IMG/VR virus record: IMGVR_UViG_3300043464_001630
Coordinates: 172,392-236,391 of that record
Length of the DNA stretch: 64,000 nucleotides
Strand: one strand, 5' to 3'
In this document: in pieces, positions 1 through 64,000 of the stretch
Layout of the letters: each line of letters starts with the position of its first letter
How positions within the stretch are numbered: position 1 is the first letter of the stretch
Program-made: the position numbers and the translations under genes
Notes under the pieces: generated by a model
Told to the model about the DNA's origin: nothing
The model's input: the letters and a program-made list of their open reading frames with translations, nothing else
Database searches by the model: none

Positions 1-243
1 TGTAAAATATGTAATAAAAATTTTGACAATCATCATCAGTTGAACGGACATAAACAAACACACAAGAAATCCAAAAAACAGATATTATATGAATTAAGCC
101 CTAAACCATGTAAAGAATGTAATGAATATATTTCGTGGAAATCTTTTAGGACAAAAACATCTATAGAATTTTGTTGTGTTTCGTGTAGAGCAAAGTTTTT
201 TTATAAAAAAGCACAAATTGTTGGAGAAAATTCCACACTCTAG
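1..243 (+). CDS. 5'-truncated zinc-finger protein (C2H2 finger plus CxxC..CCxxC finger), resembling homing-endonuclease-associated DNA-binding modules
   Basis: The frame is open from base 1. CKICNKNFDNHHQLNGHKQTH fits CxxC-x3-F-x5-L-x2-H-x3-H, followed by CKEC...FCCVSC. Confidence 0.6.
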   Translation, partial: CKICNKNFDNHHQLNGHKQTHKKSKKQILYELSPKPCKECNEYISWKSFRTKTSIEFCCVSCRAKFFYKKAQIVGENSTL

Positions 244-258
244 ACTAAATACTTATAG

Positions 259-1497
259 ATGCCATTAATCTATAAAAGTTATAAAGTAGAATTAGACCCG
301 ACCAATGTTCAAATCACTAACATGAAAAAGAACATTGGTGCGGCTAGGTTTGCTTATAACTGGGGCTTGCGTAAGAAGATAGAGGCATACGAACAAAAAA
401 ACAAAACCCCTTATTATAATGATCTTCATAAAGAATTAAATTCTATGAAGAAAAGTGAAATTACTTGGGCGTATGAATGTTCTAAGTGTTCTTTTCAAGA
501 AGCATTGGTAGATTTAGATAGAGCTTTTGATAATTTTTTTTCTAATTGTAAAAAAGGACTCAAAGGCAAGAAAGGGTTCCCCAAGTTCAAATCTAAAAGA
601 AATGATAAACAAACGTTCAGATTGTTCGGTTCGATTAGCATTAAAGAAAATGCAATCAAATTACCAAGAATCGGAAAAGTTAAATTAAAAGAAACCGATT
701 ATATTCCTAAAGATATTAGAATTAAGCAAGCCACAGTATCTAAAAAGTCTGGTAGATGGTTTGTGTCGGTTCTGACCGAAATGGAATATGACTCATTATT
801 ACAAAACAATAAAATAGTCGGTGTTGATTTAGGTATTAAAACGCTTGCTACTTGTTCAGATGGAACAACGTTTAATAATCCTAAAGCTCTCAAAAACAAT
901 TTAAACAATTTAAAATATCAACAAAGAAAACTTAGTAAAAAAGTTAAAAATAGTAAAAATTATGAAAAACAAAAATTAAAATTACAAAAGATACATTATA
1001 GAATCTCAAATATTAGAAAAGACAGCTTACATAAAGCGACTTCGAAAATTATTAGCGATAACCAAGTAATAGTTTTAGAAGACTTAAAAGTTTCTAATAT
1101 GATGAAGAATCACAAATTAGCACAAGCCACTAGTGATGTTGGATATTATGAATTTCGCAGACAGATTGAATACAAAGCTAAATGGAACAACAGACAAGTT
1201 ATATTCGTTGATCAATTCTTTCCATCTAGTAAATTATGTTCGTCTTGTGGTAATAAGAAAGAAGATTTAAAGTTGACAGATAGAACTTATAAATGCGATT
1301 GTGGTTTAGAAATGGATAGAGATCTTAATGCATCTAAAAACTTAGAACAATTTTATACTGGGAGTTTCTCAGGAATTAACGCTTGTGGAGATGAGAGGTT
1401 CATCAAGGAAACGAAAGTTTCTAAGAGGTGCTCGTCGGTGAAGCAAGAATCTAACAAAAAGACTAGAGAATATACCATTAAAAAGGTTAGACTTTAG
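259..1497 (+). CDS. tnpB: TnpB RNA-guided endonuclease (IS200/IS605/IS607 OrfB)
   Basis: N-terminal GAARFAYNWGL, FPKFKSK, RuvC motifs GVDLG / VLEDL / DRDLNAS and Zn ribbon CSSCG..CDCG. Confidence 0.95.
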   Translation: MPLIYKSYKVELDPTNVQITNMKKNIGAARFAYNWGLRKKIEAYEQKNKTPYYNDLHKELNSMKKSEITWAYECSKCSFQEALVDLDRAFDNFFSNCKKGLKGKKGFPKFKSKRNDKQTFRLFGSISIKENAIKLPRIGKVKLKETDYIPKDIRIKQATVSKKSGRWFVSVLTEMEYDSLLQNNKIVGVDLGIKTLATCSDGTTFNNPKALKNNLNNLKYQQRKLSKKVKNSKNYEKQKLKLQKIHYRISNIRKDSLHKATSKIISDNQVIVLEDLKVSNMMKNHKLAQATSDVGYYEFRRQIEYKAKWNNRQVIFVDQFFPSSKLCSSCGNKKEDLKLTDRTYKCDCGLEMDRDLNASKNLEQFYTGSFSGINACGDERFIKETKVSKRCSSVKQESNKKTREYTIKKVRL

Positions 1498-1521
1498 AAT
1501 TTTGTAAGTTTAGAAGAACGG
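1355..1521 (+). ncRNA. Probable omega/reRNA scaffold and IS607-like right end overlapping the tnpB 3' end
   Basis: ACGCTTGTGGAG...GAAGCAAGAA...GTAAGTTTAGAAGAACGG resembles TnpB right-end RNAs ending in GG. Boundaries are approximate. Confidence 0.55.
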
Positions 1522-1736
1522 AATGGAACCCCGCGATTCAAGATATCAAATCACATGAAATTGATCCTTCATGGGTGGCGGGTTTGATGTACTTGATTTT
1601 TGATCGATATCTATCTAGTGTTTCTGATTCAAAGCAACTAGAATTCTCTAAAGAAGTTTTTCGTTGGCTTTCAGTCATGAAGAAAGATGGTGGTAATTAC
1701 GTCGAGACGAAACTACCACCATTCGATGATTTCTAA
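1521..1736 (+). pseudogene. Start-less 3' portion of a gene interrupted by the TnpB element (possible exon 2)
   Basis: About 70 open codons EWNPAIQDIKSHEID...KLPPFDDF* begin at the predicted element end. An in-frame stop lies at 1488-1490. Confidence 0.5.
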
Positions 1737-4700
1737 GAACTTCTAGTACACTTCAATGATATTGTTAAACTACCAGCATTATCATTTGAAGTAACTACGA
1801 ATTGTAGATAAGAATCAGCAGGAATTGCAGTAACCCAGCCAGTCATGGTAGTTGAAGATGCCTTGGTTGTATTTACCAAAGCTGGTTGGTTTGATAATCC
1901 TGATATTACCGTATAAGTAGGATGGCTTGCAAAATTAGAAGTTAATACTTGAACAATTGAATTTGTTGGTTGGTTTGCTAGTAAAGTCCATGATAATATT
2001 TTAGTATTATATGGTATTTGAATATAACCGAAAGCATTTTCTTGTACTAAACTCGAACCTCCGTCAAATATAAAGTTTATTTGAGCAGGAATAGGAGTAA
2101 TGTTAAAAATATTAGATCCGTCACCATAGAAAGTTCCGCTAATATTTGGTGAACTTACAGAAGTATTGAATGTTGCTGTAGTTCCAGTTAATCCACCCGT
2201 TAATACACCACCAGATAATCCAAGTTTTGTAATATCTATTGATGTTAATCCGGTCACGCGAGTACCGTCACCATAAAAAATTCCACTAATGCTTGGAGCA
2301 CTGAGTGAAGTTGTGAAAATTGCAGTGGTTCCAGTTAACCCACCTGTTAATACTCCTCCAGCTAATGGTAGCTTACTACCGTCTATTCCAGATACACCAG
2401 TCAATCTGCTTCCATTTCCATAAAAAGCACCACTGAGATTAGGAGCACTAAGTGAAGTGGTAAACAATCCGACAGTTCCAGTTAATCCACCCGTTAATAC
2501 ACCACCAGATAAAGCAAGTTTGCTAATATCTATTGATGTTAATCCAGTCACGCGAGTACCGTCACCATAAAAAATTCCACTAATACTAGGAGCACTGAGT
2601 GAAGTTGTGAAAATTGCAGTGGTTCCGGTCAGACCTCCTGTTAATACTCCACCAGCTAATGGTAGTTTGCTACCATCAATTCCAGACACACTAGTCAATC
2701 CACTTCCGTTTCCATAAAAAACACCACTGAGATTAGGAGCACTGAGTGAAGTTGTAAACAATCCGACAGTTCCGGTTAATGTACCAGTTAATGCTCCACC
2801 TGATAATGGAAGTTTTGTTGGGTCTGCTGCTAATGCAATTCCTGATGTTGTTATTGATGATTTTACCCAAGTATTTGGAGCAGTACAAACATAAAAGAAA
2901 GTGGAATCGTACGCTACTTGTCCTGCTAATCCATAAGATGAACTAGTTGCGGGAGCAGATACAAACGCAACGTTCGTAGTTCTGGCACTATTAGCACCAG
3001 AAGTAGTAAGATACATGAAATTACCATCCCATTCTACAGAATTCTGAACTGGTGTGGTTAATAACGTACCTGCTTGGAATCTTAAAGGTGCTGTAGTTGT
3101 GCTTCCAACTGCTAAAGTTTGTGTGCTTGTAAATGTATTTGCGAATAATACTGCGTTTGTATTGCCTCTTGCATAAGCTTGAGTTATTGTCAAAGCCGTA
3201 GTTCCCACTACAATATCAGAAGTTCCTCCACCAGTCGAAGTATTACATGCGTAAATAAATCCATGCGAAGAAGTTCCTTTTGAAACACTGAACATTGTAC
3301 CGTTACGTACAGTTCCTTTATAAAAAGAAGGACGTTCTAATACTGCTTGTATTCCGACTCCTCCGACATTTATTACTTTCCAAGGTCCATTTTGTGCTTG
3401 ATTGGTTTGCGAAACAAATAAAATAATATCTCCTACAGATGGAGTAACACCTTCTACCACAGCTAATGCACCCGGATTGGTATATGTAAATACATCAGAT
3501 ACTACACTTCCTGCTTGATTGGTAGGGTTTCTTAATGTTACGAAATAATGAGGAACATTCGTTCCGTTAGAAACATCTCCATAAAATGTTCCGCTAATAC
3601 TTTGAGCACTAATATTATTAAATAATGCACTAGTACCAGTTACTCCACCAGTTAATGTTCCACCACTTAATGGTAATTTATTAAAATCTGTTGCTAATAT
3701 ATTTGTTAATCCAGTTCCATCACCAAAGAAAGAACCGCTAAGATTTGGTGCGCTTAATGAAGTTGTGAATAATCCTACAGTTCCTGTTAATGATCCTGTT
3801 AAGTTTCCACCTACTAATGGAAGTTTTGAGACGTCTATTCCAGAAACGCCAGTTAGTCCGCTTCCATTACCAAAGAAAGATCCACTAATACTAGCAGAAC
3901 TTAATGAAGTTGTGAATAATCCTACAGTTCCTGTTAAGGAACCAGTTAATATTCCTCCACTTAATGGGAGTTTACTGGAATCCGTTCCTACTATATTCGT
4001 TAAAAGGCTACCGTCTCCACGGAATTTATCTGCCCAAATATCATGCTTTGCACTGATTTCACCGTTAACAGTTAATTCTTTATTTGGTTCGGATTCTCTA
4101 ACACCAACTCTACCATCATTGCCAATGTGGAAAACTTCACCATAATCTTGATCATAAAACGAAGCAATATCATATGCGCCACTTGTTTGGAAAACGTATA
4201 AGGCAGGTCCAGCACCATAATTAATAACACTTAATGCACTTGTAGTGGTGAATACAGTGTTCACAAACGTAGCACTACTTAATGCGGTTAATGCCCCATT
4301 AATAATTAAATTTCCGTCTATTCTACCACCAGTTAATGCAAGTTTTGAACTATCAATTCCAATTAGATTAGTCAAACCACTTCCATCACCATAAAATGTT
4401 CCACTTAAATTTGGAGCACTTAATGATGTAGTAAATAATCCTTCAGTTCCTGTTAATGATCCAGTTAATACACCTCCTGCTAATGAAAGTTTACTTCCGT
4501 CTATTCCAGAAACACCCGTTAACCTGCTACCATCTCCATAAAATGATCCACTTAAACTAGGAGCACTTAGAGATATTGTAAATAACCCACTAGTACCAGT
4601 TAATCCATCTGTTAATGTTCCTCCTGATAAAGGTAATTTTCCATTATCAATTCCAATTAGATTAGTTAAACCACTACCATCTCCGTAAAATGATCCACTT

Positions 4701-5710
4701 AAACTAGGAGCACTTAATGAAATAGTAAACAATCCTTCGGTTCCTGTTAGTGCTCCTGTAAGTTCACCACCAGATAATTGCAATGCATCAGAATTAATAC
4801 CAACAATACCACTCAATCCACTTCCATCTCCATAAAAAGTTCCGCTTATATTAGGAGCACTCAATGAAACTGTAAACAAACCTTCGGTTCCTGTTAATGC
4901 TCCAGTTAATTCTCCACCAGATAATGGCAACTTATCATTACTCGTAATAGCAATACCACTTAAATTACTTCCGTCACCATAAAATGTTCCACTTAAACTA
5001 GGAGCACTTAATGAAATAGTAAATAATCCTTCAGTTCCAGTTAATGCTCCGGTAAGTTCACCACCAGATAATGACAACTTATCATTATCAATACCAAAAA
5101 TACCACTTAGTCCACTTCCATCTCCATAAAAAGTTCCGCTTATATTAGGAGCACTAAGAGATGTAGTGAATAATCCTTCTGTTCCTGTTAATCCTCCTGT
5201 TAGTACACCACCAGCTAGTGGTAACTTATCAATATCGATACCAGAAATTCCAGACAATTTACTTCCGTCTCCGTAAAATGTTCCGCTTAAACTAGGAGCA
5301 CTTAATGAAACTGTAAATAATCCTTCGGTTCCTGTTAATGCTCCAGTTAGTTCACCGCCAGATAATGGCAATTTTGTGGTATCAGTACCGAATACTCCGG
5401 TTAAACCACTGCCATCACCATAAAAAGTTCCACTTAAATTCGGAGCACTTAATGATATGGTAAATAATCCTTCGGTTCCTGTCAATGCTCCAGTTAATTC
5501 TCCACCAGATAATGGTAATTTTGTAATATCCGTTCCAAATACTTGAGTTAATTGGCTACCAATTCCGATAAATTCATAAGCTGTTACATTTTGCGTAAAC
5601 AATCCTTCGGTAGCTGACAAAAGATTATGAGAATAAACATTATCCCAATACGAATCTTTACCAGATGTAGTTCCTGAAATATTTTCGGAAGGTGCTAAAA
5701 AGCGAGACAT
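1733..5710 (-). CDS. Long tail-fibre-like protein with 16 copies of a 49-aa repeat
   Basis: Repeat KLPLSGGxLTGxLTGTxGLFTxSLSAPxLSGTFYGDGSGLT; fibre domains GDIILFVSQTNQAQNGPW and GQVAYDSTFFYVC. Start placed at ATG 5710 by the TAAATA box. Confidence 0.8.
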   Translation of the reverse strand: MSRFLAPSENISGTTSGKDSYWDNVYSHNLLSATEGLFTQNVTAYEFIGIGSQLTQVFGTDITKLPLSGGELTGALTGTEGLFTISLSAPNLSGTFYGDGSGLTGVFGTDTTKLPLSGGELTGALTGTEGLFTVSLSAPSLSGTFYGDGSKLSGISGIDIDKLPLAGGVLTGGLTGTEGLFTTSLSAPNISGTFYGDGSGLSGIFGIDNDKLSLSGGELTGALTGTEGLFTISLSAPSLSGTFYGDGSNLSGIAITSNDKLPLSGGELTGALTGTEGLFTVSLSAPNISGTFYGDGSGLSGIVGINSDALQLSGGELTGALTGTEGLFTISLSAPSLSGSFYGDGSGLTNLIGIDNGKLPLSGGTLTDGLTGTSGLFTISLSAPSLSGSFYGDGSRLTGVSGIDGSKLSLAGGVLTGSLTGTEGLFTTSLSAPNLSGTFYGDGSGLTNLIGIDSSKLALTGGRIDGNLIINGALTALSSATFVNTVFTTTSALSVINYGAGPALYVFQTSGAYDIASFYDQDYGEVFHIGNDGRVGVRESEPNKELTVNGEISAKHDIWADKFRGDGSLLTNIVGTDSSKLPLSGGILTGSLTGTVGLFTTSLSSASISGSFFGNGSGLTGVSGIDVSKLPLVGGNLTGSLTGTVGLFTTSLSAPNLSGSFFGDGTGLTNILATDFNKLPLSGGTLTGGVTGTSALFNNISAQSISGTFYGDVSNGTNVPHYFVTLRNPTNQAGSVVSDVFTYTNPGALAVVEGVTPSVGDIILFVSQTNQAQNGPWKVINVGGVGIQAVLERPSFYKGTVRNGTMFSVSKGTSSHGFIYACNTSTGGGTSDIVVGTTALTITQAYARGNTNAVLFANTFTSTQTLAVGSTTTAPLRFQAGTLLTTPVQNSVEWDGNFMYLTTSGANSARTTNVAFVSAPATSSSYGLAGQVAYDSTFFYVCTAPNTWVKSSITTSGIALAADPTKLPLSGGALTGTLTGTVGLFTTSLSAPNLSGVFYGNGSGLTSVSGIDGSKLPLAGGVLTGGLTGTTAIFTTSLSAPSISGIFYGDGTRVTGLTSIDISKLALSGGVLTGGLTGTVGLFTTSLSAPNLSGAFYGNGSRLTGVSGIDGSKLPLAGGVLTGGLTGTTAIFTTSLSAPSISGIFYGDGTRVTGLTSIDITKLGLSGGVLTGGLTGTTATFNTSVSSPNISGTFYGDGSNIFNITPIPAQINFIFDGGSSLVQENAFGYIQIPYNTKILSWTLLANQPTNSIVQVLTSNFASHPTYTVISGLSNQPALVNTTKASSTTMTGWVTAIPADSYLQFVVTSNDNAGSLTISLKCTRSS
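2110..5525 (-). repeat. 147-bp coding tandem repeats in three blocks (8+3+5), including a recent 294-bp duplication
   Basis: GTCACGCGAGTACCGTCACCATAAAAAATTCCACTAAT occurs at 2253 and 2547. Confidence 0.9.
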
Positions 5711-5766
5711 AAAATTATTTATCAAATCTTAAATGATTAACTCATTTGAATTTGTGATTTTCGGAT

Positions 5767-6441
5767 TTATCCCACAACTATAATTTTATATGCAGTCAGA
5801 CCGGGTACTTCTGAAAATTCTACTGTAATTTCATTAAAATTAGTATATGTAACTAATGGATAAACAACTTCAAAAGTATTTGTATTAATAACAGTACTCA
5901 CTACGTCTTGAACGTCAAGATCATGATTGATGGTATACACAGTGTCGGTATCATTTCCAAATGCAGAAACAAATTTAGTAACATTACGATCTCCGAAAAT
6001 TCTTCCAGTTGCTGAAATATCACCAATAACTGTTAATTTTTTATTTGGTTCTTTGGTTCCAATCCCCACAAATCCGGGTCTGGAAGAATTTCCATCTACC
6101 CAAAGTGCGATATTAGAATCATCATAAAAAGCGGCAATTGCTTCTTCTCCGATCTGTACTCCCACCACTGCGGGACCAGTCCCCATATTGACCACACTCA
6201 ATGCACTTGATGTGGTGAACGTGGTATTAACAAAATTAGAACTCCCCGCAACAGTTAATGTTCCTGTAATATAAGTATCTCCAGAAACATATAGTGTTTT
6301 AGTAGGATCTGGATTCATCGTTGAACTCAAGACACCCAAGGCTAAATTATTAGCCATCAAATTATCAGTTACATATACATCTCCAGAAGCCGTTAGAGAA
6401 TTATAAACTACTACATCTTGAAGAATTCTTAAATTTGACAT
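5767..6441 (-). CDS. Fibre-associated virion protein
   Basis: Shares FVNTxFTTxSALSV and GIGTKEPNKKLTV modules with the 1330-aa fibre, and a C-terminal H(D/N)L domain with the next two ORFs. Confidence 0.65.
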   Translation of the reverse strand: MSNLRILQDVVVYNSLTASGDVYVTDNLMANNLALGVLSSTMNPDPTKTLYVSGDTYITGTLTVAGSSNFVNTTFTTSSALSVVNMGTGPAVVGVQIGEEAIAAFYDDSNIALWVDGNSSRPGFVGIGTKEPNKKLTVIGDISATGRIFGDRNVTKFVSAFGNDTDTVYTINHDLDVQDVVSTVINTNTFEVVYPLVTYTNFNEITVEFSEVPGLTAYKIIVVG

Positions 6442-6467
6442 ATATCTTATTATTTAATGCTTTTAGC

Positions 6468-7403
6468 TTATGCGAACATAACCACTTTATAATCTTGTCC
6501 AACTGTTAAGTTATTTGGAAATTGTATGGTGGTATTATTCGAATCTACATTCTTAGATGAAACAAACACTAATTCATCAGTTGTTATATCATATACACTA
6601 ATAATAATGTTTTTTGTGTTTAAATTGTGATTGAGATGATAAGTTCTTGTCATATTATCACCTAATATATCAAATGTTAATTTAGAAACTAGTTCTCTTC
6701 CTTGGGTATCTGTGATTTCGTTAGCTACAACAGTTTGTGTTACGGTAAGATTTCCGTCCATTGTACCACCATTGGCATATTGAACGGCATTTGTACCGCC
6801 ACCACTTTCAGCAAAACGTAGACTTTCTCTACGAGCAATTTTTTCTGCTATTTCTATAAAACTTTTTTTGAAATTACTAGTATATGCTTCGAAAAATTTC
6901 TCTATTTTCTTGTCGCTTCTGTCGGTTAATAGTAGTTCGTGAAATAATTCTTCGGTGTTTTCTTTAATTAGTTTTTTAATTAATCCGTTTTTAGATTCTT
7001 TTTGTATTAATTTTTTGAGTTCGGTTTTTGTTGGATTTTCCGCTGGTTTGTTTGTTGATAATTGTTCTTTAACTACTGTTCTTTTGTTAATTACTGGAGT
7101 TTTATTCTCAATGATAGCTGAATTTCTTCGGTTTAAACTATTTTGATTTATTTTAACTACGTTTTCTTTTGTTAATTGAAACTTTACATTTTTAAAAACT
7201 GTATTATTAATTGTTACGTCTAATTCCACAACAGGAAGCCCGTTCTTTTCTTCTTTTTTCTCTTTTATTATTTGATATTGAGGGGTTTTAATTTCAAAAA
7301 CATCAAAATACACTTCATCTATAGAATCAAATCCCAACATATTCACTCCTTCATAAGTGAATTGGCAATTATTAATCTCTTGACCTTCTAAAGATACTTT
7401 CAT
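6468..7403 (-). CDS. Virion-associated protein, paralogue of 7440-8450
   Basis: Shared ESGGGTNAVQYANGGTMxGNLTV motif and C-terminal domain; TAAATA box upstream. Confidence 0.65.
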   Translation of the reverse strand: MKVSLEGQEINNCQFTYEGVNMLGFDSIDEVYFDVFEIKTPQYQIIKEKKEEKNGLPVVELDVTINNTVFKNVKFQLTKENVVKINQNSLNRRNSAIIENKTPVINKRTVVKEQLSTNKPAENPTKTELKKLIQKESKNGLIKKLIKENTEELFHELLLTDRSDKKIEKFFEAYTSNFKKSFIEIAEKIARRESLRFAESGGGTNAVQYANGGTMDGNLTVTQTVVANEITDTQGRELVSKLTFDILGDNMTRTYHLNHNLNTKNIIISVYDITTDELVFVSSKNVDSNNTTIQFPNNLTVGQDYKVVMFA

Positions 7404-7439
7404 TTAAAACTATTTAGGCAAAATAAGAGAAAAAACCAC

Positions 7440-8450
7440 TTAACAAAATAAAATTACTCTGTAATTCTCTTCTACTCGTAGATCATTTGGAAATGTTATT
7501 CGAGTATTATTAAGATCTATATTAGTACTGGAAACAAACACCAATTGATAATTACTCATATCATAAACATTTATTAAAATGTCTCTTGTGTTGAAATCGT
7601 GAGTAAGTGTGAATGTATTATTAGAACCATTTCCCAATACATCGAAAGTTTTTTTATGAACTAATTGTCTACCTGTGGTATCTATTACAGTTTCGGCAAC
7701 TATTTGATTGGTTACGGTTAAATTTCCGTTCATTGTGCCTCCGTTGGCATATTGCACGGCATTTGTACCGCCTCCACTTTCCATTGCTCTTGCAAATTGA
7801 GTATTTTTTACTTTTTCAATAATTTGATTGAATTCTTTCTTCATTGCATCAGCATGATAGTTAAAGAATTTCTTAACTCTTGGATCGTCTTTTTTCTTTT
7901 CTAATAAATCAAAAAATTTAGTATCTTCTTGTGTTTCTTCTGCATCTTCTTGTATTTTTTCGTTAGTAGAAGATTTAATATTATCTATATATTTTTCAGT
8001 ATTTTCTTTTTCTGGAATTTCTGGTGCTTTTTGAACTTTATCAAAAACTTTAGGTGCTATACTGACTGAAGTTTCTTTGGGTTCTTCGAGATTTGTCTTT
8101 TTAACAGAATTTGGTTTTTTACTGACTGGTAAAGATACTGGTTTTTGATAAGAAATTGATTTTTTTGGTTTATTTTGGGTGCTTGTAAAATTTTCTTCAA
8201 ATTCTTCGGAAGAAATGTGATCAAGTGGAACTAATTTATTTGTGTTTTCTAAAATAATGAACTTTTTGTTATTTACTTTGATAACTTCTTTGTTTTTCCA
8301 ATATCCAATCTTTTCTGATACTAATAAATTAGATCCTTTACTAATATAATATTTTCCATCTAATAGTTTGTAACTATAACTATCATCTTTGTTTTTATTT
8401 TCTTTAAAAAGCAATGTTTTTGCTAAATGCTTTGCAAGAATGTCATCCAT
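7440..8450 (-). CDS. Virion-associated protein, paralogue of 6468-7403
   Basis: Same C-terminal region of about 130 aa; TAAATA box upstream. Confidence 0.65.
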   Translation of the reverse strand: MDDILAKHLAKTLLFKENKNKDDSYSYKLLDGKYYISKGSNLLVSEKIGYWKNKEVIKVNNKKFIILENTNKLVPLDHISSEEFEENFTSTQNKPKKSISYQKPVSLPVSKKPNSVKKTNLEEPKETSVSIAPKVFDKVQKAPEIPEKENTEKYIDNIKSSTNEKIQEDAEETQEDTKFFDLLEKKKDDPRVKKFFNYHADAMKKEFNQIIEKVKNTQFARAMESGGGTNAVQYANGGTMNGNLTVTNQIVAETVIDTTGRQLVHKKTFDVLGNGSNNTFTLTHDFNTRDILINVYDMSNYQLVFVSSTNIDLNNTRITFPNDLRVEENYRVILFC

Positions 8451-8475
8451 CTTAGTATTTAATAAAAATAAAAAA

Positions 8476-8510
8476 ATTATCTCCTACCAGCGAACCAGTA
8501 GGAGATAATT
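8476..8510 (-). terminator. Intrinsic terminator
   Basis: ATTATCTCCTAC/GTAGGAGATAAT hairpin with an A-run on its left (U-run on the minus strand). Confidence 0.75.
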
Positions 8511-8536
8511 AGGTTTAGGTTTTGTTTGTTTGGTTT

Positions 8537-8728
8537 TTAGAAACCAATAAGCACTGCGAAGTTTCTTGCTTTACCTATTATTAATGCATCTAATAAGAAA
8601 CCTTCGGGGCTTCCGTTGTACCAATAATTCAGAGCACCTATAGGAGCTTCGGGAGTACTTTTAATCAAGGTGGTTGATACACCTTCATACCAATAAGTTA
8701 ATTTTCCGTTGGGATTTTGATTAGCCAT
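8537..8728 (-). CDS. Small hypothetical protein with a duplicated LxYWY motif
   Basis: Sits in the operon between larger ORFs; internal repeat. Confidence 0.6.
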   Translation of the reverse strand: MANQNPNGKLTYWYEGVSTTLIKSTPEAPIGALNYWYNGSPEGFLLDALIIGKARNFAVLIGF

Positions 8729-8741
8729 AATTTTTTATTTT

Positions 8742-11700
8742 TTAGGTCGCTGACCAGTTGTCGATGTTTATCCATCCTGTTGTTCCGTCACAATCTACAT
8801 AGAATTCAAGAACACCAGTATCAGTTACTGCTGGAGAAACACCAGAAAGTTTCAAGAAAATTTCCGATGTAGTATCTAATTGATCCACCACAATGTCTGA
8901 TGCTATTCCCATTGTTGCGTTACGTTTCAATATTAAACGAGGAGATGTGCCGTTATAAGCAACACCATTATTAGCTACTGAGGATTTTCTCATATAAACA
9001 CTAATTCTAGTGGATTGTCCTGCACTTAGTGCTACGAATTTACTTCCACTGCGAAGTTTTAATGTAGTACTTTGTGGAGTTAAACGTTCAGAAGGTGCAT
9101 TAGCTGCGCTGATGTTTCCAGTTAAGGTTGAATCAACAGCACGGTTACCAGCAGCAAGATAAGTTACGTTATAACCACTAGCATTATTCATGTTGGTGAA
9201 TGCAAATCCAGTAGTTTTAAATACTTCTGGTTGATAATTAGAATTGGTTATACCAGTCCCAACTGGAAGATTGCTAACGTTTGTATTGCTGATTAGATAA
9301 GAACCTTCTACTACATTTCTAGATGCAGTAACATTGAAGCTAGACCTTCCACTAACAGTAGAGTTGATTACATTAAATTGTGAGAATTTAGTGCTGTCTA
9401 AACTAATTCCAGATCCACTTAGTCCTCCAACAATAGCATCTTTAATTAATATTGGATAATAGTTGGTTCCAGAAAGAATGCCAATACCAGCAGATGTACT
9501 TGCAACATTATTCATTAATGCTGTGATACCATCAATAGTGGTAGGTGCATTTCCTATGGAAGTTCTCATTCCATAGATGCCATTATTATTAAGTTGTAAT
9601 GAAGAGAGATTGCCAGATATGCAATAACCTTCAAATCCACCGCTTAGATTGTTATTAGCAACTAAACGATTGATGTTAAGAGTAACTGGAGTTAAATGGT
9701 TGATAGCATTACCAGATAAACGGAAACCTAAAGTAGCGTTATTAGATGCAGTAATATTACTGAAAGTAGTGTTACTTACTAAACCGGGTACTGAACCATC
9801 AATGTAGATGCCTTCTCCAATATTATGTATAGAGACGATATTAGTTAGATTTCCACATTGGCTAGCAGATAATACCAAACCGCTGTTACCGTTTCTGTAG
9901 TTAACAACGCCGGTGATATCTCCGTTTATATTTGAATTTGCAATAAGAGTTCCATTTGATCTTGCACCTATCACAGTATTGTCTGACATTGTAATTCCAG
10001 AAGAACTTACACTTGCAAAGAATAATCCAGAGCTAGCAGAACTTAGTAAAGTATTACCAGTAACAGTCAATGCAGTCGCAGATACTGAACTTAATGATAC
10101 ACCATTACCACCAGATCTAAAGAATACGTTATCTCTTAATGTTACACTTCCGATAGTAGGCTTACTACTTATGGTTGTAATATGTGTAGTACCACCAAAT
10201 CCATCAGAATTGAATGAATTACCACTTAATGTTACGAACCCATTTTGATTTACACCTACTACTAATCCTGTTTTGTTTACAGATGCAATACCAAAATTAG
10301 TGAATTGAGTATTAGTAATATTAACTTTAGCAGCATCTACAGCACGTACTGTACCGCGACTTGAAGATGAATTTCCACGAATGCTGACATTTCTGCTCAA
10401 GTTAGATACAGTTGGTACATTTCCTAAAGATGTGACTGAAGGATGGTTAAATGCTGCACTTGCTGTGGTTCTGAATGTACTGTCACCATCAAATGATGAT
10501 AGAGTCAATACATCAAAAGAATTAGCTTGGAAGGTGTTTGGCGTGAATACTACAGAATCACCTACTGACCAATTAGTAGAAACGGTATCTACAACGGTAA
10601 ATGTTCTTGCTGAAGATAAAGAATCTGCGGTTAGATATGTATATGGTTTTTTGTATGCACCATATACATTCATATTACCGCCATTATGTGCATCAATTTG
10701 TGAATTTAAGAGTGATATATTATGTTGTACTGAGCTAGGTATTGGATTAGTTGACGTACCAATTTCTAACGTACCATCAGAAGTGATTTGTAATCCTTGA
10801 GATCCAGCTACATTAATTGTTGTATTAGTTTGAGGGAATGTCAATTTTCCGCCATTATGTATGTAAATATTACCTTCTTCGATTGCAGATGCTGTCAATA
10901 TACGTGCTTCGGAAGTTAATCCATTCAATGAACCACCTATATGTAAGTTATGTAGATTTTTAATAGTGTAAGTATTATCATAAGGATGCTTATAAAGAAA
11001 TGGAGTATAACTCAATACATTTAATGGAGATGCAGGAACAGTAAAGTCGGAAGTATATAATGCCGTATTTTTTACGATTCTAAAGTTTGAAATATTACCA
11101 TTTAATCCTTCTAAGAATCCAGTATGTGGAGAAGCTCCGATATATAAATCTCTTAATGTAGAAGTAGTATTTATTGTTGTTGTTAATTTTAGAGATCCGT
11201 TTAGATATAAACGTAGACTTCCAGAAATTCTACATAAAGCTAAATGATGCCATTGATTTAATGGTACAGCTCCCCAGTTACCTACAAATGCACTATTATT
11301 ATACATATCTCCCGAACCTACATTGGTTATACGACACAATAACCCATTATCGTTTCTATAATCACCATAAGAAAAGATAGTATAATAACCACCAGACGCT
11401 GTTAATCTAAACCAACATTCTACAGTAAAATCATTTGAATCTGTATTTAAATTATTTGATGGAACGGTGATATAATTAGAATTAGAGAAATATATACTAC
11501 TATCAGTACCAATACCAAATGGTGATGCTGAAGAAAGAGTTGGTGATCCAGTTTTAGTAAGCGTACCATATTCTATAAATGTGGATGGATTTTTAGTCGT
11601 GGTAGTAATTAATCCTTTATTTACATTGCCATAACTACCCAATAAGAATGGATTACTATAAGTAGTAGTAAATCTAGTATCATATGCATCTTTCATCAAA

Positions 11701-13967
11701 AACACAGTACCTGCTACAGCAGATAATGATGATGTAGATGGAGTAAAGTTTGATGTGTATAATGCGGTTCCGTTTACGATACGAAGATTTGATATATGAC
11801 CATTAAAAAGTTCAGTATTGTCGGATGCACTACCGATTGTCATATTAGCAGTGCTGTCCATTAATAATGCAGTTGGTGTCCATGTTGCATCCAAAACACC
11901 GTTCAAAAACAATCTAAAAGTTCCAGATTGTCTTGTAACTGTAATATGATACCATGTATTAGCATTGATTGTTGTTGCTCCAGTCACGGAATTAGCAGTA
12001 CTATTTGCAAATACTTGCAATTTATTAGAACTTATTCTAATATGATATGCTACAGATCCGGCTGTTGAATTCCATGCTGTAAAACGACTAACTATTGCAC
12101 CTGCTGAAGTGTCATTTCTATAAATCCAAGCTTCTATTGTGAAGTCTCCAGTTCCGAATGAAAATGTTGGATTGTACGGAGCTGTCAAATAAGTCGTACT
12201 ACCATTAAATCTAATACTACTATCAGTACCAACACCGAATGGTGATGCTGAAGAAAGTACTGGTGTATTAGTTGCACCATAAGTAAATGGCGAATACGGA
12301 GCTTTTAATAATAAAGAAGTATTAGCGATATTTAAGAGTGGTGCTGTGGGTACGGCAAAATTAGATGTGTATACCGCAGTACCATTTACGATACGAAGAT
12401 TTGAAATATAACCTTTATGGTAATTTTGTATGATTGTACCTAGAGTTCCAATATTCAATGCTCCACCAGCAAGGGAAAGTGCTCCTGTATACGTTGCTCC
12501 TTCTTGGACACCATTCAAAAACATTTTATAAGAGCCGGGGCTACCTGCAACGGTTATATGATACCAAATGTTGGATTGAATATTAGTAGTACCTATAATA
12601 TGTGGTGGATTTCCAGCACCATAAAATCCAAATTTGGAATCATAATACTGCAATGTCCATCCAGCACCTGTGTTTAAATAGTTAGATGCAATAACATGAT
12701 TGTTTAAATCATCAAATCGTACCCAAGCTTCGATTGTAAATGTACCGGAAGGAAAATCAAAACCATTAGATTTAGGTGTAGTTAGATAATCCGTAGTTCC
12801 ATTAAAATACAAACTACCATCTTCTGCATTAACCCCACTAAATGGAGTCATTTCACTAACATAAGTTGGTGATGTTGGTGATTTATAGTTTGCTGTTGTA
12901 AATCCTGAATCTAAAGCTAATGGTGAAGAGGGAACTGTAAAGTTTTTAGTGTATAAAGCTCTACCTGCAATTACACGCGCATTCGTAACAGAACCGTTTA
13001 GATACCACCATGCACCACCATAAACTGATGCACCGATTTGAATACCATAATTAGTGTTATTGAAATAATTAACGGTATTGGCTTGCGGCGTTAAAGATAC
13101 ACCATTTACATAAGGAGTTAATACTCCATTTTTTCTACATATAGCTATATGAGTCCAAACCCCAACAGTAGGAGTGTAATCAAAACTTGGTCGACTTTCA
13201 ACATCAGTGTATCTTGTGAACCATATTTTACCGTCATTCCAAAAAAGATGCCAATCATGCGGATAATATGGACTGCCATTATATCCAATACCTTTCATTA
13301 ATAAAGGATAGTATGTAGCAGTGCTGTTTATTTTAAACCATGTTTCAATAGTAAAATCTCCTGTACCGAATACCGTATCGTTATAACCTTCAAAATTTAA
13401 TTTATTGCTGCTACTAGAATTGAATACATAGCTAGTTTCTAGTGGTGAACTTAAAAATGGCGAATCAGATTGTGTAAACGTTCCATTAAAAGTGCCTATC
13501 ACGTCTTTACTATCTTCAAAAGCTGTTAATACACCAACTAAAGATAATTGATTAGGATCTGATGTTAAAAAATCCAAACGAATTCTACTACCAGATGTAG
13601 AAGCGAAAGGGGTGGTTAATTTTAAAATTTGCCAATTTTGTGATGCATTAGAAATTAAATTATTTCTTCCATCGTATGATGTAAAAGAGCTAATAGCATA
13701 AGTTTCGGTAACATATGATGCTCCTGAAGATAACATCATCGACAATGTCCCTGTAGGATTAGCTGCACGGAAATTTACGTTTATTGCTACTGCTGATAAA
13801 GTACTACCATCAGAAGTGATAGAATATATACTTATGTTAGGATTACCGTAGGATGTACCTACATTTATGTTTGATGTACCGTTAAAAAGATCCGCAGAGG
13901 ATAATGTTTGACCGAATACATTTGAATCAGTTAAATTACCATCATTTAAAGAGAATAGAGTTGGCAT
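8742..13967 (-). CDS. Large adhesin or tail-spike-like protein: four LamG/ConA-like domains plus G8-like and right-handed beta-helix regions
   Basis: Repeated GDFTIE(A/T)W..W.H....R....G.ISNLRIV units; Asn/Gly-rich PbH1-like repeats. Confidence 0.8.
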   Translation of the reverse strand: MPTLFSLNDGNLTDSNVFGQTLSSADLFNGTSNINVGTSYGNPNISIYSITSDGSTLSAVAINVNFRAANPTGTLSMMLSSGASYVTETYAISSFTSYDGRNNLISNASQNWQILKLTTPFASTSGSRIRLDFLTSDPNQLSLVGVLTAFEDSKDVIGTFNGTFTQSDSPFLSSPLETSYVFNSSSSNKLNFEGYNDTVFGTGDFTIETWFKINSTATYYPLLMKGIGYNGSPYYPHDWHLFWNDGKIWFTRYTDVESRPSFDYTPTVGVWTHIAICRKNGVLTPYVNGVSLTPQANTVNYFNNTNYGIQIGASVYGGAWWYLNGSVTNARVIAGRALYTKNFTVPSSPLALDSGFTTANYKSPTSPTYVSEMTPFSGVNAEDGSLYFNGTTDYLTTPKSNGFDFPSGTFTIEAWVRFDDLNNHVIASNYLNTGAGWTLQYYDSKFGFYGAGNPPHIIGTTNIQSNIWYHITVAGSPGSYKMFLNGVQEGATYTGALSLAGGALNIGTLGTIIQNYHKGYISNLRIVNGTAVYTSNFAVPTAPLLNIANTSLLLKAPYSPFTYGATNTPVLSSASPFGVGTDSSIRFNGSTTYLTAPYNPTFSFGTGDFTIEAWIYRNDTSAGAIVSRFTAWNSTAGSVAYHIRISSNKLQVFANSTANSVTGATTINANTWYHITVTRQSGTFRLFLNGVLDATWTPTALLMDSTANMTIGSASDNTELFNGHISNLRIVNGTALYTSNFTPSTSSLSAVAGTVFLMKDAYDTRFTTTYSNPFLLGSYGNVNKGLITTTTKNPSTFIEYGTLTKTGSPTLSSASPFGIGTDSSIYFSNSNYITVPSNNLNTDSNDFTVECWFRLTASGGYYTIFSYGDYRNDNGLLCRITNVGSGDMYNNSAFVGNWGAVPLNQWHHLALCRISGSLRLYLNGSLKLTTTINTTSTLRDLYIGASPHTGFLEGLNGNISNFRIVKNTALYTSDFTVPASPLNVLSYTPFLYKHPYDNTYTIKNLHNLHIGGSLNGLTSEARILTASAIEEGNIYIHNGGKLTFPQTNTTINVAGSQGLQITSDGTLEIGTSTNPIPSSVQHNISLLNSQIDAHNGGNMNVYGAYKKPYTYLTADSLSSARTFTVVDTVSTNWSVGDSVVFTPNTFQANSFDVLTLSSFDGDSTFRTTASAAFNHPSVTSLGNVPTVSNLSRNVSIRGNSSSSRGTVRAVDAAKVNITNTQFTNFGIASVNKTGLVVGVNQNGFVTLSGNSFNSDGFGGTTHITTISSKPTIGSVTLRDNVFFRSGGNGVSLSSVSATALTVTGNTLLSSASSGLFFASVSSSGITMSDNTVIGARSNGTLIANSNINGDITGVVNYRNGNSGLVLSASQCGNLTNIVSIHNIGEGIYIDGSVPGLVSNTTFSNITASNNATLGFRLSGNAINHLTPVTLNINRLVANNNLSGGFEGYCISGNLSSLQLNNNGIYGMRTSIGNAPTTIDGITALMNNVASTSAGIGILSGTNYYPILIKDAIVGGLSGSGISLDSTKFSQFNVINSTVSGRSSFNVTASRNVVEGSYLISNTNVSNLPVGTGITNSNYQPEVFKTTGFAFTNMNNASGYNVTYLAAGNRAVDSTLTGNISAANAPSERLTPQSTTLKLRSGSKFVALSAGQSTRISVYMRKSSVANNGVAYNGTSPRLILKRNATMGIASDIVVDQLDTTSEIFLKLSGVSPAVTDTGVLEFYVDCDGTTGWINIDNWSAT

Positions 13968-13986
13968 AATTTATAAAAAAAAAGTT

Positions 13987-16900
13987 TTAGGTTAAAGACC
14001 AGTTATCGACATTTACAGAACCTGAAGTTCCAGAACAATCTACATATACTTCGAAAATTCCAGCCCTAGCTGCTGCGGGGATTAATCCAGTTAATAGTAC
14101 CCATGAATCGGTAGTTGATGTAGTAGCTAATACTGTATCAGAAGCGTATCCTAACGAAGGATTACGTTTAAGCATCAATCTAGGAGTTGGTGAAGTACTG
14201 TAAACATATACACCTACTGTATAGCTATCACCAGAATTCACAGGAACTAACTTAGAACCACAACGAAGCTTTTTAGTCTCTGAAGTAGGTTCTAGTTTTT
14301 CTGAAATTAAATTACTGCTATAGTAACGAACAGTATCAGAAGAAATTTTACCAGCAGGAGTCCATCGGAAATGATTGTTAGATACGCCTCCAACTTTCAT
14401 TGCAGCAAATCCAGTCTCTAAGAACGTTTCTGACTGGTAATTAGCTAAAGTTGAAGAAAGAATTCCAGTATTGAAAGTGCAGTTATTAAATTGATAAGAA
14501 CCTTCTAAAAGATTACGATTAGCGAGAGTCTTTACATCTACGTATGAACTTAATGTAGAAGATTCTAATGCAAATTGTTCAAATTTTGAACTATCAAGTA
14601 AAAGTGCGGAACCGTTATCAGCAGATAAAGTACTACTAATCAACCTAGCATTTTTAATTACAGTTGGGAAATAATTAGATCCACTAAGAATACCAAATGC
14701 ACAGATTCCTGAGAATACATCTTTATAAATTGTTCCATATGGATCATTATAGAGAAGTACCGTGTTTGGTATTACATTTAATGGTGCTGCAATAGGAGTG
14801 AAATTATTCGTATATAATTCGATATTTTTAACAATTCTAATATTAGAAAGATATCCATTATATTGATGATTTACAGTACCAGTAGCATCTACATAACCAA
14901 TTCTTAAATCGTTATTAGCAGCACCGGGTCTACTGAAGTTTGATATCCTATTTTTTAATACACCGTCTACGAAAATAGAAGCATTACTACCATTTAATGT
15001 AACTGCAACATGATGCCAAGTGTTAATTTGTATTGAATTAGCAGCGGCTCCTATTCCCGTTACCCCACCAGCAGGTATACCTACCCCTATACTACCATCA
15101 GAACCAAATGTAAACCATACTAGAGAAGAAGTGGATGCATTGCCTCCAGTCATGATTAATCGGCAACTATTACCAGCAGAAGGTAGATTTAAGGTATACA
15201 TCCAAAATTCGTATGTAATCACATTATTACTAGCAATGGACAAATCATATACATTTGCTGTATATGGACTGATAGTAAGAGAATCGCTTGGATTGAATCG
15301 GATGCTACTATCAGTACCAACGCCAAATGGAGATGCTGATGATAAAGTTGTACCAGTTTTGGTTAATGTATTTCCTGAAGAGAAAGTACCTTGTGAAGTT
15401 ACTCCATCAAAAGTAGTAGCTCCGTTACCAATGCTGGTTTTAATTCCATAACCAACATTGTTGTTTAATGTCATGGAACTTAAATTACCAGTTATTGCAT
15501 AACCTTCAAATCCAGCATCACCGTTGTTATTTGCTAATACATTGTTGATATTAACAGTAATTGGTAAAAGTAGATTACCGCTACCTCCAGATAGTTCTAA
15601 ACCAACAGTAGTATTATTATTTGCTGTTATATTACTAAAGATTGTAGAAGATAATTGAGGAATAGTTCCAGAAATGTTAACACCTTCTTTAGTGTTATAA
15701 TGACCAGCTAAACCATTGTAATTAGCACGGTTATTTGTACCAGCGACCACAGAACCGCAATTTCCGTTCATACAGCCAATACCACCAATAGTTCCACTCA
15801 CCAAATAGGGATTAACCACACGCAAACCATTTTGTGTATTACCAATTAAGAAGTTGTTCTTAATATCTGCATAAGTAGAACTTAATGCATTAACGAACAT
15901 TCCGTTTTGTGAAGATCCAATAACAATGTTATCAGTAAATGTAAAATTATTAGCAGAAACTGCATTTAATGTTATGATATCTGTAGTAGCACCATAACCA
16001 CGGAAATTACATCCTTTAATAGATACATTCCATGTAGGAGTTTTTGTTGCATCAAAAGAAAATGCTGGCATTGATGCAGCACCACTTCCATTAAAAGCAC
16101 AGTTACTTAAAGAAACAGATCCTGTAGAATTTGTACAGAATTGTAATCCTTTGTAGGTAGTGTTTGATAAATTATTAAATTGAACATTGTTTAGGTTACT
16201 AACTGAACCTTCTAAGAAACGAATATATCCGAAAGTTGTATTCGTTCCTACGAAACGTACATTCCGTGTCATATTAACAATGCTAGGAATATAATCACTT
16301 GCATTATGTGTGAAGGCGGCAACATTCCATGCGCTTAATACTCCAGAATTGATAGTTTTAGCAGTTGTGGTTTCAAATGTAGTATAGGTTGTGGTGTTTG
16401 GCGTGATTACTATAACATCTCCACCACTTACAGTAGTATTATTAGCAATCCAATTTGATACATTCGTGATTAATGGATAACTACCAGACCCAACTACTGT
16501 ATTTGCACTTAATAATGCGAAAGGAGTTTTGTAAGAACCATAAGCGTTTAATGATGCACCATTATGAACATTAATAAAAGAATTGTTTAAATTTATGGTA
16601 TGAACTTTGTCAGCCTCTATGGGATTAGCAGAAGTTCCTATATTAACAGTACCATTAGGAGTAATCTGCATTCCATTTGCACCAGTTAATGTCAATGTAG
16701 TATTAACTATTGTATGGAAATTTAATGTTCCTCCATTATGTACATAGAAATTTCCTAATGAAAGAGCACTTAGGTTATATTCTACTACTCTTGGTAGTAA
16801 TTCGGTATTATTGAGATTTCCTACAATATGTACTACGTCAGCATTAACAGGAACGCCATTAGTAGTAGTTACGTAGTGTCGGTTTAAATTTGTTAAAGCA

Positions 16901-17334
16901 GTACCAATGAGTGATACTTTATTAGCGACCGAAGTTTTTACTCCAATCGTCATAGTTGTCGAATTAGGAAAACTAATAGGAGTAGGTAAAGTAAAGTATT
17001 GCCAGCCTTGTGGATGACCCGGAGTAATGTTACTATGACTGGTGTATAATGTTAATCCACTGACTGGAAATGAAACAGTTCCTGTTGAACTTCCATTAGA
17101 TCCACTTAGAATTAAATCTACAGTACCAGTTGGCGATCCATTCACCGCTGAAAGTTGTAATGCTATACCACAATATGTAGACCCGTTAGAGGTAGCAAGA
17201 GTTGTTGGATAGCTAAATGATGTGGTTAATAAATTTCCAACAGTTCCGCCAGTTACATCTCCCGCAGATAAAGTAGCGGCAAATACACTAGAAGTATTGA
17301 AATATCCGTCGTTAATTGAAAAATACGTTGGCAT
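13987..17334 (-). CDS. Paralogous adhesin or tail-spike-like protein with a beta-helix and one LamG domain
   Basis: Collinear with 8742-13967 (MPTxFSxNDG...E(F/V)YVDCxGT(T/S)GxxNxDNWS). Confidence 0.8.
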   Translation of the reverse strand: MPTYFSINDGYFNTSSVFAATLSAGDVTGGTVGNLLTTSFSYPTTLATSNGSTYCGIALQLSAVNGSPTGTVDLILSGSNGSSTGTVSFPVSGLTLYTSHSNITPGHPQGWQYFTLPTPISFPNSTTMTIGVKTSVANKVSLIGTALTNLNRHYVTTTNGVPVNADVVHIVGNLNNTELLPRVVEYNLSALSLGNFYVHNGGTLNFHTIVNTTLTLTGANGMQITPNGTVNIGTSANPIEADKVHTINLNNSFINVHNGASLNAYGSYKTPFALLSANTVVGSGSYPLITNVSNWIANNTTVSGGDVIVITPNTTTYTTFETTTAKTINSGVLSAWNVAAFTHNASDYIPSIVNMTRNVRFVGTNTTFGYIRFLEGSVSNLNNVQFNNLSNTTYKGLQFCTNSTGSVSLSNCAFNGSGAASMPAFSFDATKTPTWNVSIKGCNFRGYGATTDIITLNAVSANNFTFTDNIVIGSSQNGMFVNALSSTYADIKNNFLIGNTQNGLRVVNPYLVSGTIGGIGCMNGNCGSVVAGTNNRANYNGLAGHYNTKEGVNISGTIPQLSSTIFSNITANNNTTVGLELSGGSGNLLLPITVNINNVLANNNGDAGFEGYAITGNLSSMTLNNNVGYGIKTSIGNGATTFDGVTSQGTFSSGNTLTKTGTTLSSASPFGVGTDSSIRFNPSDSLTISPYTANVYDLSIASNNVITYEFWMYTLNLPSAGNSCRLIMTGGNASTSSLVWFTFGSDGSIGVGIPAGGVTGIGAAANSIQINTWHHVAVTLNGSNASIFVDGVLKNRISNFSRPGAANNDLRIGYVDATGTVNHQYNGYLSNIRIVKNIELYTNNFTPIAAPLNVIPNTVLLYNDPYGTIYKDVFSGICAFGILSGSNYFPTVIKNARLISSTLSADNGSALLLDSSKFEQFALESSTLSSYVDVKTLANRNLLEGSYQFNNCTFNTGILSSTLANYQSETFLETGFAAMKVGGVSNNHFRWTPAGKISSDTVRYYSSNLISEKLEPTSETKKLRCGSKLVPVNSGDSYTVGVYVYSTSPTPRLMLKRNPSLGYASDTVLATTSTTDSWVLLTGLIPAAARAGIFEVYVDCSGTSGSVNVDNWSLT

Positions 17335-17346
17335 TGTTTAAAAAAG

Positions 17347-17793
17347 TTAAATTTGTTCTTCTATTGTTGAAGGAGATTCTTCCGTGGTAGTTTCTGTTGC
17401 GGAAAGATCTTCTACGATAGTTTCTGATGCTGAAAGATTTTCTACGATAGTTTCTGATGCTGAAAGATTTTCTACGATAGTTTCTTGTTCTGCTGCGATT
17501 CTTTCTGCTTCTAATTGCGCCGCTATTAGTCGTTCTGCCTCTAAGAGTCGTTCTGTTTCTAATCTTTCTAATTCTAATTGTGCTGCTATTTTTCGGTCTT
17601 CTTCAAGTTGTACTTGTTCTGCAATAATACGAATAGCTAGTTCTGTCATTGCTTCTTCTGTGTGTTCCTCGTGTTTAAAAATAACGGGAATGTTCAATTC
17701 TGGAAGAATAGAATCAGAGTCGGTTAGATTTAATTTAAAACTACATAACCCAAACTGTTCCAACTCTTTAGTGAACGTATAAGCGTAAGGCAT
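17347..17793 (-). CDS. Acidic coiled-coil protein with a 10-aa C-terminal repeat
   Basis: ETIVE(N/D)LSA occurs three times as 30-bp DNA repeats; TAAATA box upstream. Confidence 0.65.
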   Translation of the reverse strand: MPYAYTFTKELEQFGLCSFKLNLTDSDSILPELNIPVIFKHEEHTEEAMTELAIRIIAEQVQLEEDRKIAAQLELERLETERLLEAERLIAAQLEAERIAAEQETIVENLSASETIVENLSASETIVEDLSATETTTEESPSTIEEQI

Positions 17794-17828
17794 ATTATTA
17801 TTTATCCAATTTATGCCTATTTTTCCTT

Positions 17829-18122
17829 TTAGAAATCGAATAATCTTAGTGCTCTCTGTTGTCCATTTATATTGACTATTAAATAATCATTCGATGCGCT
17901 GGCGTTTTGTAGAGTGGTTACTGTGCTATTTTCCAGCAATGAAGTAAAATCACCAGCAATTGGAATTATTTCTTCGGCATCTCCATTTCCGTTGTTTCCC
18001 AGACCATAATAAAGTACGCGATTCACCTCATTAAAGGCTAATTCACCATTATGTAACGAATTAGGTGCTCCGCTTTGACCCGAATTTCTTCGTTTTATTA
18101 AAATAGTTCTACTAGGTTCCAT
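17829..18122 (-). CDS. Small protein with an Mtd_N-like 'IKRR..GELAFNEV' fibre N-terminal module
   Basis: Motif shared with four other ORFs in the window. Confidence 0.7.
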   Translation of the reverse strand: MEPSRTILIKRRNSGQSGAPNSLHNGELAFNEVNRVLYYGLGNNGNGDAEEIIPIAGDFTSLLENSTVTTLQNASASNDYLIVNINGQQRALRLFDF

Positions 18123-18171
18123 CGCTTTCTGAGTATTTAGGAGAAAAAACGATTATTTCATCATATCAAAA

Positions 18172-18207
18172 CAAAAAAAAGAAGGAGCAGTTTCCCGCTC
18201 CTTCTTT
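18172..18207 (-). terminator. Intrinsic terminator
   Basis: AAAGAAGGAGC/GCTCCTTCTTT hairpin next to an A8 run. Confidence 0.75.
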
Positions 18208-18232
18208 AAAACTAATTTTTATTTAATTTTTG

Positions 18233-20236
18233 TTAACTACGTATGCCTTTTAATGAAATATTGATCATAGAGGCATTAGACGCAGTAGTGACATAGAATT
18301 CTAAGAATTCTCCTGCACTAACATTTGTCCAGCTAGCAGATAAGTTACGATTTTTTTGTTGATTTGATAAAGTTAAGAAATCAGTTCCAAGAATTCCAAC
18401 AGTAGTTGGGAAATCTCCAAATGAAGCTTTACGAACATCAACAATAAATGTAGTTGTTTGTATATCAGCAACAATATGCCATTCTTGTACTGTGAAATTA
18501 GTGGGAATCTGAACGAATCCTTTACTTCCAGTTGTGATAGCAACACCACCACCATCAATTGTGTAATTTATTGATCCAGCAGATCCAGCTATCCAGCTTG
18601 CGGAATTCGCAGCAATTAATGTCTGAGTTGTGGCAGCATTTGATAATCTACTATCTGAAGTTAATACAATAGAAGCAGAATTTGCAGTTACATAGCTATA
18701 AGCAGTACTTGCATTTGATAAACGCGCATCAGAAGTGTTTACAAAACCAGCAGAAGCTCCAGTTAAGTAGCTATATGATGTATTGGCTCTTGCTAAACGT
18801 ACATCGTCGCTATAAACTGCGGCAGCAGAAGTTGTCTTGAAATGGTTATAAACCACAGAAACCCCTTGCCATGTACCGCTATTTTCTCCTACAAAAGTAT
18901 AGAGTTCTTCGAAATCGGTTACATCGGTTTTGCCGCTTAGAATAGTTCCTAATCCAGTAACTTCACTAATTGCATGGGTATGGGCTAGAGGAGTACGAGA
19001 ATTAGTTAGTCTTGAATCGTTAGTGAATACTAAAGAACCTGAATTTGCTTGTACATAGGTATAAGCCGAATATCCTTGTTCTGTTCCACCACCCCATTGT
19101 GCGCTATTAGTAGCTAATACAGTGAAGCGAGGATCGGTTGCTAATGCATAGTTACCGCTGGCTTGTTTACCATCAATATTAGACTGTAGAGTGTTTAATG
19201 AAGATTGTAGACCATTAACAGCAGAAATCTCATGTGTATGAAGATCTACTGGGAATGATACTGGTTTATTAGCAATTGCACTCCATTCTGGGGTAATGTC
19301 AGCTAATAATACGTATGAAGAGTCATAACGTTTATCTCCACTTCCTGTATATACCCAGCGATAACCATCAGTAGTAGTACATACAGTTCCTTGATTAATC
19401 GCAGATAATAAGTAAGTGAAATGATCGATACCGCCATAGAATAAACCAGTAGAAGTATACATCCCACCGGGGATTAATACTTGTTCTTGTGAAGGAACAA
19501 CAGGTAATCTATCTACATGGATTTTACCAGATACAATAGCTGATGCATCGTGGGTATGTGCTAATGGATTACGTGAATCTGATAATCTACCATCTCCTTC
19601 AAGTATAAAATCAGCAGAATTTGCATTTAAAAAAGTATATGCAGCATTACCGTTGGGTGAATCTGCTAAACGTGAATCATTTGTATATACTAGTGATGCA
19701 GAAATAGACTTAACAAAAGCAGATGCAGCATCCCATTCAGGAGCATTAGTAGTATCACTATTCATCCATGCAGCACTGTTTTGGGACATGATGCTGTATA
19801 CAGAATTCCAATTTATATAATATTCTCCGTTTGATGTTAAGAAATCGGTAAAATCTGTTTGTAAAGAACCGGATATGCTTTGAACATAACTAGCCACTGC
19901 ATCCCAGATAGGAGCATTTGTGGCATCACCAGTTCCTCCACCACCACCACCACCACTTTCTCCACTAAGTGCCCAAATAGCACTATTAGAGATTACTGCT
20001 GTATATGCAGCATCCCAGTTAGCAGAATTTTGTTGTACTAGTGAAGCAGTAATGATTGGAATTACATCACCAATTGTTCCTAAGTTTACTGAGGTGTTAC
20101 CGAATGTAGCACTTAATGCAATAGTACCTAAATTCTTTGCAGCATTTAAAAATGCTCCATATTTGATAGTACCAGCATTTTGTGCTAATTGGTTAAAACT
20201 TCCTAAGCCGTCGAGTTGAGAGTTTGTGTTTGACAT
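18233..20236 (-). CDS. Tail-fibre-like protein
   Basis: HTH..I-type fibre motifs, DSRL and NSA repeats; C-terminal domain homologous to that of the 1330-aa fibre. Confidence 0.75.
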   Translation of the reverse strand: MSNTNSQLDGLGSFNQLAQNAGTIKYGAFLNAAKNLGTIALSATFGNTSVNLGTIGDVIPIITASLVQQNSANWDAAYTAVISNSAIWALSGESGGGGGGGTGDATNAPIWDAVASYVQSISGSLQTDFTDFLTSNGEYYINWNSVYSIMSQNSAAWMNSDTTNAPEWDAASAFVKSISASLVYTNDSRLADSPNGNAAYTFLNANSADFILEGDGRLSDSRNPLAHTHDASAIVSGKIHVDRLPVVPSQEQVLIPGGMYTSTGLFYGGIDHFTYLLSAINQGTVCTTTDGYRWVYTGSGDKRYDSSYVLLADITPEWSAIANKPVSFPVDLHTHEISAVNGLQSSLNTLQSNIDGKQASGNYALATDPRFTVLATNSAQWGGGTEQGYSAYTYVQANSGSLVFTNDSRLTNSRTPLAHTHAISEVTGLGTILSGKTDVTDFEELYTFVGENSGTWQGVSVVYNHFKTTSAAAVYSDDVRLARANTSYSYLTGASAGFVNTSDARLSNASTAYSYVTANSASIVLTSDSRLSNAATTQTLIAANSASWIAGSAGSINYTIDGGGVAITTGSKGFVQIPTNFTVQEWHIVADIQTTTFIVDVRKASFGDFPTTVGILGTDFLTLSNQQKNRNLSASWTNVSAGEFLEFYVTTASNASMINISLKGIRS

Positions 20237-20241
20237 AAATA

Positions 20242-20529
20242 TTAGATGAGAGTTATTGTACCAGTAACACTACTTGTAGGTACATTCGCAGTTGAAGCTA
20301 CGTATGCATTTCCATAAACCATTCCTTCATTGATGGAAGAATTATTAAAAATAGCATCACCATAGACTTCGCCTTTGTTTTTAGAGTTTTGTGAGAACAT
20401 AGCATTCAGAACAACAATACCATTGTTTTCTGAGTAATCAGAGAATACCCCATATTGGGTTAAACCAACATTAGAACTGTATTCTATGAAGTATGCTGTT
20501 AATTCTGGATCAAAGTTTAAAGTAGGCAT
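20242..20529 (-). CDS. Small beta-helix-repeat protein
   Basis: F...S.N.G.V repeats shared with the N-termini of 18233-20236 and 22443-24065. Confidence 0.6.
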   Translation of the reverse strand: MPTLNFDPELTAYFIEYSSNVGLTQYGVFSDYSENNGIVVLNAMFSQNSKNKGEVYGDAIFNNSSINEGMVYGNAYVASTANVPTSSVTGTITLI

Positions 20530-20570
20530 ATGAATAGACAGATGTCCATATATTATTTATTCTAAAAGAG

Positions 20571-21188
20571 TTACAGTTTTTCATTGTAACCAAATTTATC
20601 GAAAATGTATCTTTCAGTTTGATAAATAATATGTTTAGATTCTGCTGATATAGTTCTGTCGTACTCTTGTTTGTTAGACCATTTTGTCAGAGATTCTTTT
20701 TGATTCTCAACATTAGCTAAATGATGAAACTTTTTTTCGTCGAAAACTTCTCCCGCATTCTTTAGTGCTGTGAAAAGATCTTCATATAGATTTTCTGTTT
20801 TTCCTATGAAATCCATTTTCACGTCACATTTATAGAAATCATCATCTCCTATATATCTTGACACTATTTTTGAGTAATGACCCATCCAAAATGCACCGTA
20901 ATCTTTAATCCATGTATCGAAGTTGGGTGATTCTTTTTCAGAATCACTAAAACGGGTAGTTTTGCTCCATTCATAGAACGAAGGCCACCATGTATACGGA
21001 TGACGAACGAAACAAAAATTATAAGTATTTTTGCTTTCTGTCATCTGATGAAGAAACAAATGACCATCTTGAGGTTGAGAGTATCGGTGCGAAGGTAGCT
21101 TTAAATGAAATAAAAATGCTTGTAAAAATGTACCGGCACATTTAGGGATATGTATAAAACTAGATTTAGTAAGTAGTAGATTGCTCAT
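20571..21188 (-). CDS. Sulfotransferase family 2 protein
   Basis: 5'-PSB motif FIHIPKCAGT, 3'-PB motif FCFVRHPYxWxxS and DFIGKTENL. Confidence 0.8.
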   Translation of the reverse strand: MSNLLLTKSSFIHIPKCAGTFLQAFLFHLKLPSHRYSQPQDGHLFLHQMTESKNTYNFCFVRHPYTWWPSFYEWSKTTRFSDSEKESPNFDTWIKDYGAFWMGHYSKIVSRYIGDDDFYKCDVKMDFIGKTENLYEDLFTALKNAGEVFDEKKFHHLANVENQKESLTKWSNKQEYDRTISAESKHIIYQTERYIFDKFGYNEKL

Positions 21189-22440
21189 GTTTTTTGAATA
21201 AATCTTTAAAGAAGGTTTTAATTTTAATTAATATTTTTTCAAAGAAAGATTTGTTATGATCTTTTTCGAAATTTTCGATAAATGCTAATTTGGTTTTTGC
21301 ATCTAAAGGTGGTGCGATAAAATGAACTAAACAAGTATCATTTGTTATTTCATATTTCATTTCGTTTGTAGTAGATATGAGAGACATTCTTTTATTTAAA
21401 ATGGTATCATCCGTCATATACGCTTTACAGAAGTAATAATTCATGAATGCTTGTTCAAAGAAGTATTCTCCAGACCAATTATCCATAAACCAATTAACAT
21501 TTTCGAAATGTTTTTTCATTCTAGCAGAATTTTTAAATAAAAATTGCCCAGCATTGAATGGCATTTGTTTAGCTTGTGACATTTCAAATACATGTTTATC
21601 ATCTAAGTAAACAAATCCATGATGAATTGTTTTATGATGACCATAATTTAAATTTAAATTTCTAGCAGTGTATAAAACATTATCTTCTAGTTTTTTGTTA
21701 AAAATACTATTAACATCTTTTAAACAGATGATATCACAGTCTAAGAATAGAATGTTATTATATTCGTTTATATTCTCACACTGAAACACTCTTGTTTTAT
21801 ATTGAGAAGCTTCTACTCCATCTGATGGTGTTTTTAGTAATAGATATTTTGGTTGTATTTTTTTAACAAAAGGCTGAAGTTCTATTTTTTCTTTAGTAGC
21901 TTCATCTGTGATTAATAATAAATCAAAAGTTACTTTGCTGTGTTTTAAAATAGTAGATACTGATTTGTTTAATAGTTCTACATACCCTTTATCAAAAAAC
22001 ACAGTGTAATATATTAAATTTTTATTTCCTATTTCTGCTGAATCTAAAGATTCTGCTTCTGATATCTTTTTGTCTATTTCATCGAATATTTTTGATCTAC
22101 CTTCTTCGGAATCTTCAAATAAAACAGAAGTTTTATGTCTTAAACATAATTGAGCAGCTATTGTTGTTTTAGATCTGTAAATAGCTTGTTGTTTGCTACT
22201 AAATTTAATAATTTCGGTAACTCCGTTTTTATAAACAACTTTATATTGTATATGAGTAGAGTTTTCAAATACAGAATTAACTAATTCGATATACGGCAAT
22301 GCTCTAATATGTTTATCTGATATTATAGAACTGACAAATGCCGGGGATTGCTCCCCGGCATTTGTTTTTGCAGTTTCTAAGTAAACTGTTTCTATAACAT
22401 CAATTTCTGATTTTATTTTATCAGGAATTGATATTTTCAT
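21166..22440 (-). CDS. GT-A fold glycosyltransferase (GT8-like) with an N-terminal extension
   Basis: ILFLDCDII (DxD motif), FNAGQF, EQAFMN and LVHF motifs. Confidence 0.8.
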   Translation of the reverse strand: MKISIPDKIKSEIDVIETVYLETAKTNAGEQSPAFVSSIISDKHIRALPYIELVNSVFENSTHIQYKVVYKNGVTEIIKFSSKQQAIYRSKTTIAAQLCLRHKTSVLFEDSEEGRSKIFDEIDKKISEAESLDSAEIGNKNLIYYTVFFDKGYVELLNKSVSTILKHSKVTFDLLLITDEATKEKIELQPFVKKIQPKYLLLKTPSDGVEASQYKTRVFQCENINEYNNILFLDCDIICLKDVNSIFNKKLEDNVLYTARNLNLNYGHHKTIHHGFVYLDDKHVFEMSQAKQMPFNAGQFLFKNSARMKKHFENVNWFMDNWSGEYFFEQAFMNYYFCKAYMTDDTILNKRMSLISTTNEMKYEITNDTCLVHFIAPPLDAKTKLAFIENFEKDHNKSFFEKILIKIKTFFKDLFKKHEQSTTY

Positions 22441-22442
22441 AA

Positions 22443-24065
22443 TTAATTATATGGGTCCATATCATCTACTAAGCCGCTGAGTGTGTTACTACCATGAAAA
22501 AGACTATATACTAAATCACCTAATTGCATAGTAAGGCTAGTATATGGACTACCATCACTATTATATACAGCCGTTCCTTGTTGTAGAGCGGCGGAATCCA
22601 CATAAAGCGTAGTGTTGTTGATATCAACTACTCCATATACCACAATTCTTCCACCTGCTCCGTCATATTTATAGTAATCTGAGCCATCATTGCTTATGCT
22701 AATTGAAACGTATTCACCGCCTCCATAACCATTGAAGTTATACCATTTACCATCAGCAGCTTGTTGCGTGCCGTAGGGATGAGGAGTACCACCAAAACCA
22801 ACACCTAGACCACCTTGACCATCAAATACGTACCATGCTCCTCCAGATGATTGCGTTATACCACTAGCATAGCTAGCACCACCACTACCATCAAATGTGT
22901 ACCATTTGTTGTTATCGGATGCTAATTGGAATGTTCCAGTAGCATAACTAAGTCCACCATTACCGTCTAATGTGTACCATTTGTTGTTATCGAATGCTAA
23001 TTGTAATGTTCCAGTAGCATAGACACCTCCACCATCACCATCAAATGTGTACCATTTAGTATCGTGTGCTGGATATGTACCAGCAGTAGCATAACTACCA
23101 CCACCAATACCATCAAATGTGTACCATTTGTTGTTATCGGATGCTACTTGTAATGTACCATAAGCATAACTACCACCGCCACCGCCATTAAATGTATACC
23201 ATGAACCATTATTTGCTTGTGCTGTACCAGAAGGATAAAGACCAACACCATTACCATCAAATGAGTACCAGTAACCGTTATTTACTTGGATTATACCAGA
23301 GGCAAAACTACGACCACCATTACCATCAAATGTGTAGTAAACCCCATCAGATGCTTGATATGTACCAGCAGTAGCATATGCTACTCCACCATTACCATCA
23401 AATGTGTACCATTTACTGGTTATTTCGGATGTACCAGCAGATGGATATTGATAGTTTCCATTAGTAGACCCACCATTGCCATCAGCAATTATATCGTAAG
23501 TACCATTTTCTACGCTATCAGACCCAACAGTAGTATAAATAACTAAACCTGCGGATAGTACTGTACCTTGAGCTGGATGTTCACTTGGAGGTACATATTC
23601 ACTAACGCTGCCATCTACTGTACCGCTATTTGTAGCTGTAGACGCAACCTGTGCATCACCTTGCACAGTTCCTAGGTTAGTGGTAGTATCTTTAAAGATA
23701 GCATCACCAGTTACAGTTCCGCCATTATTGACAGCAGTATCTCTGAATTCAGCATCAGCAACAGTTCCGGTGTTCTGTGAACTACCAGCAAATACAGCAG
23801 AAGTACTAACAGTACCTGCATTTGCTGCGTTGTCGCGGAATTCAGCAATTGCTACAGTTCCAGTGTTTACTGCATCGCCAATGAAAACTGCAACTTCAGT
23901 TACAGTACCATGATTCGCAGCACTTAATGAGAATTCCGCAGAAACTGAAACAGTTCCACTGTTAACAGCAGTATCACCGAATGTTGCATAAGATACAACA
24001 CCAGCATTCTCTGTTGAATCGTTAAAACTGCCAGTCCCGTCAATTTGAATATTTTGTACGCTCAT
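22443..24065 (-). CDS. Repeat-rich surface protein: N-terminal beta-helix and about a dozen WYTFDGxGG repeats
   Basis: Visible tandem repeats at both protein and DNA level. Confidence 0.75.
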   Translation of the reverse strand: MSVQNIQIDGTGSFNDSTENAGVVSYATFGDTAVNSGTVSVSAEFSLSAANHGTVTEVAVFIGDAVNTGTVAIAEFRDNAANAGTVSTSAVFAGSSQNTGTVADAEFRDTAVNNGGTVTGDAIFKDTTTNLGTVQGDAQVASTATNSGTVDGSVSEYVPPSEHPAQGTVLSAGLVIYTTVGSDSVENGTYDIIADGNGGSTNGNYQYPSAGTSEITSKWYTFDGNGGVAYATAGTYQASDGVYYTFDGNGGRSFASGIIQVNNGYWYSFDGNGVGLYPSGTAQANNGSWYTFNGGGGGSYAYGTLQVASDNNKWYTFDGIGGGSYATAGTYPAHDTKWYTFDGDGGGVYATGTLQLAFDNNKWYTLDGNGGLSYATGTFQLASDNNKWYTFDGSGGASYASGITQSSGGAWYVFDGQGGLGVGFGGTPHPYGTQQAADGKWYNFNGYGGGEYVSISISNDGSDYYKYDGAGGRIVVYGVVDINNTTLYVDSAALQQGTAVYNSDGSPYTSLTMQLGDLVYSLFHGSNTLSGLVDDMDPYN

Positions 24066-24727
24066 TAGATGTTATAAGTTGAATTTCCGTTGAATGTTGC
24101 ATTACCAGTGATATCACAACTTACGTTACCGAACATAGCAGAAGTGAATACGATACCAGCGGTTCCACTATTGATGGAATTTGGTTGTACCCAGTAAACT
24201 GCATCTAGATCAACAATAGGTGCTACGTTACCAAGAACAATTACATCAGTAGCTGAAGTTGGTAGTGTTGCGGCTTGATTTGTGTGACTTGAGTTGGTGA
24301 ACCAGTTGTTTAAGCTGCTCCAATCAGTGCTGCTGGTAGAATAGAAATATTTACCAGTTCCTGATGGAGTAGGAGGTGTACCGAAATCATCGAAGTATCC
24401 ACCGTCTAAGACAGCAAATACACCTTGAACGAATTCAGTGTTAGCTACTTCAGCTCCACTTGCTGATACTACAGCAGTTGCTGCAACAGCAGATGAAAGA
24501 ACAACAGAGCCAGTGAATGATTTATCACCAGCAATAGTTTGTTCAGTAGATACAGTAACATAGTTACCAGCACCACCGATATTGACAATTGGCTGAACTG
24601 CGCCATCTGCCATACCGTAGTAGAGGGTATCATTTACTTCGTTGAATGCTAACTCACCGTTTAGGAGTGTAGTAGGCGCACCTGCCTGTCCACTCGTTCT
24701 ACGTTTAATTTGAAAGGTATTAGCCAT
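24065..24727 (-). CDS. Fibre protein with an Mtd_N-like N-terminal module
   Basis: MANTFQIKRR..GELAFNEV..LYYG; internal LDGGYF. Confidence 0.75.
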   Translation of the reverse strand: MANTFQIKRRTSGQAGAPTTLLNGELAFNEVNDTLYYGMADGAVQPIVNIGGAGNYVTVSTEQTIAGDKSFTGSVVLSSAVAATAVVSASGAEVANTEFVQGVFAVLDGGYFDDFGTPPTPSGTGKYFYSTSSTDWSSLNNWFTNSSHTNQAATLPTSATDVIVLGNVAPIVDLDAVYWVQPNSINSGTAGIVFTSAMFGNVSCDITGNATFNGNSTYNI

Positions 24728-24749
24728 AATTTTAGGTTAATCCTCCAAG

Positions 24750-25079
24750 TTAGAAGCTTCCGCCATCGAGTAATGATGCTACGTCTTGTACGAATTGTGT
24801 GTTAGCGACTGCTACACTACTGTCGGTTCTTGTTTGTGTTACGGTTACTGCTGCTGATCCGAGATCAACTGCGCCTGAGAAGACTTTGTCTTCTACAACA
24901 GTTTGAACAGTGTCGAGAGTAACGAATGCACCTTTACCACCAATTGGTACTACGCCAGATGCAGCACCATAATATAGTGTTTCGTCTACTTCGTTGAAGG
25001 CGAGTTCGCCACCGAGTAATGAAGCGGGTGCTCCTGCTGGTCCGGTCGTTCTGCGTTTAATTTGAAATGTATTTGCCAT
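24750..25079 (-). CDS. Short fibre or adapter protein with an Mtd_N-like module
   Basis: Near-duplicate of the first 110 aa of 24065-24727; ends in LDGGSF. Confidence 0.75.
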   Translation of the reverse strand: MANTFQIKRRTTGPAGAPASLLGGELAFNEVDETLYYGAASGVVPIGGKGAFVTLDTVQTVVEDKVFSGAVDLGSAAVTVTQTRTDSSVAVANTQFVQDVASLLDGGSF

Positions 25080-25114
25080 ATATAGTATATATAAAATTTT
25101 TTGGGTTTTGGAAG

Positions 25115-25152
25115 AAAGGGGGTGGTGTAAAACCCAACCACCACCCCCTATA
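25115..25152 (-). terminator. Probable terminator or stem-loop
   Basis: AGGGGGTGGTG/CACCACCCCCT inverted repeat. Confidence 0.6.
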
Positions 25153-25174
25153 AACTTTTATTTTCTAAACTAAC

Positions 25175-27130
25175 TTAGAAAGTACCTGCATCCATTGCGC
25201 AATTGACTAGTGTGTAATTAGTCATTGTTCCGCTAACGGTTGCACTGATTGTTACATCAGTCATTGAACCGCCAGTGATACTAACTGCATCGTAGTTTTG
25301 TGATGCAATAGTACCAAGAACAGTTACACCAGAAGCACCAGTGAGACTGTCAACAGCAGATTCAAGAACGTCGAGACGCTCATCGGCAGCAGCTTCGCTA
25401 GCAACTAAAGCAGAGCTTAGAGTTGCATAGTTGTTTGCCATAGTTACGACGAAACTCTCGTCATCGCCAATAGCACTTGCAAGTTCGCGGAGTGTGTCGA
25501 GAAGCTCTGGAGCACCCCCAACAAGATCGCTGATTTTCTGGTCAGCATAAGCTTGTGCATCAGAAAGAACTTGTGAATCACGAGCGATCATGTCTGAGCT
25601 TAGAGAACCGATTGCGGTCTCAAGAGCACCAGAAACACCTACAAGTTCAGTGTGGGCAGTTGAAACTGCATCCGCAATGTCTTGACTAAGATCGGCTGAA
25701 ACAGAAGCTAGCTCAGAATGAGCACCAGCTACTGCGTCAGCAATGTCTTGTGAAAGTTCACCAGAAACAGAAACTAGTGCAGAATTTGCACCAGCTACTG
25801 CATCAGCGATATCTTGAGTTAATTCGCCAGAAACTGAAACGAGTTCAGAATGTGCAGCAGAAGCGGCATCAGCGATGTCTTGTGAAAGATCACCAGAAAC
25901 GCTTACGAGTTCAGAATGAGCAGCAGCGGCTGCATCGAGGATATCTTGTGAAAGATCACCAGAAACAGAAACTAGTTCAGAGTGAGCAGCGGCAGCAGCA
26001 TCAAGAATGTCTTGGCTGAGTTCGCCTGAAACTGAAACGAGTTCAGTGTGAGCGGCAGAAGCAGCGTCAGCAATGTCTTGTGAGAGATCACCAGAAACTG
26101 AAACAAGTTCAGAATGAGCAGCAGCGGCTGCATCGGCAATATCCTGAGTTAAATCACCAGAAACTGAAACGAGTTCGCTATGAGCAGCAGCGGCTGCGTC
26201 ACTGATGTCTTGAGTTAGTTCACCAGAAACGCTTACAAGAGCTGCGTTAAGGTCATCAATTTCGCCCTGAAGGGTGCCGCTAGCAGCGACAGTTTCAGCC
26301 CGAAGATCGTCAATCTCACCTTGTAGAACACCACTAACAGAAGCTAGGTTAGAGGATGCGCTATTAGCGAGATTGGTTATAGTATTGTTAATATCGCCAT
26401 CAGCGGCCTGAAATGCACTAACGATTTCGGTTAATGAATCAAGAGCGGCTGGGTCGATGTTGCTGAGAACATTGTCAATGCGAGTATTAGCTGCATCGAT
26501 TGCACCAGATAGTGCGGTTTCGGCAGTAGTAGCACGAGAAACTTCATCAGCTAAGTCGCTGGCTAAAGTGCCAGAAGCAGCTACAGCTTCAGTGCGAAGT
26601 TGTTCAATTGTCCCTTCAAGAGTTGAAACTTCAGAGTCAATTTTAGAATCGAGAGCAGCAGAAGCTGCAACCATTTCAGCGTGTAAATCAGCTACTTCAG
26701 AATCGATTTTGCTGTCAAGGGCAGCAGAAGCTGCGACCATTTCGGCATGTAGATCAGAAACTTCAGTGTCGATCTTGCTGTCAAGAGCGGCAGAAGCTGC
26801 TACAACTTCAGCGCGGAGATCAGCGATTTCACTGTCGACAGTTGCTGAGAGAGAGTCAATCTTGCTATCAAGAAAAGAAGAAACAGAACCTACTTCAGAG
26901 CGTAAGCCACCGAGTTCACTGGTAAGACCAGCAGCAATTTCCTCAACATACCCATTACCACCAATGGGGATGATTTCGGTTGCTGTACCACTGCCGTCAT
27001 CTCCACGACCGTAGTAAAGGGTGTTATCGACTTCGTTGAAGGCGAGTTCTGCATTAAGTAGTGAGGCTGGTGCTCCTGAAAGGGCTCCAACTTCATCTAA
27101 ACGACGTTTGATACGAATAATATTTGCCAT
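25175..27130 (-). CDS. Coiled-coil fibre protein with an Mtd_N-like module and 22-aa repeats
   Basis: DIADAAAAAHSELVSVSGDLSQ repeats; APELLDTLRELASAIGDD fibre motif; ends in MDAGTF. Confidence 0.8.
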   Translation of the reverse strand: MANIIRIKRRLDEVGALSGAPASLLNAELAFNEVDNTLYYGRGDDGSGTATEIIPIGGNGYVEEIAAGLTSELGGLRSEVGSVSSFLDSKIDSLSATVDSEIADLRAEVVAASAALDSKIDTEVSDLHAEMVAASAALDSKIDSEVADLHAEMVAASAALDSKIDSEVSTLEGTIEQLRTEAVAASGTLASDLADEVSRATTAETALSGAIDAANTRIDNVLSNIDPAALDSLTEIVSAFQAADGDINNTITNLANSASSNLASVSGVLQGEIDDLRAETVAASGTLQGEIDDLNAALVSVSGELTQDISDAAAAAHSELVSVSGDLTQDIADAAAAAHSELVSVSGDLSQDIADAASAAHTELVSVSGELSQDILDAAAAAHSELVSVSGDLSQDILDAAAAAHSELVSVSGDLSQDIADAASAAHSELVSVSGELTQDIADAVAGANSALVSVSGELSQDIADAVAGAHSELASVSADLSQDIADAVSTAHTELVGVSGALETAIGSLSSDMIARDSQVLSDAQAYADQKISDLVGGAPELLDTLRELASAIGDDESFVVTMANNYATLSSALVASEAAADERLDVLESAVDSLTGASGVTVLGTIASQNYDAVSITGGSMTDVTISATVSGTMTNYTLVNCAMDAGTF

Positions 27131-27229
27131 AATTTTTTGGTTTTGTTTGAGTTATGCAGATCAGTAAAAATATTCTGCATATATTATTTATCAAAAAACC
27201 TACTCAATTTTTCAAAAATTATTCAAAAT

Positions 27230-27469
27230 TTAAAATTCGCCCCCGTTTAAGTTGGTCTCTTCCATCAATTTACCGTCTTTGTATGATAACAATATACCGT
27301 CTTCTCTTTCTTCTGCGGTTTGTGCAGATAAAAGAGGAACATCAAAATTCGTGAGTTCTTCCAATGAAACACCATCTAGAATATTTTCATATGCTGATAA
27401 TCTTTCTGTGATTATCTCGTTTATGTAGTCTGCTACATCAGATTTTGTTACAATATTTGTGAAACGCAT
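27230..27469 (-). CDS. Hypothetical protein ending in LNGGEF
   Basis: ATG at 27469 abuts the stop of the upstream ORF; the track's start at 27547 overlaps that ORF. Confidence 0.6.
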   Translation of the reverse strand: MRFTNIVTKSDVADYINEIITERLSAYENILDGVSLEELTNFDVPLLSAQTAEEREDGILLSYKDGKLMEETNLNGGEF

Positions 27470-27470
27470 A

Positions 27471-27881
27471 TTAAAATCCTTCCCATAACATATAATTAGG
27501 AGTTGTACTGTAAACAGAAACTTCTCCGTGATATACTTGGTCGTCAAAAAATGCTTCGCCTATTCCATCTGTGTTTCCTTTTAATAAAACATTGAAAGAT
27601 GTGGAACTCGCACTTAAACCAAATTTAATATACAAAGGAACATTACTTAAATTTCTACAATAAAGAGCTTTTCTTATGGAATTTGCAGATAATACTTGAC
27701 CGTTTGTGGTTCTTACTGTATGATTATCTACATTATCATAGTTATTTCCATGATTAACTGTATATACAGCTTGTGCATATAATTCTCTTGGAACATCATT
27801 TTGTATGGTAATCCATGAAAATGCATCCCCTACACTAGGCCACAAAGGAGAAGAAGATAGTATTGGAACTAAATTTGCCAT
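27471..27881 (-). CDS. Hypothetical virion protein
   Basis: ORF with a TAAATA box at 27888-27893. Confidence 0.65.
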   Translation of the reverse strand: MANLVPILSSSPLWPSVGDAFSWITIQNDVPRELYAQAVYTVNHGNNYDNVDNHTVRTTNGQVLSANSIRKALYCRNLSNVPLYIKFGLSASSTSFNVLLKGNTDGIGEAFFDDQVYHGEVSVYSTTPNYMLWEGF

Positions 27882-27955
27882 TTCTAATATTTAGCTTTAC
27901 AAAGTATTTTTATTATGCTAATATAAAAAATATACTATCTATTAAATAGAAATTA

Positions 27956-28120
27956 ATGACAAAAAAAGAATGCATTAAGTATTTAAATAAAGTAATAGAA
28001 TTTCTACCAGAACTAGATTGCTTTGAAGAGTTTTGTAAAGAACTAGAAATAGAAGAAGATGAACTAGAATTGATATTATCTTCTAAAATAACTAATATTA
28101 CTAACGACGATTTAGAATAA
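27956..28120 (+). CDS. Small acidic hypothetical protein (54 aa, not in the ORF track)
   Basis: MTKKECIKYLNK...; TAAATA at 27943-27948. Confidence 0.5.
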   Translation: MTKKECIKYLNKVIEFLPELDCFEEFCKELEIEEDELELILSSKITNITNDDLE

Positions 28121-28121
28121 C

Positions 28122-28304
28122 TTAAAAAGTTTCCGAACTCGCACTAGCTACACTAGTAGAAGAAGTATCTTGTGAAATTGGTTGACTTCTTCCGTAATAT
28201 AGAGTATTATCTACTTCATTAAACGCTAATTCTCCTACTTGTAAAGAATCTGGTGGTCCTGCTTCACCTGCTAATCTACGTTTAATTCTAAATACAAAAG
28301 CCAT
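28122..28304 (-). CDS. Stand-alone Mtd_N-like module protein
   Basis: IKRR..GELAFNEVDNTLYYG; has its own TAAATA box. Confidence 0.7.
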   Translation of the reverse strand: MAFVFRIKRRLAGEAGPPDSLQVGELAFNEVDNTLYYGRSQPISQDTSSTSVASASSETF

Positions 28305-28323
28305 ATATAATATTTATCATTTA

Positions 28324-28737
28324 ATGAAACAAAAATTAATAAATGCCTATATGGAGAGTGCGGAAGTTTTCGCTAAACTTTCAACAGCCAAACGCTTAAA
28401 AGTAGGTGCCATAATAGTCAAGGATCAGAGAATTATTTCTATTGGTTATAACGGTACACCCGAAGGATGGTGTAACGTGTGTGAAGACGAAAATAATGTT
28501 ACAAAACCCGAAGTAATTCATTCGGAAATGAATTGTATTAATAAATTAGCAAAAAGTAACGAATCGGGAGAAGGGTCGGTAATGTTCGTTACACATTCTC
28601 CTTGCATGGACTGTGCAAAATCTATTTACGGAGCAGGAATAAAAGAGGTTTTTTATAAAAACTCGTATCGTGATGATTCGGGAATAGAATTTTTAAAAAA
28701 ATGCGGAGTGAACGTGGTTCATCTGAAAAACTCGTGA
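28324..28737 (+). CDS. dCMP deaminase
   Basis: RLKVGA..SIGYNG, HSE.N and THSPCMDC motifs. Confidence 0.9.
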   Translation: MKQKLINAYMESAEVFAKLSTAKRLKVGAIIVKDQRIISIGYNGTPEGWCNVCEDENNVTKPEVIHSEMNCINKLAKSNESGEGSVMFVTHSPCMDCAKSIYGAGIKEVFYKNSYRDDSGIEFLKKCGVNVVHLKNS

Positions 28738-28795
28738 AAATAAAAATCTCACGAGATTGACAAAACCGCATCTTTGCTATAAATTATTATAGCCA

Positions 28796-29155
28796 ATGAA
28801 TGTCATCACACCATTAGTTCAGTTTCAGCAGCAAATGAGAATTTTTCATTGGCAAACCGATTCTTTTGCTAAACATAAGGCTTTTGGTAAAATCTACGAA
28901 TCTTTAGATGGATTAGTAGATGAGTTCGTAGAAACCTATATGGGTACTTTTGGAAAAAGTAAACCAGTAGCTCCGTTTAATTTTACACTTCTTCCTTTAC
29001 AAGATGACGGAGTAGTTTCTGAAGTTTTAGAAGATTTCATCGATTATTTAAAAGAAATGTCTTATGAAATAGAAGACAACTCTGATCTTTTAAATATCAG
29101 AGATTCTATCCTCGCAGAGGTAAATAAACTAAAATATCTATTAACCTTATCTTAA
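28796..29155 (+). CDS. Ferritin/Dps-like four-helix protein (DUF5856-like)
   Basis: HWQT..H.AFG.IYE.L..LVDEFVETYMG..LLNIRD..KYLLTL. Confidence 0.75.
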   Translation: MNVITPLVQFQQQMRIFHWQTDSFAKHKAFGKIYESLDGLVDEFVETYMGTFGKSKPVAPFNFTLLPLQDDGVVSEVLEDFIDYLKEMSYEIEDNSDLLNIRDSILAEVNKLKYLLTLS

Positions 29156-29188
29156 AGATATTTGTGAAATTTTCACGAACTAAAATCT

Positions 29189-29476
29189 ATGGCATCCAAA
29201 AAGCGTAATAACAACAATCAGTCTAATGCGAACCCGCAGAAGGTCGCAGTAGAAGAAGTTTATATTCCATCACAAAATGCTGATAAATATCCAGATATTC
29301 AAACACCTGAATATCAATACAAGATATTAGCATTTCGTAATGATTATGTAAAGCTTCAAGAAGAAGTTACAAAGCACTTAAATGAAGGATGGGAATTAGT
29401 TGGTGGAGTTTCTACTTCGATGAACATGAGTCCATACGAATCTGTTACTATTTTTGCACAAGCACTTAAAAAGTAA
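29189..29476 (+). CDS. DUF1737-like protein
   Basis: V..HLNEGWELVGGVS..FAQAL. Confidence 0.55.
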   Translation: MASKKRNNNNQSNANPQKVAVEEVYIPSQNADKYPDIQTPEYQYKILAFRNDYVKLQEEVTKHLNEGWELVGGVSTSMNMSPYESVTIFAQALKK

Positions 29477-29478
29477 TT

Positions 29479-29619
29479 ATGTCAAAACTAAACACAGTGA
29501 ATAACGGAAAGGGTGATAAACCTCGTCCAATCAAGGACATAGACACATACAACAAGAACTTCGACAGTATCTTTAAGAAAAAAGTTAAAAAAGTTCTTGA
29601 TCCTCAGAAGAAAAACTGA
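29479..29619 (+). CDS. Small phage protein (46 aa, not in the ORF track)
   Basis: GKGDKPRP..YNKNFDSIF motif; fills the intergenic gap. Confidence 0.55.
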   Translation: MSKLNTVNNGKGDKPRPIKDIDTYNKNFDSIFKKKVKKVLDPQKKN

Positions 29620-29634
29620 GATACTTTGTGAACT

Positions 29635-29943
29635 ATGAAAGAAGTGCCAACAGTATACGAACTGCGTAAACAAGGATGGAAAGTACGGGTGGGGCATCAT
29701 CGGGAATATTTCCGATATGATCCTTTCACTGGAAAACGTCACACAGCTTGGATTCTACAATCTATGGTTGAAGACGAACCAGAAGAGTGGTTTCTATCTC
29801 CACGAGGCGGTAAAACCACAATTATGATTACCACAGATAAAAATGAAGATCTGTATGGCGAATCAATTTGTTCTTCGAAAGAACATTATCGTCGAAGCAC
29901 TGGTTTGAAGAAAGCAGTAGCTCGTGCGCTTTCAGCAGTTTAA
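29635..29943 (+). CDS. Hypothetical phage protein
   Basis: ORF downstream of a TTGATC-17-GATACT promoter. Confidence 0.65.
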   Translation: MKEVPTVYELRKQGWKVRVGHHREYFRYDPFTGKRHTAWILQSMVEDEPEEWFLSPRGGKTTIMITTDKNEDLYGESICSSKEHYRRSTGLKKAVARALSAV

Positions 29944-29952
29944 AAACAACTA

Positions 29953-30153
29953 ATGAACGAAACTACTTTTCGCAAGAAGCACAAGTTCGTCTATAACTTT
30001 TTCTTGACTCCAGAAGAAAAAGAACTTATCTTCACCCTAAAGCATCTTCATCGCCTAAACAATAGTCTAGGTAACGATTCTGAAAAATATTCAGATTTCA
30101 TTAATAAAATGTCTTGCTATTATAAACAAATTCTGTCAGAATATAACGACTAA
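29953..30153 (+). CDS. Hypothetical protein
   Basis: Operon spacing. Confidence 0.55.
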   Translation: MNETTFRKKHKFVYNFFLTPEEKELIFTLKHLHRLNNSLGNDSEKYSDFINKMSCYYKQILSEYND

Positions 30154-30163
30154 CAACTCTCCT

Positions 30164-30418
30164 ATGAGAAACACAAAAACAACAACAAAGCGGACTCAGC
30201 GGGCATGTCTCGGTGAGTGTTCAACTGAAACTTGGCTATCGTCTACTGCGACACGGCCAAAGACTGTAGTTCTAACTCTAGAACGCACAAAGAACGGATA
30301 CACAGTTCAGAATGCTACTATTCTGAAGCGTGTAAATCAATACAATGCCATTCCTGTTGAAGCGAATGTGCGTGCAATTACCAAGGACATTAACCAGAAA
30401 GGTGTTACACTAATCTAA
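30164..30418 (+). CDS. Basic hypothetical protein
   Basis: Operon spacing; followed by a terminator. Confidence 0.6.
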   Translation: MRNTKTTTKRTQRACLGECSTETWLSSTATRPKTVVLTLERTKNGYTVQNATILKRVNQYNAIPVEANVRAITKDINQKGVTLI

Positions 30419-30451
30419 AAAGTTAGTGTTGTGATGAGGGCTGGCTGCACC

Positions 30452-30492
30452 ACCGCTATCTCAGTAACATGAGATAGCGGTGTTTCTTTTTA
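30452..30492 (+). terminator. Intrinsic terminator
   Basis: CACCGCTATCTCA/TGAGATAGCGGTG followed by a T-run. Confidence 0.85.
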
Positions 30493-30930
30493 TAATTTGC
30501 CTTTTAGTGTTTGATATTCCATTTGTGAAGCAGTACCATCTAGTACTCTTCTAGCCGCTTTCATTTCCCCGAATTTGTATATACCTAAAATTGCAATGAT
30601 GTGTAATAGCCAAACAGATATTCTAAAAAATGTTTGTAGCTTTTCATTTCTCAATGATATGTTATAATCTTTCAAGATTGTTATAACCACATCTTTTACC
30701 AGATCTATACTTTCGTTTTTTAGTCTTTTTAATAAAAGAAAAATTTCATCTTTCAATGAATGAACTTTTTTGGTATTAATTGGCCGACCTTGGTTGTCTT
30801 GTGTGAGAAGAATTTTGATTTCTTCCCATTTTTGTAGAATCTCTTTTTTCTTGTTTTTTACTTCATCGATAAGTCCTTCTTCTAAGTAATAAAATTCTTG
30901 AAAACTCATTACGGCATTTTCTTTTTTCAT
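30490..30930 (-). CDS. Putative internal-head or membrane protein
   Basis: TAAATA box; N-terminal SFQEFYYLEE; one hydrophobic segment. Confidence 0.55.
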   Translation of the reverse strand: MKKENAVMSFQEFYYLEEGLIDEVKNKKKEILQKWEEIKILLTQDNQGRPINTKKVHSLKDEIFLLLKRLKNESIDLVKDVVITILKDYNISLRNEKLQTFFRISVWLLHIIAILGIYKFGEMKAARRVLDGTASQMEYQTLKGKL

Positions 30931-30972
30931 AAAATTATTTATCAAAAATGACCACGAAAGATAAATCTATTT

Positions 30973-31287
30973 ATGATAGTAATTTTCAAAAAAATCATTG
31001 ATATGTTTATGAATTTATTATCAGAAAAACCTAAATCTAAATCATTAGAAAATATCGAATTAGAAATAACATGGAGTGACATAGCATCTGGTACTTCCAA
31101 TTCAAAAAATGGTTCAGTATTGGCATATTCCATGAGAAGAAATGGTATGTTTGGTTATGCCACAGAAAGTAATATAGTTTTAGAAAACGGAGATGTTTAT
31201 TATCCAGTAGACTTATCAAGTCACTGGGAGGCTTATATCAATTCACCAAAAATAAAGCCAAAAACCCTACTATATTTTTTGGAATAA
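30973..31287 (+). CDS. Hypothetical protein
   Basis: ORF track. Confidence 0.5.
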   Translation: MIVIFKKIIDMFMNLLSEKPKSKSLENIELEITWSDIASGTSNSKNGSVLAYSMRRNGMFGYATESNIVLENGDVYYPVDLSSHWEAYINSPKIKPKTLLYFLE

Positions 31288-31312
31288 TGTGCTAAATTCC
31301 ATAAGTTAGTTT

Positions 31313-31570
31313 ATGGAACAGGAGAAAAAATATATTCATATCTCTATTGAAAAGTACGACGCTTTATTAGACGATTGGATAGAGGCTACCGGAACGTATG
31401 CCGATCAATTTAATCTCCACAAAGTGATGAAAAAGTTTGACGAATCGTGTGGGATAGTACATGCTGAGACCGAATTCGATGATGTGGATTTTGATGATTC
31501 ATACACATTCGAAGTAATAGACGGAAAGAAGTTTTTCGTCTCAGCATTAAAATACGATCTTATTAAGTGA
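31313..31570 (+). CDS. Small acidic phage protein with a C-terminal FEVID.K.F...LKY motif
   Basis: Motif shared with 47882-48115 and 61757-61996. Confidence 0.6.
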   Translation: MEQEKKYIHISIEKYDALLDDWIEATGTYADQFNLHKVMKKFDESCGIVHAETEFDDVDFDDSYTFEVIDGKKFFVSALKYDLIK

Positions 31571-31571
31571 A

Positions 31572-31970
31572 ATGTTTGAAAAATATCTAGAAATTACAAG
31601 GGCACTCATGAGCGAAGGGTTCTCTACACGAACGTTTCATACTACGTTCATTGTTAAAAAGAATAGAATTCAAAAAATTGGTATTAATGCGAACAAAACT
31701 CATCCTGCCAATCTGAAGTATGATTATTATTCCAAAAACGGAATAGATCTCAGAAGCATGGTTGGCGTACACTCTGAACTTTCTGCTATTTTGAAATACG
31801 GTAAAGAAGATTGTTCTGATTGTACTTTTGTAAATGTAAGAATTGATAGAAAAGGAAAGACGACAATTTCCAAGCCTTGTAGAGGATGTCAAGATTTGTT
31901 GATGCAAGTTGGATTTAAAAGATTGTATTTTTCGAATGATATGGGAGAATTTGAACAGTGGAAAATTTAA
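31572..31970 (+). CDS. Second Zn-dependent cytidine/nucleotide deaminase-fold protein
   Basis: HSE.SAI and SKPCRGC motifs. Confidence 0.75.
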   Translation: MFEKYLEITRALMSEGFSTRTFHTTFIVKKNRIQKIGINANKTHPANLKYDYYSKNGIDLRSMVGVHSELSAILKYGKEDCSDCTFVNVRIDRKGKTTISKPCRGCQDLLMQVGFKRLYFSNDMGEFEQWKI

Positions 31971-31972
31971 AT

Positions 31973-32437
31973 ATGAAAACACGAACAACGCTAGCACTAC
32001 TACTATCAATGATGACCTCCACATCTTTCGGAGGAGCAAAACTTGACGAAACACTTAAACCTCCATTTTCTTCGATTAAGATTGATCAAGAAACTTATCT
32101 GACCGATACAAACGGAATTTTAAATCCAAAGATGTTGCTTGGATTGATTCCGTCGAATTTGGTTAAAATCTATCTGACTGATGGAACTGTACTGAATGGA
32201 ATCGTAAAAGAAACTGATATTTTCAATAACGAAACGTATAAAGTGTTCGGAGAAATCACAAACAAGAATAATGTTGGTTTTGGTTTTGTGATGACAAAAG
32301 AAGGAATCTTTGCCGGAGCCGTAGTGTTTCGGGATACGGATGAAGTATTTGCGGTGAAGTACAGCGAAGAAGCTAAAGCATTCACGCTGGTGAAATCTCT
32401 TGGAAAGAAATTCACGCCATCAGTTTTTCAAAAATAA
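31973..32437 (+). CDS. Exported protein with a signal peptide
   Basis: MKTRTTLALLLSMMTSTSFG N-terminus. Confidence 0.55.
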   Translation: MKTRTTLALLLSMMTSTSFGGAKLDETLKPPFSSIKIDQETYLTDTNGILNPKMLLGLIPSNLVKIYLTDGTVLNGIVKETDIFNNETYKVFGEITNKNNVGFGFVMTKEGIFAGAVVFRDTDEVFAVKYSEEAKAFTLVKSLGKKFTPSVFQK

Positions 32438-32440
32438 TTC

Positions 32441-32468
32441 TTGCAAGTGTCCTACAATCTGCTATCTT
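32441..32468 (+). promoter_or_regulatory. sigma70-like promoter
   Basis: TTGCAA-16-TATCTT with a TG extension. Similar elements occur at 28757, 29597, 33609, 37756, 41395, 48553, 54465, 59740, 62892 and 63072. Confidence 0.6.
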
Positions 32469-32518
32469 CCTCACATCAGCAAGAGCTGAAACCTTAAAAA
32501 CCAAAAACCAAAACTACC

Positions 32519-33589
32519 ATGAGTGAATCGACAAGAACTGTAACACCAAATGCCTTGATCAAGGCAGTAAAGCAAGCCATCAAGGTAAAGCGTCCTGTGA
32601 TGATCTATTCAGCACCGGGCTGTGGAAAGTCTGACATCGTACATCAAATCGGAAAAGAACTGGGTCGTCCAGTGATTGATATTCGTTTGGCTCTTTATGA
32701 TCCTTCGGACATCAAGGGATTTCCTTACTTCGATCCAAAGTCAGAGTCTATGAAGTGGGCTCCTTCTTCGGAATTTCCAAAGGATGAATTCTCGAATGCT
32801 ATCATCTTTTTGGACGAGCTAGTATCGGCGGCTCCTTCAACACAAGCAGCAGCATATCAGCTCGTGCTTAACTATCGTGTTGGTGAATATGTTCTTCCAA
32901 AGAACTGTGCTATTGTTGCAGCAGGTAATCGCGCATCAGATCGTGGAGTCGTATACAAGATGCCAATGCCACTTGCAAATCGTTTCATTCATCTGGATCT
33001 AAAGGTTGATGTAGACGAATGGATTGACTGGGCACTGAATAACAGCATTCACAAAGATGTCGTGGGTTATGTTTCTCACATGAAGCAAGATTTGTTCTCG
33101 TTCGATCCAAAGACATCTGGTCATGCATTTGCAACTCCACGCACTTGGCAGTTCGTATCACAATTTCTACAAGACGAAGACGAAATGGGCGAAGACACTG
33201 CACTAGACCTTATTTCAGGAACAATTGGTGACGGATTGGCATTGAAGTTTAATGCGTATCGTAAAACTTCAGCAAAGCTTCCGAAAGCAATTGATATTCT
33301 CGAAGGAAAGGTTTCGTCACTAAAGACGAAAGAAATCGGAGCCCTTTATTCTCTTGTTATTTCTCTTTCTTATGAACTGAAAGAATTTCACGAAAAGAAA
33401 GTCAAAAACTTCTGGGGTTATATGGACACTGCTTTTGATTTCTGCATGAAGAATCTTCCTGCTGAATTGAATGTCATGTTCTCCAAGACTCTCATGAAGA
33501 ATTGCGGAGTTCCCATCGAACCAGACAAGATGAACAAGTTTGATGATTACTACAAGGAATACGGTAAGTATATCTTTGCGAATGTTTAA
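32519..33589 (+). CDS. MoxR-type AAA+ ATPase
   Basis: Walker A SAPGCGKS, Walker B IIFLDE, AAGN, PLANRF.H and TPR.W. Confidence 0.9.
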   Translation: MSESTRTVTPNALIKAVKQAIKVKRPVMIYSAPGCGKSDIVHQIGKELGRPVIDIRLALYDPSDIKGFPYFDPKSESMKWAPSSEFPKDEFSNAIIFLDELVSAAPSTQAAAYQLVLNYRVGEYVLPKNCAIVAAGNRASDRGVVYKMPMPLANRFIHLDLKVDVDEWIDWALNNSIHKDVVGYVSHMKQDLFSFDPKTSGHAFATPRTWQFVSQFLQDEDEMGEDTALDLISGTIGDGLALKFNAYRKTSAKLPKAIDILEGKVSSLKTKEIGALYSLVISLSYELKEFHEKKVKNFWGYMDTAFDFCMKNLPAELNVMFSKTLMKNCGVPIEPDKMNKFDDYYKEYGKYIFANV

Positions 33590-33611
33590 AATTTGGTAGT
33601 GGTTATGGTTG

Positions 33612-33652
33612 ACGCGGTCACATTTTAGTGATAGAATGTGACCGCGTTTTTT
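33612..33652 (+). terminator. Intrinsic terminator hairpin overlapping a sigma70-like promoter
   Basis: ACGCGGTCACATT/AATGTGACCGCGT followed by a T-run; TTGACG-17-TAGAAT overlaps it. Confidence 0.7.
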
Positions 33653-33658
33653 AAACAT

Positions 33659-33982
33659 ATGATTACACGATCCGAACTAGACGACTTTGTAGACGAGAAT
33701 TATCCTGATGAGGATATTCTAATTCCTGATGGCTTTGAAGAAGCATTCGTCGGAATTGCAATGCAATTTAATAAAGCCATTGCTATTTTTGATAAGCAGA
33801 AGTGTATAGAAATTCTTTGTAGAGATATGTCTCGCGAAGATGCGTTAGAGTATTTCTACTATAACGTAGAAGGAGCATACGTAGGTGAAAGGACTCCAGC
33901 TTTTTTAGATTTTTTTAAATTCGAAACAAATGATGTTTCCGAAAAACACATAGCAGAACAGTTTGAACTTCCCTTAAATTAA
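33659..33982 (+). CDS. Conserved hypothetical phage protein
   Basis: DGFEEAFVG..DALEYFYYNVEGAYVGE.TP. Confidence 0.7.
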   Translation: MITRSELDDFVDENYPDEDILIPDGFEEAFVGIAMQFNKAIAIFDKQKCIEILCRDMSREDALEYFYYNVEGAYVGERTPAFLDFFKFETNDVSEKHIAEQFELPLN

Positions 33983-33990
33983 ACAATTAA

Positions 33991-35004
33991 ATGAAACTAG
34001 CAACAGTTGAAATCATTAAAGAACTACTTCCTATTGATGGCGCAGATCGAATCGAACTTTGTAAAGTTAACGGATGGCATAGTGTCGTCCTTAAAGATAC
34101 TTTTAGAGTTGGTGATCGTGTCGTTTTTATCCCTATTGATACTATCATTGATCCTGCGCCTTGGAACTCTGCTTTCCATGATAAAGATAATCCATCTGCT
34201 GCTATCCGTGTAAAAACTAAAAAGCTACGTGGAGTAATTTCTAGTGGTTTGATATTTCATACAAACATTATTCCTGATCCATTTTATCAGCCAGAAATTG
34301 GAGAAGACGTTTCTGGCCTTATTGGTGGAATTTCCAAATATATTAAATCCATACCGATTCAGCTACAAGGAATTGCCAAGGGTGATTTTCCAACACACAT
34401 TGTTTCTAAAACAGACGAAGATAATCTTTTATCTAATCCACAAGTTTTAGAAGAATTAAAAGAATGTGATACGATCACGGTAACATTGAAGGCAGATGGA
34501 ACTTCTGGAACTTTTATTAAAGAACTAGACGGAACATTTCGTGTATGTTCACGTAATCTAGAATTAGAAGATGGAGACAATATTTATCGGCAAATGGCTA
34601 AGAAATACGATCTACAGAATCTGATGGGAGACGGAATGGTTTTTGGAGGAGAAATTATTGGACAAGGGGTACAGAGCAATCCTCTAAAAATCGAAGGTAA
34701 TGAATTTCATATTTTTAATATTAAAGATTTAAATGACAATTCTTATCTATCATATGACGACATGGTTCTTACTCTAGAAGGTTCTGGATTGAATGTAGTT
34801 AAAGAAGTGAAGAGACTCGAAGGAGAAGATGTGAAGAATATTTCGCTCAATTACTTCCAAAATCTAGCAAACGAACAGAAGTATGGAACTGATCCCGCAG
34901 AAGGTATTGTGATCAGAGGCTATAAGAATAATCAAACAGTTTATAGTCCTACACTACAAAAGATGCTGAGTGTAAAGGTTATTAATCAAAATTACGTGGA
35001 TTAA
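33991..35004 (+). CDS. ATP-dependent RNA ligase, DRB0094/Rnl5-like, with an N-terminal OB fold
   Basis: KLATV..I.GADRIE N-terminus; KADGTS, CSRN, GEIIG, EGIVIR and SVKVIN. Confidence 0.88.
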   Translation: MKLATVEIIKELLPIDGADRIELCKVNGWHSVVLKDTFRVGDRVVFIPIDTIIDPAPWNSAFHDKDNPSAAIRVKTKKLRGVISSGLIFHTNIIPDPFYQPEIGEDVSGLIGGISKYIKSIPIQLQGIAKGDFPTHIVSKTDEDNLLSNPQVLEELKECDTITVTLKADGTSGTFIKELDGTFRVCSRNLELEDGDNIYRQMAKKYDLQNLMGDGMVFGGEIIGQGVQSNPLKIEGNEFHIFNIKDLNDNSYLSYDDMVLTLEGSGLNVVKEVKRLEGEDVKNISLNYFQNLANEQKYGTDPAEGIVIRGYKNNQTVYSPTLQKMLSVKVINQNYVD

Positions 35005-35007
35005 GTT

Positions 35008-35235
35008 ATGAGCTTGGATAAACGAATCGCCAAAGGAGAGGAAAAGCGTAAACCTTATTTCGATTCGCGGCGATTCGATTATTCCTGTAGAAACCACGGC
35101 ACTTGTCCTTGGTGCTACGGAAATAGAATGCATAAAAACAAAAAACAAGAAATTTCTTGCGAACAACAAGAAAAAGAAGTAACATCAGAAGATCATGACG
35201 AATCGAATTCAAATGGCACGCAAGAAGAAAACTAA
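35008..35235 (+). CDS. Small Cys/His phage protein
   Basis: D.SCRNHG.C.WC..NR.H motif. Confidence 0.65.
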   Translation: MSLDKRIAKGEEKRKPYFDSRRFDYSCRNHGTCPWCYGNRMHKNKKQEISCEQQEKEVTSEDHDESNSNGTQEEN

Positions 35236-36454
35236 TTCTTCAGAAGAACCTAAAGTTCTTCCATCACAAGCAGTGATTGAAGATAAACTAAGAGCAGCAA
35301 GAATCGGTCTTCTCTTGCGTCAGCCTTTCTTTGGTAGCATGGCTACGCATCTTAATATTGTCAGAGATGATAATATGAACACTGCTGCTACTGATGGTAG
35401 GAATTTCTTTTATAACCTAGAATTCATTTCTAGTCTGAGCGTTAAAGAAACTGAATTTCTTTTTGGTCATGAAGTTCTGCATAATGTATTTGAGCATCAT
35501 ATTAGAAAAGATTTTCCTGATAGTGTTACTGAAATTAACGAAGACGGAACTTTCACTAAAAAGTGTCGTCATCACACACTCTGGAACATTGCATGTGATT
35601 ATGCAGTAAATGCGATTCTTATTGAATCTGGTATTGGTAGTAGGATTGAAAACACTCTTTTCGATGAAAAGTATAAAGGTAAGTGTTCTGAAGAAATCTA
35701 TGATGATCTCTTAAAGAATGCAGATAAGATTGATATCGATGATCTATCAGACATGTTGTTGGATGAACATCTTTCTGATCTAGAAAAGAAAGGCAAGAAG
35801 CTCACAGAAGCAGAAAAGCAACAGATCCGAAACGAAATCAAAGAGAATCTCTTATCATCTGCCAAGAGTGCAGGAAACGTACCATCTGGTGTAGATCGCT
35901 TAATTAAGAATCTAACAGCTCCTACTCTTTCTTGGAAAGAACTGTTAAAGATGGATATTCAATCACAAATCAAATACGATTATACTTTCTATACACCAAA
36001 TAAGAAAGGAATGCAAAACGGTGTTGTATTGCCCGGTATGCGTAGAGATGAAGCATTGGATATTTGTGTAGCTATTGATACATCTGGTAGTATTGATGAA
36101 AATACACTGAATGTTTTTCTTAGTGAAATTAATGGCATCATGGAACAATACGATGATTATACTATTCGTGTTTGGTCATTTGATGCCGAAGTTCATAACG
36201 AACAAGTATACAGAAGTGATGAAGGAGCAGATATCACAGATTATGTACCGGCAGGTGGAGGTGGTACTTTATTCGAAGCAAATTGGGATTACATGAAGAA
36301 GAACAACATCAGCCCGAAAGTATTCATCATGTTTACCGATATGTATCCATGCGGAGGATGGGGTGATCCAGACTATTGCGATCATGTGATATTTGTCGGA
36401 TACAAATCAAACGGTAAAGTTGCACCATTTGGAACAACAATTACGATTGATTAA
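35195..36454 (+). CDS. DUF2201-type metallopeptidase-like plus vWA domain protein (MoxR partner)
   Basis: TAATDG, HEVLH, WNIACD, MIDAS motif IDTSGS, GGGGT and FTD. Confidence 0.88.
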   Translation: MTNRIQMARKKKTNSSEEPKVLPSQAVIEDKLRAARIGLLLRQPFFGSMATHLNIVRDDNMNTAATDGRNFFYNLEFISSLSVKETEFLFGHEVLHNVFEHHIRKDFPDSVTEINEDGTFTKKCRHHTLWNIACDYAVNAILIESGIGSRIENTLFDEKYKGKCSEEIYDDLLKNADKIDIDDLSDMLLDEHLSDLEKKGKKLTEAEKQQIRNEIKENLLSSAKSAGNVPSGVDRLIKNLTAPTLSWKELLKMDIQSQIKYDYTFYTPNKKGMQNGVVLPGMRRDEALDICVAIDTSGSIDENTLNVFLSEINGIMEQYDDYTIRVWSFDAEVHNEQVYRSDEGADITDYVPAGGGGTLFEANWDYMKKNNISPKVFIMFTDMYPCGGWGDPDYCDHVIFVGYKSNGKVAPFGTTITID

Positions 36455-36829
36455 ATGAATTGGCACGATATAGACTTGCTTGATCGAGTTGTAACTACAT
36501 TAAATCAACTTGGCTATAAAATAGCTCCAGCTAAATATGGAAGATCCGAAATTGGAGTATATCCTTTAGAAGATAAAAATCCACTATATTCTAGAGATGC
36601 CGAAATCTATGCAGGTACATTAGAACAAATTGCTTGCTGGATGCGAGGCGTACAACATCAGGACGGTTATCTAAAAATGCTAAAAGCCACATCAGATAAA
36701 CGTATTAAAGAGTTAGAAGAAAAGTACGTTAAATCTAAGATCCAAAAAGGAATGTTAGAAAAAATTAAGAATCCAGATAAAAAATTAGATAAAAATACAG
36801 AAGATTTAATTAAGTTGCGTGCTAAATAA
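36455..36829 (+). CDS. Hypothetical protein
   Basis: Abuts the vWA gene. Confidence 0.65.
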   Translation: MNWHDIDLLDRVVTTLNQLGYKIAPAKYGRSEIGVYPLEDKNPLYSRDAEIYAGTLEQIACWMRGVQHQDGYLKMLKATSDKRIKELEEKYVKSKIQKGMLEKIKNPDKKLDKNTEDLIKLRAK

Positions 36830-36835
36830 TTTTCC

Positions 36836-37060
36836 ATGCAAAACATACAACCAGTGAAACAAACCGCCGACTACCTCCAATTAACACCTATTTTGGAGGC
36901 TATTCGAACTAACAATGATAAGCGTCCGTCTAATTCACTTCCAGTGAATACTAACGGAACTGTGCAGCAAAACAACAGCAAGTCCATTCCTGTGACGTTG
37001 TACAATGCTCACGGTATCGTTAGGAAGGAAAATCCAAACAGTTTGATTGGAATTGCCTAA
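36836..37060 (+). CDS. Hypothetical late protein
   Basis: TAAATA at 36823-36828. Confidence 0.55.
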   Translation: MQNIQPVKQTADYLQLTPILEAIRTNNDKRPSNSLPVNTNGTVQQNNSKSIPVTLYNAHGIVRKENPNSLIGIA

Positions 37061-37722
37061 GACGGTATTTTTACACCGTTAGCAACAAAAGGCGATTGGC
37101 TTAAACTCCAGTCGCCTTTTTTGATTCTGTCTAACATAAAATCTACTCTATAAACAGTTTTGTTTAAAATCTTTCTAGAATGGTTCGCTAACCAATTTCT
37201 TCTTGCTTTGCAATAAGATTCGATCCATACCTTTTCATCTCCTCCGTTAATAGGAGGACGTTCAGAAAACATATTGCGAAGTAAAGACAAAACAGAACCA
37301 GATTGTAGATAAGAATCACAAATAACTAGTTTAGAAAGTTCTTCTTTGAAGTTGTTTTTATCACAGAATCCATAGGCTGGATTTATGTACATTTCCTCGT
37401 ATGCTTCTTCTTGAACTTCTTGCATTATTGGATCTTTGGCTGATTCTTTGAGTAGAGATATGAATTTAGAATCTTCTACTAATGCCTTTACTCCTATGGA
37501 TGGAATATAAGGAGTGAATTTATCTGTATACGCTCCGTTCTTGAAACAATAAGATTTGATTAATTTTTTGAGATTACCGTATTCAGTAACACCGAAAGAT
37601 AATGTGATTTGTTTTTTATTGTTTGGACCGTCTTCCCATAGATATATCTTATCATATTTTATAGACGTTGATGATTGCTCAAATGCCAACAGTATCTTCT
37701 TGATTAAAGATTTTTTATCCAC
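37057..37722 (-). CDS. GH46 chitosanase-like, lysozyme-fold glycoside hydrolase; candidate endolysin
   Basis: FE.S....Y.....DG....IT..FG.T and DS..Q.G motifs; GTG start after a TAAATA box. Confidence 0.7.
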   Translation of the reverse strand: MDKKSLIKKILLAFEQSSTSIKYDKIYLWEDGPNNKKQITLSFGVTEYGNLKKLIKSYCFKNGAYTDKFTPYIPSIGVKALVEDSKFISLLKESAKDPIMQEVQEEAYEEMYINPAYGFCDKNNFKEELSKLVICDSYLQSGSVLSLLRNMFSERPPINGGDEKVWIESYCKARRNWLANHSRKILNKTVYRVDFMLDRIKKGDWSLSQSPFVANGVKIPS

Positions 37723-37791
37723 CTAATTATTTAGCCAAAATCTTTACAAAAGCCGTTGACAGCTTACAAAAAACCTAGTAGTCTCACACCC

Positions 37792-38145
37792 ATGAAGAAA
37801 CTGATAATCCTAACACTACTAGCCCTCACCAGTTGCACCACGGTGCGGCGTGACGATCATTCGTACACGTACATCCACAACTTCAATTCTTCTTCTGAAG
37901 AAAAGCCAGCAACACAACTCAAACGTCTTCGTGATGACGAACCTAATGGTGATTATCCATTTTATGACAAAGGTTTGCAAAGTTCTGCGGTAATTGATAA
38001 TAACGAACAGAAATCGAATAATTCTAATATTACTCACAATCATTATTATCCACAACGGGCAGCGGCAACTTATAATCCACCTCCTGCTTATTCTGGATTC
38101 GCTCCTTCTGCTAGGCGTTATCTACTTCATGGAGAAGTGCGTTAA
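37792..38145 (+). CDS. Putative lipoprotein
   Basis: MKKLIILTLLALTSC lipobox. Confidence 0.6.
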   Translation: MKKLIILTLLALTSCTTVRRDDHSYTYIHNFNSSSEEKPATQLKRLRDDEPNGDYPFYDKGLQSSAVIDNNEQKSNNSNITHNHYYPQRAAATYNPPPAYSGFAPSARRYLLHGEVR

Positions 38146-38147
38146 CC

Positions 38148-39398
38148 ATGATTAAACATAATATAAACAAATTGAAGAAATTCTCATCGGTCGGTGAATT
38201 ATTGCATGGATTTGGAACTGAAAGTTCTTCGGATTCGAACAAGAAAACAGACAATAAAATGAAAAAAACCAATTATAAAAAATTTCTAAAAATCATAGAA
38301 TCTGATAAAGATATTATTGTTAATGATGGCTTGATTAAAGAAATTGATTTTCCAGACCAGTTGGAATCTTCTTCTCAAGTGGCATGGCTATTTTGTAATA
38401 AGTTTCATAAGAAAATTCCAAATTCTTATTATATAGATTCTGGAAAATATAACACTGGATTGTTGGATTTCTTCAGGACCAATGGAAAGTTAGAATATAA
38501 GAAGATCTATAGCATGGATGATTATCCAGAAATTAATTATATTTTCTCTTATCAAGAATGTTTTTATACGATTAGTGTAAATTTCATTACACAAGACGGA
38601 GAAGCTTCGTTGTATAATTTTTCTTGTTATCATCCAATTCATATTGATCCTAATATAGAACAGTTTTCTAAATTTCTAGTAGTTAAGAAAGAAAATCCTA
38701 AAATTGGGATTATCAAAACGACTAGAATGGGGCCTATGGTGAGTTGGATTGAACACAAGAACGAACAGAAATTCGAAGAAGATAATTACAACGACGATTT
38801 TCCCGTATTCTTCAAAGATCTGACTGATAAGCTCTCAAGTAAAGAAAAGACTGGATTGTACTTATTTTACGGAGAAGCAGGTACTGGTAAATCTTCTGCT
38901 ATTCGTCATTTGATTAATTCGGTGGATCGTCCTGTGGTTTTCATTCCACCACAGATGATTAACTGTTTATCTAATCCAGAATTTACGGATCTTGTGACAA
39001 ACAGTCTGAAGGGATCTATTCTGGTTATTGAAGATGCAGAAAAGGCTCTTATGAAGCGAGAATCACAAGACGGATTCTTTAACTCTGAGTTGGTATCTTC
39101 TATACTGAATCTGACCGATGGCTTGTATGCGGATCTATCGCAAACTGCAATTATTGCGACATACAATTGTGATCGTAATTTAATTGATCCCGCACTACTA
39201 AGAAAAGGAAGACTTCGTTCTGAGTATCATTTCCAAAAGTTGTCTGAGGAAAGAAGCCAAAAATTGATGGACAAACAAGGTCATGATGTTAGTGTAGAAG
39301 AACCCATGACATTGGCTGATATTTTCAATTACGAAAAACAATATTCAAATGATGACAAATCTAAAAAGCCGAAAAGAGTAGTAGGCTTCGGAAAATAA
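38148..39398 (+). CDS. AAA+ ATPase (BCS1-like clade)
   Basis: GEAGTGKS, LVIEDAE, LNLTDG and IDPALLRKGR. Confidence 0.85.
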   Translation: MIKHNINKLKKFSSVGELLHGFGTESSSDSNKKTDNKMKKTNYKKFLKIIESDKDIIVNDGLIKEIDFPDQLESSSQVAWLFCNKFHKKIPNSYYIDSGKYNTGLLDFFRTNGKLEYKKIYSMDDYPEINYIFSYQECFYTISVNFITQDGEASLYNFSCYHPIHIDPNIEQFSKFLVVKKENPKIGIIKTTRMGPMVSWIEHKNEQKFEEDNYNDDFPVFFKDLTDKLSSKEKTGLYLFYGEAGTGKSSAIRHLINSVDRPVVFIPPQMINCLSNPEFTDLVTNSLKGSILVIEDAEKALMKRESQDGFFNSELVSSILNLTDGLYADLSQTAIIATYNCDRNLIDPALLRKGRLRSEYHFQKLSEERSQKLMDKQGHDVSVEEPMTLADIFNYEKQYSNDDKSKKPKRVVGFGK

Positions 39399-39402
39399 TC
39401 TT

Positions 39403-40506
39403 ATGACACTTCACGAAATCGGTTTACCAGATCCTGAACAATTTCATATCAAAGAAATCGGAGATAAGATATTGATTCATAGAAAAGAAGCAGGAGTTAA
39501 ATGGAATGATAAAAACAAATATTTCAGAAGCTCTGTATGGGAAAAAGAGTCTGGTAAATTAATTTCGGCAGGATTTCGAGCATTTGTTAATTATGGGGAG
39601 CAGCCAGACTTCGAGCCATTAGAAGCGAACAATAGGATAACAGCGGTCACTAAAACGGACGGAAGTTTGTTATGCGTTTCGAGCTACAAAGGTGAATTGA
39701 TTGTTCGAACTAGAGGAACTGTAGATGCTACTAAATTATCTAATGGACACGAGATAGAGTTCTTAAAAAACAAGTATCCACGGGTTTTTAATAATCACTA
39801 TATAAACAACGGACGATATACTCTATTGTTTGAGTGGACAACTCCTACTAATAGAATTGTTTTAGCTGAAACAACAGAACCTTGTTTATGGTTAATTGGA
39901 ATGGTCCTACATGATTCAAAAGATGAATTTTATAAATACGTACAGCAAGAACATCTAAATACGGTCGCATGGTTTTTAGAAGTTGAACGACCGAAAACAT
40001 ATAGTATCACTGTTTCGGATAATATCGAAAAACTAAAAAAAGATATCGAACCTTTGGTTGATATCGAAGGAGTTGTTGTGTATGATGAGTCTGGTCAGAT
40101 TTTAAAGAAGATCAAGACCTTACGCTATTTAGAGTTGCATAAAGTATTCACTGGTGTAAAAACTGTGGATCACTTGTTTGATATTTTTGTTGAGTATGGT
40201 TGTACTTATAGAGAAAACTTCGAAGCATTACTAGCTACTAATTTTGATTGGGAATTAGTGACTACATTGAAACCTTTGATTGACGAATTGTATCAGAAGT
40301 GGCAAGTCATAACAGATAAACAATTTTCTATTGGAATGTTTATTGGTAATGTCGATATCTCAGGATTGAGCAGAAAAGAAAAAGCACAACAAATTCTGAA
40401 TCATTTCCCAGATTGTTCCGGTATTGCATTTGCGATGATGGATGGAAAAAAATTAACTCCGCATAAACTTTGGAAAACATTTCATGAAAAATCCGCCACC
40501 AGTTAA
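39403..40506 (+). CDS. T4 Rnl1-like RNA ligase
   Basis: F.N.GE, KTDGSL, RTRG, TLLFE...P.NRIV, EGVV and KIK. Confidence 0.82.
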   Translation: MTLHEIGLPDPEQFHIKEIGDKILIHRKEAGVKWNDKNKYFRSSVWEKESGKLISAGFRAFVNYGEQPDFEPLEANNRITAVTKTDGSLLCVSSYKGELIVRTRGTVDATKLSNGHEIEFLKNKYPRVFNNHYINNGRYTLLFEWTTPTNRIVLAETTEPCLWLIGMVLHDSKDEFYKYVQQEHLNTVAWFLEVERPKTYSITVSDNIEKLKKDIEPLVDIEGVVVYDESGQILKKIKTLRYLELHKVFTGVKTVDHLFDIFVEYGCTYRENFEALLATNFDWELVTTLKPLIDELYQKWQVITDKQFSIGMFIGNVDISGLSRKEKAQQILNHFPDCSGIAFAMMDGKKLTPHKLWKTFHEKSATS

Positions 40507-40849
40507 ATCACTCATTCCATATGATATGGATAGAGGTGGTCAAGTTATCGAAAAACTTGATTTATCGTTTGTAAATCAAAACAGAAAGAATAAACTTAAT
40601 AATTATGCCACAGCAAAGATGGAAGATATCAAAAGGCAGTACGATGAAACTATTGCATTATGGCAATGGAATAATTACGTCGATTCCTTCAATATTGGAT
40701 TTGATCCCGTAGTAGGAAAAGTGTATTTTCTTTACGAAGGCGCTACGAAATTTGTTTCTATTCTAAGTCCTGAAGAATTTAAACGAGAATGTGTAGGTGC
40801 TACAAAATTAACAAGTGACGGTTACTGGGAGGAAGTTAAATGGAAGTAA
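40484..40849 (+). CDS. DUF2452-like protein
   Basis: F.PVVGKVY.LY....SILSPEE..L.SD..W. Confidence 0.55.
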   Translation: MKNPPPVKSLIPYDMDRGGQVIEKLDLSFVNQNRKNKLNNYATAKMEDIKRQYDETIALWQWNNYVDSFNIGFDPVVGKVYFLYEGATKFVSILSPEEFKRECVGATKLTSDGYWEEVKWK

Positions 40850-41460
40850 TGCAAAAATTAACGGACGAAGTTTACAATAAACTATTTGTAACGTCCGACA
40901 CCCACTTTAACCACAATAAAGAGTTTGTCTATAAAACTCGTGGTTATGAAGATCCCACACAAATGACAGAGGATATGATAAACACTATCAATTCCACTGT
41001 TGGAGAAGATGGCATTCTTTTACATTTAGGTGATTTTTGTCTAAACACTACTAGAGAACAGTATCACGATATTCTTAGTAAACTAAAAGTTAAAGAAATC
41101 TGGATGCTCTGGGGTAATCATAATAATCCAATTCAAAGATCATACGGAGGAATTAGAGAACAAGTGTGTTCTTATACCAAAAACGTCTTTATTCGTTATT
41201 TGGGTCATTACTTTACTTTCAGGAACAAGAAAAACATGTTTGTGTGTTTTCATTTCCCGATCCATAGTTTTGATGGGGTAAATCACGGTTCGATGCACCT
41301 TTGTGGTCATTCGCATGGAAACTACGAAATCTCCCGTCCAGAAAATCATGAACAAAAAATCCTAGATTGCGGCTGGGACATCCACAAAAAGCCGTTGACA
41401 ATGAAGGAAATCGAAACTATCATGAGCCACAAAAATTTAAAGAAACTGCATCATGATTGA
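40840..41460 (+). CDS. Calcineurin-like metallophosphoesterase
   Basis: TSDTHF.H, LGDF, GNH, HFP and GHSH motifs. Confidence 0.88.
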   Translation: MEVMQKLTDEVYNKLFVTSDTHFNHNKEFVYKTRGYEDPTQMTEDMINTINSTVGEDGILLHLGDFCLNTTREQYHDILSKLKVKEIWMLWGNHNNPIQRSYGGIREQVCSYTKNVFIRYLGHYFTFRNKKNMFVCFHFPIHSFDGVNHGSMHLCGHSHGNYEISRPENHEQKILDCGWDIHKKPLTMKEIETIMSHKNLKKLHHD

Positions 41461-41650
41461 AAACAAAGAAGAACAGAAGATTCAGATGACGGAGGATATT
41501 GAATATTGGCTACTTAAAGCAAAAGGCTCAATCGAGCAAGCCATAGAAGAAAAAGATCCTATGATTTGTTTGTCGCACATTCGTCAAGCTGAAATTGCCA
41601 TTCGTTCACATGTAAATTATATTCAAGTTAAAGAAACCAACCAACAATAA
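41453..41650 (+). CDS. Hypothetical protein
   Basis: Operon spacing. Confidence 0.55.
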   Translation: MIENKEEQKIQMTEDIEYWLLKAKGSIEQAIEEKDPMICLSHIRQAEIAIRSHVNYIQVKETNQQ

Positions 41651-41653
41651 ATT

Positions 41654-41875
41654 ATGCAAAACCTATTTACTACCTATGATCTCGAAGTGATGGAAAAATT
41701 CGAAATCATTTTCGATAGAGCACCAAACGAAAAAACTGCAAAACAAAACGCAGTTACTTATTATAAGTCACTGATGGATGAAAACGAAGAAGCCGACATT
41801 GACGAAATCATTGATTTGGCCGAATCTTACGGATATGATTTTGATGATTTCGAATCACTCATAGACGCTGAGTAA
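41654..41875 (+). CDS. Small acidic protein
   Basis: Very D/E-rich C-terminus. Confidence 0.6.
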   Translation: MQNLFTTYDLEVMEKFEIIFDRAPNEKTAKQNAVTYYKSLMDENEEADIDEIIDLAESYGYDFDDFESLIDAE

Positions 41876-41877
41876 TT

Positions 41878-42153
41878 ATGATTGAACATAAGCCATTGAA
41901 AGAATCTTTTTCTAAATACGGATTTGATTACAAGATGATCAAACGTACAAAGAAAAAAGCCATTTTTGAACAATCAAAAAGAAACAGAGTATTCAGTTAT
42001 GAAGTGATTACTGTTTCTAAGCATAACGGATTCACTTTGGGAGATGTATATATTGAGCCATCTGAAACATATCCATCTACATCTGAATGGGGCGCGAAAG
42101 GGTTTACTTATAAAACACTAGAAGAAGCAGAACGGAAATATAAGGAACTCTAA
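41878..42153 (+). CDS. Hypothetical phage protein
   Basis: E.YPS..EWG..G(F/W)T motif. Confidence 0.6.
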   Translation: MIEHKPLKESFSKYGFDYKMIKRTKKKAIFEQSKRNRVFSYEVITVSKHNGFTLGDVYIEPSETYPSTSEWGAKGFTYKTLEEAERKYKEL

Positions 42154-42161
42154 ATATTTAG

Positions 42162-42362
42162 ATGTTCCGAATTGACCCTATCGATAAACATGGAAATGTA
42201 GATGTAGAATTCTTTGCTTGTGATGAGTATGTTTCTGAGAGCGATGTCTTGAGAAGATATCTGAAATTAGAAGGATTTGATGAAACTGACAAAGTTTTCT
42301 TTATTGATTTTAGAAACAGAAAATGGCAGGTTACTCCATGTAAAAAACAAAAGAAAAAATGA
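42162..42362 (+). CDS. Hypothetical late protein
   Basis: TAAATA at 42151-42156. Confidence 0.5.
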   Translation: MFRIDPIDKHGNVDVEFFACDEYVSESDVLRRYLKLEGFDETDKVFFIDFRNRKWQVTPCKKQKKK

Positions 42363-42588
42363 AAAATTTAGAACTAAACATTGGAAAATTAACAATAGTG
42401 ATTGGAGTGATTTTGGATTTGTTGGTTTATGGAATTGTGTACTATTTTGGATACAAGCACGGCAAACACGATTTCGAAACGATTCAAACAAATATGAAAA
42501 TAGAAATTGAAAAAATAGCACAGAATTGATAAATACTTATATGCACTAATGGTTCTTCGCTACCATAAACGACGATTGGTCACGTGCT

Positions 42589-42631
42589 AACCCGCTTTCT
42601 GTCACTACTGAGGAGAGCGGGTTTCTTTTTT
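42589..42631 (+). terminator. Intrinsic terminator closing a short late transcript
   Basis: AACCCGCTTTCT/GGAGAGCGGGTT followed by a T-run. Confidence 0.75.
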
Positions 42632-42958
42632 CCTAAAAAGATAAATAAACACATGGTATTACTATGTTCTTTTTTCGCTTTACGTTATTTTGGTGTTGTC
42701 ACTAGTACTGTTTCGTGGTATGAAATACTCATCTGTGTAGCGATTATTAAAATACTAGAAAAGATACTAGGCGATGAGAAAACTGACTAAAAACTTCAAC
42801 AACGATTGGCTAAACTATAGATTCAGCACAAACATAAGAAAATCCGAAGATTCTCAGTTTTCTAAAATTATTTGGGTTTTCGTCGGCATAGCCCATTTGA
42901 TGGGAGTTGTAGCTCTTTTGAAAACTTAAATTATCAACAGACATGCTAAATAATTAGC

Positions 42959-43276
42959 GTGTCCAGTATTAAGAAATTAACTAAAAAAGAAAGTCTCGAA
43001 TTGTTTGAGCGTGTGATAAACATGATCAAAAAACAAAAACGAGGCTTTTTTTATTTTAAAAAGTTAAAAGGAGTACATGGATATTGCGAATGGGAAGAAG
43101 GAATTATATTAGATTACAGAAAAGATCTAATACCCACAATAATACACGAATGTATACATTACCTAGAACCAGAATGGTCTGAAGCACAAGTAATGTATTC
43201 AGAGAGTAGAGTAGTCAATTCCATAACAGAAGATGATGTAATAAAATTGTTATTATATTTCGTCAAGAAAATCTAA
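42959..43276 (+). CDS. Small HExxH (zincin-like) protein
   Basis: TIIHECIH; TAAATA box upstream. Confidence 0.55.
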   Translation: MSSIKKLTKKESLELFERVINMIKKQKRGFFYFKKLKGVHGYCEWEEGIILDYRKDLIPTIIHECIHYLEPEWSEAQVMYSESRVVNSITEDDVIKLLLYFVKKI

Positions 43277-43395
43277 CGAAATTTCACACATAATATAGAA
43301 ATATACACTATTTTATAGAAAAATAAAGAAAATAAAAATATTTTTCAAAAACATCAAGAAAATCACATCATGTAGACTAAATAATCTATAGATAC

Positions 43396-44703
43396 ATGAT
43401 TAGTATTAAATGCAAAATTAAAAACCAAATTGATGTTGCTGATTATATCCGTCAGTTTAACAACGTCAAGCGTTTTGCATATAATCGTTTCTTAGAAAAG
43501 AAAAGCTTATCAGAAGTTTATCATTTATCTTGCAAAACTTTAAATAATTGCGAGTTGCTAGATGCTTCCTTTAGAGAAGCTGCTGTTCTGAAAGCTAAAG
43601 AGATTTACGATACAAGTGGGGATAATAAAGTAATCTTCGGTGGTAGATCAAATTTCAATAAACTCAAATATAAAAAAGAATCAGCCAAACCTTTACGAAG
43701 AAATGTTTCTTTTTATTCACAAGGTAGAGCAAATTTCAAAGGTAATCGTAAATTTAATTTTGACTTAGAAAACAACAAAGTAGTTTTTAAACCAGAAAGA
43801 AAAGTTAAGATAGAAATAAAATTCGAAGAAGTTTCTAAAAATCAAAAGAAACTTTTAAAGAAAGCACAATATCTGTCACAAAGAAAAGAACTTTCAATTT
43901 CTGTTCAAGTTTCGGAAACTCATATAATATTTGCTATAGATGAATCTATTTTACAGAATCAAAATTACAAACCAATCAAAAATAGAATTTTAGCTTTAGA
44001 TTCTAATCCAGAAAATATTGGTTTGAGTATTATAGATTGGATTGACCCAGATACTAAAACTATTATTCATAAAGAAGTTATTGATCTGAAAGGACTTAGA
44101 GATCTTAGTACGAACAAAAAACATCATGAAATCCTTAGCGTTTCTCAAAGAATAGCCAAGTTAGCTAAACATTACCAATGCGAAATCGTATGTTTCGAAA
44201 AGCTCAATATTAAGCCTAAGGATAATGGAAAAGGAAAACTTTATAATCGTTTAGTAAACAATAATTGGAATCGTATCAAGTTCTTCCAGAACCTTACTAA
44301 ATGGTGTAATATCTTTGGAATAGCAACCCAAGAAGTTGCTTCCGAATTTTCAAGTTTTATTGGTCAATTAACAAATGAACATGATGTGGACATGATAGCT
44401 GCTTCGATAGAAATCTCACGAAGAGGTTTCCTATTCTACAATCATTATGTTGCTAAAAGAATTTCGTCAGTAAATAACGAAAAGGTGAACATAGTTTACC
44501 CTGAGTTTAATGTTAGTTCTCTACCTACTCGTTGGAAGAAAATGGTACAGGATGATGATGCATTAGGTTCATGGAAGAAACTATACTATCATCTAAAAAA
44601 ATCAGAAACGAGTTATAGGTTTTCTCTGAAGGATTGGAAACAGTCCAAAGAGTTTTTAAGGCACAAGTCTAGGAAAAGTAATGTTTTTCTATATTTCGGC
44701 TAA
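43396..44703 (+). CDS. tnpB: TnpB-related RuvC nuclease lacking the C-terminal Zn ribbon
   Basis: RFAYNR, VIFGG, GNRKF; RuvC-I ALDSNP, RuvC-II FEKL, SSFIG and RuvC-III DMIAASIEISRRG. Confidence 0.82.
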   Translation: MISIKCKIKNQIDVADYIRQFNNVKRFAYNRFLEKKSLSEVYHLSCKTLNNCELLDASFREAAVLKAKEIYDTSGDNKVIFGGRSNFNKLKYKKESAKPLRRNVSFYSQGRANFKGNRKFNFDLENNKVVFKPERKVKIEIKFEEVSKNQKKLLKKAQYLSQRKELSISVQVSETHIIFAIDESILQNQNYKPIKNRILALDSNPENIGLSIIDWIDPDTKTIIHKEVIDLKGLRDLSTNKKHHEILSVSQRIAKLAKHYQCEIVCFEKLNIKPKDNGKGKLYNRLVNNNWNRIKFFQNLTKWCNIFGIATQEVASEFSSFIGQLTNEHDVDMIAASIEISRRGFLFYNHYVAKRISSVNNEKVNIVYPEFNVSSLPTRWKKMVQDDDALGSWKKLYYHLKKSETSYRFSLKDWKQSKEFLRHKSRKSNVFLYFG

Positions 44704-44717
44704 CTCTAAATAATGTT

Positions 44718-44966
44718 ATGGAATTCAGTAAAGTTACAAAAGAAGTTAATGAAAAGTTAAAGTCTATGTCTCTTGATGAGAAAGTAATACTTTTTAAAAC
44801 TTTATTCAAATATCCAATAGACTACAAAGACGGTGTGTATACATACGGTGCTCATGAATGGGACGAAACCAGAATGTCTGATTTTCTAGAAGTAAACATG
44901 CACTGGATGAGTGTTAAGGAATTCGATTATTTGCATTACTATTTTACTAAAAATAACTTATTTTAG
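44718..44966 (+). CDS. Hypothetical late protein
   Basis: TAAATA at 44707-44712. Confidence 0.55.
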   Translation: MEFSKVTKEVNEKLKSMSLDEKVILFKTLFKYPIDYKDGVYTYGAHEWDETRMSDFLEVNMHWMSVKEFDYLHYYFTKNNLF

Positions 44967-44981
44967 CACTAAATAGTATCT

Positions 44982-46616
44982 ATGAAGTATAGTACTGATC
45001 CTATTTTCGAAGCCTATTCCAACCACAGAAAACAATTTATTTTAGAACAAAGTGTAGCTAGTTTTTACGCTTCTGATCCTCTTCAAGAGCTTCGTGATTT
45101 ATATCAGTACGATTTAGATTGTATCGAAGAATTAATGACCGAAGGAATGCTAGGAGATGCATTCGGTAAAGTTAAAGGTGGTATACAAAAAGCCACTTCT
45201 TATGTTGCTAATAAAGGATTACAGTTATTATTCAGTTTAATTAAAAAGACAGCAACTCCAGAAGAATTAAAAGAAATTCAGGGACTAAAAGATGCAGATC
45301 TTGAAGAGTTAGCAAAGAAAGGAAAAGAAGCATTAAAATCTTCTAGTTCTTCTGAAGATTCAGCTACTAAGAATGAATCTGTTTATTTAAATAAGAGTTT
45401 CTTTGCTTCTATATTAACAGAATCTAATATCGAAGTGATGCTAGAAAAGTATGGTTTCATTACTGAACAGATCTTATCAGAAGCACGAGCGGGATATAGT
45501 CCAAAATTTGCCGCAAATTATCCCGAAAAGATGGAAAAGCGAAGCTTACCATATAAACAAGGAATCAAAAGACAACGTGCGGAAACAGCTAAAAAAAACT
45601 TAGAACTTGCTAAATTAGCAAAAGTAGTAGCAGATGGTTTAAAGAAGAAATACAATACACGAGAAGTTAATAGATTTTTATTAGCACTTGATAACGAAGT
45701 TAGCCAACGTGCTCCTGTTACTGGTTTGCGTAGGAGACCAACTGATATTGCCGGTGGTGATGAATCTTCATTAACAACTTCAGGAAGCCGATTCAGATCA
45801 CCAGCACCTAAACGATTGGCTGGTTCTGAAGAACCTACAACAATTGATGTACAAGCAGAAACACTTCCTATTGAACCAGAAGCATTACCATATAGCGGCG
45901 AAACTGCTCCGAAGGAAAAGAAAAAAGAAGGACTTATTCGTAAAGCAATTAATTGGGTAAAAGCTAATCCAAAGAGAACTGCTGGTACATTGGTTGGCAT
46001 TATTGCGGCGATTGGGGTCGCAGTGGGTGGTCCTGCCGTGTTACTTCCTATGTTAGCCAAAGCTGGACTAGGTTCTACTGCATTAGGCGCAGCAGGAGGA
46101 GCAATTAGCGGAGCTGGACTTGGTGCCGCTAAGAACATCGCATCACAAGGATTTAGTAATAAGAAATTTTCAGGAAAAGAACTAGGCAAAGCCGCACTAA
46201 AAGGTGGAGCATTCGGTGCAGTTACAGGAGCAATCGGAGGAGCAACTAAACTTGCCGATCAAGATGTCGCTACAGGAGCAGGAGATTCTGGAGCAGGAGA
46301 AGTAGACACAGCCGATGTAGGAGACGCAAAAGAAGGTGGTAGTGATTACACTGGTGGAGCAGAAGACGTTTCTGCTACTTCGGAAGATTTCCAAAAATAC
46401 AACGGAGAAGAATTAGATCCTAAATCATGGAGAGATAAGATTAAAATGGCAGCTCTTGATAAACTAAAGAAAGATGGTGATGGACAAATTGATGGTAGTA
46501 AGTATAATAGCTTCGTGAAGAAATTAGTAGCTATGGGCAAAGATGCCAAAGGAAAATCAATTGAATCTATAATGGGAGAATCTTATACCGTACAATATTT
46601 GAGTCTACTAAGGTAA
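44982..46616 (+). CDS. Putative internal-virion or ejection protein with Gly/Ala-rich hydrophobic segments
   Basis: TAAATA box; several (I/L)xE sites; long GxxxG-rich hydrophobic stretch. Confidence 0.6.
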   Translation: MKYSTDPIFEAYSNHRKQFILEQSVASFYASDPLQELRDLYQYDLDCIEELMTEGMLGDAFGKVKGGIQKATSYVANKGLQLLFSLIKKTATPEELKEIQGLKDADLEELAKKGKEALKSSSSSEDSATKNESVYLNKSFFASILTESNIEVMLEKYGFITEQILSEARAGYSPKFAANYPEKMEKRSLPYKQGIKRQRAETAKKNLELAKLAKVVADGLKKKYNTREVNRFLLALDNEVSQRAPVTGLRRRPTDIAGGDESSLTTSGSRFRSPAPKRLAGSEEPTTIDVQAETLPIEPEALPYSGETAPKEKKKEGLIRKAINWVKANPKRTAGTLVGIIAAIGVAVGGPAVLLPMLAKAGLGSTALGAAGGAISGAGLGAAKNIASQGFSNKKFSGKELGKAALKGGAFGAVTGAIGGATKLADQDVATGAGDSGAGEVDTADVGDAKEGGSDYTGGAEDVSATSEDFQKYNGEELDPKSWRDKIKMAALDKLKKDGDGQIDGSKYNSFVKKLVAMGKDAKGKSIESIMGESYTVQYLSLLR

Positions 46617-46628
46617 ACAAAATTACTT

Positions 46629-46661
46629 AAAAGCTCGCACTTAAATGTGCGAGCTTTTTTT
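46629..46661. terminator. Bidirectional terminator between convergent genes
   Basis: AAAAGCTCGCAC/GTGCGAGCTTTT. Confidence 0.8.
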
Positions 46662-47009
46662 GTGCTCAAGATAGACTTCGCCATATGCTTCAAACTGACC
46701 AACAAGATCCTGAAACTCCCTTTGAGTCATTTTATGCCATTTTTGTATTCTTGCTGCTAGAGCGTCTGCTTTGGCTTTTATGTCTTTTTCGAAACTTTCT
46801 TTTTTTAATGTACGTAGAGCTTGAGAATATGGTTTTTCTTTGGCGGCGAAATGAATCTCCGTTAATTTTGCAGGCCCGCCCTTTGCTTTTGCTGTTTTTC
46901 TAATTTTATCGGCACCACTTTTTCGAGCTTCTACGAATTTTTCAAAATCGTTGACACTCTTCTTCGATTCAGTTAGTATCTCTTCCATCAGTTGGTTGAA
47001 CTTTTGCAT
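46641..47009 (-). CDS. Basic putative internal-head protein
   Basis: TAAATA box; MQKFNQLMEEILTE N-terminus. Confidence 0.6.
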   Translation of the reverse strand: MQKFNQLMEEILTESKKSVNDFEKFVEARKSGADKIRKTAKAKGGPAKLTEIHFAAKEKPYSQALRTLKKESFEKDIKAKADALAARIQKWHKMTQREFQDLVGQFEAYGEVYLEHKKSSHI

Positions 47010-47019
47010 GTAACTATTT

Positions 47020-47190
47020 ATGAAAAAACTTTGTAGATTTTATTGCGTAGATTGCGATAACGCTTTCATGGATGTTTTGAACATTACAGAAGAAAAGGTT
47101 GATTTTACTAGGCAATGTGAGTACTGCGGCAAAACTTTCGAAGCAGAACATATTTCTGATGAAAAAGATAACCAACAAAACCAGAATTAA
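47020..47190 (+). CDS. Small zinc-ribbon protein (56 aa, not in the ORF track)
   Basis: MKKLCRFYCVDCD...CEYCG. Confidence 0.55.
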   Translation: MKKLCRFYCVDCDNAFMDVLNITEEKVDFTRQCEYCGKTFEAEHISDEKDNQQNQN

Positions 47191-47383
47191 AGTTCACCGA
47201 TCCATCGGAAAAGAATTTGGTATAAGTTTTTGGAATGGATTTGAATTAAGAAATCACTTAAATGTAAATTTCGGTTTAGTTTTTACTTCTAAACGGTTTG
47301 TGTACGATTATTATAAACCTACTTGTGAACATAAATTAATGATTTTTGCGATTCAACACAACAACTACATAAGAAAAAAATGA
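47159..47383 (+). CDS. Hypothetical protein
   Basis: ATG 47159 preferred; overlaps the sigma factor start (ATGA). Confidence 0.5.
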   Translation: MKKITNKTRIKVHRSIGKEFGISFWNGFELRNHLNVNFGLVFTSKRFVYDYYKPTCEHKLMIFAIQHNNYIRKK

Positions 47384-47889
47384 ATACAATCCCAACAGAA
47401 CTACTAACTCAGCTATATGCGGAAAAGCATCGTGAATTGTATTTGACATCAAATCGTATTGTAAAAGATGACGAACTTGCACATGATGTAGTACAAGAAT
47501 GTTTCGCTCGTTTGCATAAACAAGATTTTGACAAAGTGGGTGATCATTTGATTCCTTGGTTGTTCACGGTTTGTAGAAATCTATCCATTAGATTTTTAAA
47601 CAAAAAGAATCGTTTCGTGGAAATTTTTGAAACTGATTACGACAAAATTGATGAATCACGAACTCCAAGCGAACAAATGGATCTAGAGATTCATAAGAAA
47701 CTCTTAAAAAAGTGCATGAGGAAGCTCACTAAGCGGCAACGTGATGTACTTAAACTTAGGTTCTTTAAAGATCTGGATTATAATACTTGTGCTAAAAAGC
47801 TAAAAACTTCCAGCGGAAATATAGGCTTTCAGCAAAGTACGGCAATTCAAAAACTTAGAAAAATGATGATGGATCAAATTCATGAATGA
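47380..47889 (+). CDS. ECF-type RNA polymerase sigma-70 factor
   Basis: Region 2 A.DVVQECF..L..WLFTVCRN; region 4 L..RQR.VL.LRFF..L.Y...A..L. Confidence 0.88.
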   Translation: MNTIPTELLTQLYAEKHRELYLTSNRIVKDDELAHDVVQECFARLHKQDFDKVGDHLIPWLFTVCRNLSIRFLNKKNRFVEIFETDYDKIDESRTPSEQMDLEIHKKLLKKCMRKLTKRQRDVLKLRFFKDLDYNTCAKKLKTSSGNIGFQQSTAIQKLRKMMMDQIHE

Positions 47890-48115
47890 TTGGATTTTTG
47901 TGAAAAATTCACACAGAGTTTCTGATCCAAAATCAAAAGATTACCTTTCTTATTCTGAATATATAGAAAGAATGAAAAACGATCACGGATTGATTTTAGA
48001 TCCACTTTGTCCTTTTAATAAAAAAGATAAGGTACGAAGTTTTAGAGTAGAAAATAAAGGAAAAGCGATGATGTTTGCTCTGAATAATTCTGAATTTGTA
48101 GTGAAACCAGAATGA
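47882..48115 (+). CDS. Small phage protein
   Basis: FRVENK.KAMMFAL motif. Confidence 0.55.
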   Translation: MNDWIFVKNSHRVSDPKSKDYLSYSEYIERMKNDHGLILDPLCPFNKKDKVRSFRVENKGKAMMFALNNSEFVVKPE

Positions 48116-48133
48116 TTCGTAGTAAATAGTTAC

Positions 48134-48544
48134 ATGAGTATTACCAAAACGCCAACTTCCATGATTGATCCCACAGGGGCTACCGCTGGAGATGTATTGA
48201 CTTACAATAATTCTACAAATACATGGGTAGCTAGTAGCTTATCGGCACAAGGATTCTCTGCTTCATTATCGTCAAATGGGTATCAAAAACTTCCAAGCGG
48301 TTTAATTATACAATGGGGGATTTCTAATATAGGGTATGACGAAGATCCATATCTAATAACTTTTCCTATATCATATCCTAACGCTGCTTTTAATGTGACA
48401 GCAGTAGGTGGTTATGGTGCCGCAGTAGATGGGTCTATAGGATTAAGTGTGAAATCTCTGTCTAGTAATGGTTTTCATATATTTGGTGATCCTAATAATG
48501 AACATGCGACAGGCCCACTATACTGGCAAGCAATAGGATACTAG
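48134..48544 (+). CDS. Short tail-fibre tip (gp53-like) protein
   Basis: NGYQKLPSGLIIQWG..ITFPI.YP..W.AIGY; TAAATA box upstream. Confidence 0.8.
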   Translation: MSITKTPTSMIDPTGATAGDVLTYNNSTNTWVASSLSAQGFSASLSSNGYQKLPSGLIIQWGISNIGYDEDPYLITFPISYPNAAFNVTAVGGYGAAVDGSIGLSVKSLSSNGFHIFGDPNNEHATGPLYWQAIGY

Positions 48545-48586
48545 TTTTTTTCTTGATAACTTACATTTCTTCTGTATAATCCTTGC

Positions 48587-49384
48587 GTGATGCATAAAGA
48601 AGAAATTATAGATCTCTGGAAAAGTGTAGGTTGGAATAATCTTACTGATTACCACAATTATCTAAAATCTACTGATGATCCTCTAATTCTAGATGGATTA
48701 GATCCAGTTAAAATTAATCCTAAAACATTCTGGCAGGCAGCAGACGAGCATTTTGGTACAGATCCAGTATGTAATCATAATAACAATCCTTCTAAGGTCT
48801 TGCCTATTCACGAAGCTAATAGTCAAAACTATCGATTGGCAGTCTATACTGGAATGTCTGGTCAGACATTAGGTTTAGCAGCAATGCTGTATGATACATT
48901 CGGTGAGGTCAATATAGCAGAAATTGGATGCGGATATGCTTGTATTAATTGTCTGTATCAAGAGATTGAAAATAAATACTGGACCAAGACAAGTTATACA
49001 GGATTCGATATCATCAAACGAACAGAACGAGAAGAAGACGTTGTAGAAATCGAAGGAGAAGACGGTACATTCTCTCCAAGCCAAGTCTTGAAGTATAACG
49101 AACAGTTTAATCTGTTTTACTCTTCGAATACATTCCAACATCTTTCGAAGAATCAGATTAGAAAATACTTGACTCAGGTGTACCATATGCTACCATATGA
49201 AGGTTACTTCAACGTAATGTATGCATCTTGCGATAAGACATATCATTATGGACAAATGATAGAAATGTATAGCATTGATGACTTTGAGAGTATTGCAAAA
49301 TATATTGGATTCTCCATTGTCGGATCATCGACAATGCAGTTGAAGAATTCAATAACTCCTTATACTTTAGTTTTAAAAAAATAA
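48587..49384 (+). CDS. Class I SAM-dependent methyltransferase
   Basis: AEIGCGY, YTGFDI and YSSNTFQHL; TTGATA-16-TATAAT promoter upstream. Confidence 0.75.
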   Translation: MMHKEEIIDLWKSVGWNNLTDYHNYLKSTDDPLILDGLDPVKINPKTFWQAADEHFGTDPVCNHNNNPSKVLPIHEANSQNYRLAVYTGMSGQTLGLAAMLYDTFGEVNIAEIGCGYACINCLYQEIENKYWTKTSYTGFDIIKRTEREEDVVEIEGEDGTFSPSQVLKYNEQFNLFYSSNTFQHLSKNQIRKYLTQVYHMLPYEGYFNVMYASCDKTYHYGQMIEMYSIDDFESIAKYIGFSIVGSSTMQLKNSITPYTLVLKK

Positions 49385-49386
49385 TT

Positions 49387-49575
49387 ATGAAGGAACTAAC
49401 TGATGAACAATTCGAGGAATTAAAATCACACTCGATTATGCTTGGACAGATTGCTACTTATGTGGAGGATTTTTGTGATGAAGAATCTACCACGCTAGAA
49501 GGAGTATTGAGATTGCTGGCACAATATCATATGCTTAAAGCAGAATCACTTTATCAAAAACTAGAAAATATTTAA
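49387..49575 (+). CDS. Hypothetical protein
   Basis: Operon spacing. Confidence 0.55.
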   Translation: MKELTDEQFEELKSHSIMLGQIATYVEDFCDEESTTLEGVLRLLAQYHMLKAESLYQKLENI

Positions 49576-49797
49576 AATGGAAAACCGCGAAAAACAAATT
49601 GCTGAAGTTTTGTTTGGATTGATCCGTAATTCACTACAAAAACTTGATGATGAGAATAATGGATCTACATTTGAAGAAGATATATCTAAAGTTTTAGAAA
49701 ATTCTTTTAATTATATGGAATCAGAAGGATGGATCGGTGATTGGAACAAACTTTAATTGTTGAAATTAAAAAAAAACTGTTAAGCTATACAGAACAT

Positions 49798-50892
49798 ATG
49801 AAACACAAAAAAGCAAATATCTTAGTTAATAATAAAGCAGAGTTTAAACATGCTCTTGCTGATTATTTTAGATTCGAAAAAGAACCCAAAAACGAAACTC
49901 ATATAGGGTTAAAAATTCTATTTACAATCGAGCCTTCAGAATATGATGCAAATAGTAATTTTGATAAAATTTGCAAAACAAAATTTGTAGCTAAAGTTGT
50001 AAATGATCAGCTTTTTGAGAAATACTGTAAAGACGCACCTCGTTGGAGAGAAACATTCACTTTCAAGTACATCGATTGCGAAACTCTGGAACAATTTAAT
50101 GAGCATTTAAGGATTGAGGCAAAGCTTAATGATGTTTTGGATAAAGCATATAAGATTGAAAAGTCAATCCAAGAGCTAATTCGTTCTATGGATGACGAGG
50201 TACTCAAGTTTGCTGTAAGCGATCCTAATTATTGGATGGGTGCTATAGGTCATATCAAGCGCAAGATCTCTTTGTACTCTAGTACGATTCCGACATTCCA
50301 AGTTCTAGAACCACAAAAAATTGATGGTAGGACTGATGAAGAAATTGTTGCTCAGTTCCAAGAAATGCTTAAAAAGGCTTTAGAAGATAATCTCCATCCG
50401 GAATATGAAAAGATCTTAAAGATGAATAAGGATGGAACAATCACCACAACATTTGAGAAGATAGTAGATAGGTATACACCATTAACTGATCCCGAATTTG
50501 AGATTCCCTCTGAAACGTATTCTAGAGAAGAATGGCAAGAGCGTATGACTGATATTTTTTCTCAAGAGTTTCAAGCAAAATTTGGTAGCAGCGAAATAAT
50601 CTTTGATGATGAAATTATTGCCCTTGCAAAAGGATTCATGCACGGCCCATTGGGAGCACAACGGGGCAAAGCCATCATGGCTGAGACTAAGACTTTTTCT
50701 TCTTTTGAAGAACTGAAAGAAACGATCATAAAGTTAGCACAAGAGAAAGACATGATTCTGTATATGACATTTAAACAAGAAACTGTTAATGTGACTGGTT
50801 TGGCTGCGTTTGCACCTTCTGACGAAGAGAGAGAAAAGCTACCTAAAAAGATTAGTTATATCTGGAGAGGTTATTTCTTTGACAAGGAATAG
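49798..50892 (+). CDS. Hypothetical protein
   Basis: Long ORF; first ATG at 49798. Confidence 0.65.
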   Translation: MKHKKANILVNNKAEFKHALADYFRFEKEPKNETHIGLKILFTIEPSEYDANSNFDKICKTKFVAKVVNDQLFEKYCKDAPRWRETFTFKYIDCETLEQFNEHLRIEAKLNDVLDKAYKIEKSIQELIRSMDDEVLKFAVSDPNYWMGAIGHIKRKISLYSSTIPTFQVLEPQKIDGRTDEEIVAQFQEMLKKALEDNLHPEYEKILKMNKDGTITTTFEKIVDRYTPLTDPEFEIPSETYSREEWQERMTDIFSQEFQAKFGSSEIIFDDEIIALAKGFMHGPLGAQRGKAIMAETKTFSSFEELKETIIKLAQEKDMILYMTFKQETVNVTGLAAFAPSDEEREKLPKKISYIWRGYFFDKE

Positions 50893-50911
50893 ATTTAAAA
50901 TAGAAAATATT

Positions 50912-51124
50912 ATGAAAGTACACTTAATTTATAAACACGGTATTGGTCAAAATTTTCCTGCTGTTATGGCATGTGCTACAAAGGAAGCGGCAGACAGAGA
51001 ATTAGCCCGACTAGAAGAACAAGAAAAGAATAATTTTCTTTCATCTGCTCTGCTGTCCACTTTTCTAAAAAGTGAAAAGAAAGATAAATGGTATTACTCT
51101 GTAGAAATGGATGTGGTGGAATAA
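50912..51124 (+). CDS. Hypothetical protein
   Basis: ATG 50912 downstream of a TTGACA box. Confidence 0.5.
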   Translation: MKVHLIYKHGIGQNFPAVMACATKEAADRELARLEEQEKNNFLSSALLSTFLKSEKKDKWYYSVEMDVVE

Positions 51125-51125
51125 T

Positions 51126-51608
51126 ATGAAAGATTGGCCCAAGGCAGGCAGTAAAGCCACATTCAGAGGAACTACAGAATGGTTTTTCTTTCAAAATATA
51201 TTAAAAGATGCCAATGATCTTTTAGAGATTGGCAAAGAGTACACTATCACGAAGATTGAGCTTGCATCTTCTTGGTGTGGTGTTATTCTAGATGAATTCC
51301 CAGATAAGAAATTTTCTTTGGCTTGGTTCACTTATAATAAAGAACTAACAACCGAAGAAGTAATCAAGCTTGAAAAGGATGAATGGGAAACCGTGAAGTA
51401 TGAATTTACTTCTTTAGAAGATCTTATAGATAGAGCATGTAAACACGCAGATGAAGTAATGGATGTTTGTACGAAACATTCAGAAGTATTAAAAAATTGT
51501 AAATCACCAAAAGAAATGATTGAACATTCTGATAATTTTCAGAATTTGATGAAAGAGTATGAAGCAGATTCTGAAAAAATTATACAAAACTTAAAAAATC
51601 TAAAGTAA
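51126..51608 (+). CDS. Hypothetical protein
   Basis: ORF track. Confidence 0.6.
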   Translation: MKDWPKAGSKATFRGTTEWFFFQNILKDANDLLEIGKEYTITKIELASSWCGVILDEFPDKKFSLAWFTYNKELTTEEVIKLEKDEWETVKYEFTSLEDLIDRACKHADEVMDVCTKHSEVLKNCKSPKEMIEHSDNFQNLMKEYEADSEKIIQNLKNLK

Positions 51609-51636
51609 CTTAGCGATAGAACAAAAAAATAAACAT

Positions 51637-51864
51637 ATGAAACCAACAGCAGGAAAATATTACACAATTAATTATTCAAATCCAGAAGAACCTATGCAAT
51701 CTTATATTGGCGCTGGAGAATGTCTTCAGGATATGGGTGATGGGCGATATAAGTTTATTCTCCCTCATACTAATTTACTAGGATTCTTCTCAGAAGAAGA
51801 TGTGGTAGCAGAAAGCGAACCACATAAGCGAATTCTAGGAGATCGAGCAATAGGAAGAGATTAA
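51637..51864 (+). CDS. Hypothetical protein
   Basis: ORF track. Confidence 0.55.
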   Translation: MKPTAGKYYTINYSNPEEPMQSYIGAGECLQDMGDGRYKFILPHTNLLGFFSEEDVVAESEPHKRILGDRAIGRD

Positions 51865-51874
51865 AAAGTAAAAA

Positions 51875-52333
51875 ATGAATCAAAACGAAGAAATTGAATT
51901 TTTGAAGGAATGTCTTGATCATTTGCATCATCGAGTTGTTGCTTTTGAGCAAAAAGAAAGGGGTAATAGCTATTTCGATGTAGAATATAATAACACTACC
52001 GATCCTGACCACTGGACATTGTGGGGTATTTCATCTATTTATTTAGAAGATCTAAAAAGAATCTTAGATTCTAAAAATAAGAGAATTAAAAATAACGACA
52101 ATATGTTTTTTAAAACAATTCGTACGTTTAGAATTGTTAAAAAACATAGAGGTGTTCACAAAGTAATCCAAACATTCGAGAACGATGCTTATGCGATTCA
52201 TTTCGAAGAATATCTTAAAACTACTCAACTGAATAAAACAGATGAGAACAGCCCGAGAAATGAACACGAACGAATCAATCCAAAACATGATCGACGACAT
52301 CAACAAGATTCTGCTATCTCGTATAGAAGATAA
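51875..52333 (+). CDS. Hypothetical protein (3' end overlaps the next ORF)
   Basis: ORF track. Confidence 0.45.
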   Translation: MNQNEEIEFLKECLDHLHHRVVAFEQKERGNSYFDVEYNNTTDPDHWTLWGISSIYLEDLKRILDSKNKRIKNNDNMFFKTIRTFRIVKKHRGVHKVIQTFENDAYAIHFEEYLKTTQLNKTDENSPRNEHERINPKHDRRHQQDSAISYRR

Positions 52334-52742
52334 GTCTATTTTTTATGATTGTTTTAAGGATCATGTTTTTAACATCGAAGAAGAGAATTGCGAGCCTCCC
52401 TCGTATAGCTACTCCAAATTTGTTTTAACCGAAAAACTTTCTGATAAAAATTTTAACTATTTGAAAGAAGAAGTTAATCGTTTACTATTTATGGATGTTT
52501 TGTATTATACCACGAGATTATTGGATTCGTCTATGTTATTTAATGATTACAATGACCCTAATAATCTCTATAATAGATTATTTAATCATTATAAAAATAA
52601 AAATCCAGAAGAGTTTATGAAAGATGTAAATGAATGTAATATTGGAATTAAATTGTTCATTACTGATTTGGTGATTCGAAGCTCGAATAATAATGTTGGT
52701 GTAAATTTTATGATTAAATCAGGATGCGAAGTTGAATTATGA
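52260..52742 (+). CDS. Hypothetical protein
   Basis: ORF track; start uncertain. Confidence 0.55.
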   Translation: MNTNESIQNMIDDINKILLSRIEDKSIFYDCFKDHVFNIEEENCEPPSYSYSKFVLTEKLSDKNFNYLKEEVNRLLFMDVLYYTTRLLDSSMLFNDYNDPNNLYNRLFNHYKNKNPEEFMKDVNECNIGIKLFITDLVIRSSNNNVGVNFMIKSGCEVEL

Positions 52743-52978
52743 CAACTGAAGAAATTATTAAAGCCAATGCAATCTTAATTCTTGAACAGAAAAAAGAGAT
52801 TGACGAACTGAAAGCATTATTAGACAATATCGAAAGTGAGCTTCCAGAAGATTATACAGAAATTGAGCATCTACCAGACTTAGCAAGATATTGGGTTGAT
52901 AGAGCTAAAAAATTAGAAGAGAATTGGGAAAGATTTACTAGTGAGTTGAGAGAACTAACTTACAAATACAAAGTATAG
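52739..52978 (+). CDS. Coiled-coil hypothetical protein
   Basis: ATGA overlap with the upstream ORF. Confidence 0.6.
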   Translation: MTTEEIIKANAILILEQKKEIDELKALLDNIESELPEDYTEIEHLPDLARYWVDRAKKLEENWERFTSELRELTYKYKV

Positions 52979-53002
52979 TTATTAAATTTTGTTAGTATAC
53001 AA

Positions 53003-53111
53003 CCAGAGAGAGTGGGCTAAAATACCCTAAAAATAATAGGAAAAGCAAGCGAGTCCTGCTTGGGGTACTGCTGTTGGGGCTCCTCACTACAGAGTGAACC
53101 ACTCTCTCTGG
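53003..53111. ncRNA. Candidate structured RNA of about 110 nt
   Basis: Perfect 13-bp closing stem CCAGAGAGAGTGG/CCACTCTCTCTGG with internal hairpins; GC-rich intergenic island. Confidence 0.55.
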
Positions 53112-53137
53112 GAAGGTTTTAATTACGAAACACAAAA

Positions 53138-55145
53138 ATGAATAAAGAAGATGATCTACAGAATAGATTCAATATGCATTTGCGTAGAAATGTAATCTTT
53201 ACTTATCTAGGTGTTCGATATAATGCTGCTTTGAATTTAACTCTGCAACACCTTTCCTCACTAAAAGGAAATATAGATACCATTGATGACTCTAAATTTT
53301 TTGCAATTGAGAATTACTTAAAAAGCGAAGGATACTTTGATCATGAGTGACAGGAAAAAGAGAATAAAGAAAAACAACAGAAATCTCTTGAAAGAAATGT
53401 CCGAAGCGGTTGTGAAGGTTGTTGCGGAAGTGGATGCTTTAGAACGCAAAGAACGAGCGGAAAAGATTTTAAAATTATATGAGACTAATTGAAAAGATTG
53501 TTGATAAGTTCTTGAATGATGATGACTATGCAATAACATTTGCATTTGTATCTATCCCAGTATTTTGTATATGTGTTGTGTTTGGTATGACTATATACAA
53601 AAATAAACTTGATCATGAATTAAAACTAGCTATGATTGCTGCTGGGCAAGTTGTTGATTGTGGATCTAACTGTAAGTGTAAATGAATTAGATATAAAATA
53701 TGAAAGTACAATACACACTAAAATCAAAAACAAACAATATTAACTATATTGCTGATCTAGCTCTAATAAATTTGACTTCTGAACAATTAGAATTTATTAG
53801 AGTTCTTTTGCATGATGCTACAAAACATAATGCATTGTTTGATAAGGATGATCGAGATGAACTTTCTGGTCAAAAAGTGATTGATCAAATTGCAGTACAC
53901 TTAAAAAATTAATATGATCAACAATAACGATATACATAAGGAAAAGCGATATTACTCTATTCAGTTCTATGCTGGGTATGTAGATGAAAAGATGCATGAA
54001 CCAATTTATAAATATGAGGATTTGCATGATCCTTTTAATAAGCCATATTACTTCAAAGATGAACAAACAGCTATTCATAAAGCAATCGATATTTCCAAGG
54101 AAGGAAGATGGGGGTCTCCTATTAAACTGAGGGTAATTAAAAATATCATCAAACACGAAAAATGGCATATTAAGGATTTAGATCCAAAAGATTATTATCA
54201 AGATTATGAAGCGTTTGTTTCAGAACGCGAACAGCGCAAGAAAAATGAAACACAAAATCACTAAACGAGAATATCATCATGAATGTGGTGATGGTTGTTG
54301 TGATGAGTGGGGAGCAACTTGGACTCTAGACGGAGAAGAAATCTACAATGGCCCTCAAGATGAAGAGGCATGGCTCGTTATCTTATCAAAGCTAGGAATC
54401 CAAGCAGAGGTTGTCGATCTAGCTCATGACACTGGAGAAGAGCTTTGTTCGCTGGATAATTTCCTTGACAGTCCAAAGGAAACAGAATAATATCATATTA
54501 TGAATACCAAGTATTACACAATCGAATTTAAAGGAAATTGGGATATCAATACTGATTGGCAAGGAAGTATTGATGTGCCTGAAAACAGATACCAATCATA
54601 CGTTGAAGCTTTGCATCGTGTCTATGTATTACAATCTCAATTCGGTCTAGAATATCGAATAATTGAAAATGTTATGATTTCAACAGAAGTAAAACATTTT
54701 CCTAAAATTCTTCAAAAAACAGACTAATATCATTATATGCAAAAAGAATACATCATTCGCCGTCTGACAGAAAAAGGAAAGCTAAAAACTCCTTCATACC
54801 AAAATGGAGAACCAATAGCCAGTTGGAGATCATTTACATCAGAGTCGGAAGCTATAGACTTTATAAAAGAATATGAATTAGATAATGTAATCATCTTAAC
54901 AAAGATCAGACAAATTAAAGAAATAATGAATAGGATTGATTAATATGGGACATTCAAATTATCAGTTATCCGAAGAACAGAAAAAACAACTGAATATGAT
55001 TGCTGAAGAAATGATTCATGTAATTGAATCTAAACTGAGTGATGATATCGGTGGTGTTCTAGATCCATACGATGGACGTAAAATGGATAATAATAAACTC
55101 ACTGCCATGATATGGTACATTGGTGATCATATAGCAACTTATTGA
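53138..55145 (+). other. Run of small hypothetical early genes (53138-53350, 53479-53685, 53700-53912, 53914-54264, about 54245-54490, 54500-54727, 54737-54943, about 54945-55145)
   Basis: Tightly packed same-strand ORFs with no recognisable motifs. Confidence 0.55.
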
Positions 55146-55161
55146 TATAATAAATAGATAT

Positions 55162-55563
55162 ATGAAATTTAAAGATTTGGTAAATCACATCTTGAAAGAA
55201 AATATACACGGTGACAACTGGGCATCTACTAGTTGGACACATGTTGTTGACGGGAGAGAAGTTACAGTCAGTATCAATGACATGTTAAATCTCATAAAAG
55301 ATAAACCTGTGCAAGAAATCAAAACAAAGATTTTAGAACCTTACGCTCTACATAAAACAAAAACAGACGAGCAAACATTAGCAAATATTCAAAAATCTAA
55401 TTTAGATTATCCAATTATTGTTTTACACCATCCAAATAAATATCAAATTTTAGATGGTCATCATAGATTACAAAAAGCAATTAATAATAAATTACCTACT
55501 ATTAAAGCAAGAGTAATTGAATTGTCCGATATGCCCGAAGAATGGCAAAGGGTTTTCGCTTAA
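55162..55563 (+). CDS. ParB/Srx N-terminal domain protein
   Basis: YPIIV....ILDGHHRL.KA; TAAATA box; MKFKDLVNHILKE N-terminus. Confidence 0.8.
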   Translation: MKFKDLVNHILKENIHGDNWASTSWTHVVDGREVTVSINDMLNLIKDKPVQEIKTKILEPYALHKTKTDEQTLANIQKSNLDYPIIVLHHPNKYQILDGHHRLQKAINNKLPTIKARVIELSDMPEEWQRVFA

Positions 55564-55565
55564 TT

Positions 55566-56526
55566 ATGGAAATTGAAATCGTTAAACCAACACCAGAAGC
55601 AGCAGAGCTTCAAGCTTTGTTCGATCAAACAGATAAAGAAACTATTAGCTTACTTATGGAAGAAGTAGAAGAACTTTATTCTAAACTAGAAGCATGGGAA
55701 AAGTGTGCTGATCGTTTGTTTGTATATGCGATGGAGACACTATCTACTGCAACTAATATGGCTTTGTACGAAGCAGCTAAAGAAGATATTTTAGTTTATA
55801 ATATATTAAAAAATGAAGCAAAATCTAATGAATAATATTCCACAAGGAGCATACGTTCTGCCAGATGAAAAGACCGCATACATTGCAGTATGGCAGGATG
55901 ATACAAGTTTGTATATTAAGCTTTTGAAAGCTGGTGTAGAGGGAGTTTGGCTAAAATTAGATAAACAGATTCTGCCACATCTAGTAGATGCTCTAATTGA
56001 TTTACAGAATTCTTGATATGTACGTCTATGCAATTCATAGTGAAGAAGTTTGGACAACAAACTATAATGTAGCAATCTGCTCATCAAAGAAATTAGCAGA
56101 AAATTGCATTAAAGAGATGAATGCAGAATATAGTAAATGGTGTGAGGAGAGAAACAAAACTCCACACAATAGTACAGAATATCTCGACTTCTCATATCAT
56201 AACCCACAACCACGCAAATACAGAATCGAGAAAATAAAAGTTTTCAAAAAATGAAAGAAGAATATCCAAAAGACTACAAAGGACCAAAATCTGGCGAATC
56301 TACCCACGAGGAGTATCTACAAGTCAGAGATTATGATGCTTACAAATACGTAAGAGATGGCATTTGGAGTTATGCAGATTTCGACAATTATCTCTACTCT
56401 ATGTGCGAAGAGCACTACAAAAAAGGTGAAAAACGAGCACTCGAAGCTTTAAAAGAATTTCAAAAAAGGTATAATATTAAAGCTGAAGTTAAGTCTTGGT
56501 TTGATAAAAATCAAATAGATGGATAA
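55566..56526 (+). other. Four small hypothetical genes (55566-55835, about 55828-56016, about 56018-56254, 56251-56526)
   Basis: Coupled ORFs. Confidence 0.5.
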
Positions 56527-57082
56527 TGTTGTTAATGTAAATAACAAATACGAATTAAAGCAACATCTTAAAGATAGGCATATGGACATTGATCTTCATA
56601 AGCCTATTATTTCTGATCATATTGCAACCTTTTTATTGTATAATCTATCAGGCCAAATAGTAGGATATCAGAGATACAATCCTGCTTTTCCTTCTGCATA
56701 TCCGGGTGATGGAAAACAATCTAATTTAAGAGACAGAAGATACTATAATTATGTAAGTTCTGATAAAATTGGATTATTTGGATTAGAATCATTCCATCAA
56801 AATGTACCTTGTGTTTTTGTTGTTGAAGGAGTATTTGATGCTTGTAGGTTGACAAGCCGTGGTGTATGTGCTATTGCTATGCTTACAAACACGCCATCTT
56901 CTTCTATGAAGAATTTTTTGATTTGTTTGAGTAAGCCGTTAATTACTATCTGTGACAATGATCCTTCAGGAAAGAAGTTAAAATCAGTAGGACATTATCA
57001 CGAAATAGTTAGATACGGAAAAGATCTGGGAGATTGTTCAGAGGAATTTGTTGATTACATTTTAAAGAAATATGGAAGCTAA
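56519..57082 (+). CDS. Stand-alone Toprim (primase-like) protein
   Basis: GYQRY.P, LFGLE, VVEGVFDA, ICDND.SG and KDLGD. Confidence 0.82.
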   Translation: MDNVVNVNNKYELKQHLKDRHMDIDLHKPIISDHIATFLLYNLSGQIVGYQRYNPAFPSAYPGDGKQSNLRDRRYYNYVSSDKIGLFGLESFHQNVPCVFVVEGVFDACRLTSRGVCAIAMLTNTPSSSMKNFLICLSKPLITICDNDPSGKKLKSVGHYHEIVRYGKDLGDCSEEFVDYILKKYGS

Positions 57083-57485
57083 ATTAACAGCTATTATCAC
57101 ATTCCCAACAGACGTTGATACAGATCCAGAGTATATTAAGCTTTGGAAATATTTCGGTAGCGTAGAGCATATTGAGCAAGCATTCCAAATCGAATTTTCT
57201 TGCGGTGACGGAAAGTTCATGAGCAATATGTACAAATGGACAGAAAACGAAGAAGCATTGATCTGTCAAGTAACCGACGAAGAATTGGAGAAATATGATG
57301 GAAATGTTTGTTTAAAAACGCCTCCAAAAATTCGAGCAACAAACAAACTTTTTAGGGTTGACAAGTCCTACAAATTTGTGGTAAAGTGCTCTGATAAAAA
57401 TGAGGAAGAGACGTTCTACTTGAACAGTAAAATGATATCGAAAAGGCATTATAGCAATCCTTGGAGTTTTTATAAAAACACTTAA
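57072..57485 (+). CDS. Hypothetical protein
   Basis: ORF track. Confidence 0.55.
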   Translation: MEAKLTAIITFPTDVDTDPEYIKLWKYFGSVEHIEQAFQIEFSCGDGKFMSNMYKWTENEEALICQVTDEELEKYDGNVCLKTPPKIRATNKLFRVDKSYKFVVKCSDKNEEETFYLNSKMISKRHYSNPWSFYKNT

Positions 57486-57586
57486 TATGAGCATTAAAGA
57501 TTGGATCGCTTTCTTTTTTGTTATTGCTTTATCTCCTCCAGTAGGAATACTTCTTTCGATAATAATTGCTAAACTACTTAGATAAT

Positions 57587-58123
57587 ATGAAAGATTTCTT
57601 TAGTCATCTTCAACATAATCATAAAAATGCCATAAAATCCATCAAAGACATGATTGATGTCGATGGCGAAGATAAGCAAAAGTATCCAGAGTATAAAGAG
57701 GCTGCGACTCTTTGTAATTTTATTTTTACTTATCCTCATAGATATTCATTAATTCATTTTGCTGAAAAATATGGAGCATTTTATGATTGTGCTCAGGATT
57801 TAGAGAAACTTTTTAATCTAATTTATCACGCGATTGTGGATGACGGCGACATTTCATTTGTTCAAGTTAATCGTCATTGTCCCGCGATTGTATTCGAGCA
57901 CAGGAGTGAACTCTCATTAGATAATCTTTTAAAAGACAGTGAAAAAGATACAATTAAAATATTGAACGAATTCAAGGCTATCAAAAATTTACCACCGACT
58001 GAACATAAACTTGATTTTTTCAAAAATGTGAGGGAATATATTGATGCCGTGAAGGCATATGACATTGAAGTTGAAGAAAATCACAAAAAGTGGCTGGAAA
58101 TTAAAAATAGAATTGTAAAATAA
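57587..58123 (+). CDS. Hypothetical protein
   Basis: ORF track; first ATG at 57587. Confidence 0.6.
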   Translation: MKDFFSHLQHNHKNAIKSIKDMIDVDGEDKQKYPEYKEAATLCNFIFTYPHRYSLIHFAEKYGAFYDCAQDLEKLFNLIYHAIVDDGDISFVQVNRHCPAIVFEHRSELSLDNLLKDSEKDTIKILNEFKAIKNLPPTEHKLDFFKNVREYIDAVKAYDIEVEENHKKWLEIKNRIVK

Positions 58124-58124
58124 T

Positions 58125-58409
58125 ATGGAAGAAGAATACGAAGCAATCGACAAGATCATCAATAGAGTAATGGCTAGATACGGTAATATTGGTCACGTAA
58201 ATATGCTAGAACTTCTTCGGGAGGTCACCATAGCAGCTCTAGAAGAGGGACATAAAGCTGGGTGCGACAACGGTTATGAAGAAGGCTTACAAAATATTTC
58301 TCCGGAACAATACGAACTTATCATGGAAAAGGTTCAGGTAAAGATTGACGAAGCCTTTTTAGCAGGCTACGAAGCAGGTCTTGATGCTGCTTATATTACC
58401 AATCAATAA
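58125..58409 (+). CDS. Acidic protein with GYxxG repeats
   Basis: EEGHKAG..GYEEG..AGYEAG. Confidence 0.55.
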   Translation: MEEEYEAIDKIINRVMARYGNIGHVNMLELLREVTIAALEEGHKAGCDNGYEEGLQNISPEQYELIMEKVQVKIDEAFLAGYEAGLDAAYITNQ

Positions 58410-58463
58410 TTATTTCACTTTATCAGAAATAAAAGCAAAAGAAAAGAATCAAATTAAACTAGA

Positions 58464-59069
58464 ATGCTTTTTGATAAAATTGTGAATAACTTTCTACAAA
58501 CATCTTATTTTGTGGAAAGTCCTATGTATTATGATGGCGTTTTTAATGATCAATTACAAAAACTCGATCATAACAAAAACATAGCCGATGGCGTCATCAA
58601 AAAATACGAAAAGTTCGATAATTTTAAATCTTGGAATGTATATAAAATTCCTGATGGTTTTGACGAGAATAAATTCACTTACTGTTTAATTAAACAAAAT
58701 AACGTTGATTGTTTTATAGAAATATCCAAAAAATCTTCCTATAATTTTTCTACTGGAGTCTGGCAAAGAAAAGACACAACCAAAGGACTAGCAAGAGATT
58801 TCTTTTTGAATTTTTTACCTAAGTATTACGATTCTATAATTTCTGATAAAACAGCTAACAAACTAGGAATAAGCTTTTACAAAAAACTACTAGACGATGC
58901 ACTATCTTTGGGATACACTGTTACAGTCCTCAACGGATCTCATAAAAACGAAGAACCTTACGATCCTAATAAATTCGATAGTTATTGGATCACTGTAGAT
59001 AGAGATGTACCGACACATCCAACATTTATAACTTCTAAAGATATTCTTTTTAAAATTTATTTCAAATGA
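58464..59069 (+). CDS. Putative internal-head protein, possibly GNAT-like
   Basis: MLFDKIV..FVES N-terminus; KGLAR..ISD.....G..FY..L. Confidence 0.5.
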   Translation: MLFDKIVNNFLQTSYFVESPMYYDGVFNDQLQKLDHNKNIADGVIKKYEKFDNFKSWNVYKIPDGFDENKFTYCLIKQNNVDCFIEISKKSSYNFSTGVWQRKDTTKGLARDFFLNFLPKYYDSIISDKTANKLGISFYKKLLDDALSLGYTVTVLNGSHKNEEPYDPNKFDSYWITVDRDVPTHPTFITSKDILFKIYFK

Positions 59070-59106
59070 AAAAATATTTAGACTTTGAGGAGAAACCGGA
59101 AAAGGG

Positions 59107-64000: not shown

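Follow-up and report, generated by a model that had tools for sequence, protein, structure and literature searches.

Why do two distantly related TnpB nuclease genes carry the same sequence immediately upstream in the genome of a lake-water T4-like phage? The window analysed here is a 64,000-nucleotide stretch of this 236,391 bp genome (coordinates are window positions unless stated otherwise, and all features given lie on the + strand). The two tnpB genes, P0001 and P0002, indeed share an upstream sequence, as an earlier note on this DNA had claimed: the 11-mer TAGACTAAATA is present exactly at 241 and at 43373, with the tnpB start codons 7 and 12 nt downstream. Positions 241-261 read TAGACTAAATACTTATAGATG (ATG at 259) and positions 43373-43398 read TAGACTAAATAATCTATAGATACATG (ATG at 43396). 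The whole genome holds only three exact copies of this 11-mer, all on the coding strand and right before a mobile-element gene; the third, at genome position 10158 and outside the window, lies 5' of an IS607-type serine recombinase gene (tnpA).

The sequence context of the two window copies is as follows: Copy 1 (241..261) consists of TAGACTAAATA ct TATAGATG, with its TAAATA box at 246-251, an AAAAT box at 227-231 and a predicted late start near 257; six P0001 family members share it in the form (T/C)AGACTAAATA(c/a)tTATAGATG. Copy 2 (43373..43398) consists of TAGACTAAATA atc TATAGA tac ATG, with TAAATA at 43378-43383, AAAAT at 43359-43363 and a predicted late start at 43389/43390. When the upstream regions of homologues are aligned, the motif is found in 6/6 members of the P0001 family and 5/7 of the P0002 family, and ACTAAATAATCTATAGATA is the longest left-end block common to P0002 subfamilies that have 78% protein identity. 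The motif lies 96-250 nt inside the mobile units and not at their junctions, and so travels with them.

Could this identity be chance in an AT-rich genome? The plain count of TAGACTAAATA in the window is not above chance, nor is the 11-mer over-represented there when up to one mismatch is allowed; local alignment finds no significant similarity further upstream, and an IMG/VR scan with a 16-nt pattern gave at least 115 hits, which is about the chance expectation. It is the placement that exceeds chance, however: the probability that three given TAAATA sites have one common 5-mer in front is ~1.6e-5, the motif is conserved within families over 70-92% protein identity, and other genomes show the same link to selfish genes (below). 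We regard coincidence as vanishingly improbable.

The TAAATA gene-start signal and its AGAC/AAAAT subclass

The core of the motif, TAAATA, was counted 110 times within 40 nt upstream of the 326 ORF-genes (10 expected); in 56 of 100 cases a 5-nt spacer separates it from the ATG. About 90 genes (~28% of genes), genome-wide and on both strands, have it; they include the tail sheath, four fibres, the adaptor and virion proteins, and it was not found before the DNA polymerase, four helicase, RNR large subunit and SbcC genes. Its enrichment is modest both at structural genes (Fisher p 0.04) and at operon heads (p ~0.04). Some structural genes have no TAAATA, and in front of one RNR gene it stands at 8 nt. 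Most TAAATA genes have no visible Shine-Dalgarno sequence, some genes have ordinary GGAG sites, and information content upstream of TAAATA is low in ordinary sites. The genome also encodes a gp55-like late sigma (phrog_234, E 5.6e-21). The T4 late promoter is TATAAATA at -13..-6, and that of Aeh1 is CTAAATA (PMC1524935). The phage has the core TAAATA, the gp55-like gene and the structural-gene association expected of a T4-type late promoter, and by this analogy TAAATA is probably such a promoter and would give leaderless mRNAs. The sequencing runs containing the phage number 24, each of DNA.

An alternative reading is that TAAATA-N5-ATG is a generic translation-initiation signal (non-Shine-Dalgarno or leaderless), in which case the tnpB genes would have no late wiring. 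The rigid spacing, the low upstream information and the use on both strands by so many genes that mostly have no visible Shine-Dalgarno sequence all agree with it, but in TnpB families the distance from box to start codon is 7, 12, 14 or 25 nt, more variation than a ribosome-positioning signal should allow. The signal is also missing from every large replication gene tested and common at operon heads and structural genes, it matches T4-family late promoters in a phage that has a gp55-like sigma, and some genes use ordinary GGAG sites. We consider a translation signal rather unlikely.

The copies at selfish genes form a distinct version of this box. AGAC stands before TAAATA at 4/4 selfish genes and at 0/89 ordinary sites, and an AAAAT box lies 10 nt upstream of the AGAC extension, so that the subclass reads AAAAT-N10-AGACTAAATA. 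At least four of the five AAAAT positions are matched at 8/9 AGAC sites, compared with 12/89 ordinary sites (p 6e-6). Seven AGACTAAATA sites in five other genomes precede four TnpB genes, one GIY-YIG/NUMOD homing endonuclease gene, one weak nuclease-like gene and one other gene. Over six phage genomes the subclass stands before four TnpB families, an IS607 TnpA, a GIY-YIG homing endonuclease and a putative endonuclease, and is nearly restricted to selfish nuclease/recombinase genes in these phages. The third of these TnpB families, 34% identical to P0001, also has the motif, and its host phages use TAAATA-N5-ATG too. AGAC is only 4 nt long, and some AGAC sites are kin by descent (two zinc-finger-linked TnpBs and sister-phage orthologues).

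The two TnpB units

The first gene of the P0001 unit encodes an 83-aa C2H2 zinc-finger and zinc-ribbon protein (weak Pfam zf-C2H2 matches); it begins 8 nt before the window (genome 172383), and its 3' 243 nt occupy 1..243. Its stop codon TAG is the first three bases of motif copy 1, and it lies directly 5' of tnpB in six independent contigs. The tnpB gene itself (259..1497) encodes a 412-aa protein matched by phrog_506 (E 6e-122) and, all over cut-off, by Pfam HTH_OrfB_IS605 (PF12323), OrfB_IS605 (PF01385) and Cas12f1-like_TNB (PF07282); HTH/WED, RuvC and zinc ribbon are all present, and the RuvC residues D190/E274/D355 are invariant in 15 homologues. Homologues with 49-61% identity sit after serine-recombinase genes. 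By these sequence criteria P0001 is an IS607-type TnpB, for which RNA-guided, TAM-dependent DNA cleavage is predicted. An omega-RNA-like structure at 1338..1511 (RNAalifold, six family members) overlaps the 3' end of tnpB; it has 48 predicted pairs, 10 of them with compensatory double changes, and stops 10 nt before the GG terminus. The right end (1498..1521) finishes in GTAAGTTTAGAAGAACGG with GG at 1520-1521; it is identical in six copies whose flanks diverge directly after GG. GG is the right end in 5/6 P0001 copies, and full left ends come after (A/G)GGG. The window copy has no left end and so cannot be a complete transposon. Sister-phage homology resumes at 1521, where a metagenome contig also breaks, and 1522..1735 is what is left, at the 3' side, of a small conserved phage gene interrupted by the unit; in the sister phage G001 this gene is intact (~93 aa). 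The earlier statement that neither tnpB has an adjacent transposase holds for recombinases, but it passed over the conserved zinc-finger gene directly upstream of P0001.

P0002 (43396..44703) is a divergent 435-aa relative of the ISCaje4 TnpB (tblastn, 32% identity; 36% to Lak phages). Its AF2 model (pLDDT 83.9) has Cas12f, Cas12k, Fanzor2 and TnpB as top Foldseek matches, with E values of 2e-8 to 3e-5 that include the ISDra2 and ISFba1 TnpBs. Sequence profiles alone are weak (hhalign 8.7%, no PDB sequence match), and local Pfam and PHROG scans gave no match. The record carries a precomputed PF27229 SSO2105_N tag for this protein. In 29 homologues the RuvC residues D202 and D332 never vary and conservation of E268 is at least 90%, so the assertion that both genes keep the three acidic residues stands. 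The stretch from E268 to D332, where a zinc ribbon (TNB) insert between RuvC-II and RuvC-III would lie, contains no CxxC pair, and the local Pfam scan matches nothing. Judged by its modelled structure P0002 is a Cas12f/TnpB-fold protein, and it too is predicted to cleave under RNA guidance. The unit's 122-nt left end (43274..43395) follows the junction dinucleotide TC at 43272-43273, and its first bases, TAA, form the stop codon of the upstream ORF; TC is present at both ends of the unit in six copies. An omega-RNA-like structure at 44574..44701 lies inside the 3' end of the gene (RNAalifold, eight family members; 42 predicted pairs, 8 with compensatory changes). The region 44700..44720 holds the right end CTAAC, the junction TC at 44705-44706 and, undamaged, the TAAATA-N5-ATG with which the gene that follows (ORF 44718-44966) starts. 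In most contigs the P0002 unit is antisense to its neighbours and therefore needs its own promoter.

Might the AGAC...TATAGA sequence instead be a protein-binding site, used by TnpA, by the zinc-finger protein or by an autorepressor whose operator overlaps the promoter? I-TevI of T4 binds just such an operator, overlapping its late promoter (PMC2988022). Repeats of the right kind are present, since TATAGA occurs three times in the P0002 left end and once, inverted, at its right end, and TCTAAA/TTTAGA repeats mark both P0001 unit ends; the zinc-finger gene, moreover, ends exactly at the motif. The motif, however, is internal to the elements, and the repeats at the right ends double as arms of the omega-RNA stems. 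No zinc-finger gene accompanies the P0002 units, the GIY-YIG gene or the IS607 element, G001 retains the motif without a resolvase, and in the third TnpB family TATAGA is the in-frame ATA-GAA at the leaderless start position. We judge a binding site to be unlikely, and a promoter remains our reading of the motif.

Mobility of the units and the proposed explanation

The earlier note suggested that the phage had domesticated both TnpBs; they would then be fixed anti-phage weapons or regulators that have lost mobility. The lack of adjacent recombinases would fit this, as would the window P0001 copy, which without a left end is joined to the first part of a host gene, a 92%-identical P0001 copy in the same gene order on another contig, and an identical P0001 left junction in a different study's metagenome. 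Against it, G001 has empty sites for both window units: it has no P0001 at all, and its P0002 is inverted and displaced by ~860 bp. At least three unit copies with 96.6% identity sit on one contig, units are found at many different loci in other phages with precisely conserved ends, and the P0001 insertion disrupts a conserved gene. With both genes in discrete mobile units, domestication finds no support, and we consider it quite improbable; since the units are mobile and have defined ends, the promoter is the elements' own and not a phage addition. Several positions differ between the guide-adjacent flanks and the G001 empty sites, so cutting of G001 is not predicted.

The shared sequence is probably an element-borne promoter cassette of the T4 late type, carried in two different IS607-lineage units. 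We infer the promoter identity, the start sites, the late timing and the homing as follows: TAAATA would be the -10-like box of this phage group's late promoter, read by the gp55-like sigma. With a start 6 nt after the box (T4 analogy), most late mRNAs would be leaderless (TAAATA-N5-ATG), and the tnpB mRNAs of P0001 and P0002 would have leaders of ~2 nt and ~7 nt, respectively. The cassette would serve two units, one that joins TnpB to a zinc-finger gene and ends in GG and one that has TnpB alone and is bounded by TC, and in each a single transcript could supply both the tnpB mRNA and the 3' omega-RNA. Nuclease and guide would then appear late, together with many replicated genomes and active recombination, so that the element could be copied into element-free genomes (homing), and the late appearance would avoid early damage. 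A broader proposal we offer only tentatively: freshwater T4-like phages may reserve one promoter subclass, AAAAT-N10-AGACTAAATA, for marking their selfish nuclease genes and regulating them together. TnpB units that have lost the recombinase, one with a C2H2 zinc-finger partner, may on this view act as RNA-guided homing endonucleases that pass from one co-infecting phage to another and are made from late mRNAs with little or no leader.

Cas12 descends from TnpB, whose natural role is currently taken to be transposon homing; homing endonucleases thrive in phages, where co-infection and recombination rates are high. Unrelated TnpB elements appear here to have adapted to the phage's own late transcription, a concrete and testable case for "non-restorative" TnpB homing between phage genomes. 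A promoter variant is common to TnpB elements and classical homing endonucleases, the compact nucleases (one type without a zinc ribbon) come with defined ends and guide positions, the C2H2 zinc finger is a candidate new TnpB partner protein, and the promoter architecture would point to leaderless late mRNAs in a T4-like phage group.

Comparison with known systems

T4-family late promoters (gp55 with gp33 and gp45) have the same TAAATA core, here often CTAAATA, and have a gp55-like gene and the placement of the motif before virion genes in common with this phage. They differ in that the box here is mostly exactly 5 nt before the ATG, which implies leaderless late mRNAs, and in that the subclass has AGAC and, 10 nt further upstream, an AAAAT box that T4 does not need.

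The IS607 family pairs a serine recombinase, TnpA, with TnpB; its elements have GG ends and make no duplications, and TnpB-omega-RNA restores the element by homing. P0001's nearest relatives likewise come after serine recombinases, and its unit ends in GG beside G-rich flanks (AGGG| in full copies). P0002's relatives (ISCaje4 and the element on contig G002) pair with a resolvase-like TnpA in units with one identical dinucleotide at both ends, and both window units have omega-RNA-like 3' structures. Unlike IS607, neither window unit has a tnpA (the genome's only resolvase gene, at 10174-10776, is outside the window), the P0001 unit has the C2H2 zinc-finger gene instead, and the P0002 unit has TC rather than GG and a TnpB without a zinc ribbon. 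Two Rfam searches scored no RNA family, RAGATH-18 included, at either unit. An IStron was rejected: Rfam showed no group I intron in the window at gathering score, nor near P0001 when E values up to 1 were admitted, and the 5' part of the P0001 unit is the protein-coding zinc-finger gene.

TnpB and compact type V nucleases (Cas12j, Cas-lambda) are reported to be frequent in phages. Like these, the proteins here are small RuvC nucleases in a large phage genome, but with no CRISPR array, and they belong to discrete transposon-like units with a phage-specific promoter.

The T4 homing endonuclease genes (I-TevI, I-TevII, I-TevIII, segB and mobE of Aeh1) combine a late promoter with a hairpin that keeps longer early transcripts from being translated. 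Hairpins are possible around both start codons here, and late transcripts would shorten them. At 253..275, UUAUAGAU / AUCUAUAA could pair around the AUG (MFE -8.4 kcal/mol, z -2.1), only in read-through RNA, RNA from 257 being predicted unstructured; both arms are invariant and so give no covariation. At 43367..43400, AUCAUGU / ACAUGAU could pair the AUG with sequence upstream of the promoter (z -2.7); the one compensatory change among five sequences does not exceed what shuffles give. Among 93 late genes the P0001 and P0002 hairpins come only 40th and 20th; thus, in contrast to T4, the hairpins are statistically undistinctive and have no Shine-Dalgarno sequence to sequester, and the nucleases are predicted RNA-guided TnpBs in IS607-lineage units. 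In both systems, however, a selfish nuclease gene has its own late promoter (here predicted) immediately 5'. The suggestion that these genes are wired into late transcription in the manner of T4 homing endonucleases holds by inference, from the T4-like TAAATA, the gp55-like sigma and the placement at structural genes, and the analogy is apt because the same AGAC-extended promoter version precedes a true, seg-like GIY-YIG homing endonuclease gene in a related phage.

The two TnpB nucleases and their host phage

The window covers bases 172392-236391 of an IMG/VR virus record that is 236,391 bp long (33.7% G+C; CheckV completeness estimate 100%), and every sequencing run containing this phage is a lake-water or freshwater DNA metagenome; a search for near-identical phage records found none. 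Its tail, baseplate and sheath genes are those of a myovirus; RNR, a family-B DNA polymerase and several helicases are also encoded, as is a gp55-like late sigma factor with an intein. We treat the phage as a T4-like jumbo phage. The sigma protein is 500 aa long (genome 103528-105030; L070:3528-5030), and the intein splicing domain spans its residues 94-230.

The earlier note described two TnpBs, distant relatives that both keep the RuvC triad and share an upstream sequence, an 11-mer followed by TATAGA (window 241-261 and 43373-43398). Both upstream sequences read as described, and the description of the proteins is correct, as shown by their domains or fold, their conserved D-E-D residues and the lack of BLASTP similarity between them. 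P0001 (412 aa, window 259-1497) has the classic TnpB make-up of HTH_OrfB, OrfB_IS605 and Cas12f1-like TNB domains, and its D190, E274 and D355 are invariant. P0002 (window 43396-44703, 435 aa) matched nothing in local Pfam and PHROG scans or in a sequence search of the PDB; its AlphaFold model (pLDDT 83.9) has a TnpB/Cas12f fold, with Foldseek matches to Cas12f, Cas12k, Fanzor2 and TnpB at E values of 2e-8 to 3e-5. P0002 shares 32% identity with the ISCaje4 TnpB of Campylobacter phage CP220 and 36% with Lak megaphage ORFs. The zinc ribbon is missing, and of the RuvC residues D202 and D332 never vary among 29 homologues and E268 hardly does. Wider searches for relatives (a metagenome scan and a profile scan) added few loci. 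Direct P0001-P0002 homology scored only 8.7% in hhalign, and the link between the two is thus one of predicted fold only. The 3' ends of both families form covarying RNA structures that would fit omega-RNA scaffolds; no curated omega-RNA family gave a match in the two Rfam searches. Guides would be expected to begin at window 1522 and 44705-44707, with a G-rich TAM for P0001 and one that ends in TC for P0002. An IStron or group I intron reading was ruled out, since there was no Rfam match.

Mobile units and their lineage

Are these nucleases genes of the phage itself? Element boundaries were determined from empty sites and multi-copy comparisons, as follows: The sister phage G001 (242,607 bp) has empty sites for both units. 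Its site for the P0002 unit reads ...AAAAAACTC|TAAATAATTATATGG, where the window has an inserted block made up of 43274-44704 and a single copy of a TC dinucleotide. G001 has a copy of this unit as well (P0002 orthologue 77% identical), which points the other way and lies at a distance of ~860 bp. Six copies with different flanks all have the form flank-TC-T(A/G)A...CTAAC-TC-flank, and contig G002 holds at least three, 96.6% identical over 1,467 bp. The unit fits in seamlessly: its initial TAA stands in for the upstream ORF's stop codon, and the gene after the unit retains TAAATA-N5-ATG.

The P0001 unit, delimited by its copies and by comparison with G001, begins 10 nt ahead of the window, ends at window 1521 and is made up of an 83-aa C2H2/zinc-ribbon ORF, the shared motif, tnpB and a tail of 24 nt with GG at its end. 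This two-gene unit lies at different loci in six contigs (TnpB identity 75-92%). Complete copies have a left end of ~110 nt directly after (A/G)GGG, which supplies TAAATA-N5-ATG for the zinc-finger gene; the window copy is without it. The gene that the unit splits is conserved and ~93 aa long; its first five codons are kept, ~48 nt are lost, and it resumes at 1522. P0001 is not present in G001, where the zinc-finger gene plus CAGACTAAATA is joined to a third type of TnpB, so the zinc-finger-plus-promoter module pairs with different nucleases. The small C2H2 and zinc-ribbon protein (81-88 aa) is always encoded 5' of P0001-type tnpB (window 1-243; L076, L079, L080, L081, L083), in the position expected for tnpA, and all 13 clusters found for it are labelled hypothetical. 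Small sigma-70-like genes (regions 2 and 4) lie no more than a few genes from the zinc-finger-TnpB units of several related contigs (L076, L078, L079 and L080).

Metagenome DNA contigs confirm the element junctions. Both genes thus lie inside mobile units with empty sites, other loci and multiple copies, which contradicts the earlier note's proposal that the phage has domesticated them. The 11-mer was ruled out as a transposon end, as the boundaries lie 96 nt (P0002 unit) and ~250 nt (P0001 unit) 5' of the motif.

Serine recombinase genes precede the more distant relatives of P0001, the P0002 relative ISCaje4 has a resolvase-like ORF, and G002 carries a complete element, tnpA-tnpB, whose tnpA is preceded by TAAATA at 8 nt. 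Because relatives of both families follow serine recombinases, both units are recombinase-less derivatives of IS607-lineage elements, possibly mobilised in trans. The sole TnpA of the genome is at 10174; no resolvase was found in G001. That TnpA belongs to an IS607-type element outside the window (genome 10001-12760, L058 1500-4260; tnpA 10174-10776, tnpB 10760-12355), on either side of which lies a copy of the initial ~100 nt of a PP-loop (TilS-like) gene. Compared with G001, the upstream truncated copy is 84% identical and the downstream intact copy only 72% over that stretch, and from this pattern the element looks like one acquired along with donor flank (co-conversion). The P0002 unit has TATAGA twice near its left terminus (window 43291-43322) and once, inverted, near its right (44686-44691); the P0001 family has similarly placed TCTAAA (left) and TTTAGA (right) repeats. 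These may be recombinase sites, or simply omega-RNA stem arms.

TAAATA as a gene-start signal and its AGAC subclass

The core of the shared 11-mer is TAAATA. In a set of 326 genes (simple ORF-based calling, a heuristic that uses ATG starts only) this is the top enriched hexamer within 40 nt 5' of start codons (110 against 10 expected). It lies at most 45 nt from the ATG in 100 genes, with a spacer of 5 nt in 56, 6 nt in 14 and 7 nt in 11, and this spacing is seen on both strands. Its flanks are low in information content (consensus TAAATA-A-T-n-n-T-ATG). Phages G006-G009 share the TAAATA-N5-ATG pattern, 24-45 times each. The annotated genes that bear it are those for tail sheath, fibres of tail and collar, head-tail adaptor, virion proteins and, with the box 10 nt from the ATG, the sheath stabiliser. 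Large genes without it are those for DNA polymerase, four helicases, the RNR large subunit, SbcC, a glycosyltransferase and the sigma factor, and several operon-internal structural genes also lack it. The bias by gene class, in annotated classes that cover ~50 genes, is modest (Fisher p 0.04), as is the preference for operon heads (p 0.04).

Does this box act in transcription or in translation? The late promoters of T4 have TATAAATA at -13 to -6, and those of Aeh1 have CTAAATA (PMC1524935). A box that ends at -6, followed by a 5-nt spacer, places the A of ATG at +1, so that most late mRNAs of this phage would be leaderless. TAAATA is probably a T4-type late promoter. That it is purely a translation signal is unlikely, since box-ATG distances vary among the TnpB families (7, 12, 14 and 25 nt), which favours a promoter. 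About 90 genes have TAAATA 5-7 nt 5' of the ATG and no Shine-Dalgarno sequence (for example window 5716-5730, 27887-27900 and 44707-44720), which also implies leaderless late mRNAs.

Beyond this putative late promoter, both window tnpB genes have TAGAC as the five bases 5' of TAAATA. A third exact copy lies at genome 10158, 5 nt before the GTG start of the IS607-type serine recombinase, with a TnpB gene (531 aa, or 528 from the first ATG) next in line; the chance of one 5-mer being common to three given sites is 1.6e-5. A fourth AGAC site, AAGACTAAATACTTACATG at genome 2110, precedes an endonuclease-like gene (258 aa) at 2125, next to which no tRNA was called. AGAC precedes TAAATA at 0 of 89 ordinary sites. 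The link to selfish genes replicates in five other phage genomes with seven AGACTAAATA sites, several AGAC sites being related by descent: four precede TnpB genes and one each a GIY-YIG/NUMOD homing endonuclease (phrog_314), a Cys-rich protein with a weak restriction-endonuclease match and an ordinary acidic protein.

Alignment of nine independent AGAC sites reveals a second box, AAAAT, exactly 10 nt 5' of AGAC, which is matched at four or more of its five positions in 8/9 AGAC sites versus 12/89 ordinary sites (p 6e-6). Similarity past the 11-mer was not significant in local alignment (p 0.14-0.18), and the fixed-position AAAAT box alone stands out. Because of the AGAC specificity and the AAAAT enrichment, the shared sequence is taken to be a putative promoter subclass, AAAAT-N10-AGACTAAATA, linked to selfish nuclease and recombinase genes. 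AGAC and AAAAT could determine how strongly or when the promoter fires, could bring in an additional factor, or could simply mark a cassette passed among elements. An HNH-endonuclease-like gene at window 35195-36454 (419 aa, phrog_1314) has no TAAATA/AGAC motif upstream, so the cassette is not on every nuclease gene.

The TATAGA half and proposed spread of the units

The TATAGA half is invariant across the P0001 family, as TATAGATG, and is found in 5/7 P0002-family loci. In a third TnpB family (13 loci, 34% identical to P0001) the upstream sequence is (A/T)AGACTAAATAataa(T/C)ATAGAa, and there is no ATG; an in-frame ATA lies exactly 5 nt past TAAATA, and here TATAGA would consist of a leaderless start position and the Glu codon after it. 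At these IMG/VR loci (L221-L233) the ATA is ~20 nt before the TnpB N-terminus and may be a leaderless AUA start codon. The host phages of this family have TAAATA-N5-ATG 24-45 times each versus 0-4 for a control pattern.

A hairpin is predicted in P0001 between TATAGAT, as 5' arm, and ATCTATA in codons 4-6, and in P0002 the AUG is predicted to be able to pair with ATCATGT 5' of the promoter. These hairpins are not distinctive among 93 late genes and have no covariation support. As modelled they would form in read-through RNA only, like those known for T4 I-TevI, segB and mobE (PMC2988022). Perfect 8-9-bp inverted repeats, CTTACATGG...CCATGTAAG and TATACATG...CATGTATA, enclose the ATG of two nuclease-like genes behind AGACTAAATA (genome 2110-2901, L065; L298:1501-1560).

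We suggest that the units could spread as follows: the element-borne late promoter would yield, late in infection, a single transcript that is both TnpB mRNA and omega-RNA precursor; where a co-infecting or sister genome has an element-free allele, the nuclease would cut it, and the unit would then be copied in by recombination. Such spread would correspond to the "non-restorative homing" that a recent review lists for coinfected phages (PMC13565253).
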